A DNA stretch of 64,000 nucleotides from Bryobacterales bacterium (GCA_963422375.2 CAXXKD010000001.1:192001-256000), one strand, 5' to 3'. Positions 1 through 64,000 are shown, counted from the first letter of the stretch. Notes: a model not told the origin generated them from the sequence alone. Made by a program: numbers and translations.

Positions 1-183
1 CCAGCTGTAGCTCGCCGCGCGCTCGCCCTCCGCCGGTCGGCCGTTGCGGCCCACTTCCCGGTAGATCGTGGCCCGCTTGCGGCCCGGCTGCCCGGCGATC
101 CTGTCCGCTCCCTAGCCCGCCGCCCGCAGCGTCTCGATCCGGCAGCGCTCCTCCTGCCTCACGTGCGTGTAGCTCTTCCGCAT
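1..183 (-). pseudogene. IS30-family transposase, N-terminal part with in-frame TAG; runs off the window edge
   Basis: Minus strand from ATG 183 reads MRKSYTHVRQEERCRIETLRAAG*GADRIAGQPGRKRATIYREVGRN, the IS30 N-terminal HTH pattern; TAG at 114-112. Confidence 0.85.
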
Positions 184-282
184 CTGCCTCCCTGCTCCTT
201 CCAGCACCTACCAGCCTACTGCCGCGACACCACCGGTCGCTGGCCCCCCCTCTCCCCTCCCTGCCATCTTGTGGCTCGGCGC

Positions 283-308
283 GTGTCGCACTTCGGAGTT
301 GAATGGGC
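283..308 (-). repeat. IS30-family terminal inverted repeat (left end)
   Basis: GTGTCGCACTTCGGAGTTGAATGGGC resembles typical IS30 ends (..GCACTTxxAxxTTGAAT..), about 100 bp upstream of the transposase ATG and followed by an abrupt AT-rich spacer. Confidence 0.65.
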
Positions 309-444
309 GATATACTTTTAATTAAATCACATAATATAACAATATACTAGAATTGAAATGGGAATTATATATCTGAGTGCCGAGGGAATCAAGTCGGCAA
401 ATTATCAATCCATTATAAGATTTCATATTTCTCCCGAATTTCCG

Positions 445-474
445 TTGACATTCTGTGGTGTTTCTTGGTAGAAT
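445..474 (+). promoter_or_regulatory. Sigma70-type promoter of the IS1595 transposase
   Basis: TTGACA (445-450), 18 nt, TAGAAT (469-474) with TGn extension; AGGGG-type RBS before ATG 498. Copy 2 has TTGAAA at the -35. Confidence 0.6.
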
Positions 475-497
475 AGTTCCAGTAGGGGATACCATAA

Positions 498-1403
498 ATG
501 AAGAAATCAGGTCCCGGAAAGTGGTTCCGTAAAGGCATCACATTGATCGAAGTGATCGCCATGTTCCCCGATGACGAATCCGCGGAAAAATGGTTCGCCT
601 CCATGCGCTGGCCCGACGGTCCGGTATGCCCCCACTGCCGCGGCTCCAGCGTGCAGTCCGACGCGGCCCACCCTTCGATGCCGTACCGTTGCCGCGGCTG
701 CGGGAAGCGCTTTTCGGTGCGCACCGGCAGCGTGATGGCCGACACCGAGCTCGGCTACCGCACCCGGGCCGTGGCCCTGTTCCTGCTGACCACCGGCATC
801 AAGGGCGTCTCGAGCATGAAGCTGCACCGCGACCTAGGCATCAGCCGGAAGTCGGCCTGGCACCTGGCGCACCGCATCCGCGCGTGCCGGGAGCGGGATC
901 GGGGCCTGTTCGCCGGCCCGGTGGAGGTGGACGAGACCTACGTCGGCGGCAAGGAACGCAACAAGCACGAGAGGAAGAAGGCCCGCGCCACGAACGCAGT
1001 GGCCGCGCGGCCGCTGCCGGGCACCGCCAAGGGCGACCTGCAGGGCTTCGTGCGCGGCCGGGTCGCGCCGGGGGCGCAGCTCTACTCCGACGAGGCGGCG
1101 GCCTACGCCGGCATGGCGGAGTTCGCGCACGAAGCCGTCAGGCACTCCGGCGGCGAGTACGTGCGCGGGGCAGCGCATGCGAACGGCATCGAGTCGTTTT
1201 GGTCCCTGTTCAAGCGCGGCCTGTACGGCACCTATCACCGGATGAGCGTCCGTCATCTCGGCCGCTACCTCACGGAGTTCGCGGGACGGTACAACGACCG
1301 CGACTGCGACACGGCGGAACGGATGCGGCGCATGGCGCGGGGCCTGGTCGGCCGGACGCTGACCTGCCGGCAGCTGACCGGCAAGGCCGCGGTCGCGGCC
1401 TGA
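498..1403 (+). CDS. IS1595-family transposase with a 51-nt in-frame deletion, probably inactive
   Basis: Zn ribbon CPHC..YRCRGC, VEVDETY, YSDE, NGIESFWSLFKR, YLTEF; lacks GRGPVGKTPVAGARDRA present in copy 2. Confidence 0.9.
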   Translation: MKKSGPGKWFRKGITLIEVIAMFPDDESAEKWFASMRWPDGPVCPHCRGSSVQSDAAHPSMPYRCRGCGKRFSVRTGSVMADTELGYRTRAVALFLLTTGIKGVSSMKLHRDLGISRKSAWHLAHRIRACRERDRGLFAGPVEVDETYVGGKERNKHERKKARATNAVAARPLPGTAKGDLQGFVRGRVAPGAQLYSDEAAAYAGMAEFAHEAVRHSGGEYVRGAAHANGIESFWSLFKRGLYGTYHRMSVRHLGRYLTEFAGRYNDRDCDTAERMRRMARGLVGRTLTCRQLTGKAAVAA

Positions 1404-1506
1404 GCGGCGACCGCCGCGCCAGCCCCTGCAACGCGCCGGCGCGCCGGGCCCGGGCCGGCGCCAGCCGTCCGCGCTGACGACGCACCCGAGCCTGTCCGCC
1501 GAGCAG

Positions 1507-2202
1507 GTGGCGGGCCTGCTGCGCTCGCGCTGGACGCAGGAGAACTTCTTCAAGTACATGCGCAGCGAGTTCGGGCTCGACACCCTGGCCGAGCACGCCC
1601 TGGCGGAGGTCGCTCCGGACACGCGGGTGACCAACCCGCCCTGGCGCGTGGCCGGGAACCTGCGCGAGAAGACCGAGGAGCGTCTCGGCCGGCTGCGCCG
1701 CCGGCTGGCCCGGGAAGAGCATCCCGACAGCGAGCGGGGCCGCCGGCTGCAAGCGCAGCCGGCCGCGGCCGACAGGCTCGAAAAGGGCCTGGCATGGGGC
1801 ATGAGCCACTGCCGGCAGCACGTCCCGGCGGGCGAGCTGGACCCGGAGGACCGCGTGACGGCCCTGCCCGCGCCGCTGCGCCACCTGCTCGAGACCGTGC
1901 GCGTGGCGGCCTGCCGGGCCGAGCCGGCCATGGCGGCCGTGGTCGCGCCCGAGCCGGCCAAGCCCGAGACGGCCCGCGAGCTGCTGCAGGCGCTGTTCCG
2001 CAGCGCGGCCGGCCTGCGCCCGGACCCGGCCGCGGGCACCCTCGCCGTGAGCCTGCTGCACCAATCCAGGCGGGCCCGCGACGAGGCGCTCGGACCGCTG
2101 ACCGCGGATCTCAACCGCGCCCGGGCGGCGTTCCCCGGCACGGACCTGCGCTTGTCCTACGAAATCCTGCCGGCCGCTCCGACGCGCCCGGCGGGGGCCT
2201 AG
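1507..2202 (+). pseudogene. C-terminal fragment of a DDE-type (IS4-like) transposase
   Basis: RSRWTQENFFKYMRSEFGLD resembles the RWxxENxF catalytic-Glu motif; no N-terminus; abuts the truncated IS1595. Confidence 0.7.
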
Positions 2203-3287
2203 CGCGGCTCCTCAGGCGGAGCGCTGGAAGCGCGGGCCTCCCCGGCGGCCCGGCCGGGTCCCGAGCCAGCCGCGACCAACCGCGGCGGGTTCCGCGCGGA
2301 GCACCCGCGGTCGCCGCCGACGACGGCCTTCCCCGGAGGTGACCGGACCGCTCCCGGTACCCGTCCCCGCCGGCTGGCCGGCGCAGTTACCGGTGACACC
2401 GCTCTCCCGCTCGAGGTACCAAGGCCCCGATCCATGCCTCCGCGGCTGCTCGCCCCAAGGCCGTCCGCGAGTCCCTGCGGCCAGCCCATCGCCCCGGCCA
2501 CACCGTCCCGCTCCCCTCCGACGCGAGACTCTTGGACAACCCAAAACTGCCTATGTTCGGAACTCTGTGCCTGCCGTGTCATAGGGCTCCGTCCTCTCCG
2601 TCTCCGTTCCCACGCTTCACGGATCACCGGAGTAGATCGCGGAAATAGCGCAGGTCAATTTATTGATCGATGACCGTACTTCTCCATGAATGATCGGTCT
2701 CAATTGACAATCCTTGACCAAGAGCTGTGGAGAGAAATCGACATAGGGATGGAGCATGAGGGCGGATTACGAGAAAGCCAAGCTCTCGAGGATGCCCGCA
2801 AGAGCCGTGCAAAGCCTCTAGATTGCCCGCGTGGAAACCGCCACGCAGGGAATCGAGCTTGACCCCCGTCCCAGAATCTTCGTCCCGGCTGCCCCGGGAG
2901 GAATCCAGTCGAGCGACTGCGAGACCGAGTTGCACGAGAGGCTCTTCGGTCTGCCTGCGAGCCGCATCCGAGACCGTGCGCAGCCGCGCGAGGAGGCACG
3001 ACGCCGCCGAGGAATCGGACGTCGCCGAGATCGCTTCTTCACCGGCCGTCCGGGGATGTGCCGTCGGTCCGCTCTCATTCCGGGCCTGCTCGCGTCGCGC
3101 GTGAACGGAGACTGCGACCGGCTGACAATGCTGGCGAAGCCCGTGCGTCCAGCAAGAGCCAGCATACGATACTAATGGATCTCGGTCGCCCACCGCGCCG
3201 TTCGTCGACGCGGTGCTTTCAGGCTTGCCGCCGCGGGCCGTAGGCGGCGCCCAGTTCCCTCCTCGCCCCGGTACCCGCAATCCGCTC

Positions 3288-4745
3288 ATGCTGCTGCTCT
3301 TGATCCTCGCCTGCCTGCCGCTCGCGGCCGAGTCGGGCTCCCTGCCCAACTTCGTAGTCATCCTCGCTGACGACCAGGGCTACGCCGACCTCGGAGTGCA
3401 AGGCCACCCGTACATCCGAACTCCGCGAATCGACCGAATGGCGGCGGAGGGCCTCCGCTTCACGGATTTCTACGCCCAGCCCTTCTGCGGTCCGGCGAGG
3501 GCCGCCTTGATGACCGGCACCTACCCGTCGCGCAACAGCCTCATGTTCAACCACATCCCCGGGGCTCGGACGGGAATCCATCCGAACGAGATCACGATCG
3601 CCGAACTACTCCGTGACCGAGGCTACGCGACAACGATGCTGGGCAAGTGGCACTTGGGTGACGCGCCCGACTTCCTGCCCACCCGCAACGGCTTCGACTC
3701 GTATTACGGGCTGCCGTACTCCAACGACATGTGGCCATTCCACCCCAAGATCGAGCGCCGCCCCGACGAAAGCGAGCGCATGCGCTACACCCGGGAGCGC
3801 ACGGACTACACCGGATACGCCCAGTCCGACGAGACGTATCCGTTGGACTGGTTCCCGCCCCTGCCACTCGTCGAGAACGAGGCCGTCATCGAGACCAACC
3901 CGCTCCAGGAGCGCCTGACGGGCGACTACACCGATCGCGCGATCGAGTTCATCCGTTCCAATCGCGAGCGCCCGTTTTTCGTCTACATCGCGCATGCCAT
4001 GCCCCACGTGCCTCTGTTCCGGGGGCGCGCCTTCCGCGACAGGTCGCTGCGAGGGCTGTACGGGGACGTCATCGAGGAGATCGATCACCACACGGGGCGC
4101 GTCCTCGACGTTCTGGAAGAGCTCGGGATCGACGGGAACACCCTAGTCTTCTTCACGTCCGACAACGGCCCGTGGGCCGGGTACGGCATCGACGCCGGCT
4201 CGGCCGGGCTGCTGCGCGGGAGCAAGGGCACGGTCTTCGAGGGAGGGATTCGCGTGCCGGCGATCATGCGCTGGCCGGGTCGCATCCCGGCGGGCCTGGT
4301 GACCTCCGAGGTGGCCTCGATCATGGACATCTTCCCGACGCTGGCCAGCTTGGCGGAGGGGCAGCCGCCCGGCGACCGGACGATAGACGGGCGCGACTTG
4401 CAGCCCCTGTGGGAGGATCCGGACGAGGCCCGCGGGCACGAGACGCTCTATTTCTTCGAGGGCGGATTCCGCTACCGGGCCGAAGACGGCCCGCCTGCGA
4501 ACGATCCAATCCTGCGAGCCGTTCGCTCGGGGCCGTGGAAGCTGCACGTGAGCACGGAACAGGGCGAAGGCGATTCGGTGACGATCGAGCCCGGGGAGCT
4601 GTTCCAGCTGCACTGGAATCCCAGCGAGTCGCGCGACGTGGCCGCCAAGCATCCCGACATAGTCGAGCGCCTGGCGGGCCGGGCCAAGTCGTTCATGAGG
4701 GGCTTGCTCAAGGACATTCGCCCGCTGGGCCGTCTCGCTGACTGA
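3288..4745 (+). CDS. Secreted sulfatase (arylsulfatase A-like)
   Basis: Signal peptide MLLLLILAC..; PNFVVILADDQG, CGPARAALMTG (CxPxR), GKWHLG, FTSDNG. Confidence 0.95.
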   Translation: MLLLLILACLPLAAESGSLPNFVVILADDQGYADLGVQGHPYIRTPRIDRMAAEGLRFTDFYAQPFCGPARAALMTGTYPSRNSLMFNHIPGARTGIHPNEITIAELLRDRGYATTMLGKWHLGDAPDFLPTRNGFDSYYGLPYSNDMWPFHPKIERRPDESERMRYTRERTDYTGYAQSDETYPLDWFPPLPLVENEAVIETNPLQERLTGDYTDRAIEFIRSNRERPFFVYIAHAMPHVPLFRGRAFRDRSLRGLYGDVIEEIDHHTGRVLDVLEELGIDGNTLVFFTSDNGPWAGYGIDAGSAGLLRGSKGTVFEGGIRVPAIMRWPGRIPAGLVTSEVASIMDIFPTLASLAEGQPPGDRTIDGRDLQPLWEDPDEARGHETLYFFEGGFRYRAEDGPPANDPILRAVRSGPWKLHVSTEQGEGDSVTIEPGELFQLHWNPSESRDVAAKHPDIVERLAGRAKSFMRGLLKDIRPLGRLAD

Positions 4746-4762
4746 CGGAGCCGGGAAGGGGG

Positions 4763-7048
4763 CTACTCGACGGCGTAGAGTCCGATGTCGATGCCCCTCT
4801 GACCGTCGGAGCGGTCCCCTGTCGCCGCGATCACGTTCGTGCCCTCGCGCAGCAGGCCCGCGCTGCCGCTCAGGTCCATGTGGTGGTAGTGGCGCCCGCC
4901 GGGCCGGATGTCGCCGAAGTTGAAGACCTCCTCCCCGTTGAGGTAGATCGCTCCGCTGTCGACTCCGCGGTAGGTTTCGAGCCAGAGGCTCTCGGGCACG
5001 GACTCGACCTCGAACGTCCTGCGCAGCCAGATCTGGCCGCTCGTCCAGACCTTGCCGGTCGGGAACTGGGCGTCCTCGCCGCTCTGGAACGGGCCGGGCG
5101 CGCTCTGCCACCCTTCGCTTTCCGTGCCGGTCGTCCATCCGTCTTCCGGCGCGTCCATGCGGTACTGCCATTCGCGAGGCACGGTTTCCGAGGTCGGCAG
5201 AAGCGCCCTTTCAACGCCTTCGGACCTGTAGATCAGGCCGTGGAGCGGCTCGAGGGCGTCCCTGTCGAACTTGACCAGCTCCCTGTCGTAGGTCATCAGG
5301 CCGTTGACTTCGCCCTCGACGTCGGTCGTCTGCGTGTAGATGGCCGCCGCGAGGCCGAGCGCGCGCGGACCCACGAGATTGCTCACGACCTCTTCGTACT
5401 TGGCATGCAGGTCCTCGTGGCTGAAGTAGGTCCGGTAGCCCCAGTTGCGCCTGTCGGTCCACCACAAGTGCCCCTCGACCGGCCAGCCCAGACCGCCGAA
5501 TTCGCCGAGCAGGGTGGCCCGGCCGGGCGTGACCCGTTCCATGCCGGGACCCGGGTACATGTGCGCGTCGTACACGTCCCCGATCCCGCGGTCCGTCCAG
5601 CCGCTCGTGGTGTTGACGAGACGCGTCGGGTCGCGCTCGCGCACGAAGCGGTCGATCCGCTCCACGTCGTACTGGCCCCACCCTTCGTTGAACGGCACCC
5701 ACATGACGATGGAGGGGAAGAACGAGAACGCGTCGACGAGCTCCGCCAGCTCGGCTTCGAACTGCGCGGCCGAGTCCTCCGGTCGCTGCGCGTCTTCCGG
5801 GTCGGCCGGGCCTACCCGCAGATTGCCCTCGCTGCCCCGGCGCAGGTTGCCGTTGGGCATGTCCTGCCAGACCAGCAGCCCGAGCCGGTCGCAGTGGTAG
5901 TACCACCGCGCCGGCTCGACCTTGACGTGCTTGCGCGCCGTGTTGAATCCGAGCATCTTGGTTACTTCGATGTCGTAGCGCAGGGCCTCGTCGGTCGGGG
6001 CCGTGTAAAGCCCGTCGGGCCACCAGCCCTGGTCGAGGGGCCCGAACATGAAGAGCGGCTCGCCGTTCAGCGCCAGGCGGGAGAAGCCGCGCGAGTCCTC
6101 CACCAGGGATATGTCGCGGATGGCGAAGTAGCTGGTCACCCGGTCCAAGTCCTCGCCGTCGCGGGCGAGGGTCACGTCCAGGTCGTACAGGTTGGGCGCG
6201 TCGGGCGTCCACAGCTGCGGATCCTCCACGCGGAGCCGCACGGCTTCGCCCGGCGTGCCGCGGGCCTCGCCCACCCGGCTCCCGTCGCGATAGGCTGCCA
6301 GCCTCACCGTGCATCCCGGGCAGCTCCCCCGGGTGGAAACGGTGATTTCCGCCGCCCCGCCGGGCCGGTCGGGCTCGATCCTGAGGGAGTCCACCGAGAC
6401 CGCCGGGACGGGCTCGGCCCAGACCGTCTGCCAGATGCCCGTGATCGAGGTGTACCAGATGCCGCTCGGCGCGCTCACCTGCTTGCCGCGGGCCTGCGTC
6501 CAGGTGTCGGTCGGATCCCAGACGGAGACGGCCAGGTCCTGCTCGGCGCCCTCTGCGAGCAGGTCCGTCACGTCGAAGGTAAAGGGCGTGTAGCCGCCCT
6601 TGTGCTCGCCGGCCTGCTCGCCGTTCACGTACACGCGGGCGTGCCAGTCGACGGCCCCGAAGTGCAGCAGAATCCGCTCGCCGCGCCATTCGGGCGGCAC
6701 CTCGAACGACCGCCGGTACCACAGGGAGCGCTCCAGACCGGGCACCTCGCCGACACCGGAGAGCGTGGACTCGATCGCGAAGGGAACCAGGATCTGCCCG
6801 TCGAAAGCGGCCGGCCGCCCGGCCTCCTTGGGCGTGAGCGCGTAGTCCCACTGCCCGTTGAGATTCAGCCAGCGCCCGCGGACCATCTGCGGACGCGGGT
6901 ATTCGGGCCAGGGCAGGGCGGGGTCCACGTCCGCGGCGAACCGGCTCGTCATCGGGACTTCCTCCGCCGGCTCGGTGCAGCCCCAGGTCCCGGCGAGCGC
7001 GAGCGCTCCCGCGCATGCGAGAATTTGGCGGCGGATCGTCGCGGGCAT
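4763..7048 (-). CDS. Glycoside hydrolase family 2 (beta-galactosidase-like), probable lipoprotein
   Basis: WPEYPRPQ, LHFGAVDW, LDQGWWPDGLYTAP, WVPFNEGWG, LGEFGG; signal ending ..GTWGC; start taken at ATG 7048. Confidence 0.92.
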   Translation of the reverse strand: MPATIRRQILACAGALALAGTWGCTEPAEEVPMTSRFAADVDPALPWPEYPRPQMVRGRWLNLNGQWDYALTPKEAGRPAAFDGQILVPFAIESTLSGVGEVPGLERSLWYRRSFEVPPEWRGERILLHFGAVDWHARVYVNGEQAGEHKGGYTPFTFDVTDLLAEGAEQDLAVSVWDPTDTWTQARGKQVSAPSGIWYTSITGIWQTVWAEPVPAVSVDSLRIEPDRPGGAAEITVSTRGSCPGCTVRLAAYRDGSRVGEARGTPGEAVRLRVEDPQLWTPDAPNLYDLDVTLARDGEDLDRVTSYFAIRDISLVEDSRGFSRLALNGEPLFMFGPLDQGWWPDGLYTAPTDEALRYDIEVTKMLGFNTARKHVKVEPARWYYHCDRLGLLVWQDMPNGNLRRGSEGNLRVGPADPEDAQRPEDSAAQFEAELAELVDAFSFFPSIVMWVPFNEGWGQYDVERIDRFVRERDPTRLVNTTSGWTDRGIGDVYDAHMYPGPGMERVTPGRATLLGEFGGLGWPVEGHLWWTDRRNWGYRTYFSHEDLHAKYEEVVSNLVGPRALGLAAAIYTQTTDVEGEVNGLMTYDRELVKFDRDALEPLHGLIYRSEGVERALLPTSETVPREWQYRMDAPEDGWTTGTESEGWQSAPGPFQSGEDAQFPTGKVWTSGQIWLRRTFEVESVPESLWLETYRGVDSGAIYLNGEEVFNFGDIRPGGRHYHHMDLSGSAGLLREGTNVIAATGDRSDGQRGIDIGLYAVE

Positions 7049-7139
7049 CCATGAAAGGCTAGCAGACCCCCGGTCCGTTCCCGGCGCGCCCGGCCCGCGG
7101 TCGGCGCATGTTCGCGCCGCGCGGGACGGGAATCCGGAG

Positions 7140-7978
7140 ATGATCCTGACCCTCACTCTCAACCCCGCCATCGACCTGGCGCGCGGCGCTTCGACTTCGG
7201 CGGCAGGGCCTTCCTCGAGTCGGAGCTCGAGACCGCCGGGGGGAAGGGGATCAACGCGGCTCGGGTCATCCACTCCTACGGCGGCGCGGTCCTCGCGGTA
7301 GCGCCGGTCGGAGGGCGCAACGGGCGGAGATGCGGCGAGCTGCTCCGGGCCGACGGCGTGCCGGCCGACCTAGTGAGGGTGGAGGCGAAGACGCGGCGGA
7401 ACGTGGCCGTCTCGGACCGCGCCGGCGCGACTCTCAAGCTGGACCAGAGGGGCCGCGCGCTCTCCGCCGGGGAACTGGCCCGCGTCGCAGCCGCGGTGGA
7501 GCGGCGCCTGCCCGGCCTGCGCTGGCTGATGCTGGCGGGCAGCGTCGCTCCCGGCAGCCCCCTCGGAGCCTACCGGCGCTTCGCGAGGATGGGCCGGCGT
7601 GCAGGCGTGCCCGTCCTAGTGGACACGAGCGGGCCGTCCCTGGCGGAGGCGCTGGAGGAGGGCCCGGCGCTGGCCAAGCCGAACCGGCGGGAGGCCGCCG
7701 ACCTGCTCGGGCGAGAGATCCCCGGAACCGACGAGGCGGTTCGGGCCGCCGAGGAAGTGCGCCGGCGCGGGGCCGAGCGGGTCGTGCTCTCGCTCGGCGG
7801 CGACGGCGCGGTCGTCGCCAGGTGCCCGGTCGGTTCCGGGGACGTCCTGGCCGCGGTCTGCGTCTGGTCCTTGGATCGCGGGGATCCGTTCGCGGACGCC
7901 CTGCGCCGGGGCGTGGCGGCCGCGACGGTCGCGGCTTCGCTGCCCGGTCTCGAGTTCGGGAGCCCGGCGCAGGTCTAG
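7140..7978 (+). pseudogene. 1-phosphofructokinase/PfkB-family sugar kinase, frameshifted
   Basis: MILTLTLNPAIDL from ATG 7140, shift near 7180 to ..AGGKGINAARV.., KPNRREA, SLGGDGA, PVGSGD; the spacer before GxGD looks shortened. Confidence 0.85.
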
Positions 7979-8010
7979 TCCATGCTCGTCCGGGTCGCAG
8001 TGCGCGCCGG

Positions 8011-8628
8011 CTAGCCTCCCTCGCCTCCGGCGCGCAGGTGGCGGTCGATCTCGCCGACCAGCTGGTTGACGCTGCGCTCGGCGGCCTTTCCCAGGCACGA
8101 GACCACGGAGCGCACCTCGCTGGCCGGGACCGGCTCGGCCGCCGCCGCGCTGCCCGACCAGACGACCCTCCCGGTCGCGGCGTCTACCAGCTCGAGGGCC
8201 AGCCCGGCGGCAGCCTGCACCCGCCCCTCGTAGTCGATCTCCTCGAGCTGCAGCAGCTCTCCGCGCAGAATGAAGTCAGCCTCGGTCCTGCCGTCGAAAG
8301 GAACCACGGAGGCGAATGTGCCGCGCGCCGCGAGTTCGAGGGCCAGGAGGCGGCCGATGCTGTCCTCGGGATCCTCGGCCCAGCGGTGGTACTCGTAGAA
8401 GCCGACCTGCTCCCGGGACTCGCGGTAGACGATGCGGCCTTGGCCGACCAGCTTGCCGGCGCGCAGCGGCATGAGGACGGCCGTCCCGTCGAGCCGCTCC
8501 GCGGCAGGCGCCGGGGCGGGGAGGTCCAAGGCGTAGTAGAGCGTGGGAGGCGCCTTGCCCCCGCATGCAGTCCACGCGACGATCGCGGCTAGGACCGCGA
8601 CAGACCGCGTGTGCGAGAGCGGTTGCAT
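8011..8628 (-). CDS. PqiC-like ABC-transport auxiliary lipoprotein
   Basis: Lipobox WTAC, YYAL, IVYR...YEYHRWAEDP pattern. Confidence 0.85.
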   Translation of the reverse strand: MQPLSHTRSVAVLAAIVAWTACGGKAPPTLYYALDLPAPAPAAERLDGTAVLMPLRAGKLVGQGRIVYRESREQVGFYEYHRWAEDPEDSIGRLLALELAARGTFASVVPFDGRTEADFILRGELLQLEEIDYEGRVQAAAGLALELVDAATGRVVWSGSAAAAEPVPASEVRSVVSCLGKAAERSVNQLVGEIDRHLRAGGEGG

Positions 8629-8653
8629 GCTAATCTTGGGCCAGCAAGTCATT

Positions 8654-8965
8654 ATGGTCGCTCCTGCGCTTTCCTGCTATCGCTGCGGCCATCCGCAGCG
8701 CCTCGTGCCGCGCGAGAAGATCGGGCGGCGCGACGCGTGCGTCGGCTGCGGAGCCGACCTGCACTCCTGCGTCCATTGTCGCTTCTACGATCCCAGCCGC
8801 GACAACCAGTGCGCGGAACCCCAAGCGGAATGGGTGCGGGACAAGGAGAGCGCGAACTTCTGCGGCTACTACGAGGTTCGCACGTCCGTCAACCTGACGG
8901 CGCGAGGCGGCACCAACAAGGCGGCCGACGCCCGCGCCGCCTTCAATAGCCTCTTCCGGAAGTAA
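8654..8965 (+). CDS. Small Cys-rich (zinc-binding) hypothetical protein
   Basis: CYRC..CVGC..HSCVHC..C..ANFCGYY, ends AFNSLFRK. Confidence 0.8.
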   Translation: MVAPALSCYRCGHPQRLVPREKIGRRDACVGCGADLHSCVHCRFYDPSRDNQCAEPQAEWVRDKESANFCGYYEVRTSVNLTARGGTNKAADARAAFNSLFRK

Positions 8966-8995
8966 GGGCCCGCTGCGGGCCGGAGCGCCGCGACC

Positions 8996-10948
8996 GTGCA
9001 AGTGCAGGACGTTGTCACGCCGGGAACGGCTCGCGGCGGGCGCGACCCCGCCACCGGCCTGTCGCAGGTAGAGCGGGTTTGCGGCATCTACGGCGTGGAC
9101 GGCTGGGGCTTCGGCTACTTCGGGGCGAACGAAGCCGGTCACCTGACCGTCGCTCCGCTCAAGATCCCGCGGCTGAGCGTCGACGTGTACGAGGTGGTCC
9201 GCCGGCAGGTGCGCGGGCAGCAGGCCCCGCCCTTCCTGCTGCGCTTCCCGCAGGTGCTGGACGAGCGACTGGCCGCCCTGCACGAGGCCTTCAGCGCCGC
9301 GATCGAGGAGTTCGAATACGCTGGCCGGCACATCGCGGCCTACCCGGTCAAGGTCAACCAGAAGGCCGCGGTGCTGCGGCGTCTCGTCGAATCCGGGCGG
9401 CGGTACGACTACGGCCTGGAGGTCGGGAGCAAGGCCGAGCTCGTCGCCGCGCTCGCGATGCCGCTGTCGGAGAGCGCCCTGATCGTCTGCAACGGGCTGA
9501 AGGACGAGCTCTACCTGCGCCTCGCCATGCAGGCGGGCCGGCTCGGGCGGCAGGCGGTGATCGTCGTCGAGGATCTCGAGGATCTGCGCATGACGCTGCG
9601 CCTCGCGCGGACTCTCGGCCTGGCGCCTCCGATCGGACTGCGGGTGAAGCTGAGCGCGCGCGGCAGCGGCAAATGGGAGGATTCCGGCGGCGAGTTCGCG
9701 AAGTTCGGCATGAGCACCCTGGCCCTGGTGCGGGCCCTCGCCCTGGTCGAGGAGGCCGGCGCGCGCGACCGGCTGCGGATGCTGCACTTCCATATCGGGT
9801 CGCAGGTCAACGACATCCGGCGCGCCAAGTACGCCTTCAAAGAGGCGGCCCGCGTCTACGCGAAGACGCGCCAGACAGGCTTCGCGATCAAGTACCTGAA
9901 CGTCGGGGGCGGGCTGGGCGTGGACTACGACGGGTCCCGCACGGCAAGCCAGTTCTCCATGAACTACACCGTGCAGGAGTTCGCCAACGACATTGTCTAC
10001 GCTATCGGCGAGGTCTGCGACGCCGAGGACGTCCCGGCCCCGACGATCGTCACCGAGCACGGGCGGGCCATGGTGGCCTACCACGCGATGCTGGTCGTGG
10101 ACGTGCGCAAGGTCGTCACCCCGGGCGTGGCCGACGGGGACTTCGAGGGAATCGAGTCCGAATCCGAGCCGGTGCTGGAGCTGGTCGACCTGTCCCAGGG
10201 GATCAACGCGAAGAACTTCTGGGAGCGCTACCACGACGCCGTGCAGCAGCGCGGCGACGTGAATTCGCTGTTCGAGCTCGGCTACCTCGGGCTGCAGGAC
10301 AAGGCCAAGGGCGAATGGCTGTTCTGGAGGATCTGCCGCGAGGTCGCGAGGCTGTCGCGGACGATGAAGGACCGTCCCGAGGAATTCGAGGACTTGGAGC
10401 GGATGCTGGCCTCGAAGTACGTCTGCAACTTCTCGATGTTCCAGTCGCTCCCCGATTTCTGGGCCTTCGACCAGCTCTTCCCGATCGTGCCGCTGCACCG
10501 GCTCGACGAGCTGCCGACGGAACGGGGCGTGCTGTGCGACATCACCTGCGACTCCGACGGCACGCTCGACCGCTTCGTCGACACGAAGCACTTCAAGGAG
10601 TCGCTGGAGCTGCACACCCTGCGCCCGGGCGAGCCGTACTATCTCGGGGTCATGCTCCTCGGGGCGTATCAGGAGACCCTCGGCGACGTGCATAACCTGT
10701 TCGGGGTGGTGACGGAACTCAACGTGAGCGTCGAGCCCGACGGCAGGTGCGTAGTCGACCAGCCGGTCCGCGGCGACCGCGTGCGGGACGTTCTCGGCGA
10801 TATCGATCTCCAGCCCGAGGCCCTGCGCGAGGCGCTCGCCCGGCGCCTCGCCGAGCGCAAGGCGTCCGGCTTGATCGGCGACGAGGACGAGCACGAGGTG
10901 CTGGCCACGTCCTCCCGCGTGCTCGACGACTATACTTACTTGGTTTGA
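8996..10948 (+). CDS. speA: Biosynthetic arginine decarboxylase
   Basis: YPVKVNQ (PLP Lys), GLEVGSKAEL, HFHIGSQ, GGGLGVDYDGS, FQSLPDFW, CDSDG, GAYQE. Confidence 0.95.
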   Translation: MQVQDVVTPGTARGGRDPATGLSQVERVCGIYGVDGWGFGYFGANEAGHLTVAPLKIPRLSVDVYEVVRRQVRGQQAPPFLLRFPQVLDERLAALHEAFSAAIEEFEYAGRHIAAYPVKVNQKAAVLRRLVESGRRYDYGLEVGSKAELVAALAMPLSESALIVCNGLKDELYLRLAMQAGRLGRQAVIVVEDLEDLRMTLRLARTLGLAPPIGLRVKLSARGSGKWEDSGGEFAKFGMSTLALVRALALVEEAGARDRLRMLHFHIGSQVNDIRRAKYAFKEAARVYAKTRQTGFAIKYLNVGGGLGVDYDGSRTASQFSMNYTVQEFANDIVYAIGEVCDAEDVPAPTIVTEHGRAMVAYHAMLVVDVRKVVTPGVADGDFEGIESESEPVLELVDLSQGINAKNFWERYHDAVQQRGDVNSLFELGYLGLQDKAKGEWLFWRICREVARLSRTMKDRPEEFEDLERMLASKYVCNFSMFQSLPDFWAFDQLFPIVPLHRLDELPTERGVLCDITCDSDGTLDRFVDTKHFKESLELHTLRPGEPYYLGVMLLGAYQETLGDVHNLFGVVTELNVSVEPDGRCVVDQPVRGDRVRDVLGDIDLQPEALREALARRLAERKASGLIGDEDEHEVLATSSRVLDDYTYLV

Positions 10949-10976
10949 GGCCCGCGGTCCGCGGGCGGCGCGCCGA

Positions 10977-12506
10977 ATGCCCTCTGCGACCCCTGCGGCC
11001 GGCGCGACGGTCGCGGCGCTGCTGGCCCCGCACGACGCCGGATCGCCCGCGCTGCTGGACGAGAGCGGGGCGGCGACCACCTACGGGCAGCTGCGCGCGC
11101 AGGTCGAGGCGACCGGCGAGACGCTGCGCCGCCGCGGCGTCCGACCGGGCGAGGCAGTCGCCCTGGCCTTGGGGAACGGCCCCCGCATGGCCGCGGCCTT
11201 CGTCTCCGTGTCCGCCTGCGCGGCGGCGGCCCCGCTCCATCCGGGACTGGGCGAGCGCGAGTTCCGCGAGAGCTTGGAGAGCCTGCGGGCGAAGGCCCTG
11301 ATCGTCGAGGCCGGCACGGGCCGGGCCGCGGCGCGCGCCGCAGCTGATCTGCGGATCCCCGTACTGGAGATGGAGGGGACGGGCCGGGGTGCCCTCTTCC
11401 GGCTGGACTCCGGCCCGGCCGCGCGCCCGGGCGGCGCCCGGGCGGCGGGCAGAGAGGATCCGGCGCTGCTGCTGCACACGTCGGGGACGACGGCCCGCCC
11501 CAAGCTGGTGCCGCTCGCGCACGCCAACCTGGCCGCGTCGGCTCGCAACATCGCCGCGACCCTGCGCCTGGGGCCCGGCGACACCTGCCTTAACGTCATG
11601 CCGCTGTTTCATATCCACGGCCTGATGGGCGCCCTGCTGGCCTCGCTGAGCGCCGGCGCGGCGGTGGCCGCGATGCCCGGATTCCGGGCCCTGCGCTTCT
11701 TCAGGTGGCTCGAGAATCTCCGCCCGACTTGGTACACAGCCGTGCCGACGGTCCACCAGGCGGTTCTGCAACGGGCGGCCCGGAACCCGGGCGCCCGCCC
11801 GCCCGCCCGGCTGCGGCTGATCCGGTCGTCCTCGGCGGCCCTGCCGCCGGCTGTCCTGGGCGCGCTGGAGCAGCGGTTCGGCTGCCCGGTCATCGAGTCC
11901 TACGGCATGACCGAGGCCGCGCACCAGATGGCGAGCAACCCGCTGCCCCCGCGGATGCGCAAGGCCGGGAGCGTGGGGCCGGCCGCCGGGCCGGAGATGG
12001 CCGTCCTAGGCGCCTCCGGCGAGCCGCTGCCGGCGGGCGGGACGGGCGAACTGGCGATTCGCGGCCCGAACGTCATGACGGGCTACGCCGACAACCCCGA
12101 GGCCAACGCGCGGGCCTTCTGCAACGGCTGGTTCCGTACCGGGGACCAAGGGTTCCGCGACGCGGACGGCTACTACACAATTACCGGGCGGCTCAAGGAG
12201 CTCATCAATCGGGGCGGGGAGAAGATCTCTCCCCGCGAGGTTGACGAAGCGCTGCTGGAGCATCCGGCGGTGTCTCAGGCCGTGGCCTTCGCCGTCCCGC
12301 ACGGCATGCTGGGCGAGGACGTGGCGGCCGCGGTCGTGCTGCAGGACGGAATGCGCCTGACGCAGCGCCAGTTGCGGGAGTTCGCTGCCGAGCGGCTGGC
12401 CGCATACAAGGTGCCGCGCACGGTCGTGTTCGTCGATGCGATCCCGAAGGGACCGAGCGGCAAGCTGAAGCGGGTCGGGCTCGCGAGAGACCTCGGCCTG
12501 GCGTGA
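10977..12506 (+). CDS. Acyl-CoA ligase, oxalate--CoA ligase (AAE3/PCS60)-like
   Basis: HTSGTTARPKLVPL, MPLFHIHGL, YGMTEAAHQMASNPLPP, INRGGEKISP. Confidence 0.88.
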   Translation: MPSATPAAGATVAALLAPHDAGSPALLDESGAATTYGQLRAQVEATGETLRRRGVRPGEAVALALGNGPRMAAAFVSVSACAAAAPLHPGLGEREFRESLESLRAKALIVEAGTGRAAARAAADLRIPVLEMEGTGRGALFRLDSGPAARPGGARAAGREDPALLLHTSGTTARPKLVPLAHANLAASARNIAATLRLGPGDTCLNVMPLFHIHGLMGALLASLSAGAAVAAMPGFRALRFFRWLENLRPTWYTAVPTVHQAVLQRAARNPGARPPARLRLIRSSSAALPPAVLGALEQRFGCPVIESYGMTEAAHQMASNPLPPRMRKAGSVGPAAGPEMAVLGASGEPLPAGGTGELAIRGPNVMTGYADNPEANARAFCNGWFRTGDQGFRDADGYYTITGRLKELINRGGEKISPREVDEALLEHPAVSQAVAFAVPHGMLGEDVAAAVVLQDGMRLTQRQLREFAAERLAAYKVPRTVVFVDAIPKGPSGKLKRVGLARDLGLA

Positions 12507-12520
12507 CCGCGCCGCGCGGG

Positions 12521-13249
12521 TCAGGCCGCCGGTCTCTCGAATACGTCGGCGACCGTCCGCTGGATGGCCTCGGCGGCGGCCCGCGGGTCGCTCGCGTCGC
12601 GGATCGGGCGGCCGACGACGATGTGGTCCGCGCCGTTCAGGAACGCCTGCCGGACGTCGACCGTGCGCTTCTGGTCGTCGGCCCTCCGGTTCTCGACCGG
12701 CCGGATGCCTGGGCAGACCACCAGCAGGCCGCTGTCCACGCTCTGGCGCAGCCGGGCCGCCTCCAGGCCGGAGGAGATCACGCCGTCGCAGCCGATCTCG
12801 TACGCGCGCCGGGCGCGCGAAAGCACGAGTTCCTCCGGGTCGCAGCGGAAGCCGAGGTCCTCGAGATCGCCTCTGTCGAGGCTGGTCAGCGCGGTGACCG
12901 CGAGGATGCGCACGTCGCCCTTGCTCTCGCAGGCGGCCGCGAGCATGGCGTCGTTCCCGTGGACGGTGCAGCAGTCCACGCCGCGTCCCCAGAGCCGGCG
13001 CACGGCCCGCCCCACCGTGGCCGGCACGTCGAAGAACTTCAGATCGACGAACACGCGCTTGCCCGCGGAGGCGAGATGCCGGACGAGGGCGAAGTAGCGG
13101 CTGTCCATGGACAGCTCGAGGCCCAGCTTGTAGAACTCGACGCTCCCTCCCAGCGTGTCGGCCAGGTCGCGCGCCGCGGCGACGTCGGGCACGTCCAGGG
13201 CGAAGATCAGCCTCTCCCGCAGGGGCACCGGGTTGGTCGAGAGGGGCAT
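12521..13249 (-). CDS. pyrF: Orotidine-5'-phosphate decarboxylase
   Basis: LIFALD, DLKFFDVPATV, PGIRP, DDQKR, VVGRPI. Confidence 0.97.
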   Translation of the reverse strand: MPLSTNPVPLRERLIFALDVPDVAAARDLADTLGGSVEFYKLGLELSMDSRYFALVRHLASAGKRVFVDLKFFDVPATVGRAVRRLWGRGVDCCTVHGNDAMLAAACESKGDVRILAVTALTSLDRGDLEDLGFRCDPEELVLSRARRAYEIGCDGVISSGLEAARLRQSVDSGLLVVCPGIRPVENRRADDQKRTVDVRQAFLNGADHIVVGRPIRDASDPRAAAEAIQRTVADVFERPAA

Positions 13250-13304
13250 CGGAGTCTAGGCTAGCGCGAGTCCCGCGAGCGGTGCCCCGCAGTACACTGG
13301 AGCG

Positions 13305-14108
13305 GTGAAGTCCGGGCCCGCCCTTCTCGCCGGCGCGTGGCTGGCGGTCGCGCTCGGCTGCGGAGCGCCGGTCCCCCGGGCGGGCGAGCCTCTCGCGGGC
13401 TACCGGATCGTGGATCTCACGCACCCGTTCGACGAGACGACCGTGTTCTGGCCGACCGGGCGGCCCTTCCGCCACGAGCGGACCGCATGGGGCCGCCAGC
13501 CCGACGGCTACTGGTACAGCGCCTACGACCTCGCCATGAGCGAGCATTGCGGCACCCATCTCGACGCGCCGATTCATTTCGCCGAGGGTCGGCCGGCGGT
13601 CGGCGACCTGTCGCTGGAAGACCTGTCCGGCCCGCTGGCCTTGGTTGACATCGAGCGGCAGTGCGACGCGAATCCCGACTACGCTGCCCGGGTCGCCGAC
13701 CTGGAGATCCACGAGGGAGAGCACGGCAGCGTGCAGCCGGGAACGGTGGTACTGTTCCGGACCGGATGGAGCCGCCGGTGGCCGAACACGCTGGAATACC
13801 TCGGGGACGACACGCCCGGGAAGGCCGACGGGCTGCACTTTCCGGGGATCTCGCGCGAGGCGGCGCAGTGGCTCGTCGAGCGCGGCGCGGCCGCTGTCGG
13901 AATCGACACGGCCAGCATCGACCCGGGCGAATCGACGGACTTCGTCGCGCACCAAGTGCTGGCCGAGGCGTCGATCCCGATCCTGGAGAACGTCGCCAGC
14001 CTCGCTGCAGTGCCTCGAACCGGCGCCTACCTGCTGGCGTTTCCGATGAAGATCGGGCACGGTTCCGGCGCTCCCTGCCGGATCGCGGCCCTCCTTCCGC
14101 CGGCGTAG
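13305..14108 (+). CDS. Cyclase family (kynurenine formamidase-like) lipoprotein
   Basis: Lipobox ALGC; EHCGTHLDAPIHF, FPG, GIDTASID, ENV. Confidence 0.9.
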   Translation: MKSGPALLAGAWLAVALGCGAPVPRAGEPLAGYRIVDLTHPFDETTVFWPTGRPFRHERTAWGRQPDGYWYSAYDLAMSEHCGTHLDAPIHFAEGRPAVGDLSLEDLSGPLALVDIERQCDANPDYAARVADLEIHEGEHGSVQPGTVVLFRTGWSRRWPNTLEYLGDDTPGKADGLHFPGISREAAQWLVERGAAAVGIDTASIDPGESTDFVAHQVLAEASIPILENVASLAAVPRTGAYLLAFPMKIGHGSGAPCRIAALLPPA

Positions 14109-14118
14109 CCTGGCGGCA

Positions 14119-15201
14119 TCAGGCCGCTCGGGAAACGAGATCCGAGACGGGTCGGATCAGCAGCCTGTTCGACGCGGTCGCCGGCAGGGTAGTGAGCAGC
14201 ACGAAGCGCGTGCCGCTACGCGGGTCGGCCCACGCCCGCGTGCCCGTGGCGCCGCTGTGCCAGAACGTCTTGTCGGAGCAGCCGGCTCCCGCGCCCTTGC
14301 CGAGGGCGAAGCCCAGGCCCCGAGCGGTTGCCAGCCGCGGCGTGTGGTTCCGCACCATCAGCCGCGCCGTGGCGGGCTTGAGGGCGACCGCTTCGTCCGG
14401 CGCGAGGAATTCGCGGAAGAACCTCGAGACGTCGGGCGCGCTCGCGTGCGCCCCTCCCCACGGGGAGGCGAGGTTGCGCCAGTAAGGGCTGTTCCAGTCC
14501 CAGCGCTCCGCCTCGGTCTTGCCCTGGCCGCCGTGCGGCGGCCCTTGCTCCACCTGGCTGCGCTGCGTGTCTGCCAGCGCGAACCGCCCGAGGCCCAGCG
14601 CCGTGCGACGCATCCCTAGCGGCACGAACAGCTCGCGCTCGAGGAATTCGGGGAAGGGCGCGCCCGTGACTCGCTGGCAGATCTCGGCCAGCAGCAGGAT
14701 GCCCATGCTCTGGTACGAGTACTTCGTGCCCGGCTCGAACAGCAGGTCAGCGCGGATCGCCCGCTCCACGAACTCGCTCAGCGGGGCGTTGCGCTTGCGG
14801 AGCGCGACGTTTTCGGGCAGCTGGTCGGGCAGCCCGGACGCGTGGGTCAGGAGGTGCTGCACGGTCACGCGCGCCCTAGCGCCCTCGCGGAACTCCGGGA
14901 TGTAGCGACGCACCGGATCCGCTGTCCGCAGCTCGCCCCGGTCGGCCAGCAGCATCGCCCCCGCGGCCGTCATGGGCTTGGTGATCGAGGCCAGCAGGAA
15001 GATCGACTCGGCCGACTTGGCTGTCCCGAAGGATTCGCTGAACACATGGCTGCCCATGCGAATGTCAAGCGATGCGCCCGCTACCGCGCCGCTGTCGACG
15101 GCCCGCCGGATCAGATCGGTGGCACCGTCGAGGGCGTTGCGGGCAAGGACCCTCGCGACAGGTGCCGCCAATGCGCTGCCAATGAATGCGCGTCGCTCCA
15201 C
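14119..15201 (-). CDS. Serine hydrolase, beta-lactamase family, Tat-like signal
   Basis: ERRAF N-terminus; SITK (SxxK), LLTHASGL, YSYQS, HSG. Confidence 0.88.
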   Translation of the reverse strand: MERRAFIGSALAAPVARVLARNALDGATDLIRRAVDSGAVAGASLDIRMGSHVFSESFGTAKSAESIFLLASITKPMTAAGAMLLADRGELRTADPVRRYIPEFREGARARVTVQHLLTHASGLPDQLPENVALRKRNAPLSEFVERAIRADLLFEPGTKYSYQSMGILLLAEICQRVTGAPFPEFLERELFVPLGMRRTALGLGRFALADTQRSQVEQGPPHGGQGKTEAERWDWNSPYWRNLASPWGGAHASAPDVSRFFREFLAPDEAVALKPATARLMVRNHTPRLATARGLGFALGKGAGAGCSDKTFWHSGATGTRAWADPRSGTRFVLLTTLPATASNRLLIRPVSDLVSRAA

Positions 15202-15385
15202 AACGGACGGATTCTAGCAGTCCGGGCGCCCCCGGCCTCGCACCGCATCTCCGAGCCAGCGAAACCGCGTTCTGCCCGGCCGAGTTCCGCGCGGCCGGCC
15301 TCCGCGGCCAAGAGCGGGCGGGCCGGTGCATTCCGGGCTCCGCCCCTGATGGGCGCGACCGCATTGCCCGCCGGGCCGCGTGCGC

Positions 15386-17227
15386 CTACTCGAGGTCGGA
15401 TCGGATCTTGCCGATCAGGTTCGGAAGGTAGGCCCGGAACCGCCGGTCGAGGCCTGCGGGCTGCGCGGGCAGAGCGAGGATCTGAGGGAGCGAGGGCGCG
15501 GCGCGCCCGTCCATGTAGTCGAGCGCGTTGAGCGCGGCCATCGCGACGTAGACGCCGTGCCGCTCCGCGTTGGCGAGATCCGCCAGCACCGGCCGCGCCC
15601 GTGCCGCGTCCGCGTCGCTCCCGTGTCGTCCGAGCGCCTCGCCGGCCGCGACACGCACCGCGGGGTCCTTGTCGGCCAGGGCGTCGCGCAGCGGCCCGGC
15701 CAGTTCCGCGACGGCCGCTTTCCCGCGGATCACGGCGCCCGTCGCGGCCCAGTACCGCACGGCGCCATCGCGGGCCTGCAGGCCCGCTCGCAGCTCGCCC
15801 TCGTCTCCGTCGCGAGCGCCTGTCGCCACTTCCGCCATGCGCATGATACGGTCCAGCGGGTAGCGCTCGGGGTTGGCCCCCATGACGTGCGGCGCGTCCT
15901 CGCCGGACCGGGCGTGAATCGCGCTCTCCGGCAGGAACCCGAGGTCGCGGATCGACAGCGACCACTCCCGCCGGGCCCGGCGCATGCGCTCGAGCACGCC
16001 CCGGTGCGCGGGGCTCCGCGCGATGTTGCGGGTCTCGTCCGGATCCTCGTCGAGGTCGTAGAGCTCCTCGGCCGGCTTGGTCTCCCAGAAGTGCGTCCGC
16101 GGTGCGCTCAGCTTGCCCTCCCGGTAGAGCCGGTGCCAGACGGCCGTGGTCGGGGTCTGGAACATGTACTGGATGTACTGCCCGTAGATGCGGTGCGGCA
16201 TGAAGTTGCGGATGTAGATGTAGCGCTTGTCGCGGACGCTGCGCACCATGTCGTAGCGCTCGTCCATGCGGCCGCGGAAGGCGTAGGAGTACTTTCGCGG
16301 CGGCGCCTCGAAGCGGCCCGCGAAGGCGTGCCCTTGGAAATGAAGCGGTGGCTCGATCCCGGCCAGGCTGAGCACGGTGGGTGCCAGGTCGACGAATCCC
16401 ACCAAGCGGTCGCTCTCGCCTCCCTCGGCGTACTCGGCCGGGCGCAGGTCGCGGAACTTCTCCGGCACGTGCAGGATCAGCGGGACGTGCAGGCCGGAAT
16501 TGTAGGTCCAGCGCTTGCCGCGCGGCATGCCCGGCCCGTGATCGGCCCAGTAGAAGACGATCGTGTTCTCCTCGAGGCCGTCCTCGCGCAGCTCCGCCAG
16601 CACCCTGCCGGCCATCGCGTCCATCTCGGAGATCTTGTCGTGGTACTGGGCCCAGTCCTGGCGGCTCTCCGGCGTGTCGGGATGGTACGCCGGGACGCGC
16701 ACGGTCGCGGGGTCGTGGACAGCGTCGTGGGGGCGCCTGCGGATCTGCGACTCGTGAGTCACCGTGAAGTTGAACACGGCGAAGAACGGCTGGCCGGACG
16801 CCCTGTTGCGCCAGTGGGCATCGCGGCTGGACTCGTCCCAGACCTGCCCGGGCTTCTCGAGGTTGTAGTCCTCCTTGGCGTTGTTCGAGACGTAGTAGCC
16901 CGTCTCTCGCAGGTACTGGGGAAACATGCGCATTCCTCGTGGAAGCCGCGTCAGCGAGCGCATGTGCTGCGAGCCGGTCGACGGCGGGTACATGCCGCTG
17001 ATGACGGTGGTCCGCGCCGGGGCGCACACCGGGGCCGTCGACCACGCGTTGCGGTAGATCATGCCGCGCTCGCCGAGGGCGTTGAGGTTCGGCGTGGTCG
17101 CGTAGCGGTCGCCGTAGACGCCTAGGTGGGGGCCGTTGTCTTCCGAGCTGATCCACAAGATGTTCGGTTGCTCTGCGCCCGCGGGTACAACCGAGGCGAT
17201 GGCTAGGAGGAGCGCGCGGACCTGCAC
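15386..17227 (-). CDS. Secreted sulfatase with C-terminal HEAT-like repeats
   Basis: PNILWISSED, CAPARTT (CxPxR), DHG, RMDERYD, AVRYWAA/AVRVAAGEAL repeats. Confidence 0.93.
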   Translation of the reverse strand: MQVRALLLAIASVVPAGAEQPNILWISSEDNGPHLGVYGDRYATTPNLNALGERGMIYRNAWSTAPVCAPARTTVISGMYPPSTGSQHMRSLTRLPRGMRMFPQYLRETGYYVSNNAKEDYNLEKPGQVWDESSRDAHWRNRASGQPFFAVFNFTVTHESQIRRRPHDAVHDPATVRVPAYHPDTPESRQDWAQYHDKISEMDAMAGRVLAELREDGLEENTIVFYWADHGPGMPRGKRWTYNSGLHVPLILHVPEKFRDLRPAEYAEGGESDRLVGFVDLAPTVLSLAGIEPPLHFQGHAFAGRFEAPPRKYSYAFRGRMDERYDMVRSVRDKRYIYIRNFMPHRIYGQYIQYMFQTPTTAVWHRLYREGKLSAPRTHFWETKPAEELYDLDEDPDETRNIARSPAHRGVLERMRRARREWSLSIRDLGFLPESAIHARSGEDAPHVMGANPERYPLDRIMRMAEVATGARDGDEGELRAGLQARDGAVRYWAATGAVIRGKAAVAELAGPLRDALADKDPAVRVAAGEALGRHGSDADAARARPVLADLANAERHGVYVAMAALNALDYMDGRAAPSLPQILALPAQPAGLDRRFRAYLPNLIGKIRSDLE

Positions 17228-17298
17228 GCACCGAGTATACCGCCGCGGTATGAGATAGAATCTTTACTCGGCCTCCGGACTAGCCCGCAGGTGCATCC

Positions 17299-17754
17299 AT
17301 GCGTTGTCCTTTCTGTTCCCTCCCGAAGGACAAGGTGATCGACTCGCGGGCGAGCAGGGAAGGCGACTCGATCCGCCGCCGCCGGCACTGCCTGGGCTGC
17401 GGCCGCCGCTTCACGACCTACGAGCGCATCGACGACATTCAGTACGTGGTTGTCAAGAAGGACCGGCGGCGGGAGCGCTTCGACCGCAAGAAGGTGCTCG
17501 AGGGACTTCTGCGCGCCTGCGAGAAGCGACCCGTCACCATGGTGCAGATGGAGGACATGGTCAGCGCCGCGGAGGAGCTGGCGATGCAGTCGCACGACCG
17601 GGAATGCACGACGAAGAGGATCGGGGAACTGCTCATGAGCCGGCTGCGGAGGATCGACAAGCTCGCCTACATCCGGTTCGCTTCCGTGTACCGCGACTTC
17701 CAGGACTTGGACGAGTTTCTCAGGGAAATCCGGGGCCTGCGGTCGGAGCGATAG
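17299..17754 (+). CDS. nrdR: Transcriptional repressor NrdR
   Basis: MRCPFC..KVIDSR..IRRRRHC..RFTTYE, ATP cone, AYIRFASVYR. Confidence 0.97.
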   Translation: MRCPFCSLPKDKVIDSRASREGDSIRRRRHCLGCGRRFTTYERIDDIQYVVVKKDRRRERFDRKKVLEGLLRACEKRPVTMVQMEDMVSAAEELAMQSHDRECTTKRIGELLMSRLRRIDKLAYIRFASVYRDFQDLDEFLREIRGLRSER

Positions 17755-17793
17755 AGCCGCCGGCCGGCGCGGCTACGCCGGGCCGCCCGACGT

Positions 17794-19173
17794 TCACGGG
17801 CGCGCCTCGCGCCGATTCGGCAGTGCGCGAGGCGCTGGGCGCTCGTCGACGAGGAAGGCCTGGCCGCTGCCCGTCCCTTCCCACGCGTAGTAGAGGAGCA
17901 GGCCGTCCAGGACCCGGTTTCCCTCCCCGTGCGCGAACTTCGGGTTCTGGTGCCGGAGTCCGCTCTTGGCCGTCAGGGCGCGGACACGGCGCCAGTTCAC
18001 GCCGGCGGCGTCGGACGCCCATTCCTCGATGCGGTCGCCCCATCCGTACCGGTTCATTTCGCTTTCGTCGTTGGACTCGCCTTCCCCGGCGACCAGGAAC
18101 GCGCGGAACGAACCGTCCGGTCGCCGGGCGAGGCGGCCCGAGTTGAACGGATGGCCCGTCGCGGCCAGCGGCGTCCGCGTCCAGCGCCCGCCCTCCCGGC
18201 GCAAGAAGTAGAAGGTCGAAGCGTAGGGCGACTCGTCGGAGACCGGCAGCAGGAAGGAGGGCTCGCCCTCCTCGTCCAGGGCGATCGACGCCCCGGCCGA
18301 CGCGCTGCCCCCTTCGGTGTCCCAGATCAGGCAATCGCGCTGCGCCGTCGCGAAGTTCACGGGCCGGGGGATCTCCCGGCCGTCGGCGTTGAAGGTCTTG
18401 CCGCTGGCGAGATCGACGCGCAGGTAGTGCAGGTTGTGGCGGCGCGTGTAGTCGTGGAGCACCGTCCCGTAGCGCTCGCTCTTGACCGGCTCTTCGACCT
18501 TCCAGACGAATGCGACGTGCAGCGTGCGACCGTCCGCGCTGACGCGGGTGGCATGGTAGGAGCCGGCATGGGACGCCAGCGGCGACTCGTGCGGTGGTGC
18601 GTCCATATCGACGACCGGCCGGTCGGGGCGCCGCCATGTCAGCCCCGAGTCGTCGGAAACGCGGTAGGTCCAGAATCCGAGATGGCCCCCGTCCCGGAAG
18701 TATGCCAGCGTCCTGCCGCCGGCGATACGGTGGATCTGGGGATACGACACCGAGGTCGAGATCGCAGGCAGCTGCTTCCAGCGACCGATGTCGGCGGGCC
18801 TCGCCGTAGCGAGGTGGAACCCGGGCGTGCGATGAAACCCGAAAGCGACGTGCAGGCGACCGTCCCCCTCGGCCCAGACGACGGGGGAGTAGTGCTGGTC
18901 CCCGGCGAAGCGCCGGGGGTTGATCGCGATGTCCGTGCCTTCGAGCAGCATTCTGGGATCCGAGAAGCGGCGCGTCTCGAGGTCGTAGGCTCGAATCCAA
19001 GGCAGGCCCCCGCTACCTCGCCAGACGATGTACAGGCTGCCGCCGCTTTCGACCGCCTGCGGGAACATGCGGCTGTCGTACAGCATCTTCAGCGCGCCGT
19101 CCTCGGCGAATCGCACGGTCCCGGCGGGAACGAGGCAAGCGGCGAGGGCAAGGACGACAAGGAGGCGGGGCAT
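17794..19173 (-). CDS. Secreted BNR-repeat (BNR-4-like) protein
   Basis: Signal MPRLLVVLALAAC; Asp-boxes SDDSGLTW and SDAAGVNW; DQH, SYPQ. Confidence 0.75.
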   Translation of the reverse strand: MPRLLVVLALAACLVPAGTVRFAEDGALKMLYDSRMFPQAVESGGSLYIVWRGSGGLPWIRAYDLETRRFSDPRMLLEGTDIAINPRRFAGDQHYSPVVWAEGDGRLHVAFGFHRTPGFHLATARPADIGRWKQLPAISTSVSYPQIHRIAGGRTLAYFRDGGHLGFWTYRVSDDSGLTWRRPDRPVVDMDAPPHESPLASHAGSYHATRVSADGRTLHVAFVWKVEEPVKSERYGTVLHDYTRRHNLHYLRVDLASGKTFNADGREIPRPVNFATAQRDCLIWDTEGGSASAGASIALDEEGEPSFLLPVSDESPYASTFYFLRREGGRWTRTPLAATGHPFNSGRLARRPDGSFRAFLVAGEGESNDESEMNRYGWGDRIEEWASDAAGVNWRRVRALTAKSGLRHQNPKFAHGEGNRVLDGLLLYYAWEGTGSGQAFLVDERPAPRALPNRREARP

Positions 19174-19262
19174 GGACGCTACCAGAGTATTCCGCTCCGC
19201 CGTCGGGACGGAAGACCTCGGCGTCCGGCCCCTCGCAGCGGGTCCGTCGGTCCCTGCCGCGC

Positions 19263-22085
19263 TCAGTCCTCTTTCGTGATCCAGATCGGGCTCGACCAAG
19301 CGACGTTGCCGTCCTCCTGCTCGACCCGCACGTAGTAGTAGTGCTCGCCGGGAGCGAGGGACTGCTCGCGGAACTCGAGCTCCATGCGCTCCCCGTCGCC
19401 CTCCTTGGTGAGGACGTAGGTGTTGTCGCGCACGACGGCGACCTCCTTGATGTCGCTCGTCCCGCGGATGACCGCCGTGACGGTCGGAATCGCCGTCGCC
19501 GTGCCCTCGTCCCCTTGGATCCATTCGCTCTGGCCCGCGCGCAGTCGGTAGTCCAGGATGATGTTGCTCGTCGCGGCGTAGGTGTGTCGCTTGCGCATCG
19601 CGTCCAGCAGGCCCTGCCGGGAGAAGTCGTCGGCAATGACCATCGCGTACGACGTATGGGTGGACACGTGGTCGGAACTCGCCTGGACTCCCAGCTTGTA
19701 GCCCTTCTCCCAGGCGAGCCAGACGAAGCCCTTCGGTCGGAAATTGCCCGCCCACAGGTCGCTGCGTGCCTCCGACGAGGCCAGCGGGGCGCCGTCGTGC
19801 TCGGCCGAGGTTCGCGCGCCTTGGAATATCTCGACGATCGGCTCGAGCGCCGGGTCGTTGTCCCGCCAGTCGGTTCCCATCGTCGTGTGCGAAGTATGCG
19901 AAGTCGCGATGCCGCCCTGCTCGCGCAGCGTGTCGTATAGGAACGGACCGCTGCTCGTGTCCCGCTCCTCCCGCGTGATCAGAATGGGCTTGTTCCCGCG
20001 CTCGGCGTAGATGATGTTGCGGTGCCCGTTCGGGTAGCCCAGGCTGCGCTCGTACCCGAACAGGGTCACGAATCGCCCGGGTACGTGAAACATGTCCTCC
20101 GCCTTCTCCGTGCGCCACCAGCTGTACTCCGTGTCCTGGCGTCCCCACGGGGAACTCGGGTCGCTCGAGCCCTTGTGGTCCGTCACCACGTAGAAGTCCA
20201 TCGCCGCCGCGTCCATCATGTAGCGGAACGAGGTGTACAGGGAACCGTCGCCCGTGCCGTCGAGCGAGATGTCGGTGTGGCGGTGCATGTCGCCGCGGTA
20301 GATCCCGTAGCGCTTACCGCCCGACAGGATCGCGTAGTTGCGGATCGCGGCCACCTGCTCGGCTTCGCGAGCCTCTAGCGGCAGCATGGCGGGGCGCTCG
20401 CGGCCGCGCGGCCCGAGCAGCGCCGGATTGACGCGCTCGCCCCGGAACTGGCCGGACAGCTCGGCGAAGAACACCTGGTTGTCTCTCGGATAGTGGCCGA
20501 AGTTCGGGCCGCCCCAGAGCTTCTGGTCCGTCGTCCACGACGCGTACAGCTCGCCTCGGGGCCCGGCGACCGCGTCGCTCGGGCCCTCGTTGCGGCCCAC
20601 GCTGTTCGGAATCCGGAACGGATGGGCCCACTGGCCGCCCGCGTAGTACGTCGCCATCACCTCCCACTTGCCGCCTGCCGCCCACAGCGATTCGGGCTTG
20701 GTGGCGCGGACGCGGGGGCGCAGGACGAGCCACATGCGGCCCTTGCTGTCGGGGGCCAGCAGCGGACTCTGGACGTACCGCCGCACGCTCGGCCGGAAGC
20801 GGCGGTTGACGTCGTCGAGCGGCTCCAGCCACTCCCCGCCGCTCCAGACGACGACCCTGCTGGTGCGCGACTGGTAAATGCCGGCCCCGCCCCGCAGGAG
20901 GAAGCCGGTGTCCTTGCCCCAGTTCTCTTCCGACTCGTCGTACGCGATCCATACGCGGTCCTCGGCGTCGACCGCGATGCTGGGGGAGCCGTGGTAGCGC
21001 GGCGTGTCGGTCACCCGCAGCAGGTCGCCGGGCCGGTCCTCGCGCACGGACCGCAGGCGGATGTTGTAGCTGCCGCCCTCGTAGCTGTCCCAAGCCACCC
21101 AGGACGCCCCGCTGGAGTCCGCGGCGATGGCTGGGTACCATTCGTTGGCCGCTGCTCCGGGATGGCTCAGGCGGACCTCGTCGGACCACGCCGAGCCGTC
21201 GAACGACTTGTAGTAGATCGCGGAGAAGCCGCGCCGCGCCGCCTGCCACGCCAGATGCAGCCGGCCGTGCCGGTCGCTGGCGAGTGCGGGGAAGATGTTG
21301 TTGCCCGGCCCGGACGTCACGGCCTGCGGCGCGCTCCACGCCCCGCCGGACCGCCGGGAATGCATGATGTGCCAGTCCCCACCGTGCCGCCTGGCCCAGA
21401 CAAGCTCCAACGTGCCGTCGCGGCCGTAGGCGGTGTCCAGTCCCTGCAGGTCGCCGGCGGCGCCTTGCACGGTCTCGATCGCGCCCCATGCCCCGTCCGA
21501 GCGGTCGCGCGCGAACACCTGGTCGCTCTCGTTCCGGTACCCGATCCAGGCTAGGGACAGGGTGCCGTCGTCCGACATGGCCATCGCCGGGTAGTCGTCC
21601 TCGTACTCGTCCGTGGTCACCGCCTCCACGGGCGGCACGCGCCGCACCTCGACCTTCGTCGACAGGATGTGCATCGAGTCCGACGGCGGCAGATCGGCCG
21701 GCTTGAAGAAAAAGTCCCCGTTGGCCGTCTTGACGCTGACCGTCGCGTCTTCGGGCGCGCGGTAGTACAGCGTCACGCCGACCGTCTGGACTCGTGTGAC
21801 GTGGGGGAACGGCAGTTCGTGCGGGTGCATGCCGCCGGTCGGGCGGACCCACGGGTCCGTACGGGCCACCCACGAGTGGTCCGGCCCGATCGATTCGCCC
21901 TCCTTGAACCGGTATCCCCGGAGGTCGACGATCTCCCCCTTGTCGATTTCGAGCGAGCCGTCCCAGACCTGGGGCTCGGCATCCTTGATCCCGAACTCGA
22001 TGTTGAGTGCCCGCACGGGGCGCTCTCGGCCGGGGCTGGCCGCGGGGAGCAGCAGCAGAGGCAGAAGCGTTGCGAGGAGTCTCAT
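19263..22085 (-). CDS. Large secreted protein: beta-propeller-like repeats plus C-terminal PHP-type metallohydrolase (DUF3604/CehA-like)
   Basis: Signal peptide; repeated YPA..D..G...AW units; GDMHRHT, TDH, GHRN, HTSH, ASSDH, AWSSPIW. Confidence 0.75.
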   Translation of the reverse strand: MRLLATLLPLLLLPAASPGRERPVRALNIEFGIKDAEPQVWDGSLEIDKGEIVDLRGYRFKEGESIGPDHSWVARTDPWVRPTGGMHPHELPFPHVTRVQTVGVTLYYRAPEDATVSVKTANGDFFFKPADLPPSDSMHILSTKVEVRRVPPVEAVTTDEYEDDYPAMAMSDDGTLSLAWIGYRNESDQVFARDRSDGAWGAIETVQGAAGDLQGLDTAYGRDGTLELVWARRHGGDWHIMHSRRSGGAWSAPQAVTSGPGNNIFPALASDRHGRLHLAWQAARRGFSAIYYKSFDGSAWSDEVRLSHPGAAANEWYPAIAADSSGASWVAWDSYEGGSYNIRLRSVREDRPGDLLRVTDTPRYHGSPSIAVDAEDRVWIAYDESEENWGKDTGFLLRGGAGIYQSRTSRVVVWSGGEWLEPLDDVNRRFRPSVRRYVQSPLLAPDSKGRMWLVLRPRVRATKPESLWAAGGKWEVMATYYAGGQWAHPFRIPNSVGRNEGPSDAVAGPRGELYASWTTDQKLWGGPNFGHYPRDNQVFFAELSGQFRGERVNPALLGPRGRERPAMLPLEAREAEQVAAIRNYAILSGGKRYGIYRGDMHRHTDISLDGTGDGSLYTSFRYMMDAAAMDFYVVTDHKGSSDPSSPWGRQDTEYSWWRTEKAEDMFHVPGRFVTLFGYERSLGYPNGHRNIIYAERGNKPILITREERDTSSGPFLYDTLREQGGIATSHTSHTTMGTDWRDNDPALEPIVEIFQGARTSAEHDGAPLASSEARSDLWAGNFRPKGFVWLAWEKGYKLGVQASSDHVSTHTSYAMVIADDFSRQGLLDAMRKRHTYAATSNIILDYRLRAGQSEWIQGDEGTATAIPTVTAVIRGTSDIKEVAVVRDNTYVLTKEGDGERMELEFREQSLAPGEHYYYVRVEQEDGNVAWSSPIWITKED

Positions 22086-22171
22086 CGCCGTCCCATTATC
22101 CACGGGCATATCCGGAGCCCGAGCCGGCCCGAGGTTGACGTGGGGCGGGCGGTCGTCCTATCCTGCGGTGG

Positions 22172-22957
22172 ATGCACAGGGGCATCGCGGCGCTGCTGGC
22201 GGCCGGGCTGGCCGTCGCGCAGGGCCAGGAACTGGAGAGCAGCCCGTTCCACGGCGACGAGGCGTCGACCGGCGTCGGCCAGGCGAGCTTCCGCCTGCGC
22301 TGCTCGGCCTGCCACGGCATCCATGCCGAAGGCGGTCGCGGGCCGGCCCTGAACCGGGGCGAGTTCGAGGCCGGCGACACGGACCTGGCGATCTATCGCG
22401 TAATCGCGAACGGCGTGCCGGGGACCGAGATGCCTGCCTTCGGCGCCCGCAGCACCGAGGAGAACATCTGGCGGATGGTCGCCTACCTGCGGACCTTCGC
22501 GGCCCGCGACGACGAGGTGCTTGGCGGGGATCCGGCGCAGGGCGAGGAGCTGTTCTGGAATCGGGGCGGCTGCGGCGGCTGCCATCGAGTCGGCCAGCTG
22601 GGCGGGCTCTTCGGCCCCTCCCTCACGCGCATCGGTCGCGCTCGCAGCGCCGCGTACTTGCGCGACGCGCTGCTGGATCCGCAGAAGGATCTCCCGCCCG
22701 GCTACTACGTAGTGAGGGTCGTCAGGCGCGACGGGCGCGCTGTGCAGGGCATCGGGCGGGGCTTCGACGATTTCTCGGCGCAGCTGATCGACGCGTCGGG
22801 CCGGTTCCATTCGTATCTCCGGGAGGAGGTGGCCTCGGTCGAGCGGGAGTTCGTGTCGCTCATGCCCGCCACCTACGGCGACATCCTGACCGAGGAGCAG
22901 CAACGGAGCCTGCTCGCCTACATGCGGAGCCTGCGCGGCCAAGGAGACCGACGGTGA
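22172..22957 (+). CDS. Periplasmic diheme c-type cytochrome
   Basis: Signal peptide; CSACH and CGGCH, each with a distal Met (EMP, LMP). Confidence 0.9.
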   Translation: MHRGIAALLAAGLAVAQGQELESSPFHGDEASTGVGQASFRLRCSACHGIHAEGGRGPALNRGEFEAGDTDLAIYRVIANGVPGTEMPAFGARSTEENIWRMVAYLRTFAARDDEVLGGDPAQGEELFWNRGGCGGCHRVGQLGGLFGPSLTRIGRARSAAYLRDALLDPQKDLPPGYYVVRVVRRDGRAVQGIGRGFDDFSAQLIDASGRFHSYLREEVASVEREFVSLMPATYGDILTEEQQRSLLAYMRSLRGQGDRR

Positions 22958-24576
22958 AGGTGGCATTGAGCATTGGCATCCTGCTTGCGGGCGGCCTGTC
23001 GGCCCAGGGACCGGTGGACGCGGTCGCGCTGCTCGGCTCCCAGGGAGACAACGAGTCCTGGCTGATGTACGGCCGCAACTATTCCGCGTGGCGCTACTCG
23101 CCCTTGGACGAGATCAGCGCCGAGAACGTTGGCCGGATCGTCCCGGCGTGGATCTTCCAGTCGAACGTCCCCGGCAAGTTCCAGACCACCCCGCTGGTTC
23201 GGGACGGCGTCATGTACGTTACGGGCCCGTCGAACCACGCCTGGGCTTTGGACCTGAGGACCGGCCGCCAGCTGTGGCACTACTCCGAGCCGGTCCCGCC
23301 CGACTTGGCGCTGTGCTGCGGGCAGCCCAACCGAGGCTTCGCCATGCTCGGCGAGCGCCTCTACAAGGTCAACGCGCAGGCCACCTTGGTCGCCCTCGAT
23401 GCGAAGACGGGCGAAGTGATCTGGGAGGTCGAGTCCGCCGACTACCGCAAGGGCTATTCCAACACGGTGGCCCCGCTGATCGTCGGCGACAAGGTCGTGG
23501 TCGGCATCGCGGGAGCCGAGTTCGGGACCCGCGACTTCATTGACGCCTACGACGCCGCGACGGGCCGGCGGGCGTGGCGGTTCTGGACGGTGCCTGGCCC
23601 TGGCGACCCCGGCAACGAGACTTGGGGCGGCGATTCTTGGAAGCGCGGCGGGGCGTCCACGTGGATCACGGGAAGCTACGACCCGGAGCTGAACCTGATC
23701 TACTGGGGCACCGGGAATCCCGGGCCCGACTTGGACGGCGCCCCGCGTCCAGGCGACAACCTCTACAGCGATTCCATGCTCGCGTTGGACGCGGACACCG
23801 GCGAGCTACGTTGGCATTTCCAGTTCACGCCGCACGACGTTCACGACTGGGACGCGGTTGCCGACCCGGTGCTGGTGGACGTCGAGGTCGACGGCAGGCC
23901 TCGCAGGGCTCTGGTGCATGCCAACCGGAACGGGCACTTCTATGCGCTCGACCGCGCTACCGGCGAGTTCCTTTTCGCCCGCGCCTACACCGAGGTCAAC
24001 TGGGCCGACGGCATCGGGCCGGACGGGCGCCCGATCCTCATCCCGGGCCGGACGCCCACCGACGAGGGCACGCTGACGTGCCCCGGCATGGGCGGCGGCC
24101 ACAACTGGCACGCGACGAGCTACAGCCCCGGGACGGGCTTGTACTACTTCAACAGCGGCGACGGCTGCCAGATCTACCACGGGGCCACCCAGGACTTCGT
24201 GGAAGGCGAGTTCTATCTCGGCAGCGCGATGGAGAACGTGACCGGCCAGCCGCGAGAGGGCTCGATCATCGCGTTGGACCCGGCAACGGGCGACCAGCGC
24301 TGGCGCTTTCCGCTAGTGAGCCCGCCGACGAGCGGCATGCTCTCGACGGGGGGCGGCCTGCTGTTCGCCGGCACGGCCGAGGGCTACTTCATGGCGCTCG
24401 ACGCGGCGACCGGCAAGCCCCTGTGGCGCTTGCAGGCGGGAGGCGCCGTGCGGGCCCCGGCGGTCACCTACCGCTTCGACGGGCGGCAGTACGTCGCCAC
24501 GGCCGCGGGCACTGCGATCTTCGCGTTCCGGCTGCCGCGCCGAGTCCCTCTCGAGCCGGCATCCGAGACCCCGTAG
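22954..24576 (+). CDS. PQQ-dependent dehydrogenase, methanol/ethanol family
   Basis: GTG overlaps the cytochrome stop; WLMYGRNY, LCCG, NRG, GAEFG, WGTGNP, PHDVHDWD, GGHNW. Confidence 0.93.
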   Translation: MKVALSIGILLAGGLSAQGPVDAVALLGSQGDNESWLMYGRNYSAWRYSPLDEISAENVGRIVPAWIFQSNVPGKFQTTPLVRDGVMYVTGPSNHAWALDLRTGRQLWHYSEPVPPDLALCCGQPNRGFAMLGERLYKVNAQATLVALDAKTGEVIWEVESADYRKGYSNTVAPLIVGDKVVVGIAGAEFGTRDFIDAYDAATGRRAWRFWTVPGPGDPGNETWGGDSWKRGGASTWITGSYDPELNLIYWGTGNPGPDLDGAPRPGDNLYSDSMLALDADTGELRWHFQFTPHDVHDWDAVADPVLVDVEVDGRPRRALVHANRNGHFYALDRATGEFLFARAYTEVNWADGIGPDGRPILIPGRTPTDEGTLTCPGMGGGHNWHATSYSPGTGLYYFNSGDGCQIYHGATQDFVEGEFYLGSAMENVTGQPREGSIIALDPATGDQRWRFPLVSPPTSGMLSTGGGLLFAGTAEGYFMALDAATGKPLWRLQAGGAVRAPAVTYRFDGRQYVATAAGTAIFAFRLPRRVPLEPASETP

Positions 24577-24666
24577 GCTAGGGAATGGTGCTTCGCGCCT
24601 CGTGCAATGCGAGGCCGGGCTAAGTTTGGGCTTGGCGGGGGCAATGTAGGCGCGGGAGGGAATGAC

Positions 24667-25497
24667 ATGAACACGGATCTTCAAAGCGAATCTCTGGGCG
24701 ACGTGGTCCAACGCACGGTCGGAGTCAGTGTGACCTTGGTCGTCGCGGGGGTGGTGGCGCTCGTCATCCTGTACAACTCGTTCCAAGTGGTCGGTGCAGG
24801 CGAGCGAGGCGTGGTGTTTTCGAAGTTCGGCGGCGTCCAGGAGGGCGTGCGCGGCGAGGGGCTGCAGTTCAAGATCCCGCTCATCCAGGCGATCATTCCG
24901 ATAGACGTGCGGATCCAAAAGTCGGAAACCGACGCTTCCGCGTCGTCCAAGGACCTGCAGACCGTTCATTCGCGCATCGCGCTCAACTACCACATCTCAC
25001 CCGAGGAGGCCTGGCGTATCTACCAGGACGTCGGCACGTTGTACATGCAGCGCCTGATCGATCCGTCCGTGCAGGAGGCCGTCAAGGCCGCTACGGCCCA
25101 GTTCACAGCGGAGGAACTAATCACCCGGCGCGGCGAGGTCTCGGCGCGGATCAAGGACATGCTCACGGAGCGGCTGGTGCCGCACAACATCATCGTGGAC
25201 GAATTCAACATCGTCGACTTCAACTTCTCGGATGTATTCAACCAAGCGATCGAGGCGAAGCAGACGGCCGAGCAGGAGGCGCTCAAGGCGCAGCGCGACC
25301 TAGACCGGATCAAGATCGAGGCGGAACAGACGATCACCGCGGCGCGGGCGGAGGCCGAGTCTCAGCGGCTCCAGCGCGAGACGATCACGGATACGATCCT
25401 GCAGCTGCGGGCGATCGAGAAGTGGGATGGCGTCCTGCCCCAGGTCACGGGAGGCACCGTGCCGTTCATCAACGTCGGAGCGACGGGCCAGCGCTAG
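24667..25497 (+). CDS. Prohibitin/SPFH (band 7) membrane protein
   Basis: N-terminal TM; GERGV, SKDLQ, TAEELITRR, AIEAKQ.AEQ, IEKWDG. Confidence 0.92.
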   Translation: MNTDLQSESLGDVVQRTVGVSVTLVVAGVVALVILYNSFQVVGAGERGVVFSKFGGVQEGVRGEGLQFKIPLIQAIIPIDVRIQKSETDASASSKDLQTVHSRIALNYHISPEEAWRIYQDVGTLYMQRLIDPSVQEAVKAATAQFTAEELITRRGEVSARIKDMLTERLVPHNIIVDEFNIVDFNFSDVFNQAIEAKQTAEQEALKAQRDLDRIKIEAEQTITAARAEAESQRLQRETITDTILQLRAIEKWDGVLPQVTGGTVPFINVGATGQR

Positions 25498-25804
25498 GGA
25501 TTCCCGGCTGGAGTGCCTCAGCCGGAGCGGATCTGGCGCCGTCGGCAGCGGCGACGGCTTGCTGCCGGCCCGGATACCGCGGGACTTTGTGCGCACCGTC
25601 CAAGTGGGCGGTGGCGGAGCGGTGCCACGCGAGCCGCCGTGCAGGTCAGCTTCCGGGTCAGGGAAGCGAGGGCCGAAGGTCGGCTTCGCGAAGGGCCGCC
25701 GTGCGAGGACGGGCCGACCTCGCCTTGCAGCCGGTCCGCGGGGTCATCGAAGCGGCCCGCGGGGAGGCTGCTCGCGTCCAAGCCGTCACCCCGGCCCGCC
25801 GACT

Positions 25805-27095
25805 CTAGCTGATCTTCGACAGTTTGAAATTGTAAGTATTGGTGCTTCAACAACTTAGGAGCTGCAGCAGGGGCGAATTAGCACCACGCCGGTGACCGCC
25901 GGGTGCCATCGCACGGGGTTTGTGGTCAGCTTGGTCCCTTCAGACGACCGGGATGCCCCGCCTCCATTCAGACGGCCAGGTCGCTGCCCTCTTCCCGGCG
26001 CAGTATCGGCGGCAGGCGCGCTCCCACGCAGCTCAGCGCCCGCTTCACCGCCTCGCTCGCCTCCGTGCGCAACCATCATCTCCTGCAACCGCGCCAAGCC
26101 CCGTATTAGGTCCGCCCATTCCACCGCCGCGCCGACCTCCCGCAGGCGCCGCTGCAGGTCCTGCCTCAGCACCAAGGCCAGGAACGAGCGGAACACGTGC
26201 CCCCGAATCGCCTCGTCCGTGCGGTGGAACACCGGGCGCGTGCGCAGCAGCGACTTCGACTCGCGGAAGCAGCGCTCTACGCGCCACAGCTCCTTGTACT
26301 TCAAGGCCGCCTCGGTGGCTCCTAGCGGGGCCTTGACGCGCAGCGCCCACACCCCGTCGAAGCGCTCCTCGTCGGCGATGCGGTCCTCGTCGATGCGGAA
26401 GCCCCGGCCCCCCTCGCCCTCGTCCTCGGCCGGATAGCGCCGGAAGCCGCGATTCCCCGCCAAGCGCTTGGCGCCGGCGCCGAGACGCTCGCGCAGCTTC
26501 GCCACGGTCTCCTCGCGCACCGCGCGATCGCGACGCGCCTGTCGCTCGTTGCGACACACCACGTAGCGCCGCCCGGCGGGCCCTGATCATCCCGCACCGC
26601 CACTTCCCGCACCGGCCCGCCCAGCCAGGCCATCGCGCGGTACAGGTGCTGCAGTTCCAGCGCGGAGGCCCCCGCGACGGCTTGGTCGGCCTTCCAGTCG
26701 ATGGCGCTGCGGTCGGAGCCCGGAGCGAGCAGGCGGTGCAGGACCGCGAGGAACACGGCGCGCTCGGCATCGAAGCGGAAGCGGCGACCGCGCAGGGCCG
26801 CGCGCAGGGCCCCCTGGCAGCCGGTGAGTTGCCACACGCGCTCGAAGACGAGCGCGGGGCCGGTCACGCGGCAGGGGAGGCCCTCGGCCGGCGTCTCGCG
26901 CTCGGCCAGCACCGCGGCGTGGCGCGAGAGGCGCGCCCCGGACACGAGCAGGCGGTCGAGCGCGCCGCTGTCCCGGAGCCGGTCGAGTCGCCCGAGAGAG
27001 GCGAGGATCTTCCGGCGCACCTTGGAGCCGTCGCGGGAGTTCTCGACGAGCTGCACGTAGGTGTGGTTGCCGACCTTCTTGGATCGCAGGAACAT
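25805..27095 (-). mobile_element. IS1634-family remnant: transposase pseudogene with large internal deletion and frameshift
   Basis: MFLRSKKVGNHTYVQLVEN..LGRLD, HLYRAMAWLG, then directly ..YVVCRN, YKELWRVERCFR..K..LRTRP..IRGHV; central DDE region absent; putative end CTAGCTGATCTTCGACAG at 25805. Confidence 0.85.
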
Positions 27096-27224
27096 CGCCC
27101 TCAATCGCAGCACTACGGAAAGCGACCGGTCAAGCCCGTGTTCGTGATTCCTCCGAAGGTGCCGGGAACTCCTGCGGGTGCCCGGCCGGACAACTGCATG
27201 AGGTAGTAACTTGCTCGGATAGTT

Positions 27225-27752
27225 CTATATCCAGGACGGCACCGCGAGATCACGGCTTCCTCCGGCGCACTCGGAAAACGGGCCGCTTCCTAGCACGGGA
27301 TGGCGATCGAAGTCATTCCGTGGCACTACATTAACTTCGCCGCGGGCAGGATCCGGCCCGCAAGCCGTCGGGATCCGTCTAGGATGCATACGGATATTAC
27401 CACAATATATGGGACTACTCGGAAGAGACACCACGTCATCTAGACATCGGAGTCGGTGAAGCTCATCTTGCGGGGCGCGCCGGCGTCGGGCCGCGGCTCG
27501 TCGTCCTCGCCAAACTGTTCGTCGTACAATCCCAGGTCGGGCTCCTCTGTCTCGCTTCGTCGCGCAGGGCGACGGCCGGACGATGTGGTAGTGGTTATAG
27601 CCGAGGCCAGTGCCCGGAATGCCGGCCGAGGCCCGCGCTCCTCGCGGGCCGATCGTCAGACCCGCACCCCGAACGCCGGCCGTCAAGGACGGCCCCGACT
27701 TGCTGAGGTTCACCGTGAGACCCGGCACGATCGGAATTCTCCGAAAGAAGCT
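27225..27752 (-). pseudogene. DUF4236-domain protein remnant
   Basis: SFFRRIPIVPGLTVNLSKSGPSLTAGVRGAGLTIGPRGARASAGIPGTGLGY; native start replaced by an IS-end sequence; C-terminus looks degenerate. Confidence 0.7.
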
Positions 27753-27897
27753 CAGCCGCCAATCGCGAAGATTTCCACGCTCTACCCAGAATTGGCAGGA
27801 TTTCGGACTAGTCGTAGCATTCCAGTGAAATCTTCGCCTTGAGAGATTGGACCTAACGTCCTTGTTGTCAAAGGGATACGAGTTTTGTCACAGGCAC
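27750..27897 (-). mobile_element. Partial MITE / ISNCY left-end fragment
   Basis: Reverse complement of about 58097-58245; terminal GTGCCTGTGACAAAACTC flanked by TATATA (27898-27903). Confidence 0.85.
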
Positions 27898-28119
27898 TAT
27901 ATAGGGCGGTGGAAGTCGCGATGCCCGCGGGGTCACTTCTGGTCCCGAGACAGCGGCGACGGAACATGACGTGGGTACCGGGATGCACCCAAGCGGGGGA
28001 ATCGCGCGCCCGGAGCGGGTCGGGCGGCCCTCGAGAGAAACCTCGAGATGCCGCTGTAGTCGGTCCCGCGCGAAGGAGGAGGCGGAGTGCCGTCGGGCCT
28101 GTGACCTTCGGTTCGACTT

Positions 28120-28581
28120 GTGGTGAGGGAGCGTCAATTTGTTCCGAGCGACGAAGTGGCTTGGACGAGGAACGACACGGGCGCGACGGAAGGCACCATC
28201 GCGGAGACGACCGAGATGTCCTGGGATCTCGTGCGCTTAAGCTCTGACGCATGATCTCGGGTCCAAGCGAACCGGAATGCGGTGGGCGCCCTGCTTGACC
28301 CAAATGAAGTGGCTCGGAAAGGGAAGCTCTTGAGGACGGCGACGGAGCGTGAGGATATACCGGGGCGCAAGGAGAGGCGACCCAAGTATCCGGCAGAGGA
28401 GTCGGTGATCAACATCCTGAAATGGCAGGCATTGGACCGGTTGATGAAATGAAATCCAGTCGAGTCTAAGCGAGTAGAAGGTCTAGAAATTCTTGCGGTT
28501 CGTAAGAATCGAGTAAGACCGATGCTCAGAGTCAGAGAGCGCATAAATCTGAACGAGTTTCGCCTGAAGGAGGCAGCGTAG
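28120..28581 (+). pseudogene. Possible decayed gene in a lower-GC patch (family uncertain)
   Basis: One frame reads protein-like to ..LKEAA* with in-frame TGA at 28252 and 28450. Confidence 0.25.
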
Positions 28582-29609
28582 CGGCCCGATCTAGCTCAGA
28601 GATTCGAATGAATTCGGCCCCTAGACGAGATAGAATGAAATATATGGATTGGAGAGTGACAGTGAGTAACCAAAGAATTCACAAGAGAACGAATTTCGGC
28701 CGAAATCTCAAGCACCTCTTTCCTTGGTGTTGTTTGAATTCGTTGCGTGAAGCCGATTCTGCGAGATTCCAAGAGTACCTATGAATTCAAGACTCATATT
28801 GTCTAGGGGTGACACTGCCCTGATGATGGCGTTCCATCAAGAGGCTTGGGAACGTCTTCTCCAATGATCAATTTTCTGAGAGTTTCGTCCAATCGTTATA
28901 CTCTGCGACACTACGACTGATCGTCTCTCCTGCGTGAGCATCGTGCGAGATCTCGTCAATTGAGGCGAGGTCGTTCTCTACGACCTATCTTCGTAGATGA
29001 CAAGCTGTGAGTGGGCAGTCGGGGGGCTTCCCTTGGTCCTGCACTCGTATAATCCTGCCAAATCCATTATTGCCCGCATGGTCCGGTGTTCAACATCCCG
29101 TGGTCGTCTGACTAGCGATGTCGCTATATGGGACGGCTCCGACGGACCGCGAGAAGCCCACGGGCCGCAAGCGGCCCCGGCCCGGATGAGCACGGACCGG
29201 TCTCGCCGCCGTTGAGGCGCGTGACACTCCGTCCGACGGCCAGCATGAAGGCTCCAGCCGAGTGGACCCGCCTCACTAGCGCGACATGACAAATGAAACG
29301 GGCGGCATTCCGCCGATCCCGGAGACTGCTTGTGAAATCACTCAGTGCGTCACGAGTAGTTTCAGACACCTGTCCTCCATATGCGCATGCGTCACAGAGA
29401 CGTACAAGATGTAGACAGGATAGTGCCACCCCTTGGAGAAGACTCTTGACGCTTTGAGTAACGATTTTCGGCTGGTCCGGGACTCGCTCCGGCCCTCGAC
29501 CGCGGGATGTCTGAGCCCTGCTCTCCGCGTGCCAGTGTTGCTCCCGGGGAATCGCCTTTCAAGACGGGGAAGCTCGGCCTCGTGGCCGCTTCGGAAATTG
29601 GCGTCCCCC

Positions 29610-30803
29610 CTACGCGGCGCCGGCTTCGGCTTGCCGGAGCGCTCGCAGCACGTTCCCGCCCATGATCTTGGCCACGTCCTCGTCCGAGAAGCCGCGTTCC
29701 TCTAGCGCGGCAACTAGGTTCGGAGTCTTGCCGATGTGCTCGAGTCCCTGGGGCAGCTTCAGTCCGACGCTGTCGTAGTCCGATCCCAGTCCGACGTGGT
29801 CGATGCCCGCGACGGTGGCGGCGTGCTCGATGTGGTCCACGAGGCGGCTCAGGGGCGGGGCCCCGATCATGTCCACCTCGGCTAGGTTCAGCTGCCAGAG
29901 CTCCTCGGAGAGGCGTTTCAGGTCGCCCGCGAATTCCTTCCGCACCTGCGCGCGCTTGCGTCCGATCTCGCGCAGCTCCGGGAAGCGGGCCCTGTAGTCG
30001 TCGTCCAGCATGCCGGCGTAGTAAGCGACGCCGAGCACGCCGCCGTTCTGAGCCAGGGCCTTGAGCATGCCGTCGGTCAGGTTGCGCGCGTGATTGGCTA
30101 CGGCCTTGCACGCCGCGTGCGTGTTCAGGACCGGAGCCGACGACACCTCGACGGTGTCGTAGAACGCCCGTTCCGAGGCGTGCGAAAGGTCGGCCATCAT
30201 GCCGATGCGGTTCATTTCGCGAACGATTTCGCGGCCGTGGTCGGTCAGGCCTTCCGGTCCCTCGTCCTGGTACTCGGCTGCGCCGACCCACGGCGTGTTC
30301 CCGCTGTGGGTGAGCCCCAGGTACCGCGCCCCGAGGCGATAGAGCTGTCGCAGGACCTCCACGCTCGAATCGATCATGTGCCCTCCCTCGACACCGAGGA
30401 AGACAGCGATCTTGTTCTCGCGCTGCGCGCGCAGGGCGTCGTCGGCCTTCAGCCCCAGGAACAGGTCGTCGGGATGACGGTTGACCGATTGGACGATCAC
30501 GTCCGTGATTCTGAGCGCGTCCTTGACAGACTCGACCGGCTTCTTGCTGCGGGCGGAACTGAAGACCGCGAAGAAACCGGCATTAAGGCCTCCTTGGCGC
30601 ATCTTAGGTATGTCGACTTGGCTGTACTCCGGGCTCTCGCCCATGTCGAGCCCCTCGGCCACGAGCCGACCGGGGGTGTCGATGTGCAGGTCGAAGTAAA
30701 GGGGGCCGCTGGGTGCGGCGGGCTCGGCATCCGATTCCGTTGTCCGGCCGCACGCTGCGAGGAGCGCGGCCGCCGACAGCCCGAGTTCGCGACGGCTAAG
30801 CAT
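29610..30803 (-). CDS. Membrane dipeptidase (peptidase M19), Tat lipoprotein
   Basis: SRRELG..LAAC; DLHIDT, VEGGH, LTH, DLSH, THA, HVGLGSDYD, MGGN. Confidence 0.93.
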   Translation of the reverse strand: MLSRRELGLSAAALLAACGRTTESDAEPAAPSGPLYFDLHIDTPGRLVAEGLDMGESPEYSQVDIPKMRQGGLNAGFFAVFSSARSKKPVESVKDALRITDVIVQSVNRHPDDLFLGLKADDALRAQRENKIAVFLGVEGGHMIDSSVEVLRQLYRLGARYLGLTHSGNTPWVGAAEYQDEGPEGLTDHGREIVREMNRIGMMADLSHASERAFYDTVEVSSAPVLNTHAACKAVANHARNLTDGMLKALAQNGGVLGVAYYAGMLDDDYRARFPELREIGRKRAQVRKEFAGDLKRLSEELWQLNLAEVDMIGAPPLSRLVDHIEHAATVAGIDHVGLGSDYDSVGLKLPQGLEHIGKTPNLVAALEERGFSDEDVAKIMGGNVLRALRQAEAGAA

Positions 30804-31234
30804 GGCGCCACGATTGTAGTGGATTCGGCTGCGTCGGCGCCGTTCGATCCGATTCCCGGACGGCGCATTCAGGCGCCCCGCGCGCGCGGTTCGGCTGGAG
30901 CGAGCAGGCAGCGCCGTTGCGCGGCGGGCCTGTGCCTAGCGCATTGCGGCGCGACCCGCCGCCGCGGAAGTCTCGCGCTCCCATGCGACGCCAAGCTTGA
31001 AGATCTCAGGGTTGGCGGGCCGGGCGGCCGCCGCCTCGAGTCGAACCGAGCTCGAAGGTATCGTTGATCGAGGGCGGGTAGCTGGCAGGAGGCGGAGCTT
31101 GCCTTCGGCCAGGCGGATTCCGATCCGGAACCGCGGCGCGACCGGCGAAACGGGACCGGCCCGGGAGTCCACCCGCACCGGCGCGTGCGGCTGCTCGGCT
31201 CGAGGCGTGCTGCTCGGCCGGCTGCCGCCGGGGC

Positions 31235-31539
31235 TCAGGCCGCTGCGGCCTTCCCGGTCAGCTGCCGGTACGTATGGATCTTGGCGAACAGGCCCCGAGC
31301 CATGCGGCGCATCTGCTCCGCGCTGTCGCAGTCACGGGCTTTGCGACGCCCCGCGAACTCGGTCACGTAGCGGTGCAGCTGCCGGGCGCTCATGCAGTGA
31401 TGCGTCTCGTAGAGGCCGCGCTTGAACAGGGGCCGGAAAGACTCCACGCTAGTGCCGGGCGCGGACCCGCGCACCTACTCGCCGTCCGAGTGCTTGACCG
31501 CCTCGCGGTCGAACTTCTCCGTGCCGGCGTAGAATTCCC
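31235..31539 (-). pseudogene. IS1595 transposase 3' fragment (third, diverged copy)
   Basis: ..EAVKHSDGE*VRG..VESFRPLFKRGLY..RYVTEFAGR..RQLTGKAAAA, homologous to about 1103-1403. Confidence 0.88.
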
Positions 31540-31983
31540 TTACGCTTCACCCTCTATTTTCTTCCGCAGGCACGCGAAGAACTTGTCCGTGATCATCTTG
31601 GCCGTGCCAACCAGCAGCCGCTGGCCCACGCGCGCGACCGGGCCGCCGACCTGCGCCTTGGCCCGCACGGCGACCGAACTGGACGAGTCGCACTCGCTGA
31701 TCGAGATGCGCGCCTCCCCTCTGGCGAAGCCGGCGGTCCCCTTGCCGGCCACTCGCAACGTGAAGGAAGCCGGGCGGTTCAGGTCGTGCAATTCGACGGT
31801 GCCCCGGAAGCGCCCCTTGATGGCTGCGACGCCGAGCGTCATCTCGGCTTGGTAGCAGTTCTCTCCGAGCGGTTCGAGCTCGTCGCAGCCGGGCAGGCAG
31901 CTGGCTACCGTCTGCGGGTCCGTCAATGCGTCGAACACCTCCCTAGGCTCGGCCGCGAAGCGGTACGCACTCTTGAAATCCAT
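31540..31983 (-). CDS. coxG: CoxG (SRPBCC) protein
   Basis: VFDALTDP..CLPGC..GVAAIKG..VGG..ARVGQRL..FF. Confidence 0.9.
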   Translation of the reverse strand: MDFKSAYRFAAEPREVFDALTDPQTVASCLPGCDELEPLGENCYQAEMTLGVAAIKGRFRGTVELHDLNRPASFTLRVAGKGTAGFARGEARISISECDSSSSVAVRAKAQVGGPVARVGQRLLVGTAKMITDKFFACLRKKIEGEA

Positions 31984-32004
31984 GAGACGGGATACTCCGC
32001 AAGG

Positions 32005-33189
32005 CTACCAGACGGTGCGCGCCCGTCCCTCGCCCGCACGACGTGTACGCGACTCGGCCGGAAGACTGTTCAAGTGAGCGGCCAGACGGTCGAGGCTCGC
32101 CAGATTGTGGACGGGCAGGAAATCGTCAACGAACGGAAGCACCGCCCGGATGCCCCGGGTGAGCGGCTTGTACCTAGGCGAGCCGAGCAGCGGGCTCAGC
32201 CAGATCAGCCGGTGGCAGGAGCGGCTCAGTCGCGACACCTCGCGTCGCGCCACGGCCGGATCCCCGCGGTCCCAGCCGTCCGAGACGACCAGCACCACCG
32301 CGCTGCGACCCAGCACCCGGCGTGCCCATTGCACGTTGAAGGCGCGCAACGCCTCCCCGATGCGGGTTCCCCCGGACCAGTCGGGGACTAGTTGCGCGAT
32401 CTCCCGGAAGGGGTTGCTCTCGTGCCGGGCGCGCAGCTTATGCGTAATCCGGGTGAGGCGCGTCGCGAAGACGAACCCTTCCACGCGGTCCAAGCTGCCC
32501 GCTAGGCAGCAGGCGAACCACAGCAGCATGCGGGTGTACCGCTCCATCGAGCCGCTGATGTCGCACAGCAGCACCAGCCGCCGTGGCGCGGCCTTCCTCC
32601 CCTTGGTCGGCGGCTTGTCGCCAGCCGCTCCCGGCCGGGCGCACGCCGCGAGGAACCTGCGCAGGTCGGGCGCGGCGCCCCGGCCGGGCACCCAGCGCTT
32701 GGTTGTTCGCGGGGCCGGCCGCCATTCCATCTCGCGCAGCAGGCGGACGGCTTGGGCGGTCTCTTCTGCAGAGAGGTTCTTGAAGTCCTTCTCGCGCAGC
32801 ACCTCCCTGTCGCTGTAGGTTGCGATCCTCACGCGCTCGGCACGTTCGTCGCGCTCGCGAGCGGAACTGTCCTCCCCGGCGCCTAGAGACTCCATTTCGA
32901 CGACCGGGTCCCCGAAGCGTCGCTCGCTGCCCAGCGGCCGCAGGTCCAGCTTGGTGCCCGTTCCAGCCGGCTTGGTCCAGAAGGCGCGGAAAGCCCTGTC
33001 GAACACCTGCAGGTCCTCGGCCCTCCGCACCAGCACGGCGCGGAGGGCGAACCGGAACTCGTCCCTCTTCCCGAGATCGACATGCTGCGCGGCCCGCGTC
33101 GCGTCGATGGTGCTCCCGGCCGGGACGGCCAGCCCGAGCGAGCGCAGCAGGCGCGCGAATTGCGTCAGATTCTCGAGGAGGTGGCCCAT
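32005..33189 (-). CDS. coxE: CoxE-like VWA-domain protein
   Basis: LCDISGSMERY, FATRLTRIT, WSGGTRIG, SDGWDRG. Confidence 0.92.
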   Translation of the reverse strand: MGHLLENLTQFARLLRSLGLAVPAGSTIDATRAAQHVDLGKRDEFRFALRAVLVRRAEDLQVFDRAFRAFWTKPAGTGTKLDLRPLGSERRFGDPVVEMESLGAGEDSSARERDERAERVRIATYSDREVLREKDFKNLSAEETAQAVRLLREMEWRPAPRTTKRWVPGRGAAPDLRRFLAACARPGAAGDKPPTKGRKAAPRRLVLLCDISGSMERYTRMLLWFACCLAGSLDRVEGFVFATRLTRITHKLRARHESNPFREIAQLVPDWSGGTRIGEALRAFNVQWARRVLGRSAVVLVVSDGWDRGDPAVARREVSRLSRSCHRLIWLSPLLGSPRYKPLTRGIRAVLPFVDDFLPVHNLASLDRLAAHLNSLPAESRTRRAGEGRARTVW

Positions 33190-34133
33190 GCTGTGCTCGG
33201 CTCCTGGCCGGCGTAGCTCATGCGCACCCCGCGATGTTCCGCCCGGTCCAGCATCGCCCGCACCGGCTCCCCCCGCACCGCCTGCATGTCCTCTTGGTTC
33301 TTCAGGAGGATGCCGAGCGTCTCGTCGATCCGCTCGGGCGTGAGCCGGTCCGCGTCCAGCGCCACGATCGCGGCGATCCAGTCGAGCGTCTCCGACACGC
33401 CCGCCGTCTTGTAAAGATCGGCCTTGCGCAGCTCTTGAACGAACGCCGTCGCTTGCTCACTGAGCGCTCGCGAGGCCTGAGGGACCTTCGCGTTGACGAT
33501 GCGCAGCTCCTTCTCGAAGTCGGGATAGTCGATCCAGCAGTACAGGCAGCGCCGCTTGAGCGCGTCGTGCAGCTCGCGGGTCCGATTCGAAGTGATGAGG
33601 ACGATCGGAGGGCGCGCGGCCCTGACCGTGCCCAGTTCCGGGATCGTGATCTGGTAGTCCGAGAGCATCTCGAGCAGGTAGCCCTCGAACTCCTCGTCGG
33701 CCCGGTCGAGCTCGTCGATCAGGAGGACGGGAGGCGGCCCGGCGTACTCCAGCGCCTTCAGCAGGGGCCGCTCGATCAGGAACTCGCGCCGGAACAGCTC
33801 CTTCGCGGCCGTCTGCCGGTCGAGATCCCCGCCGCCGCGCATGAGCTGGATCTCGAGAATCTGCCGCGAGTAGTTCCACTCGTACACGGCGTGGCTGATG
33901 TCGAGACCCTCGTAGCACTGCATCCGGATCAGTTCGCGCCCGAGCGCCGCTGCAAGCGCCTTGGCGACTTCGGTCTTGCCGACGCCGGCCTCGCCTTCGA
34001 GCAGGAGCGGCCGCTTCAGTCGCAGTGCCAGGTACACGGCCACCGACAAGGCTCGGTCGGAGACGTACTCCTCCCGCGCCAGCATCGAGTCCAGTGCGCC
34101 GATGGAACCGGGAAGCGGGCTGGAATCGGCCAT
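33165..34133 (-). CDS. coxD: CoxD-like MoxR AAA+ ATPase
   Basis: LEGEAGVGKT, QCYEGLD, LLIDELDRAD, TSNRTRELHDALKRRC. Confidence 0.93.
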   Translation of the reverse strand: MADSSPLPGSIGALDSMLAREEYVSDRALSVAVYLALRLKRPLLLEGEAGVGKTEVAKALAAALGRELIRMQCYEGLDISHAVYEWNYSRQILEIQLMRGGGDLDRQTAAKELFRREFLIERPLLKALEYAGPPPVLLIDELDRADEEFEGYLLEMLSDYQITIPELGTVRAARPPIVLITSNRTRELHDALKRRCLYCWIDYPDFEKELRIVNAKVPQASRALSEQATAFVQELRKADLYKTAGVSETLDWIAAIVALDADRLTPERIDETLGILLKNQEDMQAVRGEPVRAMLDRAEHRGVRMSYAGQEPSTAWATSSRI

Positions 34134-34149
34134 GTGCGGAGCCGGGCGA

Positions 34150-35019
34150 TCAGCCGCAGCGCGCAGCGGCCGCGGCGACGGCGCGCCGCACCCAGGCGTG
34201 GACCACGGCCTTGCGGTACTCCGCCGAAGCGTACAGGTCTCCTAGCACCTCGTCGTCTTCGAGGCAATCGGCCGCGAGCCGCGAGGCCGCGGCGACTGCC
34301 TCGTCGCTGAGCGGCCCGCCGAGCAGCGCTTGCTCGACGTCCCCGGCGCGCACCGGGGCGGGCGCGAGCCCGCCAAGGGCCACGCTCGCGGCCGTGCAGC
34401 GGCCTTCGCGGGCGGCGACCCGCGCCGCCACGCCGATCACCGCGTACCTGGACGCCGGATGGGCGAACTTAGCGTACGCGGAACCCTCGCCCTCCCCGGC
34501 GACGGGCACTTCGATGGCGGTGAGGATGTCCCCCTCGCCGAGCGCGGTCGTCATGAGGCCTTCGAAAAAGCCCGCGGCCGGCACGCGGCGCTCGCCAGCC
34601 TCCCCCTCGATGACGAACTCGGCGTCGAGACACCTCAGCACGGTCGGCAGGTCGGAGGCCGGGTCGGCGTGCGCTACGTTGCCGCCGACTGTGCCGCGAT
34701 TCCTCACGGCCGGATCGCCGATCATGCCGGCTGCCTCGGACAGGGCGGTAGCGCTGGCTTGGAGGGTCTCCGACGCGGCGAGTTGGGCGTGGGTCGTGAG
34801 GGCCCCGATGCGGATCGAGCCCGAGTCGGCCTGGATGCCGCGGAGCGCGTCGATGCGTCCGATGTCGATCAGCGCCGAGAGGGCTGCGAGGCGCAGCTTC
34901 AGGGCCGGGACTATGCTGTGGCCGCCCGCTAGGAGCTTGGAGTCGGGGTGCTTGGCCAGGAGCTCGGCGGCTTCCGCCACCGAGCCGGCCCGGTAGTAGT
35001 CGAACTCGGGTGCGTACAT
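34150..35019 (-). CDS. coxM: Molybdenum hydroxylase FAD subunit (CoxM-like)
   Basis: LAGGHS, IGALTTH, VRNRGTVGGN..ADPASD. Confidence 0.92.
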   Translation of the reverse strand: MYAPEFDYYRAGSVAEAAELLAKHPDSKLLAGGHSIVPALKLRLAALSALIDIGRIDALRGIQADSGSIRIGALTTHAQLAASETLQASATALSEAAGMIGDPAVRNRGTVGGNVAHADPASDLPTVLRCLDAEFVIEGEAGERRVPAAGFFEGLMTTALGEGDILTAIEVPVAGEGEGSAYAKFAHPASRYAVIGVAARVAAREGRCTAASVALGGLAPAPVRAGDVEQALLGGPLSDEAVAAASRLAADCLEDDEVLGDLYASAEYRKAVVHAWVRRAVAAAAARCG

Positions 35020-35022
35020 GGC

Positions 35023-37380
35023 TCAATTCCTCCCTTGCGCGTCCTGAATGGAGCGCCAGACCCGCTCTGGCGTCAGCGGCATGTTCACGCTCCCCACGCC
35101 GAGCGGCTGCAGTGCGTCGATCACGGCGTTATAGACGGCCGCCGTCGAGGCGATCGTGCCGGCCTCGCCGATGCCCTTGACCCCGAGCGGATGGTGGGGC
35201 GAGGGCGTGACGGTGGAATGGACCTCGATGTCGGGCAGGCGGTCGGCCCGCGGCAGCGCGTAGTCGAGCATCGTGCCCGTGACCAGCTGGCCGCCGTCGT
35301 CGTACACGCCCTCCTCCCAGAGCGCTTGACCGATGCCCTGCACGATGCCGCCGTGGACCTGGCCCTCGACGATGACCGGGTTGATCTGCGGGCCGCAGTC
35401 GTCCACGGCCACGTAGCGCTTGAGATCCACGCTGCCGCTCTCGGGGTCGACCTCGACCACCGCGAGGTGGGCGCCGTAGGGGAAGACGAAATTGGGCGGG
35501 TCGTAGAAGGAGGTGGCCTCGAGGCCGGCCTCGACCCCCTCCGGCAGGTTCCACGCCACGTTGGCCATGAGGGCGATGTCCTGGATCGTCTTGCTCGAGT
35601 CCGGGGAGCCTTTCACGAAGAACTTGCCGTCGTCGTACTCCATGTCCTCGACGGCTGCCTCGAGCAGGTGCGCGGCGATGATCGTGGCCTTGTCGCGGAT
35701 CTTGCGCGCGGCCACGGCAAGGGCCGCGCCCCCGACCGCCGTGGTGCGGCTGCCGTAAGTGCCCCAGCCCATGGGGGTGTTGTCGGTGTCTCCGTGGATC
35801 ACCTTGACGTCGTCCGGCGAGACGCCGAGCTCGCCGGCTACGATCTGGGCGAAGGTCGTTTCCTCGCCCTGTCCGTGCGGGGACGCGCCGATCATGACGT
35901 GGACCTTGCCGCTCGGGTGGAACCGAAGGATCGCGCTCTCCCACAGGCCGCCTTGGAAGCCGATCGCGCCCGCCACCTGCGAAGGCCCGAGGCCGCAGAT
36001 CTCGACGTAGGTCGAGAGCCCGAGCCCTATGTACCGGCCGCTCTCGCGCGCTGCGGCCTGCTCGGCCCGCAGGTCGCGGTAGCCCGCCTCGCCCAGCAGC
36101 TTCGCCAGCGCCCCTCCGTAATCGCCGCTGTCGTAGGTGAGGCCGGTGACCACGTCGTGGCCGCTGTCGAATTTCGGGATGAAGTTGCGCCGGCGCACGT
36201 CGACCGGATCCATGCCGAGCTCCGCAGCCAGCAAGTCGACGAGGCGCTCGACCATGAATGTGGCCTCGGGACGGCCGGCACCGCGATACGCTTCCACGGG
36301 AGTGGTGTTGGTGTACAGGCCGTAGACGTCCTCGTGGATGGCCGGGATGTCGTAGACGCCGGAGAGCATCAGGCCGTGCAGGATGGTGGGGATGCCCGGC
36401 GCCGCCGTGGACAGGTAGGCGCCCATGCCCGCCCAGACCGTGGCCCGCAGGCCCGTGATCCGGCCGTCCTTGGTCGCCGCCAGCTCGATCTCCTGCACGT
36501 GGTCGCGCCCGTGGGTGGTGGCTTGGTAGTTCTCGCTGCGGCTCTCCACCCACTTGACCGGCACGCCAAGCTTCTTCGAGCAGAAGACCGTGAGGAAGTC
36601 GGCCGGGTAGACTGCGATCTTGCTGCCGAACCCGCCGCCCACCTCGGGCGCGATGACGCGCAGCTTGTCCTCCGGCACGCCGTTCACGAGCGAGCAGAGG
36701 AAGCGCACGATGTGCGGGTTCTGTGTCGTGTTCCAGAGCGTCAGCTCGCCTGTCGCCGGGACGTAGCTCGCGATGGCGGCGCGCGGCTCCATGGCGTTCG
36801 GGATCAGGCGCTGCTGGACGATCGTCTCCCTGACGACGACTTCCGCGTTGGCGAAGGCCTCGTCAATGTCGCCTCCGCCGGTGACCGTCCAGTGGAACGC
36901 TTGGTTGCCCTCGATCTCGGCGTGGAGCTGCGGCGCGCCCTCGGCTGCGGCGTCCTTGGGCCGGACGACCGCGTCCACGGGCTCGTAGTCGACATCGATC
37001 AGGTCGAGCGCGTCGCAGGCCTGGCTGGGGGTTTCGGCAACGACGACGGCCACGATGTCGCCCACGTAGCGGACAGTGTCCTTCGCCAGGCAGTGGTAGT
37101 CGGCGATCTTGAGGGCTGAGTTGGGCAGGAGCCAAGCGCAAGGCGCGGGCGCGATCTCGCCTTCCGCGTCGGCGCTGGTGTATACGGCGACCACGCCGGG
37201 CGCGCTCGCCGCTGCCGAGGTGTCGATGCCGCCGATACGGGCGTGGGAGTAGGGGCTGCGCACCAGGGCGGCGTGCAGCATGCCGGGCAGGACGATGTCG
37301 TCGGTGTACTTGGCGGTGCCGGTGATGAGCCGCGGGTCCTCGCGCCGCCGGATTCCGGAACCGAACGTGGACGCGCTCAT
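35023..37380 (-). CDS. coxL: Molybdenum hydroxylase large subunit, form II CoxL-like
   Basis: [45 protein letters not shown]. Confidence 0.92.
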
Positions 37381-37847
37381 GCCGCACCTCCTGCCGCCGC
37401 GTCACGCACGGCGCGGACGATGTTCTGGTAGCCGGTGCAGCGGCAGAGATTGCCTTCCAGGCCGTGCCGGATCTCGTCGTCGGAGGGCTCCGGGTTGCAG
37501 CGCAGCAGCTCGTGCGAGGCCATGATCATCCCGGGCGTGCAGAACCCGCATTGCAGGCCGTGCTTGTTCCAGAACGACTCCTGCAGCGCGTGCAGCCCGT
37601 CGCCGCCGGCCAGGCCCTCGATCGTTGTAACCGAGGCGCCGTCGGCCTGGACCGCGAGGCAGGTGCAGGACTTGGCCGAGACGCCGTCCAGCAGGACCGT
37701 GCAGGCGCCGCACTGGCTCGTGTCGCACCCCACCTTGGTGCCGGTCAGTCCCAGCACGTCGCGAATGAAATGGACCAGCAGCAGCCTCGGCTCGACATCC
37801 CTCTCGAACCGGCGGCCGTTGATGGTGATGCTTACGGGAATCTTCAC
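37377..37847 (-). CDS. coxS: 2Fe-2S small subunit (CoxS-like)
   Basis: GTG start after [31 protein letters not shown]. Confidence 0.94.
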
Positions 37848-38624
37848 CGCTTCGCCTCCCTTCCGCGCAGCGACGCGACAGGAGCCGCGCCGGAAACCGC
37901 AGCGAGATTGTAGCGCAACCGCATCGGCCCTGGATCGGGCGGAGCGACCCGTGACGGACTGTGGCGGCCGCCGGGGGGCGGGCTGCCCGACGGGCCGAGT
38001 CGAGTGGCGGCGGGGTCTCTCGCTTCCCGCGCCGGCTCCCGGCACGGCCCATGGTCTTGCGGCTGCGCGCGGGCACCCGCGGCGGTTGCACGCCTCGAGG
38101 TCAAGTTGGCCTTCGCCGGGAGCGAAGTGCGGACCGACCGTTGCCGAGCCGGTCCACTGCGTCAGGCACCGTGCCGCGATTCGGGACTTGCCGCGGTCGC
38201 TGATCGTCGCTGTGATCGTAGAGCCGGACGTGGCGGAGGGATCGGGCAATCAAGCGCGGGCTGACCTTCCGGACGGTCCGCAGACCCCGTGCCAGCCCTT
38301 GTGCTTCCCATGCCTGCCGATGCTTGCGGTTGCAACCTCTCTGCACCCTGACCGCAAGCGTCATCCCCTCGGCCCGCGCCCTGCTGAGGGTCGCTCGGAG
38401 ATCCTCGCGCAGCCCCGGGGATCTCTGCTGGGATTCCTCGCCGAGTCATCGCGCCGCACAACGGCCCAGTATTGGCCTCATTCGCCGAGGCAATGCACTG
38501 TCCTGCGTGCAGAATAGACACAACATGTGGGATCGGTGTCGGACAGTCGGCGGCAAGAGCATTGACGCCTTCGGTAGGGGTCGGGGATCGAGTCTCCTTG
38601 GGCGCTAAGACAGAAGCGGTCATC

Positions 38625-40205
38625 ATGAAGGGAATGCGTCAATTCAACACGGCGGGCCCGGTAAACGCCGACAAGCACTACAGCATTCCGCCCTTGAGTC
38701 GCCTGAACTTGGACGAGGTGCTGGCCTTGATCCGGAACGAGCATTACTTCGTCTTGCATGCTCCGAGGCAGACCGGGAAGACCACGGCCCTGATGGCACT
38801 GAGGGACCTGCTGAACAGCGGGTCCGAAGGTGAGTACCGCTGCGTGTACGCGAGCCTAGAGGAAGCGTCGACTGCTCGCGAAGATGTCGAGGTCGCGATG
38901 GAGTGTGTCCTCGGAGCATTGGGCTCGAGTGCTCGCCGGGTCGCGAAAGACTCTCTTGTCGACGAAATCTGGCCGGGAGTCCTTCAGCGCTACAAGGCCC
39001 GCAGGGCACTGTCGGAAGTCCTGTATCGATGGGCGGAGGCCGACCGGCGGCCCTTGGTGCTGCTGATCGACGAGATCGATTCCCTCGAGGGCGACAGCCT
39101 GCTTTCCGTGTTACGGCAGCTGCGCGCCGGCTACTCCGAGCGGCCAGTCCACTTCCCGCAGAGCATCGTGCTTTGTGGCATGCGCGACATGCGTGACTAT
39201 CGCATCGAGTCGGCGACCTCAGGCAAGGTAGTCGCCAGCCCGTTCAACGTCATCGCGAAGTCGCTACGCCTTGGCAACTTCTCTCGGGAAGAAGTGGTCG
39301 ATCTGCTCGGGCAGCACACTTCCGACACCGGGCAGGATTTCGAGCCGGGGGCGGTGGAGCGAGTCTGGACGCAAACACAGGGCCAGCCATGGCTTGTGAA
39401 CGCCCTCTGCGACGCGGCCTGTTTCGACGCGGGTCGGATACGCTACTCGCGCAAATTGATCGACGAGGCTGACATCCTGCGGGCGCAAGAGGCTCTGATC
39501 CAGCAGCGGTCGGTGCATATCGACCAGCTGGCGGACAAGCTCAGGGAGGAACGCGTGCGACGCGTGATCGAGCCGATTCTCGCTGGAAGACCGTATCGCA
39601 GCTCGCAGCCCCGTGACTTGGAGTATGTCAGGGACCTAGGCCTCGTGGCGCAGGACGGCTCCCCTCGCATTGCCAATCCCATCTACGCCGAGGTCGTGCC
39701 GCGGGAGCTCACTGCCGACACGCAGGAGGACTTGGACCAGGACGTGGCATGGTACGTGCGCTCGGACGGCGGACTGGACGTTCCGAAGCTGATGGGTGCG
39801 TTCCAGGAATTCTTCCGAGAGCACTCGGAACACTGGATCGAGCGCTTCCAGTACAAGGAGGCGGGGCCGCAGCTGCTGCTGCAGGCGTTCCTGCAGAGGG
39901 TGGTGAATGGCGGCGGCCGCATCGAGCGGGAGTACGGCCTAGGGCGTGGGCGCACGGATCTCCTGCTGCTCTGGCCGACGGGCGAGCGGACCGAAAGGTG
40001 CGTGATCGAGTGCAAGATCCTGCGCGGGAGCATGGAGCGTGCAATCCGCGACGGAATCGAGCAGACGGCCGGGTACATGGATCGCTGCGCGGCGGAGTCC
40101 GGCCACTTGGTCTTGTTCGACCGGCGCAATACGTCTTGGGAAAGCAAGCTGTTCCGGCGTCGGGAACAGTCCTCCACCGGGCCCGTGGAGGTCTGGGGGA
40201 TGTGA
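38625..40205 (+). CDS. AAA-like ATPase with C-terminal PD-(D/E)XK-like nuclease domain
   Basis: FNTAGP, APRQTGKTT (Walker A), LLIDEID (Walker B), GQPWLVN, REY..GRTDL..VIECK. Confidence 0.85.
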   Translation: MKGMRQFNTAGPVNADKHYSIPPLSRLNLDEVLALIRNEHYFVLHAPRQTGKTTALMALRDLLNSGSEGEYRCVYASLEEASTAREDVEVAMECVLGALGSSARRVAKDSLVDEIWPGVLQRYKARRALSEVLYRWAEADRRPLVLLIDEIDSLEGDSLLSVLRQLRAGYSERPVHFPQSIVLCGMRDMRDYRIESATSGKVVASPFNVIAKSLRLGNFSREEVVDLLGQHTSDTGQDFEPGAVERVWTQTQGQPWLVNALCDAACFDAGRIRYSRKLIDEADILRAQEALIQQRSVHIDQLADKLREERVRRVIEPILAGRPYRSSQPRDLEYVRDLGLVAQDGSPRIANPIYAEVVPRELTADTQEDLDQDVAWYVRSDGGLDVPKLMGAFQEFFREHSEHWIERFQYKEAGPQLLLQAFLQRVVNGGGRIEREYGLGRGRTDLLLLWPTGERTERCVIECKILRGSMERAIRDGIEQTAGYMDRCAAESGHLVLFDRRNTSWESKLFRRREQSSTGPVEVWGM

Positions 40206-40372
40206 CGGTTTCGCGAGCATCGGTGCCGTGCGGAATGGCAGCGATACAACAGGTGGCGGCCATGGCCTAGCCGGTCGCTCTGGCCGGCAGCAGGTCTTGC
40301 GGGTCTTGCAAGAGGACGTGTCTCCATGTTCGGATCATCTGCGAATCCCGCTGCGGACCGGGTTTGCGTTTT

Positions 40373-40393
40373 GGAATTATAAGGTAGAGTGCC
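40373..40393. repeat. Orphan degenerate IS1595-type inverted repeat
   Basis: GGAATTATAaggtaGAGTGCC versus IR GGAATTATAtatctGAGTGCC. Confidence 0.45.
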
Positions 40394-40612
40394 CAACAGT
40401 ATCCCGTTTAGATATCGTGCCGCGGCATGCCGACGTAGGGAGTCTCGACCGGTTCGGTGAGTCGGCGGGCAGCCTCTGCCTGTGACGCCTGCGGAGGCGT
40501 GACCGACTCTTCAAGCCCGGCCTTGGATGGCTGGCAGGTCCCGCGTGCAGTTTCGACGCGGCGCGGATGGAATCGGTTCACTGGCCTCGACCTTCCTAGC
40601 GCAAATTCACTA

Positions 40613-42482
40613 GTGCTTGTGACAGAACGCGCAAGCCCTTAGTTTCCGGGAGGTTGCAGCAGGTCCGTGGGACGAAGATCGGGGCGATCCGGGACGGCTT
40701 GCGCGTTTCCGGGGGTTGTGCGACAATCTTCGTTGAGGAACCGCCCGTGAGGACCGTTCAGGAGATCCAGCTCACCCTTGGCCGGACTGCAATCGAGGAT
40801 ATCGATCTCGACGTCCGTTCCCGCGACGATATCCCGGCCATCTTGCTAGGAATACAATTCATCTATCGCACCGAGGAGTTGCGGGACAGGGTTTTCGCAC
40901 TGCTCGAGAGCCGTATCCTCGGCCTCGGCGAGAGTAGCGGGAACGGCGGGAACGGCGAGAACGGAAGCGATCCTTCCGCAGGCGAGTCCGGTAAGATCAA
41001 CCCTGCCGTCGGTCGTCCCGGCATGCAGCTGTGGAACATTCTCGTCCCGGGCCTGCTCAAGCAGGGATTGAATTGCGACTGCGACCGCGTGACGGAGCTG
41101 GCGAACAAGCATGCGGACGTCCGGCGCTTCCTCGGTCTGAACGCGACGCTCGACGAGCAGGTCTTCAGCTACCGGACAGTCAACCGGAATCCGAAGCTTC
41201 TCACGCCCGACCTCCTCGCGGAAATCAATCAGCTGGTCGTGCAGGAAGGGCACGCGCTGGCGGGGTGCGAGGAAGGTGATTCGCTGAAGGCGCGGCGCGA
41301 CTCGTTCGTGGTGGAAACGAACGTGCACTACCCGACGGACGTGAGTCTTCTATGGGACGCGTTGCGCTGCCTGATTCGCACTATTGCGCCACTGTGCAAG
41401 GGGCGCGGTATCGCGGGCTGGCGGCAGAGCGCGCGGCTGCTGAAGACGCTGAAGCAGGAATTCAACCGGGTGCGGCAGGCGAAGAGGAGGCAAGCCAACC
41501 CGGAGAGGGTGCGGTCGTACCTGGAGGCGGCCCTGGAGATAGCGCGGCGGGCGGAGGGTGCGCTGGCGGCCCTGGCGCGGGCCGGGGAAGACCAGGGAAC
41601 CTTGCGAGCGGCAAGGAGTTACCTCGGGTGCGTGCAGCTCCTGGCGGACCCGGTGGAGCGGCGCGTGCTGCGGGGGGAGAAGATCCCGCACGAGGAGAAA
41701 GTGTTCTCGATCTTCGAGGAACACACGCGCTGGTGCGTGAAAGGAAAAGCGGGGGTGCCGGTGGAGCCGGGCGTTCCGGTATGCATCGTGGAAAGCGAGC
41801 ACCGATTCGTGATGAATCACGAAGTGATGTGGAAGGGGAGCGACGCGGACGTAGCGGTGGGAATCGTCGAGGGGGCGCAGGGGCTGTACGCGGGGTTGTC
41901 GAGCTGCAGCTTCGACAAGGACTTTCACAGCCCGGCGAACCGGACGCGCTTGGCGGAACTGCTGTCGTGCAACGCGATGCGGCGGAAGGGGAGGCTGTCG
42001 AAGGCGGCGAAGGCGACGGAAGGCGCGCCCGAATTCGTGGCTGCGAGGCAGGCGCACCCGGCCGTGGAGTCCGCGATCAACAATCTCGAGTGCCGCGGTC
42101 TGGACAGGGTGATGGACCGGGGAGCGGAGGGATTCGAGCGGATGATCGGGCTAGCGGTCCTGGCGGCGAACGTGCATCGAGTGGGCCGGATCGTGCGCGA
42201 CAGAGAGCGGGACAGAGAGAGGGAGCGTCTCAAGACGGGACCCTTGCCGCTGGCTGCATAGGCAGTCGGCAGCGATCTGAATTGCCCTGAATTGAAACCT
42301 TGAAGAGACAAGGTTCAGGAAAAGTGTACAACTAGAACAGAACTAACTGTATCCTCACAATGAAAATGGAATATGAGGCAATGAGTTCGGGTAATTGGCG
42401 CAGCCTGTTTCTTCTATAGCTATCATTTGGTCGGGATCTATCAGCTAGAATTCCCAAAATATCAGGGTTTTGTCACAAGTAC
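40613..42482 (+). mobile_element. Complete ISNCY-type insertion sequence (1870 bp) with 6-bp TSD
   Basis: Ends GTGCTTGTGACAGAAC / GTTTTGTCACAAGTAC; TCACTA directly repeated at 40607-40612 and 42483-42488. Confidence 0.92.
40747..42261 (+). CDS. ISNCY-family DDE transposase (open frame, several likely deleterious substitutions)
   Basis: SRDDIP..L.GIQ, GRPGM, DSFVVETNVHYPTD, EKVFSIFE.HTRW..KGKAG, SFDK, AVESAINNLE..GLDR. Confidence 0.9.
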   Translation: MRTVQEIQLTLGRTAIEDIDLDVRSRDDIPAILLGIQFIYRTEELRDRVFALLESRILGLGESSGNGGNGENGSDPSAGESGKINPAVGRPGMQLWNILVPGLLKQGLNCDCDRVTELANKHADVRRFLGLNATLDEQVFSYRTVNRNPKLLTPDLLAEINQLVVQEGHALAGCEEGDSLKARRDSFVVETNVHYPTDVSLLWDALRCLIRTIAPLCKGRGIAGWRQSARLLKTLKQEFNRVRQAKRRQANPERVRSYLEAALEIARRAEGALAALARAGEDQGTLRAARSYLGCVQLLADPVERRVLRGEKIPHEEKVFSIFEEHTRWCVKGKAGVPVEPGVPVCIVESEHRFVMNHEVMWKGSDADVAVGIVEGAQGLYAGLSSCSFDKDFHSPANRTRLAELLSCNAMRRKGRLSKAAKATEGAPEFVAARQAHPAVESAINNLECRGLDRVMDRGAEGFERMIGLAVLAANVHRVGRIVRDRERDRERERLKTGPLPLAA

Positions 42483-43101
42483 TCACTAGTCATTCGAGCG
42501 TCGCGTGGCGCACGCCGAGAATCCGCGCCGCCTCCGCCACGGTAAGGCCGAAGTCCTCGATCACTGCGATATGGATGAAAATTCCGGGTGCGACGGGGTC
42601 ATCCCGATCTTGATGCCGCCCGTGCTGATCGGTGATAGTCGACTAGGTTCAATCGCTCGATCCAGCCGTCCCGTTCCTCCAACGTGATCGCTCCATCCGG
42701 TCGCCGCCTCCCTGACGAAGCCCTCCATGCTCTCGGCCATGGCCAGCGCCGCCACCCTGCCGCGCACCCTTTCCGCTAGATCCTATTTCAGCAACCGGGT
42801 CGAGTCCGTCTCGACAAGCTGGCGCAGGCCCCGGTGACTTCGCCTTGGCGCGCAGGCGCAGCCAAGCCGCCCGGCCTGGCTGCTGTTTCCGCGGTACCGA
42901 GCGGCAGCTTCCGGATCACGAATCGGGCGATGACCCGCCGGATTGAAGTTCAACACCGCTGGCACCGGCACCTGCGCTGCCAGCTCGCCTGGCCTGCCCG
43001 GTGGCGTCGCGGGGAAGGCCCTACGAGCCTAGGGCCCCCGGCCGCTATTCCGCATCGGCTTGTCCCCCTGCTGGACGGCACGACAGCCGCTCGGTGATCC
43101 G

Positions 43102-43581
43102 CTAGCTGCCCGGGGGCAACCCGCTCGGAGGCAACCCGGCGTGGATCCGTGTGCGAGGCAATGCCACGTCCTCCCATGGATTGACGAGGTCTAGGTCCAA
43201 GCCGTCGAAATCCGACACGTTCCGCGTCGCGAGGCAGAGATCCTCGGCGGCGGCAGTCGCCGCGATGATGGAGTCGGGCGACTCTAGCACCCGCCCGAGC
43301 GCCCGCGCTCTCGCACGCAGCTCGGCAGCGCGCTCGGCGATGTCGCGGTCCACCGGCAGGATGCGGTCGCGATAGCGGGAAGCGATGTTCCCCACGGTAA
43401 CCGCGATGCCTTCGCGACGGTTCCCGGGCGGGAGGATTTTCACGCCGTACTCCAATTCATGCAGAGTGACGACCGAGAGCCAGTGATCTCGTGTCTCGAC
43501 TAGGAAGGCGAGCACCAAGGGGTTCGGCTTGGGCTTCATTCCCTCCGACACGACATTGGTGTCTAGGAGGACTCCGACCAT
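43102..43581 (-). CDS. vapC: VapC/PIN-domain toxin
   Basis: LLDTNVVSE, SVVTLHEL, DSIIAATA, LATRNVSDF. Confidence 0.93.
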   Translation of the reverse strand: MVGVLLDTNVVSEGMKPKPNPLVLAFLVETRDHWLSVVTLHELEYGVKILPPGNRREGIAVTVGNIASRYRDRILPVDRDIAERAAELRARARALGRVLESPDSIIAATAAAEDLCLATRNVSDFDGLDLDLVNPWEDVALPRTRIHAGLPPSGLPPGS

Positions 43582-43907
43582 TGCTCGTCCTCGTCATCGG
43601 CAAAGGGGACCTCGCGGTTCGGATTGTCCGTGCGACTGGGCAGCTCCAGCGGGCCGAGGCCGCGCATGTTCTCGACGATCCATCGCCCGAGAGGCATCTC
43701 CGGTTCATCGGGGCGGGGTCGGCGCGCGGAGACATCGCACTTGTCCCACACTTCAGCGGGGACTACGATGAATTGTTTCCGCACCCCGATGCGCTGGGGC
43801 CCCTCTTCGTCGACGAGCCTCAGGATCTCGGACAGGCGCGCCTTCGCTTCGGCGATCGTCCACAGCCGTTCGCCTTCCAAGATGCTTCCGCTTGGGTTCT
43901 GTCGCAT
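43563..43907 (-). CDS. Phd/YefM-family antitoxin
   Basis: WTIAEAKARLSEILR..GPQRI; overlaps the vapC start; exact start uncertain. Confidence 0.85.
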   Translation of the reverse strand: MRQNPSGSILEGERLWTIAEAKARLSEILRLVDEEGPQRIGVRKQFIVVPAEVWDKCDVSARRPRPDEPEMPLGRWIVENMRGLGPLELPSRTDNPNREVPFADDEDEQWSESS

Positions 43908-44101
43908 TCGGCTCGAATAAGTTCTGAGTATACACCGCCCCCTCGGCAGAGATTGGCCGCGGAACGACGGCCGGACGCTCGGTAGCCCGGGCGGATCGCT
44001 CGGACTCCAGCCGGATTCGGCGGAGCGCGTCTCGCTGCGGTTGCAGGCATGCCAGAATTGATCTAGCTCCGCCGACCAGGGCGCTTCCGGCGGAGCGGGC
44101 A

Positions 44102-45655
44102 ATGCGCAGACCGACATTCGGTTCTAGGTGGGCGATGATGCTCGCCATGCTAGGCATGGCCGTCGGGACCGGCAACGTCTGGCGCTTCCCCCGCATCGCC
44201 GCTCAGAACGGCGGCGGCGAATTCCTAGTCGCTTGGCTGGCGTTCCTGTTTCTCTGGTCGATTCCGCTGATTCTGCTGGAGTTCGGTCTCGCGCGCAAGA
44301 CGCGCTCCGGCCCCGTGCGGGCCTTCGTAGAGCTGGCCGGGCCCGGCTGGGCCTGGGCGGGAGCCATGGTGGCGTGCGTGTGCGCGGGCATCATGTGCTA
44401 CTACTCGGTCGTCGCGGGCTGGACCGCCCGCTACGCGGTCGCGGCCCTCGCCGGAGAGCTCGGGTCGGTCCCGCCGGGTGCCTTCTGGGCGGACTTCACA
44501 TCGTCGGGGTGGCCGGCTGTCGCGCATGCGGCGATGATCGGCTCGGCAGCGCTGGTCGTGACCAAGGGCGTGACGGCCATCGAGCGGGTCGCCAAGGTCC
44601 TGATGCCTGCGCTGATCGTCTTGATTGCGGTGCTCGTGTGTCGCGCGGTGACCCTGCCCGGAGCCTCCGAAGGCATGGCCTACCTGTTCGGGATCGACTG
44701 GGGCGCGCTGTCGAGCGCCCGCATCTGGGTCGAGGCGCTAACGCAGAACGCATGGGACACGGGAGCCGGCTGGGGGCTCGTGCTCTGCTACGCGGCCTAC
44801 CTCCGTGAGCGCGAGGATACCGCCCTCAACAGCTTCGTGCTACCCGCCGCCAACAACGCGATATCCCTGCTAGCGGGAGTCATGGTCTTCTGCACGGTGT
44901 TCTCGGTGGTTCCCGCCATGGTCGAGAGGGCCGTGACGAACCCGGGCCAGCTGCAGGGACTCGAATCGCTCGAGGAAGCCGTGCGGGCGGGGGAGCCCTT
45001 TTCGTCGGGCCTGATGCAGAGGACGGTGTTCGCCGAAGACAACGCGGGACTCACGTTCATCTGGATGCCCGAACTTTTCCGGGCTATGCCGCATGGGCGG
45101 TTCTTCATGTCGCTGTTCTTCGTCGCCCTCGCCGTGGCGGCCTTCACCAGCCTGATTGCGATGGTCGAGGCGGCGACGAGGGCGCTCGCCGACGTTGGCA
45201 TCGAGCGGCGCAAGGCCATCCGTGTCATCGCGGCGGGGGCGTTCGCGTTCGGGGTGCCCTCCGCAGTTAGCTTGGATGTGCTCGACAACCAGGACTGGGT
45301 GTGGAGCGTGGCGCTGGTGCTCTCCGGCCTGTTCTTCTCGCTCGCGGTCGTCCGCCACGGGGTGCGCCGGTTCCGCGAGCAGATGCTGAACCACGAGCAT
45401 TCCGACATACGGATCGGGCGCTGGTGGGACTTCGTGATACGCGCCGTAGTGCCTCTTGAGTCCGTCGCTCTCACGCTCTGGCTGCTGTACGAGGCTTGGC
45501 TGGCCGACCCCGCGGGCTGGCTCCTGCCATTCGACCCCGCGAACGCGTTCAATGTAGGCACGGTGCTGTTCCAGGTCGGCGCGGTCGCGCTGGCGCTCTT
45601 GCTGCTCAACAGGAAGCTGGCGGCTTCGGTCCGCCGGGGCGAGGCTGCGGGTTGA
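44102..45655 (+). CDS. Sodium-dependent transporter (NSS/SNF family)
   Basis: GMAVGTGNVWRFP, NGGG.F, about 12 hydrophobic segments. Confidence 0.93.
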   Translation: MRRPTFGSRWAMMLAMLGMAVGTGNVWRFPRIAAQNGGGEFLVAWLAFLFLWSIPLILLEFGLARKTRSGPVRAFVELAGPGWAWAGAMVACVCAGIMCYYSVVAGWTARYAVAALAGELGSVPPGAFWADFTSSGWPAVAHAAMIGSAALVVTKGVTAIERVAKVLMPALIVLIAVLVCRAVTLPGASEGMAYLFGIDWGALSSARIWVEALTQNAWDTGAGWGLVLCYAAYLREREDTALNSFVLPAANNAISLLAGVMVFCTVFSVVPAMVERAVTNPGQLQGLESLEEAVRAGEPFSSGLMQRTVFAEDNAGLTFIWMPELFRAMPHGRFFMSLFFVALAVAAFTSLIAMVEAATRALADVGIERRKAIRVIAAGAFAFGVPSAVSLDVLDNQDWVWSVALVLSGLFFSLAVVRHGVRRFREQMLNHEHSDIRIGRWWDFVIRAVVPLESVALTLWLLYEAWLADPAGWLLPFDPANAFNVGTVLFQVGAVALALLLLNRKLAASVRRGEAAG

Positions 45656-46641
45656 CGGTCCTGGGCCCGCGTGAGATCGCGCGCGCCCTGCCGATGGGCG
45701 CGGCCGTGGAGGCCATGCGGGAGGCGTTCGCCGCCCATGCCGAGGGACGGGTGCGGGCGCCGCCTCGCACCGTGTTGCGCACCGGCGCGGACTTCGGTGC
45801 GACCTTGGTCATGCCCGCGACGCTGGAGTCGGCCGAGCCGCCCCTGCTCGCGGTGAAGGTCGTTTCCGTCTTTCCCGGGAACCGGCGGCGCGGGCTGCCC
45901 TCGATTCACGGCACGCTGCTGGTCGCGAGCGCCGCGACTGGCGAGCCGCTCGCCCTGCTGGATGCCGCGTCTCTGACGGCCATCCGTACCGCTGCTGCGT
46001 GCGGCCTGGCGACGGATCTGCTCGCGCGCGCGGACAGCCGCGTTCTCGCGGTCTTCGGAAGCGGCGTTCACGCGCGCACCCAGGTCAGCGCCGCGCGGGC
46101 CGTGCGCCCGATCCGGGAGGTCCGCATATTCAACCCGAACGCGGCGTCCGCGCGGGCCATGGCCGAGGAACTGGCTGCGTCAGCGCCCCTGCCCGGCGGG
46201 TACCGCGTTGCCCGAGCGCCCGCCGAGGCGCTGGACGGGGCCGACATTGCTTGCGCAGCCACGACCTCGCGCGCTCCGGTCTTCGACGACAGGGATGTCC
46301 CCGACGGGATTCACATCAGCGCGATCGGGGCCTTCAAGCCCGAGGACCGCGAGATCCCCTCCCAGACGGTCGCGCGCGCATTGGCCGTTGTCGACGACCA
46401 CGAGTCCGCGCTGGAGGAGGCCGGCGACCTGCTGATCCCGATGAGCGAGGGACGCTTCGACGAGCGCCACTTCCGCCGGGAGCTCGGGGCGCTGGTTCTG
46501 GGGCGCTGTGAGGGGCGCTCGTCCCGCTCGCAGGTCACGCTCTTCAAGTCCGTGGGCTTGGCGGCGCAGGATGTCTTCGCCGCGTGGTCGGTCCTGCAGG
46601 AGGCAGGCCGCCTCGGTCTGGGCCACAGACTCGACTGGTAG
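45652..46641 (+). CDS. Ornithine cyclodeaminase/mu-crystallin family imine reductase
   Basis: TTG overlaps the upstream stop; VKVVSVFPGN, LTAIRTAA, GSGVHA, EAGD, FKSVGLA.QD. Confidence 0.92.
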   Translation: MTVLGPREIARALPMGAAVEAMREAFAAHAEGRVRAPPRTVLRTGADFGATLVMPATLESAEPPLLAVKVVSVFPGNRRRGLPSIHGTLLVASAATGEPLALLDAASLTAIRTAAACGLATDLLARADSRVLAVFGSGVHARTQVSAARAVRPIREVRIFNPNAASARAMAEELAASAPLPGGYRVARAPAEALDGADIACAATTSRAPVFDDRDVPDGIHISAIGAFKPEDREIPSQTVARALAVVDDHESALEEAGDLLIPMSEGRFDERHFRRELGALVLGRCEGRSSRSQVTLFKSVGLAAQDVFAAWSVLQEAGRLGLGHRLDW

Positions 46642-46643
46642 GC

Positions 46644-47747
46644 CTACTCGACGACGAGAACGGGTCGGCCCAGCACCTCGAGCCGTGGCGCGAGCCCGAG
46701 GCCCGGCCCGGCCGGGGCGGCGAGGCGCCCGCGACTCCGCTGCGGAGGGTTGGCGGCGGTGCTGACGGTCACGTAGCTGTTGAAGTCGGTCGAGGTGAAT
46801 AGGAACCTGGGATCGGTGCTGTGCGCCAGGTGGGCGATTGCCGCCGTCGAGAAGTCCCCGCCCCACGTGTCCTCGATCGTCATGGCGACGCCCAGGGCCT
46901 CGCACAGGTCGCGCACCTGGCGGGCCTTGGTCAGCCCGCCCAGCTTGCTGATCTTCAGGTTGATCACGTCCATGGCGCTGTCGGCGTGCGCCCGCAGCAG
47001 CGCGCGGACGCCGTCGATGGACTCGTCGAGCACGAACGGATTGGACGTGTGCCGGCGGACCGACAGGCATTCCTCGTACGAGAGGCAAGGCTGCTCGATG
47101 TAGATGTCCGTGTCGCGCACGGCTTGAACCACCCGCATCGCGTCGTGCATTAGCCAACCGGTGTTGGCGTCGGCGATCAGCCGGTCTCCGGGCCCGATGA
47201 CTTCCCTAGCCGCGAGGATGCGCTCGAGGTCCTCGGCCGGATCCCGTCCGACCTTTAGCTGGAAGCGGGTGTAGCCGTGCGCCCGGTGCGTCGCAACCAG
47301 CTCGGCCATTCTCTCCGGCAGCTCCTGGGATATGGCCCGGTACAGGACGAAGTCGTGCCCGCAGCGGCCTCCCAGAAGGTCGCAGATGGACATGCCGGCT
47401 GCTTGCCCGAGGATGTCCCAGCACGCTACGTCGATCGGGGACTTCACATACGGATGGCCCTTGAGAGCCGCGTCCATGGCCCGGTTCACATCAGCCAGCT
47501 GCGTCGGGTCGAGGTCCAGGAGAGCCGGTCCGATCTCCCTGATGCCGGCGCGGGCGCCCGCGGCGTAGGCCGGAAGGTAGGCCGGGCCCAGCGGGCAGAC
47601 CTCCCCGTAGCCGGCCAGGCCCGTGTCGGTGTCGATCCGCACGATGGTGCTGTCGAACACTTCCACGCTGTTGCCGCCGGACCAGTTGTACGGTCCCTCG
47701 ACGAGCGGAAGGTCGACCTGGTAGGCGCTGATTCGCCTGATCCTCAC
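46644..47747 (-). CDS. Enolase-superfamily enzyme, cis-3-hydroxy-L-proline dehydratase / HpbD-like
   Basis: YQVDLPL.EG.Y.WSGGN.VEVFDST, CPLG.AYLP, QLKVG, DAN, EQP, DE, NLKISK.GG, EDTWG. Confidence 0.85.
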   Translation of the reverse strand: MRIRRISAYQVDLPLVEGPYNWSGGNSVEVFDSTIVRIDTDTGLAGYGEVCPLGPAYLPAYAAGARAGIREIGPALLDLDPTQLADVNRAMDAALKGHPYVKSPIDVACWDILGQAAGMSICDLLGGRCGHDFVLYRAISQELPERMAELVATHRAHGYTRFQLKVGRDPAEDLERILAAREVIGPGDRLIADANTGWLMHDAMRVVQAVRDTDIYIEQPCLSYEECLSVRRHTSNPFVLDESIDGVRALLRAHADSAMDVINLKISKLGGLTKARQVRDLCEALGVAMTIEDTWGGDFSTAAIAHLAHSTDPRFLFTSTDFNSYVTVSTAANPPQRSRGRLAAPAGPGLGLAPRLEVLGRPVLVVE

Positions 47748-47779
47748 GGCGCGGAGTCCACTGGCGAGGCGCGGATGCC

Positions 47780-49450
47780 CTACTTGGCGCGGTCTCGCAA
47801 GGCGAAGAACACGGTGCCCGCGACGAAGTAGATCAAGGTCGGAATCGTGAGCCGCGAATGCAGCGCGTCCAGCGCCGCGGCATAGCCGTCCCGCGACACC
47901 TCGAATACTCCCAGGACGAGCCACAGGCAGGCCGCCAGGGCCAGCGCGGCCACCGCCCCGGACAGGAGCTCCGAAGCGCTGGCCGACCGTCTCGGCGCGA
48001 CCGCGGCCGGCCTGGTGTCTGGCTCGTCCTCGGAGGCGGCTTCCTCGCCGCCCTCGGCCGCTCCCATCGCTCTGGCGAGGAACCAGTACGCGACCATGGC
48101 GAAGATGTAGACAGGAAGGAACAGGAAGAACAGGTGGAGGATGCCGGCGCGCTCTAGCGCGATGGCGAGAGCCACCGACAAGCCCCAGGCTAGGAGCGCG
48201 GCCCAGTTGAGCGGGAGGCCCTTGCGGGTCGACCAGTACCGCTGCAGCCCTGTGCGCGGGAACACCCAGTGCTCGGTGACGACGATCGCCCCAATCGGGG
48301 AGATCAGCAGGCCGTAGATCGCGACGTAGTCGAGCAGTCCCGTGAACACGAACGGGAAGCAGGCGACGACGGTCGTCGCGACGCCCGCGACCAGCGTGAC
48401 CTTGGCGCGAGACCAGTTGGGCGTGACCGCCTGCAGTGCTAGCCCGACCCGGTACAGCGTCGGATTCGAGGTCGTCCAGCCGGCGATCACCACCGCCAGC
48501 GCGCCCACCCATCCCAGGGCCTGGAAGCCGACCTCCCCGGCGTCCAGCTCGGGGAGCGAGCGGCCCATCAGCAGGGCGGCCCCTGCTCCCATCAGTCCGG
48601 CGCAGATCCACGCGAGGTAGTGTCCTAGGAACATGCCGAACGAAGAGTAGAGGCCGTAGGACGCCTTGCGGGCGAACCGGAAGAGGGCCATGTCGGAGAG
48701 CGCCCCGTGCATGCCGAGGTTGCAGATCCAAGCAAATGCCGCGACCTTCCAGAAGCCCATCGGCTCGCTGCCGTCCGGCGTCCGGGCGGTCCAGACCTCC
48801 TGCCCGGCCATGTCGAAGAAAGACCCGCCGCCGGCCGCAGCGTACAGCTCCGGCAGGACCGCGATCGCGCCGACCACGAACATCAGGAACATCCACGGGG
48901 AGCAGACCGTGGCGAACGTTGCGAGCTTCCGGAAGCCCAGCACAGCCAGGGTGACGACCACGGCCCCGACTCCCAGCACAACCAGCACGAAACGGAAGTT
49001 GGTCGGGTACCAGTCCAGCTGCGGGGGAATGCCGAATGGAATGCGGACCGCCGAGGCCGAGACGGTGATCATGCAGCCCGCCATGATCGAGTACAGCAGG
49101 GCGTTCACGACGTTGTAGATCGACGTCAGGCGAGGCCCGCCGATCTTGCGGAGGTACCAGTAGAGCGTGAGGCGCGTGTCGGTCGCGATCGGCGCGCAGA
49201 CCAGCGTCCACGTGAGGACCGCCAGCAGATTGCCGATGACGAGGCCGAGGAAAATGTCCGTCACGCTCGCGCCCCAGTTGACGAACGTGACTCCGATGAC
49301 GAATTCGGTCGCCGCGACGTGCTCGCCGGCGTAGGCGCCGGCGAAGTACCCGGGCCCGAGCAGCCGGGACTTCGGAATGCGCTCCCGGTCGAACTCGTAG
49401 AGGAATCCCGGTTCCCGGCTAGCCGCCGCGGCTTGCGGAGTGGTACTCAT
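47780..49450 (-). CDS. NCS1 (purine-cytosine permease) family transporter
   Basis: GEHVAATEFVIG, LTLYWYLRKI, AGWTTSNPTLY; many TM segments. Confidence 0.85.
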   Translation of the reverse strand: MSTTPQAAAASREPGFLYEFDRERIPKSRLLGPGYFAGAYAGEHVAATEFVIGVTFVNWGASVTDIFLGLVIGNLLAVLTWTLVCAPIATDTRLTLYWYLRKIGGPRLTSIYNVVNALLYSIMAGCMITVSASAVRIPFGIPPQLDWYPTNFRFVLVVLGVGAVVVTLAVLGFRKLATFATVCSPWMFLMFVVGAIAVLPELYAAAGGGSFFDMAGQEVWTARTPDGSEPMGFWKVAAFAWICNLGMHGALSDMALFRFARKASYGLYSSFGMFLGHYLAWICAGLMGAGAALLMGRSLPELDAGEVGFQALGWVGALAVVIAGWTTSNPTLYRVGLALQAVTPNWSRAKVTLVAGVATTVVACFPFVFTGLLDYVAIYGLLISPIGAIVVTEHWVFPRTGLQRYWSTRKGLPLNWAALLAWGLSVALAIALERAGILHLFFLFLPVYIFAMVAYWFLARAMGAAEGGEEAASEDEPDTRPAAVAPRRSASASELLSGAVAALALAACLWLVLGVFEVSRDGYAAALDALHSRLTIPTLIYFVAGTVFFALRDRAK

Positions 49451-49478
49451 GAACTGGCTCTCTGGTGCGCTCCGCCTG

Positions 49479-50732
49479 CTACCGCTGCGCTAGCACGCTT
49501 CTCTCGTAGGCCCGGATCTCGTTCATCCACGAGGCCTCGTCCGCGACGTCCTGCACCTCGCAATAGCGATCCCAAACCGCTCCGAACGGCATGGTGGCGA
49601 CCTGCTCCAGCAGGGCCAGTCGCCCCGTGTAGTCGCCCTGCCCTTCCATCTCGCGGAGCCGTGCCGAGGGCTCCAGCAGCGCGAACAGCAGCGCCTTCAG
49701 CATGGCGCGGGAGCCGATCACCCACGCGGCGACGCGATTGATGCTTGCGTCGAAGAAGTCGAGGCCGACATGCACGCGCGACAGGTACCCGCCGCGCACG
49801 AGTTCCTTGGCGATCTCGCGCAGCTCGTCGCTCAGGAGCACGACATGGTCGCTGTCCCAGCGCACACCGCGGCTGACATGCAGCAGCAGCCGGTCCACCC
49901 ACAGCAGGGCGGACGAGATCTTGTCCGAAACCAGTTCGGTGGGATGGAAGTGCCCCGTGTCCAGGCAGAGGACCTTCCGGCGGGAGGCCGCGTAGCCGAG
50001 ATAGAATTCGTGCGAGCCGACGACGTAGCTCTCCGAGCCCAAGCCGAAGAGCTTGCACTCGACGGCGTCGAGGTTGCGCGCGGGGTCGATCGGCTCGCGG
50101 AAGACCTCGTCGAGCGACTCGACTAGGCGCTCCCGCGGCCCGCGCCGGTCGGCGGGCAGGTCCTTGTAGCCGTCGGGAATCCAGACGTTGGTCACGCAGG
50201 GCGACCGGAGGGCGGCTCCGAAGGAGCCGCCGATGCGGCGGCAGGCGCGCCCGTGATCGATCCAGAAGCGGCGCACGGACGCATCTCGGTGGGCTAGCGT
50301 GAATCCCTCGGCCGCCAAGGGATGGGCGAAGAAGGTCGGGTTGAAGTCCAGACCCAGACCGTTGGCGCGCGCCCAGTCCGCCCAGCCCGTAAAATGCTTC
50401 GGGAGCAGCTGGTCGCGCTCGACCTTGGCTCCGCCCGTCTCCGCGTAGCTGGCGTGCAGGTTGAGCCGATGGCGGCCCGGGATCAGCGACAGGGCCATCT
50501 CGAGGTCGGCACGAAGCTCTTGGGCCGTCCGAGCGCGACCCGGATAGCTGCCCGTAACGGCCAGCCCGCCGCCGATGTCTGCCCCGGTGCCCTCGAAACC
50601 GGCTATGTCGTCTCCCTGCCAGCAATGGAGGGAGAGGCTAACGTCCCGGAGCGCACGGATTGCCTGCTCGCAGTCGACGTCTTGGCGCGAGTAGCGCTCC
50701 CGCGCCAAGGAGTAGGCCGTTGTCACGGGCAA
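49479..50732 (-). CDS. rhaA: L-rhamnose isomerase
   Basis: [70 protein letters not shown]. Confidence 0.95.
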
Positions 50733-50878
50733 TTTGCCAACAAGGATAGCCGATAGACGTCACTCGGGGCGATCGCTCGGCGGCCAATGCACCGCCGGCC
50801 GCTCGGGCGTGCCCGGTCGGCTCTTCAAGCGTGTCGCTGCGGCAGCGGGCCGGGTTTCGGAGCCGAGGACGGTGCCGG

Positions 50879-51361
50879 CTACCCGTCCCCGCGCTTGCGC
50901 ATCTGCTGCGCTAGGTACAGCCCGAGCCCGGTGTCTTGGATGACTTGCATCTGCGACTCGAGCCAGTCGATGCGGTCCTCTTCCTTGGCCAGGATGCTCT
51001 CGATCAGCTCCCTCGACGCGTCATCGTCCGAGGAGACGCAGACTTCGATGCCGGCGTTGGCGCATTCCGCCGTCTCTTTCGACAGCACGCAGTCGTTGGA
51101 ATGCATGTTGGCCACGTCCGCCCCGATGCGCAGGGCGTAGGTGTCACGCAGGTTCGGTATCGCCTCGAGGAACAGGATCCGGTCGATGAGCTGCTCGGCG
51201 AATACCATGCTGGCGATCGAATCCTTCCGGATTCGCCGCGCGACTTCCTCGTACCCCCAGTCGAGGCACATGCGCGCGTGGAGGAACGACTGATTGATCG
51301 CGGTGAGCTCGAACTTGAGTAGCTGCCGGAGAGAGGCGATGACCTCGGGATGACCCTTCAT
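50879..51361 (-). CDS. bfr: Bacterioferritin-like subunit lacking the ferroxidase centre
   Basis: MKG..ELTAINQ.FLHARM..WG..IDRILFLE..PN..IG..EE..IDWLE.Q; M52 retained. Confidence 0.88.
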   Translation of the reverse strand: MKGHPEVIASLRQLLKFELTAINQSFLHARMCLDWGYEEVARRIRKDSIASMVFAEQLIDRILFLEAIPNLRDTYALRIGADVANMHSNDCVLSKETAECANAGIEVCVSSDDDASRELIESILAKEEDRIDWLESQMQVIQDTGLGLYLAQQMRKRGDG

Positions 51362-51471
51362 GGTTGCGTGAGTCCCCTATGCGCTGGGCGGTCGTGCCGA
51401 CGCGCAGAGGACGCTTGAATCATAGCCGATGGCGCATGGCACGGATTCTGCGCTCCGGATTCCGGATGGCA

Positions 51472-51500
51472 AAGAGAACGGGCGCCCCGAAGGGCGCCCG
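51472..51500 (-). terminator. Intrinsic terminator downstream of the TonB receptor
   Basis: Minus strand CGGGCGCCC-TTCG-GGGCGCCCG followed by TTCTCTTT. Confidence 0.8.
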
Positions 51501-51526
51501 CGGCCACAGCGCGAGGCTCGAGCGCC

Positions 51527-54500
51527 TCAGAAGATCCACTTCAAGCCGAACTGAATCCGCCTTGGCTCGGATGCCGTGGTGATCCTGCCGGCCGCAGGGC
51601 GGCCGATCGAGGTGTTCGGCCGTCCGAATGTCGGGGTGTTCGTGAAATTGAACGCTTCGAAGCGGAACTGGATGTAGTCGCCCTCCCAGGGCAGCGTGAA
51701 CCTGCGCGACAGCGAGAAGTCGATCGCAACGGTCCCCGGGCCCCAGATGAGGTTTCGCCCGGCGTTATCGAGAATGGCGGACTGGCCCGGTCCGATCGCG
51801 TCGGTGTTGAACCAGCGGTCGATTGTCCGCTGTCCCGCCGGCAGGTTGATGACGCCGATGACGTCCCCTCGGTTCGCCCCGCCGACATTGGTCGTGTCTT
51901 GATTGAACGTATGGCTGTCCGGAGTGCCGCCGAGCAGGTTGATGATGCCGCCGACCTGCCAGCCGCCAAGGATCCAAGCCCCCGGGCCCGAGTTCACCAT
52001 GTTCTTGCCGGGGCCGAACGGGAGCTCGTAAATCACGCTCGTCACGTAGGCGACCCGCCGGTCGAGCGAGGCGTTCCCGCGCTCAATCCCTTGGTTGTAG
52101 GTGAAGCGCTGCTGCGAGCTTGTGCCCGTCGTGAGGTTCTCGTTGACCACGTCGATGTTATGCGCCCACGTGAAGGAGCTCAGGAAAGTGAATCCTCCGG
52201 TGAAGCGCTTCTCGGCCTTGACCGTGAGCGAGTTGTAGTTCTGGTTGAGGAAGTTCACTCCTCGCAAGCCGACGGAATTGAAGAAGGGCCTGATCTTGCG
52301 ATCCTGCCATCGGACGGTCGGGTGCGGCGTCAGGGGCCGGTTGATATTGATTGAACCGTGGATTTGGGATGTCGACGACCCGTTGTACCCGACGGTCAGC
52401 AGGGTGTCGCCGGGCAGCTCGCGCTGGAGATCCAAGAACCACTGCGCGGCGTAGAAGCTCGGCCAGACGCCCTCCGTCTTGATGTTGACATTCAACCCAG
52501 CTCGCGGCAGCCCGGCTCTCGTGGAAGGCGGGAATCCGTTTTTCGTCAGGAATGTGCTGATGTCGCGGGGCTGCGCGTTGTCAAACTCGTTCGACTGCGG
52601 CGCCCCGGTGTTGAAGCGCGCAGCTTCTCCCCCGGTGTTGTCGTGCTCGCCGTAGAACATGCCGATTCCCGCGCGGAGCACCGTCTCGTTGTTCGCGCGG
52701 TACGCAATTCCGATCCGCGGGGCGAAGTTGTTGAGGTCGTTCTTGCAAGCGCAGTCGGAGCCGTCCGCTGGAGTCCGGAAGTGGGGTAGGTAGTCCGCCT
52801 CGCCCCAGCCTCCCTGCTTGACGGATATGCGCTCGCCCGGATCCACGGGGCGTCCGTTGACTTCGCCGAGAAAACGCACGACGGTGCTGTTGAGTGTGTG
52901 CGACTGCGGGTCGGGAAACGTGGGCGTGAAAAAGACCTCGTATCGTAGGCCGAGGTTCACTGTCACCTTCGGGGTGAGCTTCCAGTCGTCCTGCACGAAC
53001 ACGCCCCAATACGGGATGACTTGCTCCTCGCCGTTCGGCCAGCCCCACCGGCCGTTTTGGTTCCAACCGAGCAGTCCGTCCGCGAGGCCGTTTCCTGTCG
53101 CACCGCGACTCGCGGCGCTGTTGGGTTCCTCGGTCGTGTAAACCCCGGTGTACTGGAACCGGCCCCTCCGGAATCGGGAGGGGGACCGCGGAATCTGGGT
53201 GCGACGGTATTCCCCTCCGATCTTGATCGTGTGGCTGCCCCTGACCCACGTGAAGTTGTCGGAGATCATCAGATTGTCCATCTTGTTGACATTGGGCCAG
53301 AATGCGCGTGGGCCCACGGACTGAAAGCCCCCCACGAGCGAAAGCGCGTACCCGTGGTTCAAGCCGTCGTCGATCGAATCGCCGGGTGCGCCGAGGACGC
53401 CGAACTTTGCGTTCATGGGTTCCGTGAACGGGATGTCGAAGCGGGTCGGGAAGAATGTGTACCCGAAGCGCAGCTCGTTGAACATGGTCGGGCCAAGCGT
53501 CGAGTGGAGGGCCGAGGCCCAGTTCTGGCTGGGCAGGTCAATCGTCTGACCGTTTCCGCCGTTGGCGGGGAGAGGGAGGTTCCCGTTCTGGAGCACGAAC
53601 TCGTCGCGGATGGAGTAGCGAGCAAACCAGTTGTTGCTGTTGTTGACGTTCCAGTCGAACCGCATGTCGTACTGGTTGTGGTCGATAGTGTCCGCAGGCG
53701 AATGGAAGAAGTTGTTTCTGAGGTTCTCGCGGCCTGGGATGTTCGGAGCGGGGTAGTTGCTCAGCAGCGCCGACGCCACGGGGTCGAAGCGGTCGGACGG
53801 AATCCGGAAGTTTGGAAAGGCCGAGCGCACCCCGTTCTCGATCGTGAGCGGGTCGTAAATCTTGCGGTCTGGGTCAGGCTGCTCGGAGAAGTCGCCGCCC
53901 AGGGCTGCCCGGCTCGGCACCGAGGACGTGAAGCTCTGCCCGGCGCGGTCCTTGGTGCCTTGGAAGCTGAAGAACCCGAACAGCGTGTTCCGCACGATCG
54001 GCCCGCCGAAGGTGCCGCCGTACTGGTTGCGGCGCAGGGTCGGCTTGTCGGCCCCGACCCTGTTCGCAAAGAAATTCGTACCGTCAAGCTTGTCGTTGCG
54101 GAGGAACTCGTACAGGGACCCGTGGAAGTCGTTGGTTCCGGACTTGGTGCTCACGAGGACCTTGGCGCCCATGCGGTAGCCGTACTCGGCCGACATGTTG
54201 TTGGTGACGACCTTGAACTCGCCCACGGCGTCGACGGACGGCTTGGTCGCTTGCGCCTGGAATCCCAACGCACCGCCCGAGTTGCGCGACGAATTGTCCG
54301 CCCCGTCCAGCAGCACGTTGGTTTGCGCGGCGTGCATGCCCACGGCGAGGATGCCGCCCTCGCCCCCGCGCACGCCGTCGTGGCGGGTGCCCTTGCCCAT
54401 TTCGCGGGACGGCAGCACGCCGACGGAGAATTTTGCGAGCTCGAGGTAGTTCCGACCGTTCAGCGGCATCTCGAGGATGCGTTTGGAGTCGATCACTTGC

Positions 54501-54892
54501 CCGACTTCCGTCTTCTCGGACTGGATGAGGATGGCCGCGGCATTGACCTCCACTGTCTCCGTGATCGAGCCCACTGACATCGTGCAGTCGATGCGCATGG
54601 TTTGCTGCACCTCGAGGCGCACCTCGGGATACTCTTGGCTCGAGAAGCCCTCGGAGGAGCAGGTGACCGAGTACAGGCCTTGGTTCAGGCCGGGCACGGT
54701 GTAGTAGCCCACCTCGTTGGTGGACACCGAGCTCTCGACGCCCGTCTCGACGCCCACCACTAGGATCTGTGCTCCGGGTATGACCGCTCCAGTGTCGTCG
54801 GTGACCGTTCCTTGGATCGTCCCGGTCGTCTGGGCGAGCGCCGAGGTCGTCAGCAGCAGGCCCGCTGCGAGCAGGCGAAGCGAATTCTTCAC
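51527..54892 (-). CDS. TonB-dependent receptor with N-terminal carboxypeptidase-regulatory-like domain
   Basis: GTG start and signal; GTIQGTVTD, PLNGRNY, TKSGTN.FHGS, NNFAPRIG, ends QFGLKWIF. Confidence 0.95.
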   Translation of the reverse strand: MKNSLRLLAAGLLLTTSALAQTTGTIQGTVTDDTGAVIPGAQILVVGVETGVESSVSTNEVGYYTVPGLNQGLYSVTCSSEGFSSQEYPEVRLEVQQTMRIDCTMSVGSITETVEVNAAAILIQSEKTEVGQVIDSKRILEMPLNGRNYLELAKFSVGVLPSREMGKGTRHDGVRGGEGGILAVGMHAAQTNVLLDGADNSSRNSGGALGFQAQATKPSVDAVGEFKVVTNNMSAEYGYRMGAKVLVSTKSGTNDFHGSLYEFLRNDKLDGTNFFANRVGADKPTLRRNQYGGTFGGPIVRNTLFGFFSFQGTKDRAGQSFTSSVPSRAALGGDFSEQPDPDRKIYDPLTIENGVRSAFPNFRIPSDRFDPVASALLSNYPAPNIPGRENLRNNFFHSPADTIDHNQYDMRFDWNVNNSNNWFARYSIRDEFVLQNGNLPLPANGGNGQTIDLPSQNWASALHSTLGPTMFNELRFGYTFFPTRFDIPFTEPMNAKFGVLGAPGDSIDDGLNHGYALSLVGGFQSVGPRAFWPNVNKMDNLMISDNFTWVRGSHTIKIGGEYRRTQIPRSPSRFRRGRFQYTGVYTTEEPNSAASRGATGNGLADGLLGWNQNGRWGWPNGEEQVIPYWGVFVQDDWKLTPKVTVNLGLRYEVFFTPTFPDPQSHTLNSTVVRFLGEVNGRPVDPGERISVKQGGWGEADYLPHFRTPADGSDCACKNDLNNFAPRIGIAYRANNETVLRAGIGMFYGEHDNTGGEAARFNTGAPQSNEFDNAQPRDISTFLTKNGFPPSTRAGLPRAGLNVNIKTEGVWPSFYAAQWFLDLQRELPGDTLLTVGYNGSSTSQIHGSININRPLTPHPTVRWQDRKIRPFFNSVGLRGVNFLNQNYNSLTVKAEKRFTGGFTFLSSFTWAHNIDVVNENLTTGTSSQQRFTYNQGIERGNASLDRRVAYVTSVIYELPFGPGKNMVNSGPGAWILGGWQVGGIINLLGGTPDSHTFNQDTTNVGGANRGDVIGVINLPAGQRTIDRWFNTDAIGPGQSAILDNAGRNLIWGPGTVAIDFSLSRRFTLPWEGDYIQFRFEAFNFTNTPTFGRPNTSIGRPAAGRITTASEPRRIQFGLKWIF

Positions 54893-55418
54893 GTGTGAAT
54901 TCCCCCTCAATCTGATGCGGGCGCGGCCCCCACGGCCCAAGTCCCCGCATGGCCCGACATTGTACCACCTCGTGTCGGGAAGCGCCTGCGCCGCCTTGGA
55001 AGCCACTCGGCGGAGAGCCCCACAGCCGGGTGCGTCGGCGCCGCGACCCGGCCGGTGTCTGGCTGGGCGTGGCGCGGCCGCGACGCAGACGGACATCCTG
55101 CTGGTCTGCTGCCGCTTGCTCCAACCGGCTTCGCAGCGCTCGACGTTGGAGTGTCCGGTACTGTCGTGGTCGGCACCCGTGACGGAATCGCCGGAAGGCT
55201 ATCGCGGGTGCTGCCAGCCTCCCACCCGGCCCGTTGCCGACCCCTGAGATAATTTCCCAAGAAGTTAGGGACTTGGTACGCTGAGCTCCGCACGACCCGG
55301 CGCGTGAGGGCGTGAAGCGACTGGGCGAGCTGCCCTCGATCGGCGGCGCCGCAGGCGCTAGCGGGGCCCCCCTCTTGGTCGGAGAATCGGACTCGGCATA
55401 GCCGAGTTGGCCGGCAAG

Positions 55419-56327
55419 CTACGGCCAGTCAGTGCCCTGTAGGCGTCGGCGAATCGGATCGTAGGGATCGCTAGGGCCCTTGGAGGGATCCACGAAGCGC
55501 GCTAGGTCGCGCATGGCGACCACTGTACAGCCTTGTTCTTTCAGGTATTCCAAGTAACGGACGAAGTCGCCAGGCTCCGTGTGAACCCAAGGGTGCTCCG
55601 CGGCCGGCACGCCGTGAAACGTCAGGACGGCGATCTTGCCGTCCCGCGCCTGCTGGATCGCCCACACAAGGTCGTCGAAAGACCATTCCGGCCCGGCATA
55701 GCCGGTTGTCGGGATGAGGAGGGGGTGATCCTCGCTCGGATCGTAGGGTCGCCCGCGGGCGCCCTGCCCGCCGTCGGGATGCTCGGGGCTCACGCCCCGC
55801 CGCGCGAAGATGTAGCTCTTCTCGGCCAGGACCTCCACCACGGGCAGGCTGTGGCGCCATCCCGGATAGACAAACGTTGTCGGCCTCGGGATTCCGTGCT
55901 CATCGCAGCGTCGCTCAATGTGCTCGATGTTCGAACGGATTTCCTCTCGCGACAGCTCGGTCATGTTCGGGTGAGAGCCCGTATGGTTGCCTACCTCGAA
56001 GCCGAGCTCGTGCAGTTGCCTAACGTCGTCCCACGATACATAGCGTTCGTTGTTCGCATCCGCTGCGTAGCCGAGTCCTTCGGTGATGTAGAAGGACGCG
56101 CCGAATCCGTACTCCAGCAGCTTTGGCGCGACGACAGAAATATCCGACTTGTTGCCATCGTCGAACGTCAGCACGACCAAGCCATCGGGAATCGGTTCCA
56201 AGGCTCCTTGCGGGGGAGCCTCGCAGGCTGCAATACCCGCCATTAGCGCCGCGACCGGAAGGGCGAGGCTCAACCGCGGCCTCGACGCCCGTCGATTGGC
56301 CGTACACGGCGTGCGCGTGACTGTCAC
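55419..56327 (-). CDS. Polysaccharide deacetylase (CE4/NodB-like) lipoprotein
   Basis: IAAC lipobox; LTFDDG, GNHTGSH, FVYP, LTFHG; start uncertain. Confidence 0.85.
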   Translation of the reverse strand: MTVTRTPCTANRRASRPRLSLALPVAALMAGIAACEAPPQGALEPIPDGLVVLTFDDGNKSDISVVAPKLLEYGFGASFYITEGLGYAADANNERYVSWDDVRQLHELGFEVGNHTGSHPNMTELSREEIRSNIEHIERRCDEHGIPRPTTFVYPGWRHSLPVVEVLAEKSYIFARRGVSPEHPDGGQGARGRPYDPSEDHPLLIPTTGYAGPEWSFDDLVWAIQQARDGKIAVLTFHGVPAAEHPWVHTEPGDFVRYLEYLKEQGCTVVAMRDLARFVDPSKGPSDPYDPIRRRLQGTDWP

Positions 56328-56470
56328 GTGGGCATTGTACTCGGAACTATGCCAGCTGCTGCCTCGCGGCGAAGAGATCACGCAAGTGTTCGACAGGGCA
56401 GTCTGAGGTCGAGGACCGCAGCACGCGGTACATGAACAGGTGAATTGCGTCTGGAAGACGAACCGCCATG

Positions 56471-56512
56471 CCAGTGCCGTCATCCAGTGCCGTCATCCAG
56501 TGCCGTCATCCA
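56471..56512 (+). repeat. Tandem repeat, 3 x 13 bp plus partial copy
   Basis: CCAGTGCCGTCAT three times, then CCA. Confidence 0.95.
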
Positions 56513-56574
56513 ATCGCCAAGCGGAGACACGGTGTTCGGAGTGATGCGCCAGTGCCTGCTCGGGCGCATGTCGC

Positions 56575-58089
56575 GGAATTATATACCTGAGTGCTGAGGG
56601 AATCAAGTCGGCAAATTATCAAGCCATAATTAGATTTCATATTTCTTCCGATTTTCCGTTGAAATTCTGTGGTGTTTCTTGGTAGAATAGTTCCAGTATG
56701 AGATACCGTAAATGAAGAAACAAGTCCCCGGAAAGTGGTTCCGTAAAGGCATCACATTGATCGAAGTGATCGCCATGTTCCCCAATGACGAATCCGCGGA
56801 AAGATGGTTCGCTGCCATGCGCTGGCCGGACGGCCCCGCGTGCCCCCACTGCCGCGGCTCCAGCGTGCAGTCCGGCGCGGCCCACCCTTCGATGCCGTAC
56901 CGTTGCCGCGGCTGCGGCAAGCGCTTTTCGGTGCGCACCGGCAGCGTGACGGCCGACACCAAGCTCGGCTACCGCACCCGGGCCGTCGCCCTGTTCCTGC
57001 CGACCACCGGCCTCAAGGGCGTCTCGAGCATGAAGCTGCACCGCGACCTAGGCGTCAGCCGCAAGTCGGCCTGGCACCTGGCGCACCGCATCCGCGCGTG
57101 CCGGGAGCGGGATCAGGGCCCGTTCGCCGGCCCGGCGGAGGTGGACGAGACCTACGTCGGCGGCAAGGAACGCAACCAGCACGAGAGCAAGAAGGCCCGT
57201 GCCGGGCGCGGGCCCGTCGGCAAGACCCCGGTGGCGGGGGCGCGGGACCGCGCCACGAACGCAGCGGCCGCGCGGCCGCTGCCGGGCACCGCCAAGGGCG
57301 ACCTGCAGGGCTTCGCGCGCGCCCGCGTCGCGCCGGGGGCGCAGGTCTGCTCCGACGAGGCGGCGGCCTGCGCCGGCATGGCGGAGTTCCCGCACGAAGC
57401 CGTCAGGCACTCCGGCGCTCCGGCGGCGAGTACGTGCGCGGGGCAGCGCATGCGAACGGCATCGAATCGTTTTGGTCTCTGTTCAAGCGCGGCCTGTACG
57501 GAACCTATCACCGGATGAGCGTCCTTCATCGCGGCCGCTACCTCACGGAGTTCGCGGGACGGCGCAACGACCGCGACTGCGACACGGCGGAACAGATACG
57601 GCGCATGGCGCGGGGCTTGGTCGGCCGGACGCTGACCTGCCGGCAGCTGACCGGCAAGGCCGCGGTCGCGGCCTGAGCGGCGCCCGCCGCGCTGAGCGCG
57701 GCAGCCCGCTGCGGGCGCGCGCTTCACGCTCGGTACGAGGGGCGCAGCGGATCCGGAATGCCCCGGTGCGACCCCGGTCCGGCCCGGACCGTCCATGCAG
57801 GCCGTCGAGCGCCGGGGATCCGCTGTCTTCGGCCCTCGCAGGGCCTGCAAGCGGCTTGCAAGGGGTGCCCTGCCACCGCCAACCGGGTTCCACCGGGGCA
57901 GGCGAGGCGGCCTCTCTAGTCCCTTCCTCGTCCAATCCGCTGGCAGGCTCGATTCAGATACGATCCCACCCCCCATCCCTCTGTGCCCGCCGCGGCCGCA
58001 CTCGAATGACCCCAGCTCGACACCCACCTCCCTGCTCACAGCAGTTCTAGTCGGACATGGCGTTGTCGGCACTCAGATATATAATTCCC
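56575..58089 (+). mobile_element. IS1595-family element copy 2 with both IRs
   Basis: Left GGAATTATATACCTGAGTGCTGA; right TCGGCACTCAGATATATAATTCCC; no TSD seen. Confidence 0.92.
56712..57676 (+). pseudogene. IS1595 transposase frameshifted by an 8-nt duplication
   Basis: CTCCGGCG duplicated at 57410-57425; C-terminus NGIESFWSLFKR..KAAVAA in another frame. Confidence 0.92.
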
Positions 58090-58096
58090 ATATATA

Positions 58097-58351
58097 GTGC
58101 CCGTGGAAAAACTCGTATCCCCTTGACAAAAAAGGCGTTAGGTCCAATCTCTCAAGGCGAAGATTTCGCTGGAATGCTACGACTAATCCGAAATCCTGGC
58201 GATTCTGGGTAGAGCGCGGAAATCTTCGCGATTGGCGTCTGAGCAACTTCCGACCTTGGGCCCTATATGTTGTGCTTGGAGATCCATCCGACATCAGGAT
58301 GTAGTATGAAATGCTGATCGGGCCAGAATTCGGGGGTTTTGTCACAAGCAC
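58097..58351 (+). mobile_element. 255-bp MITE related to the ISNCY element
   Basis: Ends GTGCCCGTGGAAAAAC / GTTTTGTCACAAGCAC; TATATA TSD at 58091-58096 and 58352-58357. Confidence 0.88.
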
Positions 58352-58365
58352 TATATAATTCCCTT

Positions 58366-59405
58366 CCTAATTACCAACGAAAGTCAGGCGAGGATATGCT
58401 ATACTGGAGGAGGTCGGAAATCTCTGCTAGGAAAGGGGATAGCAGATGAAACGCAATCGCGTGCAATGCCAGAAGGGACTCAGCCTGGGCAAGTTCCTGC
58501 AGCGCTACGGCAGCGAGGGGCCATGCGAGCAGGCCGTCTTCAACGCCCGCTGGCCGGACGGCTTCCGCTGCCCGGAGTGCGGCGCCCGACGGCACTGCCG
58601 CATCCGCTCGCGCAAGCTCTGGCAGTGCCATGCCTGCCACCGCCGGACCTCCCTGGTCGCCGGCACGATCTTCGCCGCCACCCAGCTGCCGCTGACCGTC
58701 CGGTTGCTGGCGATCCACCTGCTGACGCAGGGCCAGCACGGCGTTTCGTCGCTGGAACTGGCGCGGCAGCTGGGGGTCAGCCGGAACACGGCTTGGAAGA
58801 TGAAGCACAAGCTCTTGCAAGTGATGAAGGAGAGCGACGAGCGCGTGCCGCTGGGCGGCATCGTGCAGGTGGACGACGCCTACTGGGGCGGGGAGCGGAC
58901 CGGCGGCAAGCGCGGGCGCGGCGCGCAAGACGCCGTTCGTCGCCGCCGTGCAGGTCGCCGCCGACGGCAAGCCGGCAAGGATGCGCATGAGCAGCGTGGC
59001 CAGTATGGCGGGCTTGCACAAGAAGACGCTGGCAGCATGGGCCGGGCGGCACTTGCAGCCCGGCACGGAGGTGCATTCCGACGGCTTGGCCTGCTTCCGG
59101 GGCGTGGCCGACGCCGGCTGCGAGCACGTGCCGACCGTCACCGCAGGCGGGCAGCGGAGCTGCGGGGATTCCCGCTTCGTCCGGGTCAATTCTTCTGGGT
59201 CAACACGATGCTGGGGAACGTCAAGCAGTCCCTGGCGGGAACCTGCCATGCGCTCGACGGCAAGCACCTGCCGCGCTACCTCGCCGAGTTCTGCTACCGC
59301 TTCAACCGCCCCTACGATCTGCAGGTGCTGGTCCCACGCCTCCGTGCGCACCCCGCCCATGCCTTACCGCCTCCTAACCTTGGCTGAGTCTTGTGGGTAA
59401 TCAGG
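58366..59405 (+). mobile_element. Second IS1595 lineage (ISSod11/ISXo2-like) with frameshifted transposase from ATG 58446
   Basis: Ends CCTAATTACCAACGA / TTGTGGGTAATCAGG; RWPDGFRCPEC, QVDDAY.GGE, then shifted KTPFVAAV..HSDG, back to WVNTMLGNVK..RYLAEFCYRFNR. Confidence 0.9.
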
Positions 59406-59448
59406 TACGGAGTTGGACGAGGTCGGCTTGCGCGGGCGTGCCGTGCGC

Positions 59449-60405
59449 CTAGTGACTGCGGTTCGAGAGCTCGCGAAACCGATCCATGGCGAGGGACGCG
59501 TGATCGTCCATGCCCATCCGTCGATAGACTCCGGCGAGGGAGTACTGGACCGCCGCGTTGGACGGTTCAAGCCCGGCCGCGGTCTCCAGCGCCCGGGCAG
59601 CCGCCTGCAGCTCGCCCGCCTTCAGGAGCACGATTCCTAGCTCGACGTGAGCCGGGACAACGCCGCGATTGATTCGTATGGCGGCTTCCAGCGGTTCCCT
59701 TGCGGCATCGACCCTGCCGAGATCGTGCAGCAAGCTCCCAAGGTGAAAGTGCGGCCAGGCGGACCGGACCGCGCGGTCCTCGTCCAGCGAGATGGCCCGG
59801 CGAAATGCGGATTCCGCGTCCCCGTGCCTTCCGAGTCCTTCGAGGCACTGACCTAGTAGATCGTATGCCTCCACTGCGCCGGGGTCTCTCTGCAGCGCCG
59901 GCCGCAGCACGTCGACTCCCTGTTGGAACCGCTGAGTGTCGTAGTGGATGCGGGCAAGGGCGAGGGCGTACGGGCTGTTGGAGGGTTCGATCTCGACGAG
60001 TCGCTCCAGCTCGGCCCGAGCCCAGTGGCTCCGCTCGACGCGGAGCATGGCCCCCGCCAGCAAGTGCCGAGCCTCGCTGTCCAGCGGCTCGATCCGGTCG
60101 GAGCGCTTGAGGGCCCGGGCGGCTAGGAAGTGGCGCCCGGCTTGGTAGTGCGCGATGCCCAGAGCGCGAAGCTTGGCGGCATTCCCTCGGTCTTCCTTCT
60201 CCGCTCGGAAGAGGATGGTCTCGGCCGTACTCCAGTCCTTCTCTCGGATGGCTTCTTCCAACGTTGCCGCCTCGGTCTCGCCGAGGCTGAGGCCTGCCAC
60301 TTCGATCACCAGCTGGCTGCTTGCGGGGATTCCCGCAAGCAGGAGCAAGCTGCCTGCCGACAGGCCCAGCCGGGCTGCGAGGAGTCGGTGTGATTGCGAC
60401 GGCAT
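59449..60405 (-). CDS. Secreted tetratricopeptide-repeat protein
   Basis: Signal-like N-terminus; serial TPR helices (AYDLLGQCLE, PHFHLGSLL, AHVELGIVL). Confidence 0.88.
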   Translation of the reverse strand: MPSQSHRLLAARLGLSAGSLLLLAGIPASSQLVIEVAGLSLGETEAATLEEAIREKDWSTAETILFRAEKEDRGNAAKLRALGIAHYQAGRHFLAARALKRSDRIEPLDSEARHLLAGAMLRVERSHWARAELERLVEIEPSNSPYALALARIHYDTQRFQQGVDVLRPALQRDPGAVEAYDLLGQCLEGLGRHGDAESAFRRAISLDEDRAVRSAWPHFHLGSLLHDLGRVDAAREPLEAAIRINRGVVPAHVELGIVLLKAGELQAAARALETAAGLEPSNAAVQYSLAGVYRRMGMDDHASLAMDRFRELSNRSH

Positions 60406-60409
60406 CCGC

Positions 60410-61111
60410 CTAGCTTGTGCCGCAGCTTTCCGGGAGGGCCGGATTGATTTTCCGAAGTCCTGCGCAGGCCTCTCTAGCCCCGTCGGAATTCCCGGAGGAC
60501 TCAAGTAGTAGGATGAGCGGCTCGTAGGGGCTGACGAACCACGGGTCCGTGCGCACCGCTTCCCGAAATGCCTCGACCGCGCCTGCCGGATCGCCCAAGG
60601 CCAGCCGCAACCGCCCGATCTCGAACCACGCACACGCGAACCAAGGAGCCACACGAACAGCGGACGCTAGGTGCTGTAGCGCCAACTGCGGGTCGGTGCC
60701 CGCGCCTTCTTCGAGTGCGCGGACTGCCGAATGGAAGCTGCGCACCGCCGGCTCCGGGACCGACAGGTGCGACGCGCTCATGCTCTCACCCTGGCCCTTT
60801 CCGAGGCGGTACAGCACCAGGGCGGGAATACGGGGATCCGCTGGTAGCGCCCCGGAAGGGACCTCGGCCCGCCGGTACCCGGGCGCGGAGACGCTGAACG
60901 AGCAATCCGCCGGAACGGGGAGGTCCTTGAATTCAAACCAGCCCCCCTCCGCGAAGCTGCTCGAAGCCGACCAATCGGGCTGACAACGCAGATCCGCGCG
61001 CGACGATGCGGGGAGGGGAAGCCCGTCGTCCGTAAGAATCCGGCCTTGCAGGGAAGCTGCCTCCAACGGGCCGATGGCCAGGACCAAGGCGGCGGCGAGT
61101 CGGAGGTCCAT
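60410..61111 (-). CDS. Secreted protein, small beta domain plus TPR
   Basis: Signal MDLRLAAALVLA; VSAPGY; AWFEIGRL..A...FREAV..DP. Confidence 0.75.
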   Translation of the reverse strand: MDLRLAAALVLAIGPLEAASLQGRILTDDGLPLPASSRADLRCQPDWSASSSFAEGGWFEFKDLPVPADCSFSVSAPGYRRAEVPSGALPADPRIPALVLYRLGKGQGESMSASHLSVPEPAVRSFHSAVRALEEGAGTDPQLALQHLASAVRVAPWFACAWFEIGRLRLALGDPAGAVEAFREAVRTDPWFVSPYEPLILLLESSGNSDGAREACAGLRKINPALPESCGTS

Positions 61112-61136
61112 TTCGCCTCATCATACTGGTGAGTGA

Positions 61137-62840
61137 GTGTCGCTACTTCGGGCAGCAGCATCCATCGTGGCGCTCGCCGTCGCGCTGCCGTCCATGGCTC
61201 AGCGCTTCGAAGACGTGACGCCGGTGTCCGGAATCGCCTTTAGGCACGATCCCTCGAAGACGCCGCGCAAGTACCTGCCCGAGACGATGGGCGGCGGAGT
61301 CGCGGTCCTTGACGCCGACCTGGACGGGCGCATGGACGTGTTCTTCGTCAATGGGGCGAGGCTCGAATTCCCACATCCACAAGGGAAGGAGCCGGACAAG
61401 TCCGAGGCGCGCTTCTGGAATCGGCTCTACCTGAACCGGGGAGGCCTGCGCTTTCGGGATGCCACCGTCGAGTTCGGCTTGCAGGGACGAGGGTACGGAA
61501 TGGGTGCGGCCGTCGGGGACTACGACAACGACGGGGACGCTGACCTGTTGATCACGAACGCGGCAACCGGTGACGTGCCAGCCGCCGTGCTCTACCGGAA
61601 CGACGCCGGCCGGGCATTCGCGGACGTGACGTCGGAAGCGGGCATCCGCGCCCGAGGGTGGGCGACCAGCGCGGGATTCTTCGATGCGGACAGAGACGGG
61701 GATCTCGACCTGCTGATTCTGCGCTACATGCGCTGGCGCTTCGACATCGATCACCGCTGCGGAATGGAGGCCAGCTACGGTCGGTCCTACTGCCACCCGG
61801 ACCTGTTCCCGGCGGAATCGAACGTCTTCTACCGCAACAACGGAGATGGAACCTTCTCCGACGCGAGCGCCGAGTCTGGTTTCGGGGCCCACCGCGGCAA
61901 GGGCTTGGGCCTGGCATTCGCGGACTACGACCTCGACGGCTGGACCGATGTGGCGGTCGCCAACGACTCCTATCCTCAGTTCCTCTTCCGGAACGGCGGA
62001 GACGGCACCTTTGCCGAGGTCGCCTTGGTCGCGGGCACTGCCCTCGACGACCACGGGGCCGAGTTCGCGGGAATGGGCATTGTCTTCGATGACCTGGACG
62101 GCGACGGCCCACCTGATCTCCTCGTGACTACGCTCTCGCAGGAGCGGTACGCCCTGTTCTACAACTCGGGCAACGGCATGTTCGATTACTCGACCGACCG
62201 CTCGGGCCTCGGAGTCGCGACCCAGCTCTTCGCGGGCTGGGGAGTCGCCTTGCTAGACGTTGACTCTGACGGCTCGCGGGAGGTCTTCTTCGCCAACGGA
62301 CACGTCATGGACAACATCGAGCAGTCCCAGCCGCACGTGAGCTACCGGCAGCCCCCTCTTTTGTTCCGGCAAGAAGGCCGCAGGATGACCGATGTGACCG
62401 GGATCGCCGGAACCGTATTCCAGCGACAGTGGGCGGGCCGCGGCGCGGCTGTAGCGGACCTAGACGGCGATGGCAGGGAAGATCTCGTAGTGTCGAATCT
62501 GGGCGGCCGCCCGTACGTCGCCCGCAGCGCGTCCGAGACGGGCAACCGCTGGATCGGAATCCGCCTGCTCGGGTGCGAGAGCAACCGCGACGGAATCGGC
62601 GCGGTCCTCTCCTTGAAGCGCCCGTCCGGGGCTAGGCAGCATGCCACCGTGACGCGCAGCGGCAGCTACCTGTCGGCGCGGGACCCGCGCGTATTCCTCG
62701 GTGCAGGCCAGGACGCGGAAGGCATGGGCCTGACGGTCCGGTGGCCGAGCGGGGGGAGTTCCACTCTCCAGGAGGTCCCGACCGAAACGGTGACGGAGGT
62801 CACTGAGAGCGAAGGGTGCGAATCGTCCCGTCTCTTGTGA
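61137..62840 (+). CDS. CRTAC1-family protein (FG-GAP/VCBS repeats plus ASPIC/UnbV domain)
   Basis: ETMGGG, repeated DxDxDG..D motifs, RGAAVADLDGDG, SNRDGIGA, SYLS, VRWPSG. Confidence 0.93.
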   Translation: MSLLRAAASIVALAVALPSMAQRFEDVTPVSGIAFRHDPSKTPRKYLPETMGGGVAVLDADLDGRMDVFFVNGARLEFPHPQGKEPDKSEARFWNRLYLNRGGLRFRDATVEFGLQGRGYGMGAAVGDYDNDGDADLLITNAATGDVPAAVLYRNDAGRAFADVTSEAGIRARGWATSAGFFDADRDGDLDLLILRYMRWRFDIDHRCGMEASYGRSYCHPDLFPAESNVFYRNNGDGTFSDASAESGFGAHRGKGLGLAFADYDLDGWTDVAVANDSYPQFLFRNGGDGTFAEVALVAGTALDDHGAEFAGMGIVFDDLDGDGPPDLLVTTLSQERYALFYNSGNGMFDYSTDRSGLGVATQLFAGWGVALLDVDSDGSREVFFANGHVMDNIEQSQPHVSYRQPPLLFRQEGRRMTDVTGIAGTVFQRQWAGRGAAVADLDGDGREDLVVSNLGGRPYVARSASETGNRWIGIRLLGCESNRDGIGAVLSLKRPSGARQHATVTRSGSYLSARDPRVFLGAGQDAEGMGLTVRWPSGGSSTLQEVPTETVTEVTESEGCESSRLL

Positions 62841-62853
62841 GCCGCCACCAAGC

Positions 62854-62879
62854 CCAGCTAGGCATCCGGCCCTAGCTGG
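62854..62879. terminator. Hairpin after the CRTAC1 gene
   Basis: CCAGCTAGG-8nt-CCTAGCTGG; weak T tract. Confidence 0.45.
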
Positions 62880-63394
62880 ATTGCTTGAAACGCGGAATGC
62901 AGCAGCCTGGCGGCCAGTCTGCACCGAGAAGGCTCGCCCGGTGCCGCCGAGCGTTCCGGTCCTGCCAACGCCGCCGCAAGTGCTCCGCTCCCTTGTTCCG
63001 CCCAAGGGGCACGGCAACCATCGGCTGCGGCCCGCAGGCCGGGTCCAAGCCGATTGGTCATCCCTTGGGAGCGTGCTACACTCCCTTCATGGAGCGACTC
63101 TAGGGTTCCTGATTCAACAAGGCTTGGCCGTCCATTCTCACACGTGACTCGCGAACCCGCAAACCAATGCCACGGTCCCACGGGCTTCGACTGGAATGCT
63201 GCAACTGCGGCGTGGCCGGCTTGTTGAGTGGCTCGAATCGATTCGGGGTACTTCGGCACCTGATGAGAGTGCATCGACTCAGCGTGATCCCTACTCTCCC
63301 CGAACGGGAGTCAGACGGCGAACGAATCTCTTGCATATAATGAAGAGAATTGTGACCTGTTGAGGCGATCCTCTTGTCACTCCGGAAGTGCTCA

Positions 63395-63916
63395 ATGAAG
63401 AACCAAGTCGTTTCCAAGATAGTTCTGAAACGCTTTCGAAGTATCCCTGCAGCTAGTGTCACACTTGACAATCCAACGTTTCTAGTTGGCCAGAATGGGG
63501 CAGGAAAAAGCAACATTGTTGATACGTTCAGATTTCTGTCGGACGCAATGTCCCAACCATTAAGTGCCGCGATTAGTTGACGTGGAGGGGTTTCTGTTGT
63601 GTGCAATCGACGATCTGAGAATGATCGACCGACCGGATTTGGGATCAAGGCGATAGTAGAGAATCTGGATGATGAATGCGCTCGAGGAGAATTCGCATTC
63701 GAAGTCGATGTTCTTGAGAACCATGAATTCAATGTCTTGCGTGAACAGTGCATTGTTCATCGGAGAAATGGTCACATCGATTGGTTTGACCGCTGTCATC
63801 ATGCAGGATTCAGGAGCAGCATCAAATCCCTCAATCCTGCCTTGGAGTCAAGCGCTCTTTCTCTTCCGCTGGTTGGAGGGCACAGAGAGTTCCATTGTGT
63901 TCAACGCTTCCTATAA
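63395..63916 (+). pseudogene. ABC-type/AAA_21 ATPase (COG4637-like) with nonsense codon, truncated by an IS
   Basis: LKRFRSI..FLVGQNGAGKSNIVD.FRFL; TGA at 63578-63580, same frame continues; lower GC than the surroundings. Confidence 0.8.
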
Positions 63917-63920
63917 AAAA

Positions 63921-64000
63921 CCTGATTACCCACAAGACTCAGCCAAGGTTAGGAGGCGGTAAGGCCTGGGCGGGGTGCGCACGGAGGCGTGGAGCAGGCG
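63921..64000 (-). mobile_element. Right end of another ISSod11-like IS1595 copy, inverted
   Basis: CCTGATTACCCACAAGACTCAGCCAAGG.. is the reverse complement of about 59330-59405. Confidence 0.92.

Follow-up and report, generated by a model that had tools for sequence, protein, structure and literature searches.

Dead insertion sequence copies in a Bryobacterales genome share patch-swapped A/T-to-G/C damage, which suggests that recombination itself favours G/C

Why do the decaying insertion sequences (IS) at this locus carry so many damaging changes from A/T to G/C? The window that we analysed, a stretch of 64,000 nucleotides from a Bryobacterales bacterium (GCA_963422375.2, CAXXKD010000001.1:192001-256000), contains several such elements (Table 1), and the original prediction had read in them a bias left either by a mismatch repair-deficient, GC-ward mutator or by targeted adenine deamination of mobile DNA. 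Every codon difference that it listed between the two IS1595 copies was present in our alignment and translations (copy 2 carries M80T, L97P, L137P, V142A, V185A, V202A, Y213C, Y220C and Y282R), and the motifs that it named all lie in the elements to which it had assigned them (Table 1). By itself, the copy pair is weak evidence for a bias: 45 ORF positions differ in the unpolarised comparison, 18 of them transitions with G/C in copy 2, 9 transitions with G/C in copy 1 and 18 transversions. Hundreds of dead IS copies in the genome share A/T-to-G/C damage, however, and outgroup-polarised spectra of IS1595 and ISNCY confirmed that the bias is real. Invisible from the reading of a single sequence was that the damage is common to the copies and shuffled among them in short patches. 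Neither of the two mechanisms proposed earlier fits.

Table 1. Features of the window, in coordinates counted from its first nucleotide.
Feature	Position	Strand	Description
End of 25-copy repeat (putative IS30)	1..314	-	Motif QPGR at 90
IS1595 copy 1	358..1420	+	ORF 498-1403, 301 aa; PF12762/PF12760, NF033547
Low-copy transposase fragment	1405..2570	+	PF21804; abuts IS1595 copy 1
Low-copy decayed transposase (putative IS1634)	25811..27451	-	Motifs RRYP 26442, HVFRSF 26199, FDAER 26774
AT-rich MITE, ~69 copies	27742..27906	.	Family without G/C-ward skew
Lone IS1595 relic (C3:223250-223597)	31250..31597	-	1 of 10 single-copy controls
ISNCY element	40610..42488	+	ORF 40654-42261; NF033593 above cut-off; motifs ILVPG 41038, CDCD 41074, RRDSF 41293, VEPG 41761
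IS1595 copy 2	56575..58091	+	ORF from 56712, frameshifted by 8-nt duplication
MITE-type end with GTGCCCGTG variant	58088..58352	.	T/C site polymorphic in the family
Second IS1595-family element (ISSod11-like in the original prediction)	58353..59406	+	ORF 58446-59387; PF12760/PF12762; motifs TVRL 58695, GTCHA 59238

Profile matches to both the Zn ribbon and the DDE_Tnp_IS1595 domain place elements in the IS1595 family, and the ISNCY element scored 389.5 bits against NF033593 (cut-off, 325). The labels IS1634, IS30 and ISSod11 are those of the original prediction and are putative, with no confirming profile match; the putative IS1634 element had no Pfam match in the profile search. We polarised IS1595 changes in 98 genome matches with 79 outside homologues over 141 conserved codons (10 were dropped, with no ancestral codon). 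For ISNCY, we used the two identical, least-damaged copies as reference and counted homologue-supported residues. A close intact outgroup was not found in 40 relatives (best DNA identity over the element, 72%), nor was a close intact homologue protein in genome and metagenome scans (best identity, 63-65%). Polarisation on the majority consensus was replaced by outgroup polarisation, because many damaged alleles are the majority and the consensus therefore understates the effect.

In IS1595, 23 of 116 A:T>G:C opportunities had the change in at least five copies (mean frequency 0.086), versus 2 of 147 for G:C>A:T (0.0037), while singletons were unbiased (24/116 and 30/147). ISNCY had 15 shared and 5 private A:T>G:C changes in 211 opportunities versus 0 shared and 5 private G:C>A:T changes in 259, and the window element differs from the two least-damaged copies by 35 T>C and 17 C>T. 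Over the conserved codons of both families, A:T>G:C was found in 10% of copies or more at 35 of 282 sites and G:C>A:T at 2 of 362, whereas the changes private to one copy lacked a GC bias (32 versus 47). The skew thus depends on frequency (35:2 shared versus 32:47 singletons; Fisher p=6e-9). The A:T>G:C changes fell mostly at TpG/TpA and affected both strands equally (24/178 versus 22/173, and 24/242 versus 29/308). Transversions in at least five IS1595 copies numbered 7/123 versus 3/200. The ISSod11-like family, which has 89 near-full genomic copies and carries W79R in 74%, L102P in 49% and Y139C in 31% of them, showed no clean skew against its distant homologues (11/69 versus 8/99). The distance of these homologues, together with 7 T and 7 C sites found in at least 50% of copies, kept the family out of the 35:2 count. 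Three AT-rich MITE/end families lean A/T-ward (ratios 0.23-0.61), and the family of the AT-rich MITE in the window has no G/C-ward skew.

With some 100 recombining copies in one genome, the spectrum of allele frequencies is directly observable and yields an estimate of the scaled bias B; the slope of class on frequency gave 20 (7.7-43) for IS1595 and 4.8 (2.9-7.2) for ISNCY. Alleles that go from A/T to G/C (W>S) are more frequent than those in the opposite direction (S>W) while new mutations are unbiased, as gBGC (G:C-favouring gene conversion) predicts. Constant genome-wide hotspot mutation at TRG with neutral drift among copies, in which hot sites leaving the singleton class would create the skew, is an improbable alternative. 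TGG is hot in lone relics (14/89) as well as in families (16/42), and recurrent mutation does contribute, because the same, homologous residues changed in unrelated IS1595 lineages. Yet the rates needed, about 100-fold over background, would saturate lone relics, in which just 33 of 370 TpR sites changed, and there are double-change haplotypes without intermediates. Furthermore, binomial tests rejected a mutation bias of 3.5x at TpR and 1.7x at TpY (expected T share 0.67) in both classes (p=6e-5 and 2e-6).

Repeats with at least four matches cover 9% of the genome, and their copies are mosaics. Among 77 IS1595 copies, r2 was 0.44 at 1-5 bp, 0.12 at 6-15 bp and ~0.02-0.03 past 60 bp; linkage is mostly lost past ~15 bp, and decays similarly in families 1, 5, 7 and 11. 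Alleles travel as blocks: codon 213 reads TAC in 11 copies, CGC in 65, TGC in 1 and CAC in 0, and at codon 113 CCA did not occur among IS1595 copies. Nine sister pairs differed at 6-18 of 109 polymorphic sites versus 2-8 sites elsewhere, with 28 differences elsewhere in one pair, from a replaced end. In the window, IS1595 copy 1, which has a 51-nt in-frame deletion in its ORF and a right part replaced by another element, is such a mosaic of family alleles; the sisters that share its deletion are separated from it by 7 and 18 family-polymorphic sites and by just 2 other sites each. The linkage decay, block haplotypes and sister-pair differences demonstrate the exchange of sequence between homologues that gBGC presupposes. 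Some 100-120 genomic matches lie along IS1595 copy 2. Of 28 damaging alleles, every one of the 88 A/B copies has 5 or more, yet the 77 main-subfamily copies have a mean of 2 private changes. IS copies stay ~4.6% apart. Genomic distance had no effect on copy similarity (rho -0.04, p=0.13).

Mixing of alleles between repeat copies during assembly or polishing could in principle mimic such mosaics, and at six listed places all of the contig depth of run X2 reads another letter than the window. We nevertheless judge an artefact very improbable. The contigs of X2 and of the independent 2015 run X1 hold family alleles over IS1595 copy 2, and L113P appears in both (51% of X2 contig depth and 29% in X1; 46/90 in the assembly), while unique DNA is identical over 5.8 kb in both public runs that cover the region. 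Eleven proteins from other contigs have the same alleles in new combinations, and core genes are free of such damage (10 versus 14). Moreover, mixing creates neither a direction nor a bias in single-copy DNA.

We give a probability of roughly 50% to short-patch, G:C-favouring gene conversion between copies, acting atop a milder genome-wide TpR>CpR drift. The linkage and singleton data indicate that homologous exchange moves patches of ~5-20 bp between IS copies and that the two directions are about equally common among new mutations. T/C or A/G differences in the heteroduplex would then end more frequently as C:G, with the strongest preference at TpG/TpA and TRG. In this manner, an A:T>G:C change that arose in a single copy could spread family-wide, despite the loss of a conserved Trp, Tyr, Leu, Val or Gln, and G:C>A:T changes would remain private or be erased. 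In small clades, conversions were 13 W>S and 12 S>W (0.60 expected if unbiased, p=0.42; two clades with unreliable polarity). For transitions, alleles invaded between subfamilies with only a mild asymmetry (0.215 versus 0.125, n=32; 0.134 versus 0.097, n=21), and for transversions at the 5' end the asymmetry pointed the other way (0.075 versus 0.177, n=12).

Lassalle et al., 2015 (PMC4450053) put gBGC forward for bacteria, and passages of later papers treat it as an open issue (PMC9348620) or debate it (PMC13548323, PMC9339322); as described in parts of the same three, high-GC bacteria lie above mutational equilibrium, with selection versus biased conversion unsettled. The pattern reported here resembles gBGC in a G:C fixation bias that strengthens as alleles become more frequent, is linked with recombination and takes damaging alleles along. 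It differs in operating between dispersed dead IS copies of one genome rather than alleles, mainly on transitions, with a TpR/TRG preference and patches of ~5-20 bp, and with a direction per event that we infer. Dead IS copies remove protein-level selection, and the favoured alleles wreck conserved residues. The shared, patch-swapped damage suggests a G/C preference in recombination itself. It is one of the few natural settings in which this debated idea can be tested in bacteria, and the approach is applicable to any IS-rich long-read genome.

Single-copy DNA supports a lineage-wide GC-ward force, seen in host pseudogenes, lone IS relics and synonymous sites; to this extent the GC-ward lineage of the original prediction stands. 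Broken host genes show the TpR bias (11/194 versus 15/930), and the synonymous TpG depletion of core genes is the strongest among 30 genomes of the genus. Some of the whole-genome gene sets in the analysis were heuristic and include a number of false ORFs. The lone IS1595 relic in the window has H>CGC, W>CGG and Y>CAT changes and also Y>TAG. On single-copy neutral DNA the TpR preference is weaker (~3.5-fold), and the skew is far stronger in IS families than in lone relics. Per-copy burden, on the other hand, is similar in lone relics and large families and does not scale simply with copy number. The bias was not significant in broken AAA-ATPase paralogues (17/314 versus 31/800, p=0.25), and among the intact-versus-broken paralogue pairs listed there was no signal, functional divergence being dominant. 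The footprint on single-copy DNA may reflect mutational bias or allelic recombination.

These host-gene data also bear on the proposed editing of mobile DNA. TadA-derived editors act in the A-strand context 5'-YA, which is the context observed here, and IS families are damaged much more than host genes. The original prediction had, however, set equal bias in non-IS pseudogenes as the refuting observation for such editing, and the same context bias in host pseudogenes and synonymous sites largely refutes IS-targeted adenine deamination; both strands are hit equally, alleles are shared rather than private, and a deaminase search confined to PF00383 gave just three ordinary enzymes, matching TadA, RibD and dCMP/dCTP deaminase. 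It is hard to credit such editing with more than a marginal chance.

The mutator half of the original prediction fares no better in its present-day form. In its favour, mismatch-repair deficiency would make A:T>G:C transitions more frequent and also let diverged copies recombine more. Yet the mutS (878 codons) and mutL (631) frames are uninterrupted and have recognisable motifs, MutS has 7 changes at conserved sites, among them one clear A:T>G:C transition, and private changes are unbiased. nucS was not found in the genome (96% complete). The mutS signature of Pseudomonas aeruginosa, in parts of PMC11695600, combines T>C in CTN/GTN contexts with as much C>T, enriched in NCC/NCG (and T>C in GTC). 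The T>C excess in CTN/GTN contexts is matched here; C>T is not raised, and the NCC/NCG and GTC enrichments are absent. A present deficiency is accordingly most unlikely.

A past mutator episode is the alternative that we weigh more seriously, although we consider it unlikely. A high TpR>CpR rate for a period, caused for example by deaminated adenine that escaped repair or by excessive activity of a T:G repair enzyme, would have damaged master copies. Their amplification in trans and their shuffling through unbiased conversion would then have followed, with recent mutation normal again. Such an episode explains the differing spectra of shared (old) and private (young) changes, the synonymous TpG deficit and the like degree to which lone relics and host pseudogenes are burdened. 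Near-intact helpers exist (the two identical ISNCY copies and the IS1595 protein P0279, on another contig), 30 ISNCY changes occur in 8-10 of 10 damaged copies, as common descent predicts, and endonuclease V is absent from 31/31 genomes of the genus. Against it, a spectrum of ~10-20:1 per site is required, far over the 3.5x of pseudogenes, and several families, though dead, would each have had to expand later. The genome has Aag, an AlkA-type gene and rdgB, and the endonuclease V loss is genus-wide, yet the best-scoring IS1595 copies of genomes G008 and G015 are intact (10 per genome, a choice that favours intact copies). Genomes G021, G046, G008 and G016 each have between 41 and at least 85 IS1595 matches. 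Were the past episode true, the genome would document a strong, context-specific burst of mutation in a lineage whose repair genes are intact, itself an unusual record.

For G:C-favouring conversion, the TpR/TRG context and the patch length point to testable enzymes, the most plausible candidate being a T:G-specific short-patch enzyme such as an orphan Vsr of putative activity. An open vsr frame (C2:2578401-2578883) has no methyltransferase beside it, although the genome does encode intact C5 methyltransferases. The gene occurs in 30/31 genomes of the genus, and possession of it therefore fails to account for what sets this lineage apart. CTAGG and CTTGG are the contexts of Escherichia coli Vsr; in host genes both are T-rich (0.31, 0.44) and CCWGG is depleted, context counts that do not bear out a Dcm-type CTWGG specificity. 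Portions of PMC2715241 and PMC6116569 describe Vsr as resolving T:G to C:G, with broad contexts in Neisseria and mutagenic effects of excess enzyme in E. coli. The outcome is the one proposed here, although the hot context is TRG rather than the Dcm product CTWGG and the activity of this Vsr is putative. The genome also encodes recA, a MutY-sized glycosylase and two UDGs. Aberrant repair by human TDG yields TpG/CpA>CpG mutations (part of PMC4041421), the same net change in the same dinucleotide context; that enzyme is human and its effect mutational, not recombinational, and here one of the UDGs is family 4/5-like, a candidate at most for such activity. Tentatively, a context-specific T:G short-patch enzyme may make ectopic recombination a ratchet by which large IS families disable themselves in concert. 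If true, a single bacterial genome would provide direct evidence of mechanistic gBGC, at sites where protein-level selection opposes the change or is absent, and the ratchet would be a passive, reverse-RIP-like brake on transposon load.

Fungal RIP inactivates repeats by C>T at CpA on both strands, in a copy-private and repeat-specific manner. Here too, context-biased transitions on both strands disable repeats, but in the opposite direction, with changes shared between copies and found in single-copy DNA as well. Gene conversion among non-functional IS copies was reportedly described by Cordaux in 2009 (cited in PMC3205602) for Wolbachia wBm, also a host-associated bacterium whose dead copies exchange sequence. 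That work concerns copy maintenance, and its title implies no G:C drive; here, copies stay apart and shared damage accumulates. A literature search that covered few subscription papers gave no report of G:C-driven conversion among bacterial IS copies. Two smaller observations complete the picture. A TonB receptor split by an IS has 7 T>C versus 10 C>T non-synonymous differences. The T/C difference that had been noted at the MITE-type end is a family polymorphism, with 25 T, 26 C and 2 A among 53 matches.

The genome that contains the window (C3:192001-256000) comprises three contigs (C1-C3; 6.0 Mb, 67% G+C, 96.4% complete), and 9.2% of it consists of repeats with at least four matches, including 21 families with at least five copies. 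The window's IS1595 alone has 156 genomic matches, 90 of them near full length. Names of taxa adjoining its closest IS1595 relatives (Bryobacterales MAG) suggest a sponge host as the habitat. The original prediction held that decaying IS genes carry excess A:T>G:C changes, and we located in the sequence every codon change listed for the IS1595 copies and every motif cited. On its own, the alignment of the window's two copies (18 versus 9 transitions, 18 transversions) would lend the bias only feeble support. Polarization with 79 outside homologues, covering 141 conserved codons of IS1595, identified amino-acid changes shared by at least five copies at 23 of 116 A:T>G:C opportunities and at 2 of 147 for G:C>A:T. 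The alleles are common among the 90 copies (W90R and Q117R, 78 each; Y213R, 77; Y220C, 59; L113P, 46; Y148C and W252R, 34 each; M80T, 30), and all near-full copies of subfamilies A and B have at least 5 of 28 damaging alleles. A second analysis of 104 IS1595 and 13 ISNCY copies, restricted to changes at 10% frequency or above, returned 35/282 versus 2/362 (p = 2e-11). For ISNCY, polarized within the genome against two identical least-damaged copies, nine of the ten main damaged copies had 35-62 T>C and 7-17 C>T changes; the tenth had 10 and 17, and three divergent copies were richer in C>T. The least-damaged pair may represent a recent re-invasion or active helpers. We found no clean G:C-ward skew in the ISSod11-like family, a second IS1595-family element, or in the AT-rich MITEs. 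In two other genomes of the genus (G008 and G015), the best-scoring IS1595 copies keep the conserved residues despite variation among copies.

Conserved sites of nine core genes had 10 A:T>G:C and 14 G:C>A:T changes, so general base-calling error is not the cause. Contigs from public run X2, which may be the source sample of the assembly, showed zero differences across unique DNA at 50800-56616, and three pieces from run X1 (2015, a separate study; ~850 bp in total) had no substitutions and one 13-base gap. At 57049, L113P accounted for 51% of the depth in X2 and 29% in X1, and the same alleles recur, newly combined, in proteins encoded on other contigs. Some rare window alleles are absent from the contigs, which support family alleles, not copy-level haplotypes. 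The G:C-ward damage in the window's IS1595 and ISNCY families is a genuine feature.

Mean derived frequency depended on the base after T (TpA 0.185, TpG 0.104, TpC 0.027, TpT 0.008), identically on either strand. The most affected contexts were TGG (16/42) and TAG (5/10); TC and TT together gave 5/169. Targeted editing of mobile DNA, as had been proposed, is contradicted by the same bias in broken host genes: in 22 regions, T before G or A (TpR) changed at 11/194 sites, T before C or T (TpY) at 8/287 and C at 15/930 (OR 3.7, p = 0.002), and 40 intact control paralogues gave 1/892 and 28/4118. Ten lone IS relics behaved similarly (TpR 33/370 versus C 28/1028; OR 3.5); six broken AAA-ATPase paralogues showed no significant bias. 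In core genes, T at synonymous third positions stands at 0.025 before G versus 0.135 before C. No other genome among the 30 compared has so large a log-odds gap (-1.80, against -0.22 to -1.22 elsewhere), and the gap remains once GC3 is matched. GC4 (0.935) is the top value in the genus.

The IS1595 copies are mosaics. Across 77 copies and 74 intermediate-frequency sites, linkage is largely lost within ~15 bp, and all four gametes occur for 84-97% of site pairs separated by more than 5 bp; among the best-scoring copies of G008 and G015, r2 is ~0.3 regardless of distance. Codon 213 occurs as TAC (11), CGC (65), TGC (1) or CAC (0), and such joint movement of neighboring changes indicates that high-frequency alleles are identical by descent and did not arise as independent hits. 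Subfamilies 8-10% diverged exchange short blocks, and 5' ends ~20% diverged retain long haplotypes. Sister copies recognized by the rare markers that they share, window copy 1 among them, differ mainly at family-polymorphic sites, placing exchange later than duplication. The first 290 bases take a second, strongly diverged form in 22 of 77 main-subfamily copies, the rest of the body being a shared mosaic, and at consensus position 1106 the TGA stop is CGA in about one third of copies, which therefore encode long read-through products.

Four results bear on mechanism: short-patch exchange, unbiased private changes (in one copy), strong G:C skew of shared changes (in several copies) and, in neutral DNA present once, a weaker TpR skew. 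A mutation bias that stayed constant at the strength measured in pseudogenes accounts for neither frequency class and was rejected. The readings left are a bias in fixation as copies exchange sequence, or a spectrum changing through time. We favor the former, as gene conversion between IS copies resolved preferentially to G:C, at a probability of about one half, because it does not require one dead family after another to have multiplied afterwards, and yields a scaled bias B of 5-20. Against it, direct tests of conversion direction gave mixed results, without a consistent G:C direction per event, and near-intact helpers exist that could have mobilized damaged masters. A past mutator episode followed by amplification of such masters is accordingly the main rival; that account requires the later multiplication of dead families, and we consider it less likely. 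A present mismatch-repair-deficient mutator, also suggested originally, conflicts with open mutS and mutL genes and with unbiased private changes (IS1595 singletons at sites not otherwise variable: TpR 13/46, TpY 14/50, C 43/153). The strong C>T and the GTC components of the P. aeruginosa mutS signature (PMC11695600) are absent here. No nucS was found in the 96.4% complete genome.

Biased resolution could be the work of a putative T:G-specific repair enzyme. Vsr-type repair converts T:G to C:G, with broad-context forms (PMC2715241, PMC6116569), but Dcm-type contexts are cold in this lineage; human TDG produces the same TpG>CpG change as seen here (PMC4041421). Among 31 genomes, vsr is present in 30 and endonuclease V is missing from all. 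The window's genome also encodes two UDGs, three HhH-GPD glycosylases, Aag, rdgB, recA, two dnaE and 18 C5-methyltransferase matches. The search for unusual deaminases covered PF00383, whose three members in this genome correspond to TadA, RibD and a dCMP/dCTP deaminase. Across the genome, CCWGG is depleted (0.67), and at synonymous sites CTAGG/CTTGG are rich in T; it is as though Dcm-type sites decayed unrepaired, or were avoided, although vsr is present. GTGCAC stands at 0.19 of expectation. Besides the threefold C5 methyltransferase L197-L199, several methyltransferase genes are disrupted, in some cases through IS insertion.

The pattern behaves like gBGC in two defining tests and is a candidate only as to per-event direction. 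Gene conversion among dead IS copies has reportedly been observed in Wolbachia. Our literature search, made in a limited library, returned no report of IS families decaying in concert under G:C drive. Bacterial gBGC itself has been proposed (PMC4450053) and is still debated (PMC13548323, PMC9339322), and PMC9348620 calls it an open issue.

Locations of individual features (window positions, or contigs C1-C3 of the same genome)
Feature	Location	Observation
X1 gap	window 56471	13 bases absent just ahead of IS1595 copy 2, in one contig at depth 3
Least-damaged ISNCY copies	C1:1183108-1184622; C2:255030-256541	Identical, among 13 decayed copies; both already have W203R and Q353R
Sole vsr gene	C2:2575425-2578883 (region)	DinB-like polymerase gene nearby; no adjoining methyltransferase
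C5 methyltransferase (L197-L199)	C1:1834233; C2:1339756; C3:16926	408 codons; three copies, equal scores
Polymerase cassette	C2:2840096-2845222	ImuA-like, ImuB-like and second dnaE genes, named by resemblance
Kinase-deaminase fusion (L065)	C1:879559-882912	Anti-phage dCTP deaminase model match 129.7/400 bits, under cut-off
Two related 630-aa genes	C2:110500-116500 (L211); C3:435696-437588	One IS-split; presumably resemble CRISPR-associated CARF proteins
PIN-domain gene	window 43102-44117	Small partner upstream; probably toxin-antitoxin
Cox-type molybdopterin dehydrogenase cluster	window 31540-38249	With AAA ATPase, VWA (CoxE-like) and CoxG genes
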